Shown here piece by piece: positions 1-39,216 of a stretch of 39,216 nt of DNA. This DNA is from a virus (taxonomy: Duplodnaviria > Caudoviricetes). Location of the stretch: positions 1-39,216 of IMG/VR virus record IMGVR_UViG_3300032212_000062. The stretch is one strand, 5' to 3'. Numbering within the stretch: position 1 is the first letter of the stretch; each line of letters begins with the position of its first letter. The position numbers and the translations under genes were made by a program. The notes under the pieces were generated by a model, which ran no database searches, had not been told where the DNA came from, and saw only the letters and a program-made list of their open reading frames with translations.

Positions 1-127
1 ATATAATAACTAAAGCAGTTGTTTACCTGATTGGTGGCCGGTTCTTATATCAAGATGTAGTAGCGAATTATATATGCTTTGCACCTCTAATATTAAGCTG
101 GCCTAATAGCTACGGTGAAGGCCGCAC
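1..127. repeat. Exact terminal direct repeat (copy 1), probable circular-assembly overlap
   Basis: 1-127 is identical to 39090-39216. The length matches a common assembler k-mer (127) and an ORF reads through the join. Confidence 0.9.
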
Positions 128-302
128 GATCACTGCACACATTAACGCTATCATTACAGCTAACCTTGCGAGCATTAAAGTAGGTGAACTACATGGCTTT
201 AACAGGTGGCGTGTAGGATTCTGTTTATTCTTGGCTAAGAGCCTGAATAAGGTTGATAAATTGCATATAAAGATATTATCAGAATTGGATGGATTTTTAT
301 AA
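1..302 (+). CDS. 3' part of a 155-aa membrane protein spanning the circular junction (starts at 38924)
   Basis: The frame from ATG 38924 stays open across the join (...GKDHIITKAVVYLIGG...ELDGFL*) and stops at TAA 300-302, overlapping the endolysin ATG (TAATG). Confidence 0.8.
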   Translation, partial: IITKAVVYLIGGRFLYQDVVANYICFAPLILSWPNSYGEGRTITAHINAIITANLASIKVGELHGFNRWRVGFCLFLAKSLNKVDKLHIKILSELDGFL

Positions 303-718
303 TGGGTGATCTAAGTAGAAGTTTATCAAGATATGAAATAGCTTGCCCTGATGGTTGTGGTGAAGATTCTCATGATCCAGAGCAAGTTGCTATTTTACAA
401 AAAACTGTTGATCATTTTCAAATTTTATATCCTGAGATGAATGTTGGAATACACATCACTTCTGGCAATAGATGCTATACATATAACTCTAATACAGAAG
501 GTGCATCTGATACTAGTAAGCATGTGAAAAATATGGCTGATGATTTCTTTCTCTATGATAAAGATACTGGAAATTATATTAATGGCAAAAGAATTCATGA
601 AGATGAAGTTGCTGATTATTTGGAGAAAGAATATCCAGATAAATATGGCATTGGTAGATATAATGGGCGTACACATTTAGATTGCAGGCCATGGAAAGCT
701 CGCTGGGATATGAGATAG
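302..718 (+). CDS. Endolysin, peptidase M15 (Zn D-Ala-D-Ala/L-Ala-D-Glu peptidase) family
   Basis: ITSGNRC..YN...GAS..SKH....ADD and GIGRY..RTHLD.R...ARW motifs of Peptidase_M15_3; flanked by membrane-protein genes. Confidence 0.88.
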   Translation: MGDLSRSLSRYEIACPDGCGEDSHDPEQVAILQKTVDHFQILYPEMNVGIHITSGNRCYTYNSNTEGASDTSKHVKNMADDFFLYDKDTGNYINGKRIHEDEVADYLEKEYPDKYGIGRYNGRTHLDCRPWKARWDMR

Positions 719-735
719 CAACTATGGGACTAACT

Positions 736-1005
736 ATGTCAATTGAAGAAAAAGAGCTTAAGAGAATAATTTCAGAAGTGATGAGTGAAAAAACACAAAA
801 GTGTGTGCTCAATGATGAGTCATATCAAACACATTATGATTATGTGAGGTTACAGATTGAAAAAGATAGGCGTCGCCAAGAGTTGTGGCAAAAATTTCGT
901 CTTTCATTTATTGGTTCTCTTGGTGTCTCTCTTGTCGGGGCTATGATTTGGGTTGGCAAAATAGTATTAGAGTCGATTAGTATAGGTGGGAGTCCACACT
1001 CATGA
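736..1005 (+). CDS. Small membrane protein with one C-terminal TM segment (holin/antiholin-like)
   Basis: Hydrophobic LSFIGSLGVSLVGAMIWVGKIVL segment within the lysis cluster. ATG 736 (or 724) is more plausible than the overlapping 682 start. Confidence 0.55.
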   Translation: MSIEEKELKRIISEVMSEKTQKCVLNDESYQTHYDYVRLQIEKDRRRQELWQKFRLSFIGSLGVSLVGAMIWVGKIVLESISIGGSPHS

Positions 1006-1424
1006 GTTGGGTTAGTAATGTCTTTTCTGCAGTTTTTGGGTCTACTGGAAATGGTAAAAGTAGTTTAGAAATTGCTGCTGATGTCTATGATAATAGAAAT
1101 CCTGGAGAGATAACAAAACATGAAATGAATATTGAAAATCTTCAGGCTGGTGATGCATCACAGAATGGTGCAAGGCAAATGAAGTTTCAAAGTCATGAAT
1201 CATGGTTTGATATTTTTGTAGATGGCATTAATCGTGCAGTTCGCCCTTTTATGACAATATGGGCTTTTGGTATTTTAGTTGGTTGGTGGGGAGAGCCTGA
1301 AGGTTTCTCTACAATGGACTTTATGACAAAGAATATAATATGGACTATAATAACATTCTGGTTTGGTTCAAGAATATTGTTTAAAGATATTCCAAATGTT
1401 ATCAAAACATTGAGAGGCAAATAA
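1002..1424 (+). CDS. Holin, GTA_holin_3TM-like
   Basis: FVDGINRAVRPFMTIW...IITFWFGSR matches the 3TM gene-transfer-agent holin pattern; ATGA overlap with the upstream gene. Confidence 0.75.
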   Translation: MSWVSNVFSAVFGSTGNGKSSLEIAADVYDNRNPGEITKHEMNIENLQAGDASQNGARQMKFQSHESWFDIFVDGINRAVRPFMTIWAFGILVGWWGEPEGFSTMDFMTKNIIWTIITFWFGSRILFKDIPNVIKTLRGK

Positions 1425-1981
1425 TGGCCATTGTAGATTATGGAACTTTAAAGACTGCATTTGCTACTTTATCAAAACGTGGTGATACTGTTAATTATGT
1501 AGACACATTGATGGGACTTGCTGAGAAGCGGATAGCAACTGACTTATTGACTCAAACTATGGAAGTTAATTATGAGCTTGTTTGCAATGCCAAATGGAAT
1601 GCTCTTCCTGCAGATGTAATAAAAATAACAAAAATAAATGATGAAGATGCAGATGTTGATGGCAAATTTGATTCATATGAAATAGTTGGTACAAATTTAA
1701 AGACATCTCCTGTATCTAGTGCTACAAATGTTGTTAATGTAAATATCAATTATTATGCAGAACCTGACACATTAGTTAATGATGCAGATTCTCATGCAAC
1801 ATTAGTTAAGCATTCAAATGTATACTTAGCTGCACTTATGTTGGAGTTTGCTATTTACAAAGAAGATGACAAAATGATAGGTAAGAGATTACCTTACTAT
1901 CAAGATGCAATTGAGCAAGCAAATACTATAGCTAATGAAGTTAAGTATCCAGGCGGCTCACTACAAGTGAGGAATATCTAA
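1424..1981 (+). CDS. Head-tail adaptor protein
   Basis: Y.TLK.A...N-terminus, LPAD and YLAAL.LE motifs typical of podovirus adaptors; first gene of the tail cluster. Confidence 0.65.
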   Translation: MAIVDYGTLKTAFATLSKRGDTVNYVDTLMGLAEKRIATDLLTQTMEVNYELVCNAKWNALPADVIKITKINDEDADVDGKFDSYEIVGTNLKTSPVSSATNVVNVNINYYAEPDTLVNDADSHATLVKHSNVYLAALMLEFAIYKEDDKMIGKRLPYYQDAIEQANTIANEVKYPGGSLQVRNI

Positions 1982-2958
1982 TGCCTTTAGAAGATTTAAC
2001 AGGTACTGGTAAATTTATAAGTGATCTTGACGTTACTAGCCCTGCTGGTGGTGAATCAAAAAGTGATGGTGATAATCACATTGCTGGTATCAAAAATGTT
2101 ATTCGCAATACGTTTATAAATATCACTGGGCAGATAACTGCAACACATCTTGAAATTAATAAAGTAGAAGGTGTTACTGGTGGCACTGCTTTAGCAAATA
2201 AAGCATTAGTTCTTGGTGCATCTAGAACTATAGATTATATAAATGTAACTACTCTTGCAATTGGTGGTACATCTTTGACAGTATCTGCAGCTACTCTAAA
2301 TGCAGTAAGTGGAACTAATACAGGTGATCAGACTACAATTACTGGAAATGCTGGTTCTGCTACTGTTTTGCAAACAGCCAGAGCTATAGGTGGTGTTTCT
2401 TTTAATGGCTCTGCTAATATTAACTTGCCTGGAGTTAATGCTGCAGGTAATCAATCAACATCAGGCAATGCAGCAACTGCTACTGTACTAGCAACAGCAA
2501 GAACCATAGGTGGTGTTAGTTTTAATGGCTCTTCCAATATCAACCTTCCAGGTGTTAATGCTGCTGGCAATCAAAATACTAGCGGTAATGCAGCAACAGC
2601 CACTACAGCCAGCAATATAACCGGCCAAGGCGCGTTGGCTACGCTTAATTCTGTAGGCGCAGGGCAGATAGATGCTAACGCTGCAACAGGGGATAAGATT
2701 AACACCACTGCTTTAGCTGATACAAGTATAAGTGTTGCTGCATTAGATTTTTGGTATCCACCTAAGGGTGTGTATGACTTTTATGAGACTAGCACCACAC
2801 CCTATCTTGATTTAGAAGTTAATTTTGCCGGTACTTGGAGAACTTATGGCAGATTACGGAATATAGCTTCTGTAGGTGTTTTTTGTGATGGTACAAATGT
2901 TCGAGTAAAAAACAATTATAGCGTAGTTGCACTAAATTGTCTTTATAGACGGTACTAG
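1981..2958 (+). CDS. Tail fibre / receptor-binding protein
   Basis: Podovirus fibre N-terminus (I.DL....P......GDNHI..IK.V...TF) followed by A/G/T/N-rich ATVL.TAR.IGGVSFNGS.NI.LPGVN repeats. Confidence 0.85.
   Translation: MPLEDLTGTGKFISDLDVTSPAGGESKSDGDNHIAGIKNVIRNTFINITGQITATHLEINKVEGVTGGTALANKALVLGASRTIDYINVTTLAIGGTSLTVSAATLNAVSGTNTGDQTTITGNAGSATVLQTARAIGGVSFNGSANINLPGVNAAGNQSTSGNAATATVLATARTIGGVSFNGSSNINLPGVNAAGNQNTSGNAATATTASNITGQGALATLNSVGAGQIDANAATGDKINTTALADTSISVAALDFWYPPKGVYDFYETSTTPYLDLEVNFAGTWRTYGRLRNIASVGVFCDGTNVRVKNNYSVVALNCLYRRY
2341..2610 (+). repeat. 120-bp (40-aa) tandem repeat in the tail fibre, about 2.2 copies
   Basis: Units start at 2341, 2461 and 2581 (TGNAGSATVLQTARAIGGVSFNGSANINLPGVNAAGNQST / SGNAATATVLATARTIGGVSFNGSSNINLPGVNAAGNQNT / SGNAATAT), differing mostly at synonymous sites. 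Confidence 0.9.
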
Positions 2959-3010
2959 TAAAACAAGAATGCACTGTATTTATAGTAACGTAATAAACTT
3001 AAGGAATAAC

Positions 3011-3196
3011 ATGAAATACTCAATACTAATAATCACAGCCTTACTACTATCAGGCTGCAACCAAACTAAAGAAGATACAGTCGCCTCTAAGTGCAGGCTT
3101 AATTTACCGATTGTTAAAGCAGAGTGTGAGGCTGCAGGTGTTTACAGTAAGCAAGGCGGCAGAATGAAAGGCTTGCCTGTTACTGATGACCTTTAG
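3011..3196 (+). CDS. Small lipoprotein (61 aa)
   Basis: AAGGA RBS then MKYSILIITALLLSG-C: signal peptide II with lipobox LSGC and two further Cys. Confidence 0.8.
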   Translation: MKYSILIITALLLSGCNQTKEDTVASKCRLNLPIVKAECEAAGVYSKQGGRMKGLPVTDDL

Positions 3197-3249
3197 TTGC
3201 ATAAAAGCAAAAGAGACAAAACAAATTTAAAGTTCACTAGAGATATAAG

Positions 3250-4785
3250 ATGTCAGAGCTAATACCAATAAAACTTTATGGTGTGAACAAGGACAAAGAG
3301 GCAAGCGAGCTTCCTCTTGATGTCTTTAGCAACATATCAAATATGCGTTTTAATGATGGTAATATTGAAAAGGTTAAAGGCTATACACAAGTATTTGGCA
3401 CACCTAGCATTGCGCCATTAAAATTACAGAACCTAACGACATCTATTGTCAATTATTGGATATATGCAGGTCTATCTTCAGTTTATGTTACTGATGGCTC
3501 TACACACACTGATATAACTCCTACTGCTACAATATCAACTACACTTGCAAATCGTTGGAATACAACATTCTTAAATGGTGTTCCTATACTAAACAATAAA
3601 AGTGAAGCACCAATATGGTGGAATGGGTCTCCTGCTTCACCAATGACTGCAATTCCAGGATGGATTTCAGGAGATATGTGTGATGTCATACGTTCATATA
3701 AAACATATTTGTTTGCGCTTGGAGTTACTGAATCTGGTATAAAGTATCCACATAAAATTAAATGGTCCAATGCTGCTAATCCAGGCTCTCTACCTTCAAG
3801 TTGGACTCCTTTGACCACTAATGATGCAGGTGATGCAAATATATCAGAGACTCCTGATCCAATTATAGATGGCTTAACACTTAGAGATATGTTTGTTCTC
3901 TATAAGCAGAATAGCACATATAGTATTAGATACACTGGTGGCAGATATGTATTTAAAATAGAATCTTTGTTTGGTAGCTTTGGTTGCCTAGCTGAAGGTT
4001 GTGTTGTAGAGTATGATCAGCAACATTGTGTATTGACAAGTAATGATTTAGTTCAACATGATGGCAATAGTTTTACATCTGTTATAGATGAAGAGTGGAG
4101 ATCATATCTATTTTCACAAATAAATAATGATGTAATAGATACATGCTTCTTACAACTTAAATATGATGATGATGAAATTTGGATTTGTTATCCTTCTGGA
4201 TCATCTATTATCCCAAATAAAGTTATTGTTTGGAACTATCGCGAAAAGAATTTTCATGAACGCGATCTGCCTGCTTGTTATGATATAAGTAGTGGTGTTG
4301 TTGCAAATAGTGCTGTTGCAGCAGATTGGGATTCTGATACAGATTCTTGGGATTCTGATACAACTGTATGGGATGAAAAATTATATTCTGCAACAAGTGA
4401 TAGTTTGCTTATTGCAGGATATTCTGATACTAAGATGTATCACTTAGATAATAGCTCTACATTTGATGGCAATCTATTTAGTCATTATGTTGAACGTGTA
4501 TCTATGCCATTAGTAAATAATACACACAATAAATTAATTTCAGCTTTGTGGCCAAATGTAGCAGGACCAAGCGGAACTGAAATAACAATACAAGTTGGTA
4601 GCCAACAAAAAGCATCTGAGCCAATTAGTTGGAGTCCATCTCAAACATTTATAATAGGAACTACTGATCACATTGATGCTATGATTGAAGGGAAATATAT
4701 ATCTGTAAAATTTAGTTCTACAACTAGCAATTCATGGAAGTTATATAATTTCATGCTTGATACTGAATTGATGGGAGTCCACTAA
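3250..4785 (+). CDS. Tail nozzle / DNA-stabilisation protein (P22 gp10-like)
   Basis: 511 aa, beta-rich, with IKWS...P..W, G...GCLA..CVV and W.YR motifs; lies between adaptor/fibre and the ejection genes. Confidence 0.7.
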   Translation: MSELIPIKLYGVNKDKEASELPLDVFSNISNMRFNDGNIEKVKGYTQVFGTPSIAPLKLQNLTTSIVNYWIYAGLSSVYVTDGSTHTDITPTATISTTLANRWNTTFLNGVPILNNKSEAPIWWNGSPASPMTAIPGWISGDMCDVIRSYKTYLFALGVTESGIKYPHKIKWSNAANPGSLPSSWTPLTTNDAGDANISETPDPIIDGLTLRDMFVLYKQNSTYSIRYTGGRYVFKIESLFGSFGCLAEGCVVEYDQQHCVLTSNDLVQHDGNSFTSVIDEEWRSYLFSQINNDVIDTCFLQLKYDDDEIWICYPSGSSIIPNKVIVWNYREKNFHERDLPACYDISSGVVANSAVAADWDSDTDSWDSDTTVWDEKLYSATSDSLLIAGYSDTKMYHLDNSSTFDGNLFSHYVERVSMPLVNNTHNKLISALWPNVAGPSGTEITIQVGSQQKASEPISWSPSQTFIIGTTDHIDAMIEGKYISVKFSSTTSNSWKLYNFMLDTELMGVH

Positions 4786-5033
4786 TGTATAAGCCTGAAC
4801 GTTTTGGAAATGGTGAACTTACTGATTTAGCAAGATTTGTAAATGAAGAATTGGCTAAGATTGGCGACTCTTTTCTTAATCTTGAAATTGACTCTTCTGA
4901 CTATCGAATATGGTATGAATTGCCACCTAGACCAAGTGAAGGTGCTGTTTGCTATATTGATTCTAGTGCAGATGCAACAATTACAACTACTGGGTTGCAT
5001 GAATATAGAGGTGGAGCATGGCAAAAATTGTAG
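4785..5033 (+). CDS. Small tail-associated protein
   Basis: 82 aa, coupled by TAATG overlap; ends GLHEYRGGAWQKL. Confidence 0.55.
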   Translation: MYKPERFGNGELTDLARFVNEELAKIGDSFLNLEIDSSDYRIWYELPPRPSEGAVCYIDSSADATITTTGLHEYRGGAWQKL

Positions 5034-5434
5034 CCATACATCCTGATGAATTGAACAAATGGTGGCCTTCTACGCAGCCATTAGTTGATAAGGCTTTGGA
5101 AAAAGGTCATGGTGAAATGGATTCTGATGATATCCATTCTATGATTGAAGATGGAGATTGTATATTAATTTTAGCTGTTGTTGGAGACAATGTTGCGGCT
5201 GCTATTGTAACAACTTTAGTTGCAAGACCTGCATTAAGAGAATTGATTATACTTACTGCTGGAGGGTGTGAATTAGATGAATGGCTTGATGAGGTTATGT
5301 TTATGTTTGATAAGCTGGCCAGAGAACAACAAGCGGAAATAATATCAATTCATGGTCGCAGAGGTTGGGTTGGCAAATTAAAAAAGTATGGCTATAATGA
5401 AGCATACACAACAGTTATAAAAGAGGTATTGTGA
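5018..5434 (+). CDS. Tail-assembly protein, acetyltransferase-like fold
   Basis: AGG.EL.EW...A......I.I.GRRGW..KL...GY motif seen in this position in podoviruses; GGAG RBS. Confidence 0.6.
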   Translation: MAKIVAIHPDELNKWWPSTQPLVDKALEKGHGEMDSDDIHSMIEDGDCILILAVVGDNVAAAIVTTLVARPALRELIILTAGGCELDEWLDEVMFMFDKLAREQQAEIISIHGRRGWVGKLKKYGYNEAYTTVIKEVL

Positions 5435-6342
5435 TGGTTAGTTTAGGTGGTGGTAAAAGTAGCGGAAGCTCTAGCAGTCAAGGACAAAGCACTTCATATT
5501 CAAATAGTAATGCTTCAAGCTTTGGCAATAGCATTAATGCTAGTGGTGGAGTTAGTTCATCAGGTCAAGAAATATGGGATGCACAATCTCCATATCTAAA
5601 TGATCTATATAAGTCAGGTTCTGAACTTACTGGTCAAGCAGGAGGAATAGCTCAGGATTATATTGACAAATATTCTGGCAATGTAGATTCTGCAATAACA
5701 GGTAGTGTAGATACTTCTTATCTTGACTCTATACGCAATGGTAGTAACTTAGGTATGCAAACTCTACAGAGTTCAATGAATCCTACTGGCAATCCATACC
5801 TTGAAGGTCAAATTAATAACATGCGCACCAATGCAGCTGACAATATGAATATTTTTGGAATGTCAGACAATCGCTCTAATGCAAATATGTCTGGTCAATT
5901 TGGAAGTTCACGTCAAGGCATAGATGATTACTTGCTTCGGAAGGAAACTATGAAGCAAGCTGGTGATCAAGAAAATGCTATGAGAATGAATGCATATGAT
6001 ACTGATCAAAATAGAGCAGTAGATGCTGCAGGAAATTATATCAATGCTGGCGTAAATGCAAACTCAGGAATGCAAGATCAATATGGCAATGTTATAAACA
6101 ATGTCAATTCAGGATACAATCTTAATATGAATCCTAATAATGCAAATTGGAATGAGCTTCAAAATCTATCTGGAATTGTTGGTGGCCCAACTACTCTAAA
6201 TAATTCAAATAGCTCCAGCTTTGGATATGGTAATTCTACTAGTGGCAGTAATAGTGTTGCAAATAGTGGCAGCCAATCAACTAATTCTAGCACTGGTAAG
6301 AATAGTGCTTGGAATGTTAGTGGCAGCTTTGGCCCTAAATAG
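5434..6342 (+). CDS. Internal virion / ejection protein 1
   Basis: GGGKSSG N-terminus, S/G/N/Q-rich, NPYL and GQFGSSRQG motifs; first of three large genes at the end of the late operon. Confidence 0.65.
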   Translation: MVSLGGGKSSGSSSSQGQSTSYSNSNASSFGNSINASGGVSSSGQEIWDAQSPYLNDLYKSGSELTGQAGGIAQDYIDKYSGNVDSAITGSVDTSYLDSIRNGSNLGMQTLQSSMNPTGNPYLEGQINNMRTNAADNMNIFGMSDNRSNANMSGQFGSSRQGIDDYLLRKETMKQAGDQENAMRMNAYDTDQNRAVDAAGNYINAGVNANSGMQDQYGNVINNVNSGYNLNMNPNNANWNELQNLSGIVGGPTTLNNSNSSSFGYGNSTSGSNSVANSGSQSTNSSTGKNSAWNVSGSFGPK

Positions 6343-6351
6343 GAGAATGTT

Positions 6352-7881
6352 ATGGAAGAATTAGGATTTTGGGATAGTCAATTTAAATATAAAAGAGATC
6401 AATATGCTGCAGCTAAGACTCGTGAGAGTCTAGGTTCTGAAGGATATGCAGATGCTAGTTTCAGAAGTGCTGAATTTGATGAAAATGGCAATGAGATAAA
6501 TGTTCGCACCAATAATGATACTGGGGCTTATGGTCTGCTAGCAGACAAGAACATTAATCCTAGTCGTATGCGCTTTGCTGCTGACCAAATGGAAGTTGGC
6601 AACACTTCTTTGGCCAATAACATTATAGCACAAGAAACAGGCAATGCACTTAATATTGATAATAGCAATAGAGATCAAGAAATCTTGAAAAAGAATGCTG
6701 CTGATATTACTAATATGATTATGGGACAACGTCCTTCATCAACTCCACAACAGCCTCGTTTCCCACAAATGGCTGGTGTACAACCTCAGCCGGTTCAAGC
6801 GGTTAATAATAGCGCGAATCCTACTCCCTTACCAAATCTCCCACAGTATAACGGGTTTAATCCTCCCGCTAATACTAACGGTAGCCCTCAGCCTATATCG
6901 CCTCTTAGAACGGCTCCTATTAAGCCAAATGATCCTATGATATCTACTCTTCCAACTGGTTATAACTTCCAGCCAGAGATGGATAGGAAGTCACAGGAAA
7001 GAAGTATAAATGCAAAATATCGTCAAGTTGCTTTAATGCCTGGTGCTAATCCTGCTGTTGTTGAAAATATGCGTAAGGCAGAGATAGATGCTCTATATGG
7101 CTCAAACAACACCAACCTTTATCGTACTTGGAAAGATGCACAAGCTGATGGATACAAAGGCTCTTTAGAAGAATGGAAGAAAGCTGGCAACAAGATAATG
7201 ACTGGTGATGGAACTGTTAAGATGCTTAGTCCTGAGCAGAAGACACAAATGGGTCTACTTGGTGCAAATGGACAACCTACTGATCAGCCTTTGTATGTTA
7301 CTTCTAAAGGTGATATCAAAGCTGCTCCTGTTAAGCCTGTTGATACATCAGAGCGTACATCTGAAGCATATTCTGCAATGATGGGTAATCTTACTCCTGA
7401 ACTTCAGGTACTTGCTCCAGTAACTGGATATGATATGGACTTGTTACGTCAAGAAGCATCTGAGATGCTTAATTGGTTACCTATGAATTTATCCAATGCT
7501 GTTAACTCTGGCAAAGGCCAGAAGCGGGAAGCTGCTCAGAATGCTTGGTTAAATGCTAATGGTCGTGACGAGTCTGGCGCCACCATCAAAGATGAAGAGA
7601 TGGACAAGTATCGTTCATACTACTTCACTAGATTAGGTGACAAGCCTGAGACAATTGCATTCAAAGCAACGCTACGCAAACAAGCAGTTGAAGGCATGAG
7701 AATGAAAGCAGGTAAGGCTTCTGGTTCTGCTGGCAATGCTATTGATCCATTAATTTCTGAATATAAGCTAATTGCTTCATCTAATAAGATTGTATATGAG
7801 AATCACGATGATAAATATATATATGGTCGAAACAAAGGTGGGCAATTAACTAGAGTGCCTATTCCAGCAGGAGATAAATAA
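6352..7881 (+). CDS. Internal virion / ejection protein 2
   Basis: AGGAG RBS; 509 aa with a P/Q/N-rich linker and an R.ESGATI..EE....YF...GD..ETI..K motif. Confidence 0.6.
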   Translation: MEELGFWDSQFKYKRDQYAAAKTRESLGSEGYADASFRSAEFDENGNEINVRTNNDTGAYGLLADKNINPSRMRFAADQMEVGNTSLANNIIAQETGNALNIDNSNRDQEILKKNAADITNMIMGQRPSSTPQQPRFPQMAGVQPQPVQAVNNSANPTPLPNLPQYNGFNPPANTNGSPQPISPLRTAPIKPNDPMISTLPTGYNFQPEMDRKSQERSINAKYRQVALMPGANPAVVENMRKAEIDALYGSNNTNLYRTWKDAQADGYKGSLEEWKKAGNKIMTGDGTVKMLSPEQKTQMGLLGANGQPTDQPLYVTSKGDIKAAPVKPVDTSERTSEAYSAMMGNLTPELQVLAPVTGYDMDLLRQEASEMLNWLPMNLSNAVNSGKGQKREAAQNAWLNANGRDESGATIKDEEMDKYRSYYFTRLGDKPETIAFKATLRKQAVEGMRMKAGKASGSAGNAIDPLISEYKLIASSNKIVYENHDDKYIYGRNKGGQLTRVPIPAGDK

Positions 7882-9779
7882 TGGCTGAAGTATATGATGA
7901 AGAAACCGGCAAGTGGATACCTGATGGAGATGCTCCTGCTCCTTTAGGTACTATCACTACAGGTGATACTAGACGTATTATTATGCCTAATGATTCAGGC
8001 AATGTCAAAGTTGGTGGCAATGTTATGAATAACATAAGAGGTTATATTGAGCCATATTTGCCAAAGTCTGAACCTAAGCCACCTACAGATAATTATGTAG
8101 ATAACTTCAGACAGAAGACTGCAGAGAATATGTCTTTTCCCGCTGCTATGGGCACAGGCATTATCAGTGAGCTTAAAGGTGTTGGCCAAGGACTCACTGA
8201 CCCTTTGCTTAATAGCATTGACTATGCAGCGGGCAATCCTGTAAATGTAGAAGATCGCAAGAAGTCACGTGCTCATGATAAGTCATATAATGACAGAGTG
8301 CAAAGTGAAAATCCTATTGCTTTTGGTGCAGGAGAAATAGCTCCTTGGATGATGATACCACAAGGTACATTTTCAAAGCCTATTGCTGCTGGTGTAAAAA
8401 CACTTACTGGCAATCCCATTTCAAAGAAAGCATCTAGACTATTATTTGATTCTGGTGAGAAGATACTTGCAAAGGATGGATTGAATAAATGGGCTTATAA
8501 AGGTGGTGATATACTTAAGTCACTAGGCGTTGGAGCTCAGAAAATACCAAGTGCTATTAGAAACAACTCTTTTGTTGATAATGTTGCAATGGGTGGTGTA
8601 GCTTCTTTTGCTCGTCCTGATCAAGATATAACAGAAGGTATGACAACTGCTGCATATGGAGACATGATATTCCGTGGTGGTGGCAAGTTGTTATCTAAAG
8701 CCAAAAGCTCACTTAATAAATTTGATCAGGGAGTTGTTGATTGGGCAGAGCGGAAACGATTCAAACTTATGCCTGGTGCTAAAACAGGGAATAAATATCT
8801 TCAACAGAAAGACCAAGCTCTTAGGACAAATCAAAATACTGCTGGTGGTTTTGATGCTTGGGATAAGCATAATACTGTTCAAGCTAATGGCATAATGTCT
8901 AAGTTGATAGGTGAGAAAACTACTGCTGATCTTGGTCCTGACTATATGGCTAGACAATATACTCGTATCGGTTCACGTATGGATGAATTAGCAAAAGGAA
9001 CAAAGCCAAGATTGACAAAAGAAACTTATACTGATCTTGAAGGTATTAAACAATCTTTTAATGATGTCTACAAAGAAGATAGCAAAGTGCTTAATGGATA
9101 TGTTAATGATATTGTAAATGCAATTGATGTAGATGGGAATATGACTGGTGAACGTTATCAGGAAATAACATCTAATCTAAATACATATGTATCAAATGGC
9201 TTAAAGACTAATGCTCCTGATGCTAGATTTGCTATGAAGATTAAAGGTGTTCTTGATGATATGGTTGAAGATGGAATGGGTGCCAATAAGTTGAAAGGTT
9301 GGAAGACTGCTAGACGCCAATACCGTATGCTCAACCTTGCACAAGACAATGCATTGGATGCTGGTAATGTTAGTCCTACTAAATTGTTCAATTATCTTAA
9401 CTCTAAAGAAAGGAAAATGTTTACTGGTGGAGCTAGAGAAAAACTTGATCCAGATATGAAAGATTTGCATAGTCTTGCAGATTATGGCAGGTTGTTACAA
9501 AAACAAGATGGATCATCACTTGGTGCTTCTGAGACTATCTCAAGAGTATTCAAGAACCCAGCTGCCGCTGCTATGGGCAGTTTCAATACTATGGTTAATC
9601 CATATACTCGTAATATTGGTCCACTTGATCAGGCTTTGATAAGCTTGTACAGAAGCGGATTTACTGCAACTCCACATATTCTACCAACTAGCTTCCCTAG
9701 ATTTGCTGCTAAGGCTGGGGCTGCTAATGCAGTATCTGGAGACAGAGGTGAGGAATATATACAGGAAGGAGATCAATAA
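7881..9779 (+). CDS. Internal virion / ejection protein 3
   Basis: 632 aa, A/G-rich and helical; last gene of the + strand operon. Confidence 0.6.
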   Translation: MAEVYDEETGKWIPDGDAPAPLGTITTGDTRRIIMPNDSGNVKVGGNVMNNIRGYIEPYLPKSEPKPPTDNYVDNFRQKTAENMSFPAAMGTGIISELKGVGQGLTDPLLNSIDYAAGNPVNVEDRKKSRAHDKSYNDRVQSENPIAFGAGEIAPWMMIPQGTFSKPIAAGVKTLTGNPISKKASRLLFDSGEKILAKDGLNKWAYKGGDILKSLGVGAQKIPSAIRNNSFVDNVAMGGVASFARPDQDITEGMTTAAYGDMIFRGGGKLLSKAKSSLNKFDQGVVDWAERKRFKLMPGAKTGNKYLQQKDQALRTNQNTAGGFDAWDKHNTVQANGIMSKLIGEKTTADLGPDYMARQYTRIGSRMDELAKGTKPRLTKETYTDLEGIKQSFNDVYKEDSKVLNGYVNDIVNAIDVDGNMTGERYQEITSNLNTYVSNGLKTNAPDARFAMKIKGVLDDMVEDGMGANKLKGWKTARRQYRMLNLAQDNALDAGNVSPTKLFNYLNSKERKMFTGGAREKLDPDMKDLHSLADYGRLLQKQDGSSLGASETISRVFKNPAAAAMGSFNTMVNPYTRNIGPLDQALISLYRSGFTATPHILPTSFPRFAAKAGAANAVSGDRGEEYIQEGDQ

Positions 9780-9806
9780 AATGAATGGAGGGCTTTCACC
9801 CCCATT
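9775..9806 (-). terminator. Intrinsic terminator between convergent operons
   Basis: Minus strand reads AAUGGGGGU-GAAA-GCCCUCCAUU followed by CAUUUUUA, directly after the ligase stop. Confidence 0.6.
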
Positions 9807-9809
9807 ATT

Positions 9810-10865
9810 CTAAATCTCATCTCCTAATAGTAATGTTGCTACAGGATGGAAAGGAATTCCATCTGTGGTTAATTGGGCATACTCCACTCTAACTGAAGTT
9901 CCCAAATACTTTGCCTTATTCTCCATAACATAATGCTTATTGGCAACTGGGCCTGGACAGGTCACCCTGAACCTTGCCCCATTATTTGCTAGACATACCA
10001 ATATTGCCCAGCCATCTTTAGATGGAACAATATCAACTATAACAAAGTTATCATCTTCCCAAGATTTAACCTTAATCAAACTCTTTGATCTTTTGCCGTC
10101 CTCATATCCATTATTGTGTAGTCTAACAATAGAGCCTTCATACCCAAGCTCACGACTTTCTTTAAAGTGAGCCTGTACTTCTTCAAATGATTGCACCTCT
10201 ATTGTTTCTGCTATCTCCATTGCAGGAGTAAGCGGAATCATATTTAACATTGCATATCTACGAGAATATGGAACATCAGCTATCATATCATACATGTGAT
10301 ATTTAATTTTAAGCGTATCTGCCTGACCTCTTTTTATCCATGATACTATTGTTTGAAGAGGATGTCCATGACAGTAAAGTTCTCCATCAATAGTTTGTCC
10401 TTCTAGTAATTCAAGACCATCAAGGATGTGCCCAATAGTATTGATTGGTTTACCATTTCTTGTATATGCAATGATTGTTCCTTGTTGGCAAGTAATAAGG
10501 CATCTATTGCCGTCATATTTCCGTTGTACATATGCCCCTTTATAATCAACTCCTTTGCAATTTTTAAGTGGAGCTGCGAGCATTGGTTTTGCATATCCAA
10601 GTATGTTGGTAGCTTTGCCTGTTGGTAGTTCTGGTCTATATCCTTTGTCCCTTTGCTTAGAAATGCGAGAAGCGATTCGTGACATAATTTGCTCCTCTCT
10701 TGTTCTAGTTGCTTTCCCTTCTTCAACTTCTTCTGTGACTCGTAGCATTGCTCCATCTTTCTCTCCATGTTCTATGACAATAACATAATCTTCAACGCTA
10801 ATAGCCCATTCACGTATCTTGCCACTATTATCTTGCATAAACATTCTTGTTGGATTAGTGTTCAT
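9810..10865 (-). CDS. lig: ATP-dependent DNA ligase with an N-terminal WGR-like domain
   Basis: KPMLA, motif I QRKYDGNR, YTRNGK, IDGELY, GYEGSIVR, KRS..LIKVK and a C-terminal OB domain (GIPFHPV). Start ATG 10865 preferred over 10961. Confidence 0.92.
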   Translation of the reverse strand: MNTNPTRMFMQDNSGKIREWAISVEDYVIVIEHGEKDGAMLRVTEEVEEGKATRTREEQIMSRIASRISKQRDKGYRPELPTGKATNILGYAKPMLAAPLKNCKGVDYKGAYVQRKYDGNRCLITCQQGTIIAYTRNGKPINTIGHILDGLELLEGQTIDGELYCHGHPLQTIVSWIKRGQADTLKIKYHMYDMIADVPYSRRYAMLNMIPLTPAMEIAETIEVQSFEEVQAHFKESRELGYEGSIVRLHNNGYEDGKRSKSLIKVKSWEDDNFVIVDIVPSKDGWAILVCLANNGARFRVTCPGPVANKHYVMENKAKYLGTSVRVEYAQLTTDGIPFHPVATLLLGDEI

Positions 10866-10947
10866 CTTCTTCATCCTCTGATTCTTCTTTCTTTTCCCAG
10901 AATAATTCTTCTTCACGATCTTCATCTGTCCAGCTAGGATTTTGCAT
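10855..10947 (-). CDS. 30-aa highly acidic peptide (not in the ORF track)
   Basis: MQNPSWTDEDREEELFWEKKEESEDEEDEH*. Preceded by GGGAGAAAGAGA; overlaps the dnaE stop and the ligase start. Confidence 0.6.
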   Translation of the reverse strand: MQNPSWTDEDREEELFWEKKEESEDEEDEH

Positions 10948-13795
10948 TCTCTTTCTCCCAATCAGTTAAATTAAGTATTTGATCAATTTCTAACTTGCGC
11001 CAGTCACCTCTCATTCTTCCTTTAATTAAGAACCATGTTTCACCTTCTTTTGATGTCTCAACTATCCGCTGGCCTTCCATCTCCTCAAAGACGTAGCGGT
11101 TGATAACACACAGTATCTGATCAGTATCATCCTCAATCAGTAAGCGGAGATATACAGAGTTCTCATCATACACAACCCCATTACGCTTAACAACTTCATT
11201 GTAATCATTTAGATCACGAAGGTCACGCATAATTAGCTTACCTATGACTGTATACAATCCAGGTTGATCAATTGCCTTAATCTCAGAAGGTGCTTCAGAT
11301 AAGCCATATGTAATAGGGTCATTATAGAATTTACCCCAATAGTGCTGAGTTGGGAATAGTATATCAAATGGAGTTACTGGATACATTAGCTTCTTGAATA
11401 ATCCAGGTGGCAATACTTTTCTACTCTTGCGAGCATTCATAATCTGCTTAGCCTTAGCTTCACCTATGCCATCTATGTTCATAAGACCACCAACTAACCG
11501 GCCATCTTGGATTGACCATTCCATCTCTGATAGGTCTGCATCTACAGGGTCATACTCAAAGCCTTCATTAACTACAAGATCACGGAGCAGCTTAATAGCG
11601 GAATCTGTATCTCTTGCATTGTTAAGATTAGCTATGGCAAACTCCATAGGATGGTGAGCCTTCATGAAGCCAGTCCAATAAGAGATAAGACCATAGGCTA
11701 CAGCATGAGATTTATTGAATCCCCATGAACCAAATGTAACCATATTTTCCCATACAGCAATAGCCTCTTCATCTGGCACTTTTCTAAGTCTTGTCCCTTT
11801 CAGAAAGTTGTCTCTGTATCTATTGAAGAACTCTTCACCAAGAGACTTGGATGCAGCCCTTCGCAGATCAGATACATCTTCCCAAGATAGGCCACCAAAC
11901 TCACGACCTATATACATCAGCTGCTCTTGGTAGATAATAATGCCAAGAGTCTCTTCAGTGTGCTTGATGTAGATAGGATCATTTGAAATATACTCAACCT
12001 CAGAAGCACCTGTTCTTCTTTTAACGAATGAGTTCGCTCCACCACTATGCATAGGGCCAGGCCTAGCAAGCGCAGTAATAGCGACAATGTCATCAAAATT
12101 ATGAATTCCCATTTGGTTTGTAAGGTACTGTAGAGCTTGTCCTTCAAATTGGAAAATGCCATTATATCTCCCTGAATTGAATATATTAAATGTTTCCTGA
12201 TCTTCAAGAGGAAGTCTATACAAGTCATTGTAGTTCATACCAATTTGACTCATAGTCTCCTCAAGGATAGTCAGTGTTCTTAATCCTAAGCAATCTATCT
12301 TAAGCAAGTTTAGATACTCTGCATCTTTCTTGTTGAGCATAACTACATCATCTCTACTATTTGTAGAGGCATAGTTTGTCAGCGGTAAAGTAGATACTAG
12401 TATTCCAGCTGCGTGCTTGCCGGCATGGGAGGCATGATTTTCAATCCTACTTACCAAACGCATAGCAGGGTATTTAGCAATGAACTCTTTGCCAATATCA
12501 GTACTGTCAAAAGTATCGGCAATACACATAGCAGCACGAGCGTCACCACCAGACCTTTCGACAATCGCGTTTTTGAGTTCTTCCGTTTCATACTTAGGGA
12601 TTGATAGACCCATAGCGAAATCACCAATAGCAGACTTAGGCTTAAGACGAGAAACATTAGCGAGACATCGTACATTTTTGTGTCCATATTTATGAGATAG
12701 ATATTTAACAACCTTTGCTCTTTTCTTATCAGGGAAGTCAATATCAATATCTGGAAGGTCATGTCGGTTGATGTCAATGAAACGTTCAAAAAGCAAACCG
12801 AATTTAATTGGATCAATTTCTGTGATGCCCATAAGGTAACATACTAGACTTCCCGCTGATGAGCCACGTGATGGCCCAACTAGCATAGACTGTTTAGCAT
12901 ACCTTATCATATCTGCAACTATGAGAAAATAATCATTGTACCCTTTTTGCTCAATGAGTCCAATTTCATATTCATAACGATCTTTGTAGATAGGGTCATC
13001 AAGATCAACATCTAAATGAATAGCCCCTCTCATACAAGCTCTTGTTACAGTTTCTGGCCCTGTGTACTTTACAAGTTCTGCCATCTCTAATTCTGCATTA
13101 CATATCTCAGCAATAGAGTAGGTAGAAGCTATGGCATAGTCTGGGTCTCCTGTCTCTGCAGTGAACTCAGAATCAGTCAGCCGGTGAAGCGGATAAGTTG
13201 CATCTTCAAAGTTATAGCTATAGCCAGTGCCATTCTTTCTAGCTCCTGCAAGTAGTTGATACACTTCTTTATCTTCTACATTTGGGTATCTGGCTATGTC
13301 TATCGCTACTGTAGGTTTATTAGGGATATTTAAGCCCTTATTATCTACGCTAATGCTGCTATAATCTATTCTCTCAAGAGTTTTTCTTAATTCTATAGTA
13401 GTATAAGGGGCTATTACTAAAACGTTCTTAGAAGTCCTTAGAAAGCGTGTAATATCTACCCTTGGGAAGTAGTAAAAATTGTCCCAAGCGTATGTAGTAA
13501 GTTCATTGATCTCCTTGAGACCTTTATTGTTTTTGGCTAAGAAGATCATCTCAACTCGACCATTAGAAGATTGATTAGCAGACCTTGCTTTCTCAACCAT
13601 GTCACACACCGTAAGGCGTACACCAAAGATAGGCTTGACACCTTTCTTAATGCACTCTCTGGCAAACGATACGTGTCCTAGTGTAGTGTTAACATCTGCT
13701 ATACCCATAGCCTCATAGTCCTCCTTGACTATTTCAGATATGTGACCAAAGCAGCTTTTAAAACTAAACTCAGTTTTTGTAGCTAGATAGATCAA
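10934..13795 (-). CDS. dnaE: DNA polymerase III alpha subunit (family C)
   Basis: GPSRGSSAGSLV, LLFERF, PDIDIDF, HAAG, LLKIDCLGL, GIFQFE, IIYQEQ and FNKSHA motifs. Probable TTG start at 13795 after GAGGAAGG. Confidence 0.96.
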   Translation of the reverse strand: MIYLATKTEFSFKSCFGHISEIVKEDYEAMGIADVNTTLGHVSFARECIKKGVKPIFGVRLTVCDMVEKARSANQSSNGRVEMIFLAKNNKGLKEINELTTYAWDNFYYFPRVDITRFLRTSKNVLVIAPYTTIELRKTLERIDYSSISVDNKGLNIPNKPTVAIDIARYPNVEDKEVYQLLAGARKNGTGYSYNFEDATYPLHRLTDSEFTAETGDPDYAIASTYSIAEICNAELEMAELVKYTGPETVTRACMRGAIHLDVDLDDPIYKDRYEYEIGLIEQKGYNDYFLIVADMIRYAKQSMLVGPSRGSSAGSLVCYLMGITEIDPIKFGLLFERFIDINRHDLPDIDIDFPDKKRAKVVKYLSHKYGHKNVRCLANVSRLKPKSAIGDFAMGLSIPKYETEELKNAIVERSGGDARAAMCIADTFDSTDIGKEFIAKYPAMRLVSRIENHASHAGKHAAGILVSTLPLTNYASTNSRDDVVMLNKKDAEYLNLLKIDCLGLRTLTILEETMSQIGMNYNDLYRLPLEDQETFNIFNSGRYNGIFQFEGQALQYLTNQMGIHNFDDIVAITALARPGPMHSGGANSFVKRRTGASEVEYISNDPIYIKHTEETLGIIIYQEQLMYIGREFGGLSWEDVSDLRRAASKSLGEEFFNRYRDNFLKGTRLRKVPDEEAIAVWENMVTFGSWGFNKSHAVAYGLISYWTGFMKAHHPMEFAIANLNNARDTDSAIKLLRDLVVNEGFEYDPVDADLSEMEWSIQDGRLVGGLMNIDGIGEAKAKQIMNARKSRKVLPPGLFKKLMYPVTPFDILFPTQHYWGKFYNDPITYGLSEAPSEIKAIDQPGLYTVIGKLIMRDLRDLNDYNEVVKRNGVVYDENSVYLRLLIEDDTDQILCVINRYVFEEMEGQRIVETSKEGETWFLIKGRMRGDWRKLEIDQILNLTDWEKENAKS

Positions 13796-14339
13796 TGTGG
13801 CCTTCCTCAACTAACCAATGGAAACATCTTACCAAAGCATGTACATCAGCTTTAGCTCTGTGAGCACCTTCAAAAGGCTTACCAGTTGCTAACTCATGCA
13901 ACTTAGCAAGATTCAAACGATTTCCTTTGATGTGATTAGACTTCTCAACAGTACATATGTGATTAACCGGCCATGGAAAATGAATGACCTTATCTATCCG
14001 TACTAACTCATTTGCTAACATAGATACATCAAAGCTAGCATTGTGAGCAACTAAGCAATCTGAGCCTTTAAACACTTCAGCGATCTGCTTGTACATAGCG
14101 GAAAATTTAGGTGCATCCTTAACCATATCATCATTGATGCCAGTAATCTTAGTTATCACATCAGAGATAGGCAAAGTAGGATTCAAGAATGTATCAATCT
14201 CTTTTATGATCTCAAACTTCTCATTGATCTGAACTGCATATAGCTCAATGATCTCTGGTTGCTGAGCTACGTTAGTAGCATTAGGGCGCAACAACCCTGT
14301 AGTCTCTGTATCATATACAGTCATTAATAATTCAGACAT
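13770..14339 (-). CDS. dnaQ: DnaQ/epsilon-like DEDDh 3'-5' exonuclease
   Basis: ExoI YDTETTGL, ExoII AHNASFD, ExoIII HRAKADV; directly upstream of dnaE. Confidence 0.92.
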   Translation of the reverse strand: MSELLMTVYDTETTGLLRPNATNVAQQPEIIELYAVQINEKFEIIKEIDTFLNPTLPISDVITKITGINDDMVKDAPKFSAMYKQIAEVFKGSDCLVAHNASFDVSMLANELVRIDKVIHFPWPVNHICTVEKSNHIKGNRLNLAKLHELATGKPFEGAHRAKADVHALVRCFHWLVEEGHIDLSSYKN

Positions 14340-14715
14340 TATTCTTTCCTTCATTAGCCCAATCACGATCATCAAACTCATCACCGTAACGTTTCATATG
14401 CTCAATGATTGCTGCAGCATTAAACATAATGTTAGCCATATGATTCTGCTTAATCTCAGGGTCATTGTTTTCGCAGTTATGGAAAGCAGTTAAGTGACGA
14501 AGAAGGCTATTCTCCATCTCAGTAATTGGCATACCATTCTTCCAATTATTCCGCTCATACTTCTCTGCACCAGCTTCCATGACTCTTGTCCAAGCTTCTA
14601 TAGCTGCAGGGAAGTCAAGCATATAAGATAGTTTTGGCTTATCTTCATTCTTACGCATCATTGGAGATTTCTTAGCTGTCTTCTTTTTTGCTACTTTCTT
14701 TTTACGTGGTGCCAT
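14332..14715 (-). CDS. dATP/dGTP diphosphohydrolase domain protein (DUF5664-like)
   Basis: KP.L......A......VM..GA.KY...NW..G......SL.RHL......E..DPE....H.A....N pattern. Confidence 0.82.
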   Translation of the reverse strand: MAPRKKKVAKKKTAKKSPMMRKNEDKPKLSYMLDFPAAIEAWTRVMEAGAEKYERNNWKNGMPITEMENSLLRHLTAFHNCENNDPEIKQNHMANIMFNAAAIIEHMKRYGDEFDDRDWANEGKNNV

Positions 14716-15224
14716 TATACTTTCCTCAATTGAGTTACTAATGCAAGATTACGTTCAGCAATCCCCATGATAACATTTAGGTGAACTTCAAACATCCAAT
14801 CTACCCCATTACAATTCTTGTCATAGTATGGGTTGTTGAATAGTGTTTTCCAAGTATCTTCTGTGAAGAAGGACTTGTGATCCAAATCTTGAAATGCCAT
14901 GTTAGATGTATAGTAAGGAACTACTATGCTTATGTGTCCACCTGGTCTTAGTACACGTTGGCATTCGGATAGAACAAAGCGTGGATCAGATAGATGCTCA
15001 AGGAAATGATATGCATGTATCTGAGATACTGATTCATCTTCACATGGGATGGCATCTGACTCAGCATCCCACTCAGGGAACTCAAGCGGACGAGCACCAT
15101 AGATTTGCTTATTGCCAGGCCCAAGGTTCAACACTTTATGACTCTCTGGATCATAATCATATAGTGCTTCTGGAATAGCTCTATCCATTCCAAGAGTGAA
15201 AATCTCTGCTAAACATTTAGACAT
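14715..15224 (-). CDS. Class I SAM-dependent methyltransferase (Methyltransf_11-like)
   Basis: VLNLGPG motif I, IP..DESV..I.A.HFLEHL, RVLRPGG...I.VP and D..H motifs. Start 15224 follows AGGAG and overlaps the upstream stop. Confidence 0.85.
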   Translation of the reverse strand: MSKCLAEIFTLGMDRAIPEALYDYDPESHKVLNLGPGNKQIYGARPLEFPEWDAESDAIPCEDESVSQIHAYHFLEHLSDPRFVLSECQRVLRPGGHISIVVPYYTSNMAFQDLDHKSFFTEDTWKTLFNNPYYDKNCNGVDWMFEVHLNVIMGIAERNLALVTQLRKV

Positions 15225-15661
15225 TAGTAGTCTCCTTTTTTGACTTGAAAAGTAGTTATGCCTTTTTCTCTCCACATATCTACTACTTGTGAACGATCTT
15301 CAAATGCATAGTGAACATCATGCCCAGACTCTAGTAGCAGATTAAGCATTTCTTCTTTTACTACATAATCACTTCTAAAGTCTTTGGCAGCCCTCATCAG
15401 AAGAACTGAACATGGTATCTCATGCTCATTCAGCCAGTCCATAGTCTTCTGCTCTATTCTGCAAGACCGGCCTGTACACATCACTATGTGGTATCCTGCG
15501 TCTCGCATTACATGAGTCATCTCTATGATTCTATGATAAGGTGCATCCTTATCACAATCATCATTAAAAGCATCCCAGTCCTTATCATCTTTCTGAATAT
15601 GATGAAGTCTATGGGATATGTCGGCTAGTGTTCCATCTATATCAAATATTGCAGTTTTCAT
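15224..15661 (-). CDS. HAD-family phosphatase (T4 PNK 3'-phosphatase-like, no kinase domain)
   Basis: IFDIDGTLAD motif I, CTGR motif II, LLMR...D.R.D..VK and FEDR..VV.MWR motif IV. Confidence 0.9.
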   Translation of the reverse strand: MKTAIFDIDGTLADISHRLHHIQKDDKDWDAFNDDCDKDAPYHRIIEMTHVMRDAGYHIVMCTGRSCRIEQKTMDWLNEHEIPCSVLLMRAAKDFRSDYVVKEEMLNLLLESGHDVHYAFEDRSQVVDMWREKGITTFQVKKGDY

Positions 15662-16533
15662 TATAATGGTATCCCATCTTCGAATCTTGAACAAATTTTC
15701 ATTTCATCAGACGTGAGATAATGAGGGCACTCATCAGTTCTAAAGTGATCACATTGCCAACAATGATTTTCTGAAGCCATAGACATGCCATCTTTAGCAA
15801 TAGGATTAGCTACATGAGTAGTCTCTTCAATAGCCTTGCGACAGTTTGCTTTAGACTCCATAAGAGTGGTTGGCAGCAATCTGTTTATAGTATGCTCTTG
15901 AATAGGACATTCTTCATATCTTGGGAAAGCACAGGTGCCATACCAGCTACAGTGTACTTGGATAAACTCCTCTGCCCATGGGTGCTGTCCAATAACCAGT
16001 CTCTTAATTTCTCTGAAGACATCTTGATACACACCGGCTGTTCGTGTACATAATCGTACAAGTGCCATATTATGAAGTGTGCGTAAGTCGAACTTAGCAA
16101 TGATAGAAGTATGAGTTCCCGTTGGTAAGATTTCCCTTGCCTCCTGCACTGGGATGTCCTCATCGACCATTGAGGCGTATGCTTCGAATATGTGATCTCT
16201 GAGGCCATCGAAGTGTCCATTTGTCTCCGGCCAATCACACCCGTGTCCCCTGACATCAACTGTTCTCTGAGACTCTTGAGCATAGCTACCTGTTCTTGTT
16301 CGAACAAGTTGGTGTGTAAACGAGCGTGGAACTTCTGATATCTTGAACGTGTATTCAACGAACTCAAATGAGCTTTGAATCGTGTCCAGCATATATTCAA
16401 AATGTTCTTTCTTTTTCTCATCAGGCCACTCCTTTATATCCTGTAGTGATTGAGCACCCTGTAAGCGGGTATTCTTGGTAAATAGCAACAGCTCCAAGGC
16501 ATCTTGGGTGCAACTTAGCAGTTCTACTTTCAT
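15661..16533 (-). CDS. thyX: Flavin-dependent thymidylate synthase homologue with atypical motifs
   Basis: YTF.I..V.R.FTHQLVRTRTGSYAQESQR, AR.ILP and LR.L......RLC motifs. The canonical RHR is RTR here. Confidence 0.85.
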   Translation of the reverse strand: MKVELLSCTQDALELLLFTKNTRLQGAQSLQDIKEWPDEKKKEHFEYMLDTIQSSFEFVEYTFKISEVPRSFTHQLVRTRTGSYAQESQRTVDVRGHGCDWPETNGHFDGLRDHIFEAYASMVDEDIPVQEAREILPTGTHTSIIAKFDLRTLHNMALVRLCTRTAGVYQDVFREIKRLVIGQHPWAEEFIQVHCSWYGTCAFPRYEECPIQEHTINRLLPTTLMESKANCRKAIEETTHVANPIAKDGMSMASENHCWQCDHFRTDECPHYLTSDEMKICSRFEDGIPL

Positions 16534-16534
16534 G

Positions 16535-17416
16535 TTATAGTCCTATCTTGTTTCTGTTATATCCAGTTGTATAGATCAACTCTTTAATCTTATACAAATC
16601 TTTTAAAACATCATCCATAAGTACATTCTTCCATATGGCAAATCTTCCTGCGCTATATACATCATGAGTAGTTGTCAACTCATAAAGGAGTCTATGACGC
16701 TCTGTCTCATCTATGTTCTTTATCTTACCATAATCTTGTACAGTAGACTCTATTATTTTAGATGGATAATCTACTCCAAATGAATGAACTACATATTCAA
16801 GATCAGCTAGTATAACAGGAGCAGTACTTTCAATGATTAGATCATCTCCAGTTATTGTAGCTCTATATACACAACAATCATCATCAGGATAATATAGAGT
16901 TTGATACACATTGCACTTAGGCACTTTGTATCTTCCTGTAAATATCTTTTGGAATGTAAATTCCGCTGATGTCTCTATGCCAGCTGACCGTAGAGTATTT
17001 GTTATAGGGATTGTACTGATTACAGTCTCTGCTGGGATATAATCTAAGCGTTGGCCTAGATGTATTCTACTCTTGACAAGATTCACTAATCTTTCTTGGA
17101 AGTTAGCAGGAGCAATATAGCGCTCAACTGAATCTAAATTCCATATTGATCTATCAGCTGTATGGCCTAATACTTTTTTGCTATACATATTAGCTAACAT
17201 GATATTTGGTTGGAGGTATTCACCTCTGACATAAATGCCTTTTCTTACTGTTACTTTCTTAAATGGGATGCCAGTAACTTTGCTGACAGAGTCATCACGA
17301 AAGCGGAGAACTGCATTGTGATTGATTGGTAGTATATCATTTGCTTCAAAGATATGTGCTTCAGGGAATATCAAACTAGCTAAACAGCCGGTCATTCCTG
17401 CGCCTATTATTAACAT
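16535..17416 (-). CDS. FAD-binding flavoprotein (UDP-galactopyranose mutase / protoporphyrinogen oxidase-like fold)
   Basis: N-terminal IIGAGMTG dinucleotide-binding motif with downstream IFEA, plus ISTIP and SAGRFAIWK...MD motifs. Confidence 0.75.
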   Translation of the reverse strand: MLIIGAGMTGCLASLIFPEAHIFEANDILPINHNAVLRFRDDSVSKVTGIPFKKVTVRKGIYVRGEYLQPNIMLANMYSKKVLGHTADRSIWNLDSVERYIAPANFQERLVNLVKSRIHLGQRLDYIPAETVISTIPITNTLRSAGIETSAEFTFQKIFTGRYKVPKCNVYQTLYYPDDDCCVYRATITGDDLIIESTAPVILADLEYVVHSFGVDYPSKIIESTVQDYGKIKNIDETERHRLLYELTTTHDVYSAGRFAIWKNVLMDDVLKDLYKIKELIYTTGYNRNKIGL

Positions 17417-17438
17417 GGTTTTTGTTCCTTTAGAGGTG

Positions 17439-17463
17439 ACAATAGGGGCGTAGCCCCTATTGT
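17439..17463. terminator. Perfect 11-bp hairpin (terminator, attenuator or processing site)
   Basis: ACAATAGGGGC-GTA-GCCCCTATTGT between the 202-aa gene and the flavoprotein gene; only a weak U-tract. Confidence 0.55.
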
Positions 17464-17490
17464 ACGTTACAAGATTGGCTAATATTGATA

Positions 17491-18099
17491 CTAGCTGTTA
17501 GCGATATCTGCACATAAAGCTGCAAGACCCTGATAGTGAGAAGCATGACGCTTAGTGTTATCAGTACCGTTAGCTTCAATCCAGCCAGCAACATCTTCTT
17601 TCGATACAGGAGAATTTGCACGTAAGTAATCATGGAATGCGCTAGTGATACCAGAGCGACCTGCACCAGTGCCTTTAGGCTTCTTGAATACTTCAAGTTC
17701 ATTCTTCTTAGCATACTGGCGAATAGAGCCAGCAGCAGACTTGTCATTAACACCTTTCAAATTGTCTGTTAGTGCTTCAACTGCAGCAGCAAAGCCTTCT
17801 TCAGTTGATAAATCCATACCAGAAAGAGTATCGTTTACAATTTCAGCTTTTTCAGTTTTAGAGTTTGCATAACCACCAGATACCATACAGGCATTGAAGA
17901 TAGTTTTAACATTCTTGAACGTTGCACCAGCAGCAATCATATCAAGCATGATTTCATCTTCAGACTTGTCTTCTGACATAGCTTCATCAAAAGCTACTTC
18001 AATTGGAGTAGGCTCATCATCTTCAACTGTATCATCTACTTCTTCTGTTTGGTCAACTACTTCTTCATCTTCAAAAACTGCATTTTCTTGATCAGACAT
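17491..18099 (-). CDS. Hypothetical protein with an acidic N-terminus; paralogue of 28090-28461
   Basis: Strong AAAGGAG RBS, own upstream AT-rich promoter region, C-terminal G..NTKRH.S.YQ motif shared with 28090-28461. Confidence 0.85.
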   Translation of the reverse strand: MSDQENAVFEDEEVVDQTEEVDDTVEDDEPTPIEVAFDEAMSEDKSEDEIMLDMIAAGATFKNVKTIFNACMVSGGYANSKTEKAEIVNDTLSGMDLSTEEGFAAAVEALTDNLKGVNDKSAAGSIRQYAKKNELEVFKKPKGTGAGRSGITSAFHDYLRANSPVSKEDVAGWIEANGTDNTKRHASHYQGLAALCADIANS

Positions 18100-18164
18100 T
18101 TTATGTCTCCTTTGGATTAGGCCAACTGGCCGGATTAAATATAACTACGTTCTACAACTTAGGC

Positions 18165-18242
18165 ATATATTATATCTTATATATTAAAGGAATAAAAGGA
18201 ATAAAATTGTTTTTACAACTAAAATTACTTATACCCCTATAA
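18165..18242 (-). promoter_or_regulatory. Putative promoter for the 202-aa gene and the replication operon
   Basis: TATAAT at 18174-18169, weak -35 (TTTATT/TTTTAT), and an upstream TTATAGGGGTATA box at 18242-18230. Confidence 0.55.
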
Positions 18243-18249
18243 ATTTTTT

Positions 18250-19815
18250 CTATACTAGATCAATATCGACAATTTCTGGATATTTGTTTGCCGTTTTCAC
18301 TTTTATCTTACGAGGCTTAGACAATTGATCTGCCATACCTAATAGATCAGCTGCATTCTCAGGTAGTTTACCTGCTCCCAATCTAAGCCCCATCCAGTGC
18401 TTAGCCTTATGGCCAGCAAAGCCATTGTGCTCTACACATATCCATTCTTTGAATACTTGTAGACCACAGTGATATCTTACCAATACACTAGTAGGTGAAT
18501 TAGGCTTCTCATGTAAAGAATAGGTTACAGTGTCTACATTCTTCCATTTGGCAGCATTGCTTGCTATTATTGCATCACCACCAGCGGAAGATGATATTCC
18601 AATCTTGAATTGAAAAACATGACCACATACTGTACAAGTCTTTGCTGTTGGGTGATATATCAATCCACAGTCTGGACATGTCTTAGTTATTGGTTCACCA
18701 CCTTCACCTTTCTTCCTTTTCTTTACAGTGACATTATTAATAGGCCCAAGCCTAGCAGTATTTCCAGCAAAATCAAGAACAAGGCAATGATCTTTCCCAT
18801 CTGCAATTCTAAGCCCACGTCCGATAGTCTGGACGTGGATATTAGGACTTTGTGTAGGTCTGAGTAAAGCAATAAGGTCAATATCAGGAACGTCAAATCC
18901 AGTAGTAAGAATGTTGACATTGACCAATGCTCTGTACCTCCCTGACTTAAATCCATCAATAATGTCTGCACGATTCATCTCCATTCTTGAGTGTACTACC
19001 ATAGCACGTATTCCGCTTTGCAGTAGTCTCTCAGTTATATGTTCAGCATGCTCTATATCAATAGCAAATATCAGCCACTTCTTATAGTCTGCTCCACATT
19101 CAATTATTTCTTCAATTGCTTTATTTGTTACAGTAGGTATATCAAATGCAACTGACATTTCTGTATCTATGAAGTCTCCACCACGTATATGAAGATCATC
19201 TGTATTCATTTCAAGAGTTGTTTCTTTTGTTCTCAGAGGTGATAGCCAACCATCATCAACTAGCTTATTAAAAGCATCCATTGTAGTCAGATCATATATA
19301 AGGTCGGTAAATAAGGCTCCCTCACTGTATATAAGCCCCTGTCCTAGACGATAAGGAGTTGCTGTTACCCCTAGATACTTGGCACGTTTAAGCCCGTTTA
19401 AGAACGTCCTATACATCCCTTCACCACTTGGTGGTATCAGGTGAGCCTCATCTATTATTACAAGTTGCGTCTTTTGAAATTCTTCAACATTCTTATAGAC
19501 TGACTGTATACCAGCTACAGTTATCTGCTTATTGTCACGTCTACCAAGCCCAGCGGAATTTAATCCAACTTCAATATCTAAATGTCTTGATAGTGCATTG
19601 TGATCTTGCTCAAGAATTTCTTTAACATGTGATATTATAGTGATTTTTATATTTGGCCATCTATCTAATATTTCCTCAACAACTAAGCAAATGACAGGCG
19701 TCTTGCCACCTCCAGTGGGAATAGCAATAAGCGGATGTCCTTTTGGTTTTCTAGTGAAGAAATCAATTACCAAGGATGGCACTACAGCTTGATAATCACG
19801 ACCAATAAATTTCAT
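18250..19815 (-). CDS. SF2 DEAD/DEAH helicase, RadD/YejH-like, with a Zn finger
   Basis: RDYQ, PTGGGKT, IIDEAH, TATP, LTTGFDVP, QTIGRGLR, DFAGN and CPDC..CTVC motifs. Confidence 0.92.
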   Translation of the reverse strand: MKFIGRDYQAVVPSLVIDFFTRKPKGHPLIAIPTGGGKTPVICLVVEEILDRWPNIKITIISHVKEILEQDHNALSRHLDIEVGLNSAGLGRRDNKQITVAGIQSVYKNVEEFQKTQLVIIDEAHLIPPSGEGMYRTFLNGLKRAKYLGVTATPYRLGQGLIYSEGALFTDLIYDLTTMDAFNKLVDDGWLSPLRTKETTLEMNTDDLHIRGGDFIDTEMSVAFDIPTVTNKAIEEIIECGADYKKWLIFAIDIEHAEHITERLLQSGIRAMVVHSRMEMNRADIIDGFKSGRYRALVNVNILTTGFDVPDIDLIALLRPTQSPNIHVQTIGRGLRIADGKDHCLVLDFAGNTARLGPINNVTVKKRKKGEGGEPITKTCPDCGLIYHPTAKTCTVCGHVFQFKIGISSSAGGDAIIASNAAKWKNVDTVTYSLHEKPNSPTSVLVRYHCGLQVFKEWICVEHNGFAGHKAKHWMGLRLGAGKLPENAADLLGMADQLSKPRKIKVKTANKYPEIVDIDLV

Positions 19816-19868
19816 GCATCACCTTCGTTTAGTATCGCTGCTGTTATGGCGTGTTGTATATATCACTG

Positions 19869-20063
19869 TTATGTGTCAAAACGATGCTCTCTATCTAACG
19901 CTCTGGCTCTATCAATAGCTGGCACCACCATTTCCTTAAATATCTCTGCCAACATATAGCAAGATATTTGCTTCCTTAAATTCTCTGGAACATTTTTATA
20001 GCTCTCATAATAAACATCGCAGCATTCTTGCTTAACATTTATCGCTGTGGTTCCTGCATTCAT
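19869..20063 (-). CDS. Hypothetical protein (64 aa) with gene-cassette-like boundaries
   Basis: AAAGG RBS; flanked by the inverted 9-mers at 19867-19875 and 20089-20097. Confidence 0.55.
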   Translation of the reverse strand: MNAGTTAINVKQECCDVYYESYKNVPENLRKQISCYMLAEIFKEMVVPAIDRARALDREHRFDT

Positions 20064-20232
20064 AATATTTGCCTTTAGTAGTTAAAATCACATAACAAGT
20101 AATTCAACCAGACGCTGAACCCTTGTTTTGTTCACTTGTATTAACTTCTGCTTTGTTTTTTATTTTGCTCATAGTAATTCTCCTTTTCGTTTATAATAAG
20201 TCGTTTAATTCCGACTCGCTAGTGTTTGCTCA

Positions 20233-20493
20233 TCACTCACCATCCTTCTGTATGCGCTGTTGTAATTGTTTAATGTACTCATCAAACCCAGTCATAGAGA
20301 ATTTACACTTATTAATTACTCTTATTGCAAATTCATTATTAACCTTATCTAGCAATGCAAGCTTCTTACGCTGTACATCGGTTGCTGTGTAGGTTTTAGG
20401 TAATGGGAGCATATGCCCATGACTATATCCATTAGGACAAAGTCGACTTAAATTATTTTCGTCTTGGCTGCACTTAATACATTTACTCATCAT
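20233..20493 (-). CDS. Hypothetical protein with a possible N-terminal Zn ribbon
   Basis: AAAGGA RBS; CIKC...CP....H. Confidence 0.6.
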   Translation of the reverse strand: MMSKCIKCSQDENNLSRLCPNGYSHGHMLPLPKTYTATDVQRKKLALLDKVNNEFAIRVINKCKFSMTGFDEYIKQLQQRIQKDGE

Positions 20494-20505
20494 ATTTCCT
20501 TTAGG

Positions 20506-21408
20506 CTATGCCTTGTTTACCTTCAATAATATGTCTTTGATTTCAGGAATCATATCCCATCTACTACACCCTTTTTCTTGATCTTTTAATGACAATTCTT
20601 TTCCATTCATTTCACAAGTCCACTTACCTTCATCTTCAATGCAACCTCTAACACAACTTCTGCAATTCTTTAAAGGCATAGCATCTGATTGGCATACTGC
20701 TTTAGCATCACACCACTTACATTCAAACCATGTAGCATTGCCTATCCGCTTTGGTGGGATTGTAGAAGTTAGAATATCCATCCCAACAGATTCAAGATGC
20801 TCAAATTCATCTTTATCAAAGTGTACTCTTATATAGTGACGCTCCTCAGTGTCCTTGTTAGTAGCTACAAAGAAGGCACGATCAATCTTAAGCTTGCCCA
20901 TATATGAATTAAGTTGTCCATAGTATACAGGAAACACTTTCTTGATTGCTTCCTGATTGGCACCTGCTTTGTAAAGCTCTTTCCACTTACTAGATTTCAT
21001 AGTTTTGAATTCAGCTAGATGCTCTGTCTTTTCAGCACCTGGCAATCCAAGGATTCTACCATCAATATGTCCTTTGATGTGAGAGGCTAGACCAATGATC
21101 TCTTCCTGCTCTTCACCTATTGTTCCAAATATTTCAACATGGTTGCCTTCTTCATCTACACGATAGACTTCACAACCTATTGCTTTAAGGTCTCTGATGA
21201 TACGTGCTTCTTCAAGGTCACCACGCTCAAATATGCGCTTCAATCTTTGAGTGATAACCTTCTTGAAAGTCCAGCGGAATCCTAACCAAAGGTATCTCTT
21301 GCAAGGATGTGCAAGTCCAGAGTATCCTAGATATGGCCTAGGCATCTGAACTATATCATTGTTATCTAAGGAATCCTGTATAGGATTATTTATTGGTATA
21401 AGTGCCAT
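20506..21408 (-). CDS. Cas4-like PD-(D/E)xK exonuclease
   Basis: RPYLG.S....C.R.LW, GHIDG, EFKT, YYGQ...YM, CKWC....VC and a second Cys cluster CRSC..C..C. Confidence 0.85.
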   Translation of the reverse strand: MALIPINNPIQDSLDNNDIVQMPRPYLGYSGLAHPCKRYLWLGFRWTFKKVITQRLKRIFERGDLEEARIIRDLKAIGCEVYRVDEEGNHVEIFGTIGEEQEEIIGLASHIKGHIDGRILGLPGAEKTEHLAEFKTMKSSKWKELYKAGANQEAIKKVFPVYYGQLNSYMGKLKIDRAFFVATNKDTEERHYIRVHFDKDEFEHLESVGMDILTSTIPPKRIGNATWFECKWCDAKAVCQSDAMPLKNCRSCVRGCIEDEGKWTCEMNGKELSLKDQEKGCSRWDMIPEIKDILLKVNKA

Positions 21409-21692
21409 TACTTTGCCTCCTTTTGATCAGGTTCAGGCAGTGGCCATGGATCAACATCTACAAGATCAAGATCATTAATCTCAAATACTTCATAGAATAA
21501 ATCTTTACCTTCCATTATGATGCGTCTACGCTTATTGCCAGAGTGATCAAGCATGCGATAAGATACATCATCAGGGAAGTGTTCAAGAATACCTCTAACT
21601 GCTGCATCCTTAGTTGCATATCCACCAGCAAGAACTTCACGTATTGGAAGCTCTTCATCTGATCTAAATACTCTTTGAATTATGAAATTCAC
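21408..21692 (-). CDS. Hypothetical protein (94 aa)
   Basis: AGGAG RBS and GTG start; TAATG coupling to the exonuclease. Confidence 0.7.
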   Translation of the reverse strand: MNFIIQRVFRSDEELPIREVLAGGYATKDAAVRGILEHFPDDVSYRMLDHSGNKRRRIIMEGKDLFYEVFEINDLDLVDVDPWPLPEPDQKEAK

Positions 21693-21717
21693 TTTATTCT
21701 CCTGTTTGGTTTTTGAA

Positions 21718-21778
21718 AAGATGACTGGCTACGAATATGTTATAGGCATATCCATCAAGAAGTGTAACCAATCACCTT
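21718..21778 (-). ncRNA. Candidate structured RNA element (long stem, one-sided bulge, upper stem)
   Basis: GGUGAUUGGUUAC pairs with GUAGCCAGUCAUC (13 bp, 3 G-U); inner GGAUAUG/CAUAUUC stem; 10-nt bulge. Pairing works fully only on the minus strand. Confidence 0.45.
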
Positions 21779-21781
21779 ATT

Positions 21782-21803
21782 AAAAACGCCTCATCCTTGA
21801 GGC
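21782..21803 (-). terminator. Intrinsic terminator after the SSB gene
   Basis: GCCUCA-AGGA-UGAGGC followed by GUUUUUA. Confidence 0.65.
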
Positions 21804-21811
21804 TAGCATAA

Positions 21812-22318
21812 CTAGTCTTCATCTTCTGCAAATGGGTCAACACCTTCAGCAATAGCACCACCTTCTATAGCAAAATACTTGCTAATCTCATTCTTGGCAG
21901 GAAATGAGTTAGATGCAGGAATCAGCTTAAGATTAAAGCCAAAAGGCTTGCTATGTAGTTGAGTTGAGTCAACAACTTCTGCAACGCCACAAGCATCAGA
22001 TAATGAACGTAGTTCTTTCATTGAATTTTCAACTGCAATAGGATTAGGATTAACAATATTAAGTCCAATAAAAATTGAACGGCCAATTGTACCTTCTGGC
22101 CCATCAAGAATCTTAACAGTCATATTTAGACGTTTTCCAGACTGATCATGCTCACCTAATTCAGCAGACGCCTTAGTCTGTTTAATACCAGATTTAACAA
22201 TCTCACCAGTGTAGTCAATAGGTACACCTCCCTCTGCTGTAGGCAGCGGAGAGAAGTCATCCATTGTTTCATGGTCTTGAGCACGGAAAACTTGTGGAAG
22301 CATAGTAGTTTCATTCAT
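21812..22318 (-). CDS. Single-stranded DNA-binding protein, DUF669-like
   Basis: F.PLP...Y..EIV, KILDGP...GR.IF..LNI.NPN..A....K.L..L..ACG; acidic C-terminal tail DPFAEDED; follows the Sak4-like ATPase. Confidence 0.78.
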   Translation of the reverse strand: MNETTMLPQVFRAQDHETMDDFSPLPTAEGGVPIDYTGEIVKSGIKQTKASAELGEHDQSGKRLNMTVKILDGPEGTIGRSIFIGLNIVNPNPIAVENSMKELRSLSDACGVAEVVDSTQLHSKPFGFNLKLIPASNSFPAKNEISKYFAIEGGAIAEGVDPFAEDED

Positions 22319-23046
22319 TATTTCTTACCTTCATCTTTAGTTGTTTGGACATCCTTCTTTGGCGGAGTCCTAGCCATAATCTTCTTGATGATTGCAGTCA
22401 TATTCGGTCGCTCAACAGGCTTGAGTTTTCCGCTTCTGTCCTTGGCATCATGAGTGATACTAGGCTGAGTTTGTAGATAACGATACTCTTCATCTACTCC
22501 ATCAACCTTCATAGTGCCTATCCTGAGTGAAAACACTTCATCAGTCAGGTAAGGCATCTCTCTGTTGAGAGTTTTCCCAGGCATAGATGCTCCATAGGTA
22601 GTTATACCTGTGTGATCATCTGTTATTCTGGACTGTTTAGCTATAAATAGCACATTCTTTTTTGGAATATCACGAAACTTACGAAGCAGCTTCATGAATT
22701 CATCATTCAATTTGCAATAAGCCTTACGGCCATCAGCATATTGACTAGTATATTCACCCAACATCCTCTCAGCTAGATCAGATATTGAGTCAATACATAT
22801 AGTTTCAAACTCATCTCCTTCTGGACCAGTTACCATGTCATAAGCTTCATTGAATTCATCAATACTTATAACTTCAATTACAGGAATATCCATCTCAGAT
22901 AAGGACAAAAGCCCTCGCTCAGCGGAAATTATGATTGGCTTTGGGCAAGTTGCACAGAGTGTAGTTTTACCTACCCCTGAAATTCCGTAAACAGTAGTTT
23001 TTACAGAATCAACTGCATGCCTAGTGTTGGATATCTTAACTGGCAC
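22318..23046 (-). CDS. Sak4-like (AAA_24) recombination ATPase
   Basis: Walker A YGISGVGKTT, Walker B ICIDSIS and AKDRSGKL. GTG start at 23046 after GGAG. Confidence 0.85.
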   Translation of the reverse strand: MPVKISNTRHAVDSVKTTVYGISGVGKTTLCATCPKPIIISAERGLLSLSEMDIPVIEVISIDEFNEAYDMVTGPEGDEFETICIDSISDLAERMLGEYTSQYADGRKAYCKLNDEFMKLLRKFRDIPKKNVLFIAKQSRITDDHTGITTYGASMPGKTLNREMPYLTDEVFSLRIGTMKVDGVDEEYRYLQTQPSITHDAKDRSGKLKPVERPNMTAIIKKIMARTPPKKDVQTTKDEGKK

Positions 23047-23410
23047 TAGTGTCTCCTTCCAATTCTTCTGCACTTTGTGTTTTTTCAAGCTCAATATTAG
23101 CAGCCTTAACTGCCATATTAGCATTAGTGTAACGAATAGCCTTCCAAATGAATTCAAGACCTTCTTCATCTAGCCTTAACATATCAGTCATAAGTGCAAA
23201 TTGATCTGGAACCCAATTATTTGGAGATACCATACCACCTGCAATACGAATTCCATTATCATTACTAGACAGACCTATGTGTGCAATGGCGCATGCACCT
23301 ACTTTGTCACATTCTAGCATAAATTCATTGAACTTTTTGAAAAGATCACTAGACTCATCATCAAAACTTTCTGACAAATCATACATTGGTCTTTCATTAT
23401 TTTCGCTCAT
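23036..23410 (-). CDS. Hypothetical protein (124 aa, acidic)
   Basis: AGGAG RBS; part of a coupled early operon. Confidence 0.7.
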   Translation of the reverse strand: MSENNERPMYDLSESFDDESSDLFKKFNEFMLECDKVGACAIAHIGLSSNDNGIRIAGGMVSPNNWVPDQFALMTDMLRLDEEGLEFIWKAIRYTNANMAVKAANIELEKTQSAEELEGDTSAS

Positions 23411-23630
23411 TGTTCATTCTCCTGTTAATGTTATCTGTTAAGTCACGAAAGCGACTAGCGTGTTCTTTTGAATTGTATGGTATAGTATGCCACTTGCAAT
23501 TAAAGTTTTGCACCCAAAAGTGTGCACCTTTTGTAATGCGAGTTCTTAGCTCAATTAAGGATGCCAACATATGTGGGTGCTCCAAATCTGCATAAGCCAT
23601 TACTGTTTCTTCATTAGTCATTATCATCAC
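23397..23630 (-). CDS. Hypothetical protein (about 75 aa)
   Basis: AGGTG RBS-like sequence; overlaps the next gene. Exact start codon uncertain. Confidence 0.6.
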   Translation of the reverse strand: MMIMTNEETVMAYADLEHPHMLASLIELRTRITKGAHFWVQNFNCKWHTIPYNSKEHASRFRDLTDNINRRMNNERK

Positions 23631-23639
23631 CTATTTAAA

Positions 23640-23921
23640 TTATACCAAAAGACTTATCATGTCTTTACGTAGTGTTACATTATTGCTATTTAGGTCTATT
23701 GCATTGACATATTCAATCAAGTCAGTGGAGTTGTCAACATATTCATGTATCCCAACTCCTTCAATAAGGAATTCAAAACCATCTTTGTTGGACAATATCT
23801 TCTTCATAGCAGACGCACTAGCAGATTGATTATATGTTTTGCCATCTTTCTGAATAGAGCCATCAGTATGGATTGATATACAGAATCCATCAGGTATTTT
23901 TTGCTTTACAATTATGGCCAT
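23640..23921 (-). CDS. Hypothetical protein (93 aa)
   Basis: GGAG RBS and TAATG overlap at 23921 (MAIIVKQK...). Confidence 0.65.
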   Translation of the reverse strand: MAIIVKQKIPDGFCISIHTDGSIQKDGKTYNQSASASAMKKILSNKDGFEFLIEGVGIHEYVDNSTDLIEYVNAIDLNSNNVTLRKDMISLLV

Positions 23922-24316
23922 TATCTTTCTCCAATTAGCCAAGCAACTAGAATCTTTGCTTTATCAGGGTCATCAACATTACCCATCTCAACCTCACGAA
24001 TCTGCTGAGTGAAGTCATCAAGATCATAACCAGAGATATCAACACCAAACATGCTTTTGTATATCTCACCTACTTCAACAATCTGTAGTTCAGGTGATAC
24101 CCATCCTCGATCTTCCCGCTCAATCCACCGCATGTTATAATTACAAACATACCCTTCATGATAGAGGACATCAGTGTGCTCCATTGTAATCTTTCCACTT
24201 GAACTTGGCTTGTGAGGTTCAGCAAAGTAATTGACTTTTAACTTCTCACCATTCATGCCAATTATTATGTCACCAACTTTTACTTCTTTGTTATTGTGAG
24301 TGTATACTAGTTTCAT
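23921..24316 (-). CDS. Hypothetical protein (131 aa)
   Basis: AGGAG RBS and TAATG coupling on both sides. Confidence 0.7.
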   Translation of the reverse strand: MKLVYTHNNKEVKVGDIIIGMNGEKLKVNYFAEPHKPSSSGKITMEHTDVLYHEGYVCNYNMRWIEREDRGWVSPELQIVEVGEIYKSMFGVDISGYDLDDFTQQIREVEMGNVDDPDKAKILVAWLIGER

Positions 24317-24696
24317 TATGACTCTCCTTCTTCAATAGTAACTACCAATGAAGGCATTGCCGGTTTTGTAATTAGGATAGAGTTCATCAGATCAGGGTGA
24401 GGTAAACGTTGGTAAGCAGATTTGACAAAGGCAGGATTGTAAGATATACAAGCACGTTCATCTTCATCAAAGTTAGGATATAACTCAGCAAGTATTTCCT
24501 TATCAAGTGAGTAGGTGATTTTCTTAGTGGCCTTTATTTTAAAGCCGTCTATATTAAAGGTATGTGTACCTTCTACTTTACCCTCAAGTAGCTCATCACA
24601 TATTTGCTGTCTTAGTTTTGCTTCAGCAGCTTTAGCATCTTTAGCAACCAATACAGCAGCGGTAAAGTTAGCTAGTAAGTCAGAATTAATCTTCAT
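24316..24696 (-). CDS. Conserved phage protein of the kind found beside Sak4/Cas4-like modules
   Basis: K..EA.LR..I.......EGT.T.....F.IK.T.K..Y.LD...KPA.PS pattern; first gene after the leftward promoter; AAGGA RBS. Confidence 0.7.
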   Translation of the reverse strand: MKINSDLLANFTAAVLVAKDAKAAEAKLRQQICDELLEGKVEGTHTFNIDGFKIKATKKITYSLDKEILAELYPNFDEDERACISYNPAFVKSAYQRLPHPDLMNSILITKPAMPSLVVTIEEGES

Positions 24697-24764
24697 AGGT
24701 ATTCCTTAGTGTAGTGTTAGTTGGATTGTGTACGTTAGTTCATAGTTAACGTTTTACCCTATCT

Positions 24765-24793
24765 ATTATATAGAATACAAAAATTGAAGTCTA
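24765..24793 (-). promoter_or_regulatory. Sigma70-like leftward promoter
   Basis: TAGACT (24793-24788), 17-bp spacer, TATAAT (24770-24765). Confidence 0.75.
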
Positions 24794-24829
24794 ATAGAAT
24801 CTCCTTATAGGGGTATAGATAATATTAAT

Positions 24830-24858
24830 TAGACTTTGCTTTTCAGGCAGTATATAAT
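24830..24858 (+). promoter_or_regulatory. Sigma70-like rightward promoter for the primase gene
   Basis: TAGACT (24830-24835), 17-bp spacer, TATAAT (24853-24858). Confidence 0.75.
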
Positions 24859-24904
24859 ATAGGCTTGACACTATTCATAACTAAAACAAATTGGGGTATC
24901 ATTA

Positions 24905-27163
24905 GTGAAGATTACCAACTTCCAAGGGAATCAGATGAATGCCACTGGTGGCATAGTCAGAGAAGTGTCAATAGAAGATTTAGCAGAATTGTTTAATGAG
25001 CCACGTAAGGGCAATAAGCATATAGGCTATTTTGTTAGAGGTGAACTTAATCCACCAGAGAGAAAAGATGCATACTTGGCTTCCGCTGATATGTTGGTTC
25101 TTGACGGTGATGCAACTAACACAGATGACAGTTCCTGTTGTCCTCCTATTGACGTCAATATGGCATTGACTGAGATGAATATAAATCATGTTATTTATAC
25201 TACTCACAGTCATAGCTTCAATAAGAATAAGTTCAGGGTTATAATACCTTGTACAATAACAAGCAAGGACAATTTAAAGAGTACCGTTTTAGCTATACTA
25301 AAGGAGTTAAAAAATAAGGATGTTGACATTAAGAATGTTAAAGAGATGTCAACTTGGACTCAGCCATGGTTTATACCTAGCAGAGATGATCCAACAGATG
25401 GAATGTTTGAATTCTATTCTTACACAACAGGTGATGATTATGTGGAATCTGAAAGTAGTTTTGGTATCAACGCTAGCGACATTGTTTCTAATAGCCCTAG
25501 CGATGATGGCAATAGGGCTGTGGTCAGCAGTCCTTCTGAAAGTATATCTGATATTATTCGCTGCATAACTAATGGTGAAGAAGGTTTACACCATGCAGTT
25601 AACAAATATGCTTATATGCAGGTTAAGGATGGTATAGCTCCTAACACAATAGTTGCTACACTACAGGGTCTAATGTCAGCATGTCCTTCTCAGGATGAGC
25701 GATGGCAAGAGAGATATGCAGATATACCTCGCTGTGTAGATGGTGCAGTAAACAAGATGGTTGAAGAGTCTACAGTAGATGTTACTGATCTCAATACCAA
25801 AGGCAGTGAGGCTATAGCTGAAATACCTTGGCCACCTGGCTTACTTGGTCAACTAGCGGAAGATGCATATCAAACACAAGTCTATCAATATCGTGAGGTT
25901 GCGGTAGTTTCCGCTGTAGGTTTGGTTGCAGGCATTGCCGGTCGCAAGTTCAATGTATCCAACACAGGATTGAATGTATATCTAACTCTTATCATGGATA
26001 CTGGTATGGGTAAGGATTCCATTGTCAAGTTCATAAGTCGTGCATTGTTTGATATTGTTGATGAAGGCGATGGCCTAGCAACTAGCTCCTTTCTTGGCAA
26101 GTCCAAGTTCACTGGTGCTAAAGCAATAGTTAATAGGATGAAAAGTGCATTATCGCAAATATCTGTATTTACTGAAGCAGGTCTACTCATGCAGACCAAG
26201 AGTGGTGATCAGTCTGGCATACTTAGGACTTTACTTGACATTTATACTAAGTCTGGTAATAATGATATCTTCATTGGGGCTGAGTATAGTGACGAAGACA
26301 AGTCTGTTCCTAACCTTCGTGCTCCTGCACTTAGCATTATCAATGAGTCTACTGCTGATAGCTTACAGCAGGCTTTTAAGGATAACAATAGTATTGACTC
26401 TGGCCATCTTCCTCGTCAGTCTATATATAGAGTAGTCGGCGATAAGCCATATCGTAATTGGAACGCCGGTGAATCTCATATATCTGATATATGTATGGAG
26501 AAGTTGAAAGAGCTATCAGTCAAGTGTTCTAAGGTTCAGGCAATAAGTGATCCTAAGGCATGGGACTTTTATTTTGCAGAAGGTATAGGCAAACGTGCTA
26601 GTGAACTAGAGCAATTCTATACTGATGAGTATAATACATTTAGAGGTACCAATAATACTAAGGCTAACATGGCATCTCGTATGCCTCTGAAGGCTTTGAA
26701 GTTCGCAGCTATTGCATCTGTCTTTAATCACCATGAGCTTGTTATTCATAAGACTGAATGGGAATGGGCTGAAGCATTAGTTAAGTATGAGTATGACGGT
26801 GTTGATAGCTTCTTTGTCTCAGCTGGTAGCGGAGAGATGGGCGATATTGTAACTCACGTAGTTGGTCCATGTATCATTAAGATGCTCAAGGGAGGCTACA
26901 AGTCTTATAAGAGTAGTATTAGTACCATTGATAGACACGCCGGTATTATTCCTTTGTCTGTTCTATCATTCAATCTTAAGTCCAACACTGCTCTTAAGAA
27001 ACTGGATGATGATGCAACATTCAGAACTAATCCAAAGACAGGACTACAGAAGATACTTGATCATATGATTCAATATGAGTATATCAAGATAATTAAAGAC
27101 CCACATGGTAGACGCAAACAAGTCTATAAAGTAACTGATCAATTTAGGACATTAATGTCATGA
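24905..27163 (+). CDS. Primase (AEP/prim-pol-type N-terminus) fused to a DUF3987-like helicase domain
   Basis: LVLDGD (DxD), IYTTHSH....KFRVIIP and QPWFIP in the N-terminus; WPPGLLG, NVY......TGMGKD P-loop and DSG.L.R in the C-terminus. Confidence 0.8.
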   Translation: MKITNFQGNQMNATGGIVREVSIEDLAELFNEPRKGNKHIGYFVRGELNPPERKDAYLASADMLVLDGDATNTDDSSCCPPIDVNMALTEMNINHVIYTTHSHSFNKNKFRVIIPCTITSKDNLKSTVLAILKELKNKDVDIKNVKEMSTWTQPWFIPSRDDPTDGMFEFYSYTTGDDYVESESSFGINASDIVSNSPSDDGNRAVVSSPSESISDIIRCITNGEEGLHHAVNKYAYMQVKDGIAPNTIVATLQGLMSACPSQDERWQERYADIPRCVDGAVNKMVEESTVDVTDLNTKGSEAIAEIPWPPGLLGQLAEDAYQTQVYQYREVAVVSAVGLVAGIAGRKFNVSNTGLNVYLTLIMDTGMGKDSIVKFISRALFDIVDEGDGLATSSFLGKSKFTGAKAIVNRMKSALSQISVFTEAGLLMQTKSGDQSGILRTLLDIYTKSGNNDIFIGAEYSDEDKSVPNLRAPALSIINESTADSLQQAFKDNNSIDSGHLPRQSIYRVVGDKPYRNWNAGESHISDICMEKLKELSVKCSKVQAISDPKAWDFYFAEGIGKRASELEQFYTDEYNTFRGTNNTKANMASRMPLKALKFAAIASVFNHHELVIHKTEWEWAEALVKYEYDGVDSFFVSAGSGEMGDIVTHVVGPCIIKMLKGGYKSYKSSISTIDRHAGIIPLSVLSFNLKSNTALKKLDDDATFRTNPKTGLQKILDHMIQYEYIKIIKDPHGRRKQVYKVTDQFRTLMS

Positions 27164-27378
27164 GTTTAATAAGCGCAAAAGATTTAGCAAAAGACAAGTT
27201 TCCGCTTGTCTATGAGGCATCTCTTTATATAGAGGACTCTGCCTTCATGAGTCCTTCTGAGGTGTTACGAACTATAATGGATAAGTATAATATGCCTTAC
27301 CCTGATACTACAGCATCTATGTATAGTGCTATGCATTATGTAGAGTCAAAGCTAGAAGTGATATATGGTTCAGAGTAG
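27160..27378 (+). CDS. Hypothetical protein (72 aa)
   Basis: ATGA overlap with the primase stop. Confidence 0.6.
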   Translation: MSLISAKDLAKDKFPLVYEASLYIEDSAFMSPSEVLRTIMDKYNMPYPDTTASMYSAMHYVESKLEVIYGSE

Positions 27379-27667
27379 TATATAATATCTGTATATTGAA
27401 ACTTCCTACGGCTACCCTAACTACCTGTTTTCTACCGATAATTCTACTGGGAAAACCTATAGAAATCAAGGACTTAGGAGCGTTTTTAGGTAAAAGTAGA
27501 TAAAGAGTGTTCGCGGGGGTGTGGGAATAAGAGGGGGTCAGACAGCTACCCTTAAGCTATAATCTATCCTAAGTTACTAATTTATATAGTATTTATTAGT
27601 AGTTATTAAGGTAGATAGAAGGAAGTTTGTAGAAGTCCAAAACTACCAAAAAAGGGTATAAAACATT
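27379..27667. other. Non-coding region with CTAC(C)/(G)GTAG repeats, candidate replication origin
   Basis: Five CTAC units within 27405-27448, GCTACCCT at 27411 and 27545, inverted copies further right, and an AT-rich tract at about 27570-27608; directly downstream of the primase-helicase operon. Confidence 0.4.
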
Positions 27668-28048
27668 ATGGATATTGAGATATATTTACCGTGGCCACCT
27701 ACGGTCAATGATTATTATGGGACACGTGTTGTTAAGAAACGACAAATAAGATACATAAAAGCAAAAGGACGGAAATTCAGGGAGGACATTGAGGCTGCAG
27801 TAGCGGAACAAGTTGGCTACCTGCATCTGGATGACCGGCTGTTTGTGGAGGTGGAGTTGTTTCCGCCAGACGATAGGAGACGTGATGTGGACAACTACAT
27901 GAAAGCCCTATTGGATGCAATGACACAAGCTAAGATTTGGGAAGATGATTCCCAGATAGATCAGTTGTTCATATACCGAGGTGTCAAATGCCGTGGAGGC
28001 AAAGTGGTGGTCAAGATTGGAATGGCTGGTCCTGTTCTCCAGACATGA
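27668..28048 (+). CDS. rusA: RusA-family Holliday junction resolvase
   Basis: LPWPPTVN.YY and PPD.RRRDVDN..KALLDA......W.DDSQI motifs. Confidence 0.92.
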   Translation: MDIEIYLPWPPTVNDYYGTRVVKKRQIRYIKAKGRKFREDIEAAVAEQVGYLHLDDRLFVEVELFPPDDRRRDVDNYMKALLDAMTQAKIWEDDSQIDQLFIYRGVKCRGGKVVVKIGMAGPVLQT

Positions 28049-28071
28049 GAAAGCCGGTCATATAGACCGGC
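28047..28071. terminator. Hairpin terminator between convergent genes
   Basis: GCCGGTC-ATATA-GACCGGC at 28053-28071, followed on the minus strand by TTTCTC. Confidence 0.55.
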
Positions 28072-28089
28072 CTCCAGTTAGATTAGTGG

Positions 28090-28461
28090 TTATTGCTTAG
28101 CAGCCCAGATAGCATTAGTCAATAGAGCCTCATTCTGGTAGATAGATTCATGACGCTTGGTATTTGCCGAGCCATGCTCCTCAATGAAGCTGCCAACCTC
28201 AGCGGGAGTCTTGGTACCTTCTAATAGGAAGGCATGGAACATAGCGGTAAACCCAACCCGCTTTACAGCTTGGCCAGTCTCCTTAAGATATAAAGAGAAT
28301 ACAGAACCCGCTTTGTTAAAGCTCAGCTGGTGCTTACTAACCAGACCAACCTTAATTAGATCCACCTCAACCCCATTTGCTAAAGATGACTCTATATAGT
28401 CAAAGATAGGTGCTGGGATAGTAGATTGAGAAACCTTATTTGCTTTAGTAGATTTAGACAT
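28090..28461 (-). CDS. Hypothetical protein (123 aa), stand-alone gene; paralogue of 17491-18099
   Basis: AGGAAG RBS; upstream TTTACT-16-TATATT (28544-28517); shares the R.G.T..FH..L...IE..G..NTKRH.S.YQ motif. Confidence 0.8.
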   Translation of the reverse strand: MSKSTKANKVSQSTIPAPIFDYIESSLANGVEVDLIKVGLVSKHQLSFNKAGSVFSLYLKETGQAVKRVGFTAMFHAFLLEGTKTPAEVGSFIEEHGSANTKRHESIYQNEALLTNAIWAAKQ

Positions 28462-28822
28462 AATATATACTTCCTATAAAAGTAAGAGGTAAACGGTATT
28501 GCTTACCATGTATACTAATATACTCCATCCTCCAAATAAGTAAAGTACTATCTTCAACTACTGGACGAACGGTAGAGTATAAGGTAAGCTAATGCACCTA
28601 TAAGTAACCCTATCCCAGAGACCCATTGGAGCCAAGGCATAAGCAGAACTAATCCATCCATAACGGGACTCTATTAGCGGAATAGAAGCGACACTGGGGA
28701 GGGGGGGGTAATGACAAACGCACCGGCCCAGCATATGTATGTATAGCTCACGCTAAAACCCATAAAAAAATTTTTTCAAAAATTTTCAAACCCTATATTT
28801 CAAATTGCAAAAAGTTTAGAAC

Positions 28823-28870
28823 GGGGGTATAGAAATATCGCTTTACTTTACTGTTGAAGTACGTTATAGT
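28823..28870 (+). promoter_or_regulatory. Putative late-operon promoter
   Basis: TTTACT (28842-28847), 17-bp spacer, TATAGT (28865-28870), preceded by a GGGGGTATAGA box. Confidence 0.6.
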
Positions 28871-28891
28871 CGGTTAAACAGTACAGGATTT

Positions 28892-29302
28892 ATGACAATG
28901 GCTAGAGATGTATTCTATAATGGGTTTGAACCAACAACACTGATTACTGAAACAGTACTTGGTGAAGTTGAAGAATTTGCCCGTGGTATGGAGCTTTCTG
29001 AGATTGTTGACTACTTTGGTTTTGAGCTTGCTGAAGAGCCTGTTATACATGATGGTGAAATAGTATCAGAAGCCGTTGCTGGTGACCTCACTGAAGCGGA
29101 AATCAAGTGGTTGAATAAAGCATTCAAACGTGGAAGAGCAGCTGCAAAAAAGAGTGCAGTAGATAACTTGTTTGCTTCCATGAAAGACCGTAATGGGCAA
29201 AATGCCTCTTTGCCTTATCTGCGTAGATTTGCAGATGAATGGCCTGGAGATGACAATGTTAAAGAAGGTGACCTTCTTGTATTTAAAGCGAGTTTCAAAT
29301 AA
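28892..29302 (+). CDS. Probable terminase small subunit
   Basis: First gene of the packaging operon; HTH-like A.G....EI..YFG segment followed by AFKRGRA.AK...V..LF. Confidence 0.55.
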   Translation: MTMARDVFYNGFEPTTLITETVLGEVEEFARGMELSEIVDYFGFELAEEPVIHDGEIVSEAVAGDLTEAEIKWLNKAFKRGRAAAKKSAVDNLFASMKDRNGQNASLPYLRRFADEWPGDDNVKEGDLLVFKASFK

Positions 29303-29958
29303 TGGCTAATGAAAACGGGATTGGACAGCTTCTAGCTGACGGAGTAACTGGTGGTGCTAAGAATGCCGGTGAAGCCTATAGCAATATGATGAAGATGACA
29401 TCTGACTTCTTTGAATTGTCTCCTGAGCTTGCTCAAGCAGATTATGAAGAAAAGAAACGTCAGATTGGTCGTATCCAGGAACGTATGCAGTCTGGGCAAA
29501 GCAGCCCTCAAGATCAAAAGACGCTTGAATGGATACAAGGAAAAGTTCAGCAATATGAGCAAAAAATGCAACGTCAGGAAAGTGGCGCTGCTATACCTCA
29601 GCAAGAAGCTGGCTTTGACCCTATGGGAATGGCTAAGCAACTTAAAGGTAATGTTCAAGGTCTTGTTGGCCAAGGCAAGTATCAGTTTGGTCAAATGATC
29701 AATGGTGCAAAAGAAATGCTTCCTTCCGCTGAAGATATTAACCGTTCTTATGAAACAAATAAAGGTATGGCCAAAGGGTATGGCTATGAGATGATGCAGG
29801 GTGCTGGTGAAGTAGCTGATGAAGCTTCTATGCAAGGTGCTGAGATGTATCGTGATGCATCTGATAAAGTCAATCAGGCATATGGTGAAGCTAAAACTCG
29901 GATAATTCCTGAGCAGCAGCGAAAGTTCCAAGAGTGGATGAAACGGTTCAATAAATAA
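29302..29958 (+). CDS. Hypothetical Q/M/G-rich helical protein between TerS and TerL
   Basis: TAATG coupling on both sides; no recognisable motif. Confidence 0.75.
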   Translation: MANENGIGQLLADGVTGGAKNAGEAYSNMMKMTSDFFELSPELAQADYEEKKRQIGRIQERMQSGQSSPQDQKTLEWIQGKVQQYEQKMQRQESGAAIPQQEAGFDPMGMAKQLKGNVQGLVGQGKYQFGQMINGAKEMLPSAEDINRSYETNKGMAKGYGYEMMQGAGEVADEASMQGAEMYRDASDKVNQAYGEAKTRIIPEQQRKFQEWMKRFNK

Positions 29959-31355
29959 TGGCTGAAGTTAATTACATTGCATCTCCAACCCTTAAGCATT
30001 TCCATGAAGATGATAATTTTGTTCGTGGTATCATGGGACCAATTGGTAGCGGAAAGTCTGTTGCTTGTTGCTGGGAGATTATGTTAAAGGCATTAGCTCA
30101 AAAGCCTTGGGTTGATGGTGTTAGAAGAAGCAGATGGGTTGTCATACGTAATACATATCGTGAGCTTATAGATACAACAATGCTTACCTTCTTTGATTGG
30201 TTCCCTAGAGAAATGGGTGATTACAAAGCTGGTGATATGAAGTGGACTTTATTCAGAAAGCTTGAAGATGGCACTTCTGTTTATTTGGAAGTTATGTTTC
30301 GTGCTTTGGATAAGCCTGATGATATTAAAAAGCTGTTATCATTAGAGTTGACTGGGGGTTGGTTAAATGAGGCACGGGAAATACCAAAAGCTGTTATGGA
30401 TATGCTTGTGGGTCGTCTTGGTCGCTACCCTAGTAAACGTCTTGGTGGCCCATCGTGGTTCGGTTGCATTGCTGACACCAACCCACCAGATAATGATCAT
30501 TGGTGGTATGGATTATTTGAAGAGAATTGTCCTGAAAACCATTCACTATACACACAACCAAGTGGGAAGAGTGCAGAGGCAGAGAACTTAGAAAATTTGC
30601 CACCTAAGTATTATGATAATATGCAGGCTGGCAAAGACCCTCAATGGATTGATGTTTATGTCCATGGTAAATATGGATTCATTACTAATGGACGTCCAAT
30701 TTATCCTGAGTATAATGATGATATTCATTCAACGCTTAATCCTATTACTATTGTTGAGCATGCTAATCATTATATTGGCATTGACTTTGGTCGTACTCCT
30801 TCTGCCATCTTCATGCAAGAAGTTAATGGAATATACCAGGTCTATGATGAATTAGTTACTGAGGGGATGGGTGCTACTAAATTTGCTCAGTTACTTAAGA
30901 CTAAAATAGCACATGAGTATCCAACTATTGATTATGAGATTTATGGTGACCCTGCTGGAGAACATGCCACAGAGGTTAGTGATGATACTCCATTCTTGGT
31001 GCTCAATGCAGCGGGAATAAATGCATATCCAGCTTACACAAATGACTTTACTATTAGACGTGAAGCAGTTGTTGGGCCAATGACTCGTTTAAGTATGACT
31101 GGTAAACCTTGTCTTGTGCTTGGTCCAAAAGCTATACAAGTTAGAAAAGGTATGCAAGGTGGTTACAAATATAAACGTCTTCAAGTCAGTGGTGAAGAAC
31201 GTTTCCAAGATAAGCCAGATAAGAATAGATATTCACATCCTTGTGAAGCATTGCAATATGGAATGTTAGGAACAGGTGAAGGTGGTCGTGTTATTGGTGC
31301 TGATTCTTGGGATAACACCATTGACTATAGCAAATTGAATAAGGCAGTAATTTAA
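29958..31355 (+). CDS. terL: Terminase large subunit
   Basis: Walker A GPIGSGKS, Walker B WLNEARE, DTNPP, and nuclease motifs GIDFG, GDPAG, SHPCEALQY. Confidence 0.93.
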   Translation: MAEVNYIASPTLKHFHEDDNFVRGIMGPIGSGKSVACCWEIMLKALAQKPWVDGVRRSRWVVIRNTYRELIDTTMLTFFDWFPREMGDYKAGDMKWTLFRKLEDGTSVYLEVMFRALDKPDDIKKLLSLELTGGWLNEAREIPKAVMDMLVGRLGRYPSKRLGGPSWFGCIADTNPPDNDHWWYGLFEENCPENHSLYTQPSGKSAEAENLENLPPKYYDNMQAGKDPQWIDVYVHGKYGFITNGRPIYPEYNDDIHSTLNPITIVEHANHYIGIDFGRTPSAIFMQEVNGIYQVYDELVTEGMGATKFAQLLKTKIAHEYPTIDYEIYGDPAGEHATEVSDDTPFLVLNAAGINAYPAYTNDFTIRREAVVGPMTRLSMTGKPCLVLGPKAIQVRKGMQGGYKYKRLQVSGEERFQDKPDKNRYSHPCEALQYGMLGTGEGGRVIGADSWDNTIDYSKLNKAVI

Positions 31356-33412
31356 TGCAAGATCAAGTTGAGCATGATCCAAGCTATTTTGATGACGATG
31401 ATGCTGATGATACATCAGTTGTTGAACATGAGTTTATGTCTGATGAAGATGTCCTTAAAATAGCACAACGTGAAGTTGAATTATCTGATTCATATGCAAT
31501 ATCTGAGCTTTCTAGTGATCGTGAGAAAGCAATGAATTACTATTTTGGTCGCCCACGTGGTGATGAGACTGAAGGTAACTCTGAGCAGCAGTCTATGGAT
31601 GTTGCAGACATGGTGGAAGCAACATTAGCGGAAATTATGCCTTTATTTTCACATCATCGCATTGCTAAATTTACTGCAGATAATGGTGGTGATGTAGATC
31701 AAGCTCAAATTGAATCAAATTACTGTAATTATGTCTTCATGGAAGAAAATGAAGGATATACTACATTATACACTTCAATAAAAGATGCACTTTTGCAAAA
31801 GAATGGTATTGTTGAGATATATGTTGATGAACATGTGCAAGTTGAATATGATGATTACAGCAATTTGACTGTTTTTGATTTAGCAGCTTTACTTGAAACT
31901 GAAAAAGGTATTAAGAAGGTAGTTTCAAAGTATGAAGAAAATGAAGATGGTACAAATGATATCACTTTGAAGACTATGCGAAAAATTAAGAAGCTTGTTG
32001 TTGAGCCTGTTGAGCCTGAAAACTTCTTATTTGCAATTAGCCATAGATCAACTAATGCAAAGACAATTAGATTCTGTGGCAGACGAATTATTACAAGCAA
32101 AAGTGATCTTATTGCACAAGGTCATGATGATGAACAAGTTATGGCATTAGCTCCATATGATGGTAGCACAAGTGATGAGTCATATTCACGTAATCAAACA
32201 AATTCAGAGAATGAATTCCAGACTAGTTCTGATGAGACTGAATTAGTTGAAGTTTTCCGCTGTTATGTCAAGATGGATTATGATAAAGATGGTATTGCAG
32301 AGCTTCATCAGGTTATATACTCTGGTGATCAGTTGCTAGATATAACATTTGCTAAATTTGTTCCTTTTGCATCTGGCTCTCCATTCCTTATGTCTCATCG
32401 CTTCCTTGGCATGTCATTATTTGACAAGCTGAAGGGTGTGCAAGATCAAAAGACTGCTTTCATTCGTCAGTATATCAATAACTCTATGCAGATGAATAAT
32501 AGACGTCTTGAAGTTCTTGATGGTCAGGTTAACATGGAGGATGTACTTAATTCTCGTGCTGGTGGAGCAATACGTGCTAAAGTAAAGGGTGCTGTTACTT
32601 CTATTCCTGTTGATGATATTGGTCCATCTTGCATAATGGCTCTTGATTATCTTGATAAGGTTAGATCAGAGCGTGGTGGTGCTAGTCTTGATATGCAAAC
32701 TAGTGAGATCAATATTGGTGCCAATGTAGGCTCTCAAGGTGTTGAGCGTCAGTACACTTCAAAAGAGAAGATGGCTGCCTTGATGACGCGGACATTAGCA
32801 GAAACATTGATAAAACAAATTTATGTTATTATCCATGCAACTTTACGTGAATCTTTTGATGAAGAATATCCTGTGCAAGTTAATAGTGAGTGGAAGGCAA
32901 CTAGGCCAACTACATGGATGAAAAGAGAAACTGTTAAGATTGATATAGGTATGTCTGCAGGTGAACGTGATAAAAAGGTTGGTGTTTTATCTAATGTTCT
33001 TGATCTTCAAATAAAAGCTATGGAAATGGATGCTGAAGACATTCTTACAAATCGTAAAAAGATACACAATACTGTTACTGACATACTTGATGCAGCTGGT
33101 GTTGATAATCCTGAAAGATATTGGATTGACCCTGATAGTCCTCAGGCACAATCTGCATTGAAGAGTAAACAGGAATCTCAAGCTGCAGCTGGTGAAGAAG
33201 AAAAGGCTATGCAGACTAAGATATTTGAATATCAGAAGTCTATTGAAGATAGCAAAGATCAAGTTAGTGTTCTTCGTGAAGAGAATAAGAAGTTACTTCA
33301 AAAGGATAAAGATATACAGGAATTATTTAAGCATAATGATGAAATGCGTTACAAGTACACCGAGCTTGAATTAAAATATGAAAAAGATATTCCAGGTGAG
33401 GGCGTAGAATAA
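31355..33412 (+). CDS. Portal protein (P22/SU10-like)
   Basis: 685 aa after TerL; R.KA..YY.G, S.DV.D.VE, DALLQKNG.V and DYD.DGIAE motifs; C-terminal coiled coil. Confidence 0.9.
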   Translation: MQDQVEHDPSYFDDDDADDTSVVEHEFMSDEDVLKIAQREVELSDSYAISELSSDREKAMNYYFGRPRGDETEGNSEQQSMDVADMVEATLAEIMPLFSHHRIAKFTADNGGDVDQAQIESNYCNYVFMEENEGYTTLYTSIKDALLQKNGIVEIYVDEHVQVEYDDYSNLTVFDLAALLETEKGIKKVVSKYEENEDGTNDITLKTMRKIKKLVVEPVEPENFLFAISHRSTNAKTIRFCGRRIITSKSDLIAQGHDDEQVMALAPYDGSTSDESYSRNQTNSENEFQTSSDETELVEVFRCYVKMDYDKDGIAELHQVIYSGDQLLDITFAKFVPFASGSPFLMSHRFLGMSLFDKLKGVQDQKTAFIRQYINNSMQMNNRRLEVLDGQVNMEDVLNSRAGGAIRAKVKGAVTSIPVDDIGPSCIMALDYLDKVRSERGGASLDMQTSEINIGANVGSQGVERQYTSKEKMAALMTRTLAETLIKQIYVIIHATLRESFDEEYPVQVNSEWKATRPTTWMKRETVKIDIGMSAGERDKKVGVLSNVLDLQIKAMEMDAEDILTNRKKIHNTVTDILDAAGVDNPERYWIDPDSPQAQSALKSKQESQAAAGEEEKAMQTKIFEYQKSIEDSKDQVSVLREENKKLLQKDKDIQELFKHNDEMRYKYTELELKYEKDIPGEGVE

Positions 33413-33660
33413 TGTCTAATCAGAATACTATAATTCCAGAACAAATTGAAAGAATATTAGAAATACCTGCATTCGGTGATTCAATTGAGTTGATGAAATG
33501 GGAGCAGTTTACTAAATGGCTTGGATCAAAGAGCACTGAAGAGCGGGAGACCATTCACGCAGAGCTTTCTGGCATTTTGCTAGTCCAATCCAAATTTGAA
33601 AGTATTGTTGCAAATGCAGCATACGATAAAGAGATGAAACGTCAGGAGACTGAAAAATGA
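33412..33660 (+). CDS. Small head-assembly-region protein
   Basis: 82 aa between portal and scaffold with a W..S...EERE motif; coupled at both ends. Confidence 0.7.
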   Translation: MSNQNTIIPEQIERILEIPAFGDSIELMKWEQFTKWLGSKSTEERETIHAELSGILLVQSKFESIVANAAYDKEMKRQETEK

Positions 33661-34736
33661 TTACACAGGCAGCTGCTAGTGGAGACATGTTAGCACAAGT
33701 AAATGAAGTCCTTAATTTAGATGAGCCATCAGAGATTGATGACGAGCATGATGAAGGAGTTGATGATAACGACATTGACATAAACAACTCAGGTGAAGCT
33801 GATTCACATGATGATGAGAGTCATGATGATGATGAAGGTGAATCAGGGGATGATGATGAAGATTCAGATGAAGATGATGACTCTGGTGAAGATGAAGGTG
33901 AAGATGAAGATGGAGATATAGAGAGTATATCACAGCTTGCTAAGCATCTTGATGCAGAAGAAGGTCAAATCTATTCATTGGAAGTTCCAATGGGTGATGG
34001 CCTTGAGCCAGTATCTATCTCTGCTCTTAAAGATTCATACATGTCACGTGAACGTGATCAGAAACAATTTGCAGACGATAAAGCCAATTTTGAAAGTGTT
34101 GTTCGTGAACAACAAAGTCAATGGGCTGCGAACCAGAATTTGCCTGAATTGAATAACCAGGTTCTATCTGCTGCAACTACTGTTCGTGCTATTGAACAGG
34201 CTGATGAAAATTTTGATTGGGAAGCACTTGAGCAGTCAGACCCAACTCAGGCAATTTTACAACGTCAAAAGTTAAATGATGCTTTGCAAATGGCTCGTGA
34301 TGAGCATGCAAAAGCAGTTGACGGTGTGAAGGGCCAACAGGCGCAAGCATTTATGAATATGAAAGCATTTGAGCGTATGAAAACTTTGGAAGTAATTCCA
34401 GAGTGGTCTGATCCATCTGCTTATCAAAAAGATGCTGATCGCATGGGGCCATTGTTGGCTGAGTATGGTTTTTCTGCTGATGAAGTGCAGAATGTATATG
34501 ATCATCGTTTAACAAAAGTTATCCGTGATTTTATGTTGCTTAAAGATAAAGCTAATGGTGGCGAATTGCTCAAGAAGAAGCTACGTGTCAACAAGAAAAA
34601 GCTAACAAGCAAAAATTCCCAATCTGTTAAAGTTGGCAAGTCAGTAGCACTCAAAAAGAAAATAAACTTAGCAGCAAATAGCAAAGATGATCGTGTCAAA
34701 GCTAATGCTGTCTCTGATCTATTAAATAATATTTGA
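33657..34736 (+). CDS. Capsid scaffolding protein
   Basis: Very acidic N-terminal tract, DW..L...DP, IPEW and GFS..E...V.DHR motifs, basic C-terminus; immediately before the major capsid gene. Confidence 0.85.
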   Translation: MITQAAASGDMLAQVNEVLNLDEPSEIDDEHDEGVDDNDIDINNSGEADSHDDESHDDDEGESGDDDEDSDEDDDSGEDEGEDEDGDIESISQLAKHLDAEEGQIYSLEVPMGDGLEPVSISALKDSYMSRERDQKQFADDKANFESVVREQQSQWAANQNLPELNNQVLSAATTVRAIEQADENFDWEALEQSDPTQAILQRQKLNDALQMARDEHAKAVDGVKGQQAQAFMNMKAFERMKTLEVIPEWSDPSAYQKDADRMGPLLAEYGFSADEVQNVYDHRLTKVIRDFMLLKDKANGGELLKKKLRVNKKKLTSKNSQSVKVGKSVALKKKINLAANSKDDRVKANAVSDLLNNI

Positions 34737-34746
34737 GGATTTACTA

Positions 34747-35775
34747 ATGGCTTTACAAACAGCTACGGTTTTAAAAGGTGTTGCATCTGGTGGTTTAATT
34801 CACGAAGATGTGATGGATAAAATTTGGGATATTTCAAAAATCCCATTGCCACTAACAGATATGATTGGTACTGATAAAGCAGACAACTCTTACACAGAGT
34901 GGACTACTGATCAGCTTGCTGCTCCTAATACTAGTAATTCTGTACTTGATGGTGCAGATATAACTTCAGATAACAATGCAAACGGCGCTCGTGTTGGTAA
35001 CCATTGTCAAATTTCTGTTAAGTTTGTTACTGTATCTACTCGTGCTGGCAAAGTTAATACAATTGGTCGCTCAAATGAACTTGGCTATCAAGTTATGATG
35101 CGTCAACGTGAGTTAAAGCGTGATGTTGAAGCAATTATGCTTACACAACAAGCTTCTCGTGCTGACAATGGTACACTTACTGGCTTATCTGCTGGTCTTG
35201 GTGCTTGGTTAACTAGTAACACTTATCGTGGTGCTGGTACTGGTGCTGATGGTGGTTTCTCTTCAGGTGTAGTTGCTGCTCCTGTTGCTGGTACTACTCG
35301 TGCATTGACTGAAACACTTGTTCGTAATTGTGTACAGTCTATCTATGAGAACGGTGGTGATCCATCAGTAATGATGTCTATCCCTTCTGTTATCAAGCAG
35401 TTCTCTAGCTACTTGTTTACTTCTTCTGCTCGTGTTGCAACTATGCAATCTGATCAGGGCAAGTCTGCTGAAGCAGCTACTGCACTTGGTGCTGTTAATA
35501 TCTTTGTTACTGACTTTGGTACTTTAGAGTTGATTCCAAATCGTATTATGCAAGCAACAGTTGCTACTACTGGCTCAACAAACTCAGAAGCGTATATTCT
35601 TGACGCTTCTCACTTACGTCAGGCATTTTTGAATGGCTATCAAACTGATGAGATTGCAAAATCTGGTCTTTCTGAAAAGCGTTTGATGCATGCTGATTGG
35701 ACATTGAAAGTTCTCAATGAGCAGTCACAAGGCATTATTGCTGACATTGACTATGAAGCTTCAGTAACATACTAA
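34747..35775 (+). CDS. Major capsid protein (SU10/DUF5309-like, HK97 fold)
   Basis: EDV.D.I..IS...P, EW.TD.L, N.CQIS.K, ELKRDVE and TDFG.L...PNR motifs; GAGG RBS; followed by a strong terminator. Confidence 0.92.
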   Translation: MALQTATVLKGVASGGLIHEDVMDKIWDISKIPLPLTDMIGTDKADNSYTEWTTDQLAAPNTSNSVLDGADITSDNNANGARVGNHCQISVKFVTVSTRAGKVNTIGRSNELGYQVMMRQRELKRDVEAIMLTQQASRADNGTLTGLSAGLGAWLTSNTYRGAGTGADGGFSSGVVAAPVAGTTRALTETLVRNCVQSIYENGGDPSVMMSIPSVIKQFSSYLFTSSARVATMQSDQGKSAEAATALGAVNIFVTDFGTLELIPNRIMQATVATTGSTNSEAYILDASHLRQAFLNGYQTDEIAKSGLSEKRLMHADWTLKVLNEQSQGIIADIDYEASVTY

Positions 35776-35786
35776 GCTGATTATTT

Positions 35787-35812
35787 ATAAAAGCCCTTCG
35801 GGGCTTTTATTT
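35787..35812 (+). terminator. Intrinsic terminator after the major capsid gene
   Basis: ATAAAAGCCC-TTCG-GGGCTTTTAT with a cUUCGg tetraloop and U-tract. Confidence 0.9.
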
Positions 35813-35833
35813 ACAATTACTACTTGGAGACAT

Positions 35834-36148
35834 ATGATGTCTGATACAAAAAGCACTACGAAACCAGAAGCTGCAAAAGTGGCTACTATCACTCCAGTTA
35901 CTAAAACTGAAGCGACAAAAGAAAAAGAAGTTGAAAAAGTTACTGAAACAACGGCAACGCAGGATTCAGAATCTAAAGTGACTGAAGTTGCAGTTAAAGG
36001 CAAAGTTCTTGTCAAGAATATTTTTAAACGTAACATTCACACTAGCATTGGCAAAATATGTGATGGTGAGACTGGTTATGTGCCAATATCAGAAGCGGAA
36101 GCTGAAGCAGCAAAAGCTCCTGAAGATCGTCGGTTCCTGGAAGTTTAA
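35834..36148 (+). CDS. Hypothetical protein with a T/E/K-rich N-terminus
   Basis: GGAG RBS; 104 aa. Confidence 0.7.
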   Translation: MMSDTKSTTKPEAAKVATITPVTKTEATKEKEVEKVTETTATQDSESKVTEVAVKGKVLVKNIFKRNIHTSIGKICDGETGYVPISEAEAEAAKAPEDRRFLEV

Positions 36149-36149
36149 T

Positions 36150-36497
36150 ATGGCATTTGTACAACAGGATAGTGTATTTAAAACAACTATAACTCACCAA
36201 GGGAATGGTGAGGTTGTTACTACACTTGAGCAAAAAGACAGAGGGTTGATCCTTGATCGCAACCAGAAGCTACGTAATAGCCATGGTGTTATGAATGATT
36301 TATCTTTTGGTAGACAGATTGCATCTATACCATTTGAAGATTGGGAGTGGTTCAAAAGAGCTAATCCTGATTATCACAAGGTGTGTAAAGAAGATCGTGA
36401 AAAGATGCTATTCAACTTTTTGAAAAATACGCCTCGTGGACAAGCTTGTATGATTGTTGATGAGAGTCATAAAAAGTATCACACGGTGACAAAATGA
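36150..36497 (+). CDS. Conserved head-region protein (115 aa)
   Basis: ATG 36150 immediately after the upstream stop; IL.RN..LRN...GRQIASIP...W motif. Confidence 0.7.
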   Translation: MAFVQQDSVFKTTITHQGNGEVVTTLEQKDRGLILDRNQKLRNSHGVMNDLSFGRQIASIPFEDWEWFKRANPDYHKVCKEDREKMLFNFLKNTPRGQACMIVDESHKKYHTVTK

Positions 36498-36604
36498 AAA
36501 CTATTAAAAAAGTTGTTAAAAATAAGCGTACATTAATTGTACACAACCAAAATGCCGTCAATGCTATAGTTAAGCGTGGCCAAATAATCAAGAAGGCGAG
36601 GTAG
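36494..36604 (+). CDS. 36-aa basic peptide (not in the ORF track)
   Basis: MKTIKKVVKNKRTLIVHNQNAVNAIVKRGQIIKKAR*. ATGA overlap upstream; ends 2 nt before the next ATG. Confidence 0.55.
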   Translation: MKTIKKVVKNKRTLIVHNQNAVNAIVKRGQIIKKAR

Positions 36605-36606
36605 TT

Positions 36607-37146
36607 ATGTCAACGAAACCAATAATTGTAGGTAGTGGATTAGTTGCAGATAGAGATGCTCTTGATGCAAAAGATTTGCCAATTCATGGATTATTTGTCT
36701 ATACTAATGGTGATGTAGACCAATGGTCAGGCACTCAATGGGTAAGTATAAGCACTAACGGTGCAAAGCATGCAAGACCAATTCCCGGCACAGGTGAAAC
36801 AACCAAAGATCGTTACAACAACCCAGATGCTATATATGCAGAATCTACAAACTCATGTACATGGACGGCAAAGGAAAATGTAACTGAGATTTATATCACT
36901 ATATTTGGGGATGCCGCTACAACAACAGATAGTCACGGATGGGTGGTGTTTGATGCTATTGATTCAGCGGCTGCTGTGACTTTACTTGGCGCTACTGTAG
37001 GTCCTGCTGTAGGTCCTGCTGTAGACGTTCAGAAGAAGCCTCTTAAGTATGGAGAGCGAAATGGCCCGTTTAATGGTGTTGATTATTTTACTAGATTAGA
37101 TGTTGGTTTAACAGGTGATGCTGTGATGTTTGTGGAGGCGCAATAA
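36607..37146 (+). CDS. Putative virion accessory protein (179 aa)
   Basis: GAGG RBS; beta-rich; W.G..W motif; in the late operon. Confidence 0.6.
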   Translation: MSTKPIIVGSGLVADRDALDAKDLPIHGLFVYTNGDVDQWSGTQWVSISTNGAKHARPIPGTGETTKDRYNNPDAIYAESTNSCTWTAKENVTEIYITIFGDAATTTDSHGWVVFDAIDSAAAVTLLGATVGPAVGPAVDVQKKPLKYGERNGPFNGVDYFTRLDVGLTGDAVMFVEAQ

Positions 37147-37859
37147 TGTTATTAGAAACCCCTTTAATGTATTCACGTAAATTTATACCTGAAGCTTATC
37201 AAAATAAAATCTATTCAGGAACAATTACAGGTAAAGGTTCAGCAGCAACATTACAAGATGATTTTCTTGCTAATGTTTGGACACCTGATAACACTCTTGT
37301 TCATAATGTAGATAAAACTTTTGATTGTGATGATGCTGGTATTATACCTTTAGATTCAGGGGAATTTCCTTTAATTGCTGGTGATACTGATTTAGTATGT
37401 GTAAGTGTATTTAAAGTTAAAGAAATTAGTGGTTCTACTTTATTTTTAACAGGTTCACCCGGCACTACTGGTTTTAATAATCGTTATTCAATAGATTATA
37501 CTACTGGTCTTGCAGGTATTGTAAAAGATGGAGTAACACAACTTTCAGCTGTACAAAGCCGTATTGATGATTCAAATGATCCTGAAGTAGGTGATACTGT
37601 AGTATCTGTTCTTGCATGGGATCGTAGTGTAGGTATTTATGGTTACTTTTATAGTATTTCAAAAGAAGTAGAAATAGATGATACTAGTCAAGGCGGGGTT
37701 GCTAATGCTGCATTTACCCCTACTAGTCAAACTAGAATATCACTTGCTGATAATATCTATTGTTCATTAACCTTTGCTTTTCCTAGTAATGGCTTGCCTT
37801 CAACATGGCGTGAAGATATGGTAGAACTAGCAAATAATGTAGTTAACTTGAAGGGCTAA
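37146..37859 (+). CDS. Putative virion accessory protein, possibly LamG/ConA-like
   Basis: GGAGG RBS; beta-rich; N- and C-terminal similarity to 37863-38921. Confidence 0.55.
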   Translation: MLLETPLMYSRKFIPEAYQNKIYSGTITGKGSAATLQDDFLANVWTPDNTLVHNVDKTFDCDDAGIIPLDSGEFPLIAGDTDLVCVSVFKVKEISGSTLFLTGSPGTTGFNNRYSIDYTTGLAGIVKDGVTQLSAVQSRIDDSNDPEVGDTVVSVLAWDRSVGIYGYFYSISKEVEIDDTSQGGVANAAFTPTSQTRISLADNIYCSLTFAFPSNGLPSTWREDMVELANNVVNLKG

Positions 37860-37862
37860 AGA

Positions 37863-38921
37863 GTGTTAATAAACACCCACCTAATGCAAGCGCGTAACAA
37901 ACTACCTGATGTAAATGATGTACCAACATTACAACATTTTTTTCCTTGCTTGGATCAATCACAGTTAATTGATACTAAAGGTGGGATTGTTTACACTCCA
38001 CAAAATGCATCATACAACACATCTAACAATACTTTTATAGGTGCTGATGATACTGATGAAGCTAGGAAATTAGATGCTGGTTCTGTTTTTGATTTTGGAA
38101 CGGATTCATTTGGTGTTGTTATGGTTGCAGATATTAAAACTATTAATGCATTAAGAGCTTCAGCTATTTTATTGGGAGGTAGAGCAGAACAGGGTTCACT
38201 TGAATCTTCTATATTTTTAGGTGGATCTACATTTAATCCTTTGTTAGCAAGTGGCTTTAATGATATTAATGAAACCCACTATACAGCAAGGCATCTAAAT
38301 ACTGTTTCAGAAGATGATACTTATATTTTTCAATTAACATGTGATCGTGAAGCAGGGGTAATTAAAAGTAAAGTATTTAATATTACTACTAATCGTTTTG
38401 ATACTTATTCTGAAATAAGTATTTTACCTATGACTGATGCAACATTTAATAGTGGAGGTTTGAACCCCACACAAATTATTACCTCAAGTACAGATTTAAG
38501 TGGTTTTATAGTTGGTGCTAATTTATGTACCCGGCAATACATAGGAAGTGAAGCTAACCTTAATACAAATTTAACTGTAGCAACATCAGCACTAAATGCA
38601 TTAACTGTAGATGCTGCAAGTTTTACTACAGCTAGTGGGGGTGAAGCAGCTTTACAGGATGGCGTTACTTCTTTGCGTAAATACCCTGATTACCCAAATA
38701 TAGGAAATCAAGTAGATGGTTCACCCGTACCTGTGGATAGTGCAGCTTCAGTAACACCAGAATCATTTATGAAAATGTCTAATATGGCTTTGTATGGTGC
38801 AGCATATTATTCTTTTAAAAATGGTATTCCTAGTGATTGGGATTTTGGTAGTAACTGGCAAGCATGGGCATGGGTTCAGGGCTACCGTGTACCTTATCCT
38901 GCTGCCGTAGAATGGAGATAA
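37863..38921 (+). CDS. Putative virion accessory protein, possibly LamG/ConA-like
   Basis: GTG start; L.HFFP....S.L.D..GG and FDFGT.SF motifs resemble LamG-like domains; paralogue of the upstream gene. Confidence 0.55.
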   Translation: MLINTHLMQARNKLPDVNDVPTLQHFFPCLDQSQLIDTKGGIVYTPQNASYNTSNNTFIGADDTDEARKLDAGSVFDFGTDSFGVVMVADIKTINALRASAILLGGRAEQGSLESSIFLGGSTFNPLLASGFNDINETHYTARHLNTVSEDDTYIFQLTCDREAGVIKSKVFNITTNRFDTYSEISILPMTDATFNSGGLNPTQIITSSTDLSGFIVGANLCTRQYIGSEANLNTNLTVATSALNALTVDAASFTTASGGEAALQDGVTSLRKYPDYPNIGNQVDGSPVPVDSAASVTPESFMKMSNMALYGAAYYSFKNGIPSDWDFGSNWQAWAWVQGYRVPYPAAVEWR

Positions 38922-38923
38922 GT

Positions 38924-39216
38924 ATGAGCTATCTAACAACAATCAAAGACTACCTACTATCGGTGCTAATGCTAACGCCAGATACGCCACTAATTTTAGT
39001 GCCGGTATTGGGCTTAATCATTCTATTCATCTACTTTTCAATTGTGATAACCATACGTGACACGCTACTTAGGATATTTGGTAAAGATCATATAATAACT
39101 AAAGCAGTTGTTTACCTGATTGGTGGCCGGTTCTTATATCAAGATGTAGTAGCGAATTATATATGCTTTGCACCTCTAATATTAAGCTGGCCTAATAGCT
39201 ACGGTGAAGGCCGCAC
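38924..39216 (+). CDS. 5' part of the junction-spanning 155-aa membrane protein
   Basis: GGAG RBS; MSYLTTIKDYLLSVLMLTPDTPLILVPVLGLIILFIYFSIVITIRD...; open to the window end and continuing to 302. Confidence 0.8.
   Translation, partial: MSYLTTIKDYLLSVLMLTPDTPLILVPVLGLIILFIYFSIVITIRDTLLRIFGKDHIITKAVVYLIGGRFLYQDVVANYICFAPLILSWPNSYGEGR
39090..39216. repeat. Exact terminal direct repeat (copy 2)
   Basis: Identical to 1-127. Confidence 0.9.

Follow-up and report, generated by a model that had tools for sequence, protein, structure and literature searches.

Why would a phage genome repeat one short, asymmetric word dozens of times through its genes? The window, i.e., the whole 39,216-nt stretch that was analysed (IMGVR_UViG_3300032212_000062), is a complete 39 kb podophage with a DnaE replication module, and an exact recount returned 27 copies of AGCGGA on the + strand and 11 on the – strand (as TCCGCT), matching the coordinates and counts of the original prediction. 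The core AGCGG occurs 40 times on the + strand and 19 times on the – strand, and makes up 59 of the 71 GCGG/CCGC tetramers (against an earlier estimate of about 59 of roughly 70). In 300 within-gene synonymous-codon shuffles, which left 5.7 (+) and 2.0 (–) expected copies of AGCGGA and maxima of 12 and 7, the word ranked first among the 6-mers of the window at about five times the null, on both strands and in every codon phase, so that the proposed codon-shuffle check placed the counts far above the null maxima on each strand. A second null, with codon usage drawn from outside the motif, gave 13 top-strand copies vs. 2.1 expected in + genes and 13 vs. 0.6 in – genes; for the bottom strand the figures were 5 vs. 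0.9 in + genes and 6 vs. 1.1 in – genes. Since the observed number exceeded the expected one on top and bottom, in + and – genes, AGCGGA is enriched on both strands of a genome that is otherwise depleted in CG (CG o/e 0.42, with CG scarce outside the motif).

The strand bias of AGCGG (40:19, binomial p=0.009) recurred within + genes (19:8) and – genes (19:10), as had been predicted, and its sites indeed use all three codon phases. Only 1 of the 59 sites is intergenic, and none has a same-strand start codon within 30 nt downstream. The + array follows the consensus H-AGCGG-R-W-D, with C almost missing at the three 3′ positions.

The near-regular spacing that had been claimed for the motif stood in part. 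Ten AGCGGA gaps fell inside one 120-bp band (p=2e-4; ~0.001 after correction over 8 window widths), and AGCGG on the + strand was even (gap CV 0.69, p=0.004), ranking 1 of 306 5-mers of similar count in the window. In contrast, neither AGCGGA on the + strand (CV 0.81, p=0.18) nor the – strand (CV 0.91) was significantly even overall in the window; on the – strand, one short AGCGG gap was found vs. 4.0 expected (p=0.04). The fixed period of about 1 kb did not hold up, as median per-strand gaps in relatives ranged from about 0.3 to 2 kb, and a 0.9–1 kb ruler common to the clade was rejected. GCCGG was also rejected as a secondary site filling the gaps, the CV not being lowered by its addition.

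Across 20 clade genomes, close same-strand pairs numbered 296 vs. 435 expected (below expectation in 17 of the 20), whereas close opposite-strand pairs showed no depletion (461 vs. 410 expected). In this phage and its relatives the word recurs at even distances of about 1–2 kb on either strand taken by itself, within genes as well. Pooled by Fisher's method, evenness reached p 1.9e-14 over 18 strands, two of them from phage Kmi2C. In the window, 10 opposite-strand AGCGG pairs lie within 100 bp, the nearest 19 bp apart. AGCGG sites repel one another on the same strand only, and this depletion of same-strand but not opposite-strand pairs is the pattern of a word recognised one strand at a time. 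Site positions were kept in 11 of 34 cases between the window and its relative G001 (background 0.23, p 0.14) and in 5 of 41 between phages VA-RY-3 and Ss1. Motif conservation in related genomes had been suggested as a check, and over 8 pairwise comparisons positional conservation was mostly not above background, with nominal significance only from G001 to the window (p 0.03) and from G002 to L182 (p 0.01).

AGCGGA also ranks first among the 6-mers of Vibrio phage VA-RY-3 (33/51, 14 expected in all), Cronobacter phage Ss1 (32/27, 13 expected) and Vibrio phage PVA7 (23/31). Because it is the top 6-mer in cultured relatives on both Vibrio and Cronobacter, the word goes with the phage and not with host Chi. 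It also differs by phage lineage, with GCCGGA, CACGG or CGCGGA in relatives, and with TGTGGG instead of AGCGGA in the other enterobacterial phages Kmi2C and BP63. No AGCGGA excess was seen in Pbunavirus 14-1 (50 of its 66 kb) or Ralstonia phage PY059YO380, both of which have DnaE. Relatives G003 and G019 showed no clear word, and in G018 AGCGG enrichment was local only, with uneven spacing.

The most plausible reader of the word is a primase-helicase of 752 aa encoded on the + strand (24905..27163; PHROG 3022 DNA primase, E 6.5e-57; AlphaFold model with mean pLDDT 85). Its AEP catalytic domain (aa 1–185; 24905..25459, +) carries AEP catalytic motifs I (DxD) and II (sxH), i.e., D67-x-D69 and S102-H103, of which D67, D69 and S102 are invariant across 51 homologues and H103 is present in the window protein. 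This domain matched NrS-1-type catalytic domains by profile (prob 93.8%, E 1.7e-7) and S-2L PrimPol by fold (Z 7.5, rmsd 3.9, 137 aligned). After a disordered linker, five helices are predicted at aa 213–288 (25541..25768, +), forming a helical ancillary domain that may be an HBD/PriCT-like template reader. This domain had no Pfam match and hhalign detected no homology with the NrS-1 HBD (prob 2.6%); among the ESM-atlas neighbours of aa 1–295, PriCT_1 was found in 32–96% of members. The remainder of the chain (25835..27160, +) is assigned by fold match and homologues to an MCM-like AAA+ helicase (DUF3987, aa 311–635; VIA Z 18.8, rmsd 3.5 and 252 aligned vs. an MCM; DUF3987 in 46 of the 51 homologues) and a C-terminal winged helix. 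PDB sequence searches with the primase profile and with the Cas4-like protein yielded nothing useful.

As judged from sequence comparison, word type goes with primase type, GCGG vs. TGTGGG. With loci <9 kb, 18 repeat copies and 17 near-duplicates left out, AGCGGA reached significance in 16 of the 36 loci that have this helical domain and in none of 67 NrS-1-type loci, whereas CCCACA/TGTGGG did so in 28 of the latter and none of the former, and was the top 6-mer of the NrS-1-type group without prior choice. TGTGGG contains GTGG, the measured NrS-1 site: published reports give GTGG/GTGA as the NrSPol site, bound by the HBD with initiation 5′ of the site (PMC8718748), and have the pRN1 primase starting at GTG through its HBD (PMC13469122). 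GTGG words were both enriched and even in BP63, RHEph06, BcepGomr, PBAB25 and Kmi2C. No GTGG array was found in B025, Baskent_P4_1 or NrS-1 itself, whose genome was negative as a positive control (TGTGGG 9, CCCACA 2). In G004 and L108, a RepB-type catalytic domain has been swapped in while the helical domain is kept, and GCGG is retained; G002 and L182 combine a RepB-type catalytic domain with a Zn-type domain and have no helical domain, yet they are strongly AGCGG-rich (in G002, 106 vs. 33 expected, with uneven spacing).

Within the helical domain, Arg276 (codon 25730–25732, +) covaries with the GCGG core. Among loci with a clear word, no other of the 2,624 columns scanned across 11 protein alignments scored as well: it was present in 21 of the 22 loci with GCGG and in 0 of the 7 with other words (p 5e-6). 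As the loci are related and several are duplicates of each other, the p-values of these locus comparisons are inflated. In further loci, a GCGG word ranked among the top four 6-mers in 14/14 with Arg and 4/5 with Lys/His at this position, and one of five further loci with a non-basic residue has five GCGGCG copies. L139 keeps GCGGA without Arg276, L183 and L134 have Arg276 and no clear word, and in an 11-vs-8 whole-genome scan Arg276 was merely tied with Q505 of the primase and I199 of the protein encoded at 17491–18099 (see below).

Strand polarity was compared at the same gene. The primase-sense strand is favoured to the right of the primase stop in 20/20 informative clade loci, and TGTGG, for which the template strand is known, makes the same shift in 47/58 NrS-type loci; found in the pooled loci of each of the two groups, this flip at the 3′ end of the primase gene suggests that the origin may lie there. 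In phage phiadh, a rep_origin is annotated directly after the primase gene. By analogy with relatives, the candidate replication origin of the window is the intergenic stretch that follows the primase gene and a small ORF (27379..27667, no strand assigned). Taken alone, the window does not change polarity across the primase stop (3/2 on its left, 6/4 on its right), and the control 5-mers AAGGA, AAGAG and CCATC switch polarity as strongly as the motif.

AGCGG(A) words are thus probably the lagging-template priming sites of the phage primase. In this respect the original prediction of prim-pol priming sites remains the best-supported reading by comparison, but without its fixed ~1-kb period and without a strictly one-way fork, since both strands are enriched and the pooled strand polarity reverses where the primase gene ends. 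The primase-helicase would start primers at AGCGG(A) on the single-stranded lagging template, with its helical domain binding the exposed template at 5′-GCGG-3′, in the way that GTG is bound by the pRN1 HBD, Arg276 presumably lying near the read-out of GCGG and the primer beginning just 5′ of the word. The top-strand array (1527..36970, +; 40 AGCGG, 27 of them AGCGGA) would serve with the + strand as template, next to the bottom-strand array (6866..36918, –; 19 AGCGG, 11 of them AGCGGA, reading CCGCT on the + strand). Replication would begin near 27.4–27.7 kb and run mainly rightward with a short leftward arm, which would account for the 2:1 word excess on the + strand. The DnaE-type polymerase and ATP-dependent ligase, encoded on the – strand with a proofreading exonuclease (9810..14384), would extend and join fragments of about 0.5–2 kb. 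Selection appears to keep rare sites evenly spaced through protein-coding DNA. Such evenness could arise because redundant close sites decay under CG loss and one site per interval is kept, and sites would therefore turn over rather than stay fixed in place.

The closest known systems are the helix-bundle AEP primase-polymerases pRN1 ORF904 (GTG) and NrS-1 NrSPol (GTGG/GTGA and TTTGGTTA). Like these, the window enzyme joins an AEP catalytic domain, a helical ancillary domain and a helicase in a single chain, the word is short, G-rich and asymmetric, and the polarity of GCGG relative to the primase gene is that of GTGG in NrS-type phages. It differs in its word, GCGG with 6–7 nt of context, in an ancillary domain whose sequence shows no detectable homology with the NrS-1 HBD, in an MCM-like helicase and in the presence of a separate DnaE polymerase. 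In its clade the sites make up selected genome-wide arrays with even spacing, and NrS-1 itself has no such array. For T7 gp4, an excerpt of PMC12839067 gives (G/T)2GTC plus a 3′ flank as strong priming sites, with extended sites at intervals of about 1–6 kb proposed to mark where Okazaki fragments begin on both sides of the origin, and reports that the number of sites has no bearing on fragment size; it is not settled if the length of Okazaki fragments depends on where the priming sites lie. The likeness lies in this subset of extended sites at kb intervals proposed as Okazaki starts, whereas T7 has a DnaG-type enzyme, an abundant core word (177 pentamers) and partly clustered strong sites, and the window word is rare, about 5x enriched and self-avoiding per strand. 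Searches of mostly open-access literature returned no papers on phage priming sites that are spread genome-wide, evenly spaced or present in excess, and none of the titles listed on AGCGG/Chi/phage or on Ss1/VA-RY-3 describes the AGCGGA word.

A wider generalisation, to which we give somewhat less than an even chance, is that lytic phages whose primase-helicase is of the AEP type carry a hard-coded map of their Okazaki fragments, in the form of evenly spaced word arrays that renew themselves, with the helical domain as a recognition code in which a basic residue 276 specifies GCGG and other residues CCGG, ACGG or GTGG. In that case, genome sequence could be used to predict the specificity of the primase, the length of the fragments and the position of the origin for the whole enzyme class. 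Site specificity has been measured for few primases only. If priming is indeed what the word serves, the DNA-priming map and probable origin could be read from the genome, and synonymous recoding of such phage genomes could destroy the cis-signal. The array supplies a predicted template site (5′-AGCGGA-3′), a candidate specificity residue (Arg276), natural word variants and a candidate origin, and Ss1 and VA-RY-3 are cultured phages that carry the word.

It is unlikely, but worth weighing, that the word is instead a phage-encoded Chi analogue: the RadD-like SF2 helicase (RadD E 3.4e-55) and Cas4-like nuclease, encoded with an SSB (DUF669) and Sak4 at 18250..23169 (–), would resect ends, pause or cut at the polar word and pass the ssDNA on to Sak4/SSB in support of recombination-dependent replication. 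A translocating reader would suit sites that are polar, evenly spaced and separate for each strand, the word is identical to B. subtilis Chi (excerpt of PMC4824097), and CACGG and AGCGG[T/C] phages cluster by SF2/Cas4 even with a different primase. Specifically, the CACGG phages G005, L122 and L125 are mutual nearest neighbours in the SF2 helicase, the Cas4-like nuclease and the 17491 protein, but not in the helical domain, and across 17 loci with all six proteins motif similarity followed SF2 (rho 0.34, p 0.016) more closely than it did the helical domain (0.22, p 0.10). Mantel tests singled out no protein (helical domain 0.29, SF2 0.33, terL 0.37), and the SF2 and Cas4 trees are uninformative at the deep level because they split along the same line as primase type. 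Against this reading, no Cas4 column separates the word classes (best p 0.01 and 0.002 in two scans), H40/1 and AcaML1 have Cas4 with no NrS-type primase match and no GCGG/GTGG array, and phiadh and 536P12 show weak GTGG words with no Cas4 match in the stretches examined. It would moreover leave the match of the sister group's word with a measured primase site as coincidence.

Another conceivable reader, in our view quite improbable, is the clade-wide and clade-specific all-helical protein with HTH/homeodomain-like three-helix units (17491–18099, –; paralogue at 28090–28461), which would bind the word in dsDNA and serve the replisome or packaging motor as its polar loader or organiser. Every one of the 19 clade genomes scanned encodes it, word class covaries with its residues H185 (p 6e-4) and I199 (p 1e-4), the CACGG trio clusters on its sequence and its three-helix units weakly resemble homeodomains. 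However, its fold matches were at background (best VIA Z 5.8), so that fold comparisons gave no clear fold and are no demonstration of a new one; no homologue was found in Kmi2C, whose array is equally even; and a plain dsDNA binder would not yield repulsion limited to the same strand.

The evidence speaks against each of the alternatives listed in the original prediction, be it host Chi, programmed nicks, methylation targets or a coating protein blind to orientation. It is very improbable that the words are programmed nick sites in virion DNA or targets of base modification like those of T5, phiKMV-like and tf/LUZ24 phages. As in those phages, a short asymmetric word is dispersed through genes and the capsid module is related (capsid protein 29.8% identical to that of nicked phage tf), and the window encodes a dGTPase, a methyltransferase-like protein and ThyX. 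Known nick sites, however, lie on one strand only, number 8–14 and keep their positions (excerpt of PMC3517423), whereas the window words, about 60 in all, occupy both strands (AGCGG 40/19, opposite-strand pairs as close as 19 bp) and turn over, positions not being conserved among relatives. Ss1 and VA-RY-3 carry the word without dGTPase or methyltransferase genes (the Methyltransf_11 gene being missing from both), no DNA-methyltransferase family was found among the 49 window ORFs, and methylation targets should be spaced without regard to orientation, whereas the spacing seen is strand-specific.

Equally improbable is that the word is a by-product of CG or restriction-site avoidance or a mimic of host AddAB Chi. 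CG is depleted elsewhere in the genome, but the counts exceed nulls that ignore CG loss, and avoidance alone yields no strand-specific evenness. The pentamer is that of B. subtilis AddAB Chi (PMC4824097), phage P1 selects the Chi of its host (excerpt of bioRxiv 10.1101/2021.07.08.451572), and the sites, like Chi sites including those of Chi-rich P1, are polar, overlaid on coding DNA and on both strands. Unlike Chi, the word follows phage lineage across hosts using E. coli-type Chi, turns into GCCGG, CACGG or CGCGG in relatives and extends to AGCGGAA; its cultured carriers have Cronobacter or Vibrio hosts, and extracts of enteric bacteria and of Vibrio harveyi respond to E. coli Chi (GCTGGTGG). 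Host Chi mimicry was rejected, the same word occurring in Vibrio and Cronobacter phages and other words in other enterobacterial phages.

The word AGCGGA occurs 27 times on the + strand and 11 times on the − strand of the window (AGCGG, 40 and 19 times, respectively), while a codon-preserving shuffle, proposed alongside the original prediction, yields 5.7 and 2.0 copies of AGCGGA, so that the excess claimed there holds. Against a null that draws its codons only from non-motif positions, the word is enriched on both strands, inside + and − genes, and its consensus in the window is H-AGCGG-R-W-D. The near-regular spacing also put forward stands for the + strand, where gaps of 874–988 bp cluster (p of about 0.001 after correction) and AGCGG is more evenly spaced than 305 of 305 comparable 5-mers. 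By CV, neither AGCGGA taken alone nor the − strand is under-dispersed in the window. The word is a real, selected cis-signal.

CG is strongly depleted in the window (o/e 0.42). AGATCT, ATCGAT, and ACCGGT are absent and GAGCGG is scarce (4 of 59 word sites), possibly through restriction-site avoidance. A second retained CG word, GCCGGT/ACCGGC (22 copies, 37–39006), is unevenly spaced and shows no enrichment in the related phage genomes G001, VA-RY-3, and Ss1; 27 of the 28 CCGG tetramers extend to CCGGC on one strand, with 0 copies of ACCGGT and 1 of GCCGGC. The same word ends a 13-bp direct repeat (24359 and 25937) and forms an inverted pair 3′ of RusA (28053–28072).

The window spans an entire phage genome, which is circularly permuted and has a 127-bp overlap of its termini. 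Portal, capsid, and adaptor genes are of the SU10 type, and the replication block encodes ligase, DnaE, exonuclease, ThyX, a RadD-like SF2 helicase, a Cas4-like nuclease, SSB, Sak4, primase, and RusA, with the primase gene (24905–27163) transcribed divergently within it. A patchily conserved cluster at 14332–17416 (dGTP diphosphohydrolase, Methyltransf_11, HAD phosphatase, ThyX, and an unassigned protein with an N-terminal nucleotide-binding-like motif) is a possible nucleotide-modification module. Comparison of primase and DnaE identified Vibrio phage VA-RY-3 and Cronobacter phage Ss1, whose gene sets almost match, as the nearest cultured kin. AGCGGA is the top 6-mer in both, as well as in G001 and Vibrio phage PVA7 (most genes in the PVA7 record, L086, PQ582223.1, are fragmented, probably by sequencing error, and its counts need caution). 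Other relatives carry CGCGGA (G004), GCCGGA (G012 and G013), CACGG (G005, G014, and G015), AGTGGA (G016), or CCAAGG (G017), and some clade members have no clear array. The word thus belongs to the phage lineage. In loci L015 and L017, a strand-biased, clustered, and unevenly spaced AAGGGGTTA-like word is possibly an operator or origin repeat.

Across 20 clade genomes, same-strand word pairs within 300 bp number 296 versus 435 expected (17 of 20 genomes fall below expectation), and opposite-strand pairs 461 versus 410, an excess supplied in large part by the palindromic CCGCGG of G004. The word is read on one strand at a time. Gap lengths vary from phage to phage, and positions are mostly unconserved between relatives; the array is therefore maintained by site turnover.

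The primase combines an AEP domain, a helical domain, an MCM-like helicase, and a winged helix, an architecture shared by mobile-element AEPs, in which PriCT and Zn-binding domains alternate (PMC5862659). Within the clade (L092–L183), catalytic (window-type and RepB-type) and ancillary domains are freely swapped on one MCM-like helicase. We compared 36 loci with the window-type helical domain to 67 in which a related helicase is joined to an NrS-1-type primase, leaving out loci below 9 kb and near-duplicates: AGCGGA reached significance in 16 of the 36 and in 0 of the 67, and CCCACA/TGTGGG in 28 of the 67 and in 0 of the 36. The measured site of NrSPol, the NrS-1 primase, is GTGG/GTGA, with initiation 5′ of the site (PMC8718748), and GTG is bound by the helix-bundle domain (HBD) of pRN1, with contact residues including some of its last helix (PMC13469122). 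Among 12 named phages surveyed, evenly spaced GTGG words are strong in five and weak in two, both without a Cas4 match; the array is absent from NrS-1, B025, Baskent_P4_1, and two phages with Cas4 but no NrS-type primase match. Word type follows primase type, and the most likely reading, as originally proposed, is that the array probably provides priming sites; against this, G002 and L182 keep AGCGG despite primases devoid of the helical domain. That HBD primases prime at specific sequences is already known; a literature search, with most subscription journals outside its scope, found no paper on enriched, evenly spaced phage priming arrays.

Room for another reader of the word is left by G002 and L182, by the CACGG phages, which cluster by SF2 helicase, Cas4, and the 17491 protein and not by helical domain, by the lack of detectable homology between the window's helical domain and the NrS-1 HBD, and by the array-less clade members. 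A phage-encoded Chi analogue is an unlikely reading, and the tandem-HTH-like 17491 protein a still less likely reader. The latter (17491–18099) is a clade-wide helical protein of HTH-like three-helix units, its paralogue (28090–28461) shares the C-terminal unit, and neither yielded a family match or clear fold. AGCGG is the Chi site of B. subtilis (PMC4824097), but host Chi fails to explain the word because in enteric bacteria, as in Vibrio harveyi, the response is to the E. coli octamer (bioRxiv 10.1101/2021.07.08.451572). Of the other readings suggested, programmed nick sites (PMC3517423) and, among modification targets, methylation targets both lack their defining features.

Returning to the priming-site reading, a candidate specificity residue of the primase is Arg276, which lies in the helical domain's final helix and was the best discriminating of 2,624 columns (21/22 versus 0/7), although it tied with other columns in a smaller whole-genome scan. 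Among 28 further loci, several duplicating earlier genomes, 24 had an alignable helical domain, and a GCGG word ranked in the top four 6-mers in all 14 that have Arg at this position, in four of the five that have Lys/His, and in one of the five that have another residue, this last locus owing its place to five GCGGCG copies. As kin share residues and loci are partly duplicated, Arg276 is a lead, not proof.

In 28 pooled loci whose genes are arranged as in the window, the top:bottom ratio of the word is 73:135 over the 3 kb leading up to the primase stop and 129:67 after it, a switch that three control 5-mers show as strongly and that is not visible in the window taken alone. Per locus, polarity shifted up at the primase stop in 20 of 22 and down in none; TGTGG shifted up in 47 and down in 11 of the 67 NrS-type loci. 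The codon null points the same way: word O/E is 6.7 antisense versus 1.7 sense in the primase gene, and 5.4 sense versus 0 in terS. In phage phiadh, the annotated origin lies just after the primase gene. Because GTGG marks the known template strand, the strand carrying AGCGG would, by analogy, likely be the template, and forks are suggested to depart from a point just 3′ of the primase gene. If the opposite strand is the template, the A after each word could be the first primer base. In G002 (L005, 16000–32341), whose primase has a Zn-type domain in place of the helical one, AGCGG polarity switches very sharply at about 23.3 kb, immediately 3′ of the primase gene.

Follow-up and report, generated by a model that had tools for sequence, protein, structure and literature searches.

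A flavoprotein and ThyX-like gene cassette in an uncultured phage: candidate genes for a sugar-modified thymine

Linker-modified thymines are described for the phages SP-15, YerA41 and Carin-5 in the accessible text of PMC5977210, PMC12686479 and PMC13697223, the published linkers being T+88 and T+104 (PMC12686479, PMC13697223); the SP-15 base is a C5-dihydroxypentyl-uracil formed ahead of DNA synthesis (PMC5977210). Modified thymines are also found in the Pbunaviruses, which are commonly used as therapeutic phages and whose modified thymine makes them targets of END nucleases (PMC12191111) and is the likely reason for their poor native nanopore reads (10.64898/2026.07.08.737226). Virion DNA of the Pbunaviruses F8 and 14-1 contains thymidines modified with a sugar, of 362 u in F8 and 390 u in 14-1, which replace about one quarter of T; the F8 base, which occurs in a TG context, was interpreted as a tetritol derivative and the 14-1 base, from MS/MS, as a cyclic aldopentose, that is, a pentoside (PMC12191111). 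These masses come from a triple quadrupole and are taken here as of unit resolution, F8 then being T+120 by mass arithmetic. The accessible text of PMC12191111 reports residual hmdU for neither phage and leaves the modification without assigned genes. In our search of non-subscription literature no paper assigns the genes discussed below to a modification, and the accessible parts of PMC13326640, PMC13390438 and PMC11990801 contain nothing on them.

The window analysed here, the 39,216-nt record IMGVR_UViG_3300032212_000062, is the complete genome, with direct terminal repeats, of an uncultured phage. The genome is podovirus-like, at about 39 kb. No RNA data set is listed as containing it, and the single DNA data set that does may be the source sample. 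The cassette is embedded in its replication operon, and every named ORF in 9810-17416 lies on the minus strand, with stops and starts that overlap or abut, just as a sequence-only reading of this DNA had described; three junctions (15661, 15224 and 14715) are TAATG overlaps. Pfam and PHROGs families also match the identities which that reading gave to the ligase, DnaE, DnaQ, diphosphohydrolase, methyltransferase, HAD and ThyX genes. The features are as follows.

16535..17416, minus strand: flavoprotein with UDP-galactopyranose mutase (UGM) fold, cassette core (phrog_4828, no Pfam)
15661..16533, minus strand: rewired ThyX-fold enzyme (Thy1 PF02511, 93.6 bits)
15224..15661, minus strand: HAD phosphatase (PF25109, E 3e-34)
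14715..15224, minus strand: small class I SAM methyltransferase, 169 aa (phrog_6636, PF08241, Methyltransf_11)
14332..14715, minus strand: dATP/dGTP (nucleotide) diphosphohydrolase (PF18909, E 1e-24)
13770..14339, minus strand: DnaQ-like proofreading exonuclease (PF00929; TIGR00573 above cut-off)
10934..13795, minus strand: DnaE (Pol III alpha-like) polymerase (PF07733/PF17657/PF02811 (PHP)), its start likely the TTG at 13795
9810..10865, minus strand: ATP-dependent DNA ligase (PF01068)
9784-9806: terminator-like hairpin beside the ligase end of the run

Two proposed members of the modification set drop out. For the acidic peptide there is only an ORF of 30 codons (10855-10947), which overlaps both neighbours in another frame and shows no sign of being a gene, and the ligase, present in 3 of 80 related loci and thus lineage-specific, belongs to the same operon and lies outside the conserved cassette. 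Promoter and terminator scans gave chance-level results (31 vs 37.8 and 7 vs 6.1). Our absence scans comprised PHROGs on 48 ORFs, Pfam on subsets and a PF00303 search, several ORFs having no family assignment; within this scope the genome has no ThyA (PF00303), no PF02223 or other recognised dNMP kinase (PF02223, Pfam, PHROGs), and no recognised glycosyltransferase or 5-hmdU kinase (Pfam, PHROGs). It also lacks tRNA genes. PurZ, Que/Dpd, a ThyA-type hydroxymethylase and a glycosyltransferase are all missing from these scans, in keeping with the proposed mismatch with the Z-base, 7-deazaguanine and glucosyl-hmC pathways. The family A polymerase, UDG and large glycosyltransferase clusters of SP-15, YerA41 and Carin-5 are absent as well. 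The compact genome reduces the candidate modification genes to five adjacent ones.

The ThyX-like protein has about 250 residues and a Cys-rich tail, which aligns beyond the end of 14-1 gp60 into gp59. Foldseek matches it to ThyX (E 4.5e-12), and it shares with T. maritima ThyX (TM0449) the fold, the RxR...SxR motif and the dUMP-binding arginines. Residues Q75, R78, R80, S88, R90, R133 and R160 are retained, and H53, R74, H79, E86 and Y91 of the T. maritima enzyme are replaced by I52, H74, T79, Q86 and T91. The motif is RTRx7S instead of RHRx7S, and the changes are those of a family: Tyr91 is replaced in 119/119 members and none of the 119 sequences has Tyr or His at the Tyr91/His53 columns, with the dUMP-binding set (Q75, R78, S88, R90, R147, R174) conserved (Q75 in 117/119, S88 in 116/119, and R78, R90, R133 and R160 in 119/119). 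His53 is a residue we take to belong to the folate pocket of ThyX, so that its loss argues against a one-carbon donor. The enzyme is likely to alkylate dUMP at C5.

Could this be a divergent but normal thymidylate synthase which, with housekeeping phosphatases beside a polymerase, provides an ordinary nucleotide supply for unmodified DNA? No other gene in the genome has a thymidylate-synthase fold, the enzyme retains S88, R90 and the R174 equivalent, and annotators label it thymidylate synthase. Its score of 67.9 bits, however, is below the TIGR02170 (thyX) equivalog cut-off of 87.9, and the available text of PMC8316439 gives carbinolamine use by a ThyX Y91A mutant as more than 100-fold slower. 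An enzyme that makes dTMP, moreover, has no need of a partner resembling a sugar mutase or of methyl-, carbamoyl- or sulfotransferases, and the relatives carry modified T. We therefore regard ordinary supply as highly improbable.

Unlike T. maritima ThyX, the ThyX-like gene is nearly always paired with the flavoprotein. This protein has no match to GLF or to any other Pfam or NCBIfam family. Its model (pLDDT 94.9) finds UGM as the best Foldseek matches, the A. fumigatus and T. cruzi type being closest, and aligns about 281 residues with a VIA Z of 20.8 (rmsd 3.2-3.4), compared with Z 18.5 for protoporphyrinogen oxidase and 16.5 for amine oxidase, families that have this fold in common. At 293 aa it is much smaller than UGM (465-510), with an identity of 16-19%. 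A weak profile match (E 0.28) places the invariant Y175, R185 and R258 at the columns of A. fumigatus UGM Tyr317, Arg327 and Arg447, and the invariant H33 may pair with UGM His63, judging from its position only. By way of a flavin-N5 adduct the flavoprotein likely activates C1 of a sugar, and its UGM fold makes a sugar the likely appendage. The modified-pyrimidine role proposed for the operon gains support, and can be refined to a base that is likely uracil or thymine.

Among 50,697 phage records the flavoprotein occurs in 362, of which 292 are Pseudomonas phages, which supports the statement of the sequence-only reading that PB1-like Pseudomonas phages have a similar gene set; outside viruses it appears only in 10 short MAG contigs (185,579 genomes). 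In 80 related viral loci chosen by flavoprotein, the ThyX-like gene accompanies it in 78, DnaQ in 59 and DnaE in 57; the clustering is not due to chance. Many of the remaining loci are truncated. The HAD gene is found in 44/80 loci by direct blastp, and 66 HAD sequences lie in the clustered neighbourhoods. Blastp finds the PF18909 protein in none of the 80 loci, though the near relative L150 has a 61% match; relatives fill its slot with DUF6378 or DUF3310 proteins, 41 DUF6378 sequences being at that position. The cassette family as a whole comprises 1,206 clusters at 50% identity. A dedicated polymerase holds only loosely: L150 and another near relative, L158, swap flavoprotein/ThyX subfamilies, and the L150 DnaE is 81% identical to ours yet sits with a flavoprotein and ThyX of a different subfamily.

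Between ThyX and DnaQ the related loci differ. An SDR, mostly with a VOC protein, is present in 31 of 58 complete intervals and a methyl- or carbamoyltransferase in 10, with no overlap (Fisher p 1.6e-4, relatedness not corrected); sulfotransferase and pyruvyltransferase-like genes also use the slot, suggesting that it holds swappable hydroxyl-tailoring enzymes. A strict exclusion of methyltransferase and SDR, true in the 58 intervals, is broken by mycobacteriophage KandZ, and an FkbM methyltransferase stands together with an SDR in L064 and L067. The syntenic Vibrio phage VA-RY-3 has the same core, with a sulfotransferase where our phage has the methyltransferase. The latter has neither a [DNSH]PP[YFW] nor a PCQ/PCP motif, which agrees with its earlier description, from the lack of DPPY/NPPY and PCQ, as a small-molecule rather than a DNA methyltransferase. 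It occurs in 7/80 loci, each time between ThyX and DnaE, and 129 of the 138 records of its family are Pseudomonas, Gordonia or Mycobacterium phages. We examined the cassette context of this family in 14-1, KandZ and Madi. In KandZ (cluster D) and Gordonia phage Madi it accompanies DnaE, a ThyX whose motif is altered as in ours and a small oxidoreductase with GxGxxG; this actinophage oxidoreductase matches our flavoprotein only weakly (hhalign 49.7%). Our literature search found no DNA chemistry for VA-RY-3, KandZ or Madi.

F8 and 14-1 both encode homologues of the flavoprotein (37% identical to ours), the ThyX-like enzyme (36-38%), HAD, DnaQ and DnaE, and our genome has the Pbunavirus-type order of flavoprotein, rewired ThyX, HAD, nucleotide diphosphohydrolase-type gene, DnaQ and DnaE. 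It differs in that its genes are contiguous, with PF18909 replacing the fused DUF6378 of Pbunaviruses, and that its methyltransferase lies inside the cassette, compared with about 40 kb away in Pbunaviruses; its base is a prediction. Only two of 90 annotated 14-1 genes have no F8 match: gp88, a known anti-END protein, and gp13, a member of our methyltransferase family (44% identity), which has no counterpart in the whole F8 genome. The difference of 28 u (390-362) fits two methyls by mass arithmetic, and a small methyltransferase would explain this gap between the two bases. This link between gp13 and the 28 u is new here. Between F8 and 14-1 the flavoprotein is 97% and the ThyX-like enzyme 94% identical, and the HAD-DUF6378 fusion only 79%; its divergence could contribute to the 362/390 difference. 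The sequence-only reading had named the operon as a candidate for an undescribed base modification; the base is already reported in the relatives F8 and 14-1, and only its genes lack an assignment in the accessible text of PMC12191111. Partial substitution, which it also anticipated, is supported by the replacement of about one quarter of T in these relatives.

A family-wide signal is seen in palindromes. Among 6-bp palindromes, those containing TG are less avoided than others in 50/53 cassette loci, compared with 13/20 controls (p 2.7e-5, uncorrected for the seven dinucleotides run and with relatedness ignored). In our genome the signature is weak and within the control range (0.85 vs 0.76), TT scoring as high as TG, and 4-bp palindromes in four whole genomes give no TG effect. 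These data bear on the idea that the cassette alters nucleotides of some kind and that the Pbunavirus base comes from other genes, the +28 u being coincidence and our phage having a different base. Identities to the F8 and 14-1 proteins of only 36-38%, the single data point that one phage pair provides, the swapped subfamilies of the near relatives L150 and L158, and the many Pbunavirus genes without annotation all leave room for it. Against this, the nucleotide-chemistry genes common to our genome, F8 and 14-1 are those of the cassette, the TG signal extends across the family, and most records of the methyltransferase family (129/138) belong to phage groups that have this type of ThyX. On balance we think it improbable. 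CpG depletion of our genome (0.42) was rejected as a sign of the methyltransferase, since methyltransferase-bearing loci span 0.42-1.46; their low values mostly accompany low G+C.

We propose, with a probability of about one half, that the cassette joins an activated pentose reductively to C5 of dUMP, giving tetrahydroxypentyl-uracil (362 u), which is then methylated. Folds, residue changes, gene linkage, the gene-content difference and mass arithmetic form the basis of this mechanism. The flavoprotein would draw the pentose from PRPP or from a nucleotide-linked ribose and activate its C1 by forming a flavin-N5 adduct, which the rewired ThyX would take in place of the formaldehyde-flavin carbinolamine; dUMP C5 would attack, the flavin be eliminated and hydride reduce the alkene, for a predicted mass of 362.13 (dU 228 + pentose + 2H - H2O). 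Thymidine with a C-linked tetritol has the same formula as tetrahydroxypentyl-dU. The HAD phosphatase would strip phosphate from the side chain or nucleotide and, with the diphosphohydrolase, may trim phosphates and/or supply dUMP. The methyltransferase is likely an optional tailoring enzyme that O-methylates the sugar-alcohol chain; it would add two methyls in 14-1 (390.16), and methylation beyond the 362-u base is likely in our phage. In the least certain step, host kinases would make the triphosphate, the complete genome having no dNMP kinase and hence no phage enzyme for it, and DnaE with DnaQ would retain the base only in contexts such as TG. The product likely replaces thymine in part and would act as an anti-restriction shield. 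If true, this would be new flavin enzymology, with a ThyX forming a C-C bond between sugar and nucleobase, and would connect to the long-standing SP-15 problem.

A rival is an O-linked, partly post-replicative route to the same kind of base, in which the ThyX-like enzyme makes 5-hydroxymethyl-dUMP or a similar handle and a sugar, supplied or transferred by the flavoprotein, is attached on DNA at TG. The masses of 362 and 390 equally fit an hmdU-tetritol ether and an hmdU-pentoside, the latter being the interpretation in the accessible text of PMC12191111, and a small handle requires no special kinase. The strict TG context of the F8 base fits a post-replicative step better, and with the lack of a kinase means that the purely pre-replicative route of the sequence-only reading is not borne out. 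We nevertheless consider O-linkage unlikely, given that the complete 39 kb genome has no recognised glycosyltransferase or 5-hmdU kinase, that residual hmdU is not reported for F8 or 14-1 in the accessible text, that the His53 loss speaks against a one-carbon donor, and that the sole unassigned 14-1-specific enzyme would be, without explanation, a methyltransferase.

How does reductive C5-alkylation relate to SP-15? A C5 polyol chain is likewise predicted for our phage, and SP-15, YerA41 and Carin-5 have a similarly divergent ThyX-fold enzyme, of another subfamily, and partial T replacement, with a PF05014 deoxyribosyltransferase where our cassette has the flavoprotein. Walker and Mandel reportedly found in 1978 that ribose label entered the SP-15 base. 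Direct orthology to SP-15 gp130 was rejected: the ThyX subfamily differs (E 2.5e-6 to 0.95 against our family profile) and the flavoprotein is absent from SP-15, YerA41, Carin-5 and phiXF1 (4/4 records). Neither gp130-type ThyX nor PF05014 was found among our genome's proteins. The link is instead one of genomic slot, the SP-15-type ThyX being only distantly related. Sister phages carry this other ThyX type with PF05014 in the same DnaE/ligase operon in 9/9 viral loci (about 8 distinct), an arrangement new here, seven of them also having DUF6378 with SDR/VOC or a sulfotransferase; their ThyX matches only YerA41, GN1, phiXF1, SP-15 and Carin-5 in 50,697 records, and PF05014 is present in 4/4 tested records with SP-15-type ThyX. 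The two pairs do not mix, with no flavoprotein in the nine sister loci and no SP-15-type ThyX/PF05014 pair in the 80 flavoprotein loci.

More tentatively, and at somewhat less than even odds, phage ThyX may have become a sugar C-alkyltransferase that joins a flavin-bound pentose reductively to dUMP C5, one chemistry giving 330, 346 and 362 u. The pentose would be loaded by the mini sugar-mutase in our phage, Pbunaviruses and probably cluster D mycobacteriophages, and supplied by the deoxyribosyltransferase in SP-15, YerA41 and Carin-5; the base would be varied further by exchangeable enzymes of methyl, carbamoyl, sulfo and redox type, 390 u being a dimethyl form. If true, this would solve the biosynthesis of SP-15 dihydroxypentyl-uracil, open since the 1970s, and identify the genes behind the modification in therapeutic phages that are in wide use. 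The idea that YerA41 has 346 rather than 330 because it lacks an SDR was rejected, as YerA41 encodes three SDRs.

The window genome is complete, at 39.2 kb with direct terminal repeats. It is of podovirus-like type and shares synteny with Vibrio phage VA-RY-3; ThyA, genes of the thymidylate-kinase family and tRNAs are all absent from it. The sequence-only reading described a minus-strand gene run from 17416 to 9810, from a flavoprotein and an atypical ThyX through to a ligase, and this is present as described; the acidic peptide that it also listed is no more than a 30-codon overlapping frame. Overlaps and ribosome-binding sites give the following positions.

17416, 16533, 15661, 15224, 14715, 14339, 13795, 10865, minus strand: likely gene starts

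A hairpin at 9784-9806, where the virion-gene and replication operons converge, is likely to be a terminator. Upstream of the cassette, an acidic 202-aa gene (17491-18099) is kept in this podovirus-like lineage; it may be a paralogue of a 123-aa ORF (28090-28461), since both match the same protein of the viral locus L150.

The supposed association of these genes is borne out by their neighbourhoods. Of 566 viral stretches encoding the flavoprotein, the 80 best were examined: the ThyX-like gene lies downstream in 78, with DnaQ in 59, DnaE in 57, the methyltransferase in 7 and the ligase in 3. The flavoprotein has no match in Pfam or NCBIfam. Its family comprises 1,206 representatives at 50% identity. 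Members were found in 362 of 50,697 phage records and, among 185,579 genomes, in only 10 short MAG contigs. An alignment of 120 sequences has 22 invariant columns. The best structural matches of the predicted model (pLDDT 94.9) are eukaryotic UDP-galactopyranose mutases (UGMs; Z 20.8, compared with 18.5 for protoporphyrinogen oxidase), and the structural hits include a covalent FAD-galactopyranose entry. Once the chain's three-residue offset is taken into account, Y175, R185 and R258 fall on Tyr317, Arg327 and Arg447 of A. fumigatus UGM, with a weak profile match (E 0.28). In UGMs, flavin N5 displaces a diphosphate leaving group.

The ThyX-like enzyme has the ThyX fold and scores under the thyX cut-off. 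Compared with T. maritima ThyX, and in its numbering, the family keeps the dUMP-binding residues, with H53 (a folate-pocket residue), R74, H79, E86 and Y91 replaced. We infer from these changes a probable uracil substrate and a donor other than methylene-folate. In ThyX itself (PMC8316439), dUMP C5 attacks a flavin N5-carbinolamine, which can arise from free formaldehyde, and the flavin then reduces the resulting alkene; Y91A slows this reaction >100-fold. Plain dTMP supply is a distinctly improbable role for the cassette, and some role in nucleotide modification, taking all readings together, is very likely. The Cys-rich C-terminal tail (15661-15777) aligns with gp59, a small gene downstream of ThyX in the Pseudomonas phage 14-1, which suggests a fusion.

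What might the product be? Partial thymine substitution is already known as a kind of modification, and a modified base has been reported in relatives; our literature search did not find an assignment of the cassette genes to a modification. The Pbunavirus phages F8 and 14-1 carry thymidine derivatives of 362 u and 390 u, respectively, which make up roughly a quarter of T; a TG context was deduced with ten restriction enzymes, and the sections available name no genes (PMC12191111). TG accounts for 0.27-0.28 of T in these genomes and 0.24 in the window. The window methyltransferase is 44% identical to 14-1 gp13 and has no match in the whole F8 genome. Of the 90 genes annotated in 14-1, 88 have a counterpart in F8, and only gp13 and the known anti-END gp88 do not; the reverse test, on 40 of F8's 91 genes and leaving out structural and most replication genes, gave four F8-only genes, all small. 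Two methyls would bring the mass to 390.164, compared with 390.127 for the pentoside read by the authors of PMC12191111.

We favour, at a probability of about 0.5, a route in which dUMP would be reductively alkylated at C5 with a pentose via the flavin, then trimmed of phosphate, then methylated and finally incorporated partially into DNA. A sugar-modified T, whatever its route, is the probable product. An O-linked, partly post-replicative route is possible, if unlikely, and a product other than the Pbunavirus base, with no relation to it, is rather unlikely. The favoured route is weakest where the triphosphate has to be made and in the TG preference: the window genome has no kinase, and context selection by DnaE/DnaQ is conjecture, though SP-15 has no adjacent modified bases (PMC5977210).

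Avoidance of 6-bp palindromes is weaker for those containing TG than for the others in 50/53 cassette loci of at least 12 kb, compared with 13/20 control loci (those with no detected flavoprotein, some of them fragments), with median differences of 0.25 and 0.06. The window's own values, 0.85 versus 0.76, are within the range of the controls, and the effect is absent from several podovirus-type relatives that carry the cassette. The signature favours the reading for the family as a whole and is of little weight for the window phage itself.

In relatives, ThyX is followed by HAD and DUF6378 proteins, frequently fused, and then by a variable slot. Over 58 complete intervals (57 viral loci and VA-RY-3), this holds an SDR in 31, with a VOC-fold protein alongside in 28 of them, and a methyl- or carbamoyltransferase in 10, with no overlap with SDR (counts ignore kinship). 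Exceptions are the phage KandZ, with both, and L064 and L067, in which an FkbM methyltransferase and a radical SAM/SPASM enzyme are inserted between SDR and VOC (L064:13371-15145). Other occupants include sulfotransferases, a pyruvyltransferase-like gene and a dCTP deaminase, the last two found with unassigned transferase-like ORFs in L081:14177-16570 and L099:6424-8204. Most slot enzymes act on hydroxyl groups. In the complete genome L159, the slot before DUF6378-DnaQ-DnaE is filled by an ORF of 362 aa (7847-8932) that belongs to no known family, and neither ThyX type is present in the stretch covered.

A link to SP-15 is also suggested; its base is described in PMC5977210 as C5-dihydroxypentyl-uracil formed before DNA synthesis. 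Among 11 loci found via the window DnaE and two via helicase, the nearest, L150 (DnaE 81%), retains the methyltransferase and the PF18909 diphosphohydrolase with a distant flavoprotein/ThyX pair swapped in (ThyX 29%; flavoprotein hhalign 97.5%). This second subfamily (L150:6794-9473, L158:6749-9445) is exchanged as a pair in otherwise close relatives, and its aligned motif (IQSMR/IQSLR) has the serine one column earlier than the window's. In L104 and L155 the slot holds instead an HD hydrolase, an SP-15 gp130-type ThyX and a PF05014 deoxyribosyltransferase; such three-gene blocks (L104:8946-12174, L155:5323-9375 and the DnaE-encoding phages L164-L172) are minimal candidates for dihydroxypentyl-uracil-type synthesis. 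All nine SP-15-type ThyX viral loci (L104 and L155 again included; two look identical) have PF05014 adjoining and the same DnaE/ligase operon, and none has the flavoprotein; seven carry DUF6378 with SDR/VOC or a sulfotransferase, and the other two end early. Conversely, the SP-15-type pair is absent from all 80 flavoprotein loci. This ThyX matches only six records (YerA41, GN1, phiXF1, SP-15 twice and Carin-5), and PF05014 is encoded by SP-15, YerA41, Carin-5 and phiXF1, with none found in 14-1. Since PF05014 enzymes and UGMs each break the bond at sugar C1, either could, by analogy, load a pentose, and the expected mass would be 346 with deoxyribose or 362 with ribose. The Carin-5 and YerA41 linkers are given as T+88 and T+104 (PMC12686479, PMC13697223), and F8 is at T+120.

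The methyltransferase family spans 138 phage records, including 58 from Pseudomonas, 45 from Gordonia and 26 from Mycobacterium. The two actinophages opened, KandZ (L089:10588-18848; cluster D mycobacteriophage) and Madi (L090:9797-19225; Terapinvirus), have a distant cassette version with a weak oxidoreductase match, and their groups are candidates for unreported DNA modification. Genes resembling the PF03013 pyrimidine-dimer glycosylase recur within or beside the cassette (L039:11841-12347, L030:7458-7949, L090:12013-12600), in a cluster found in 15/81 loci, and possibly represent base editing or repair tied to modification. Across the window (1-39216) CpG is strongly depleted (0.42 overall; 0.20 for codon positions 2-3, 0.34 for 3-1) and TG/CA is in excess (1.26), with no C5 DNA methyltransferase recognised; the CpG value of L053 (0.14) is more extreme still.
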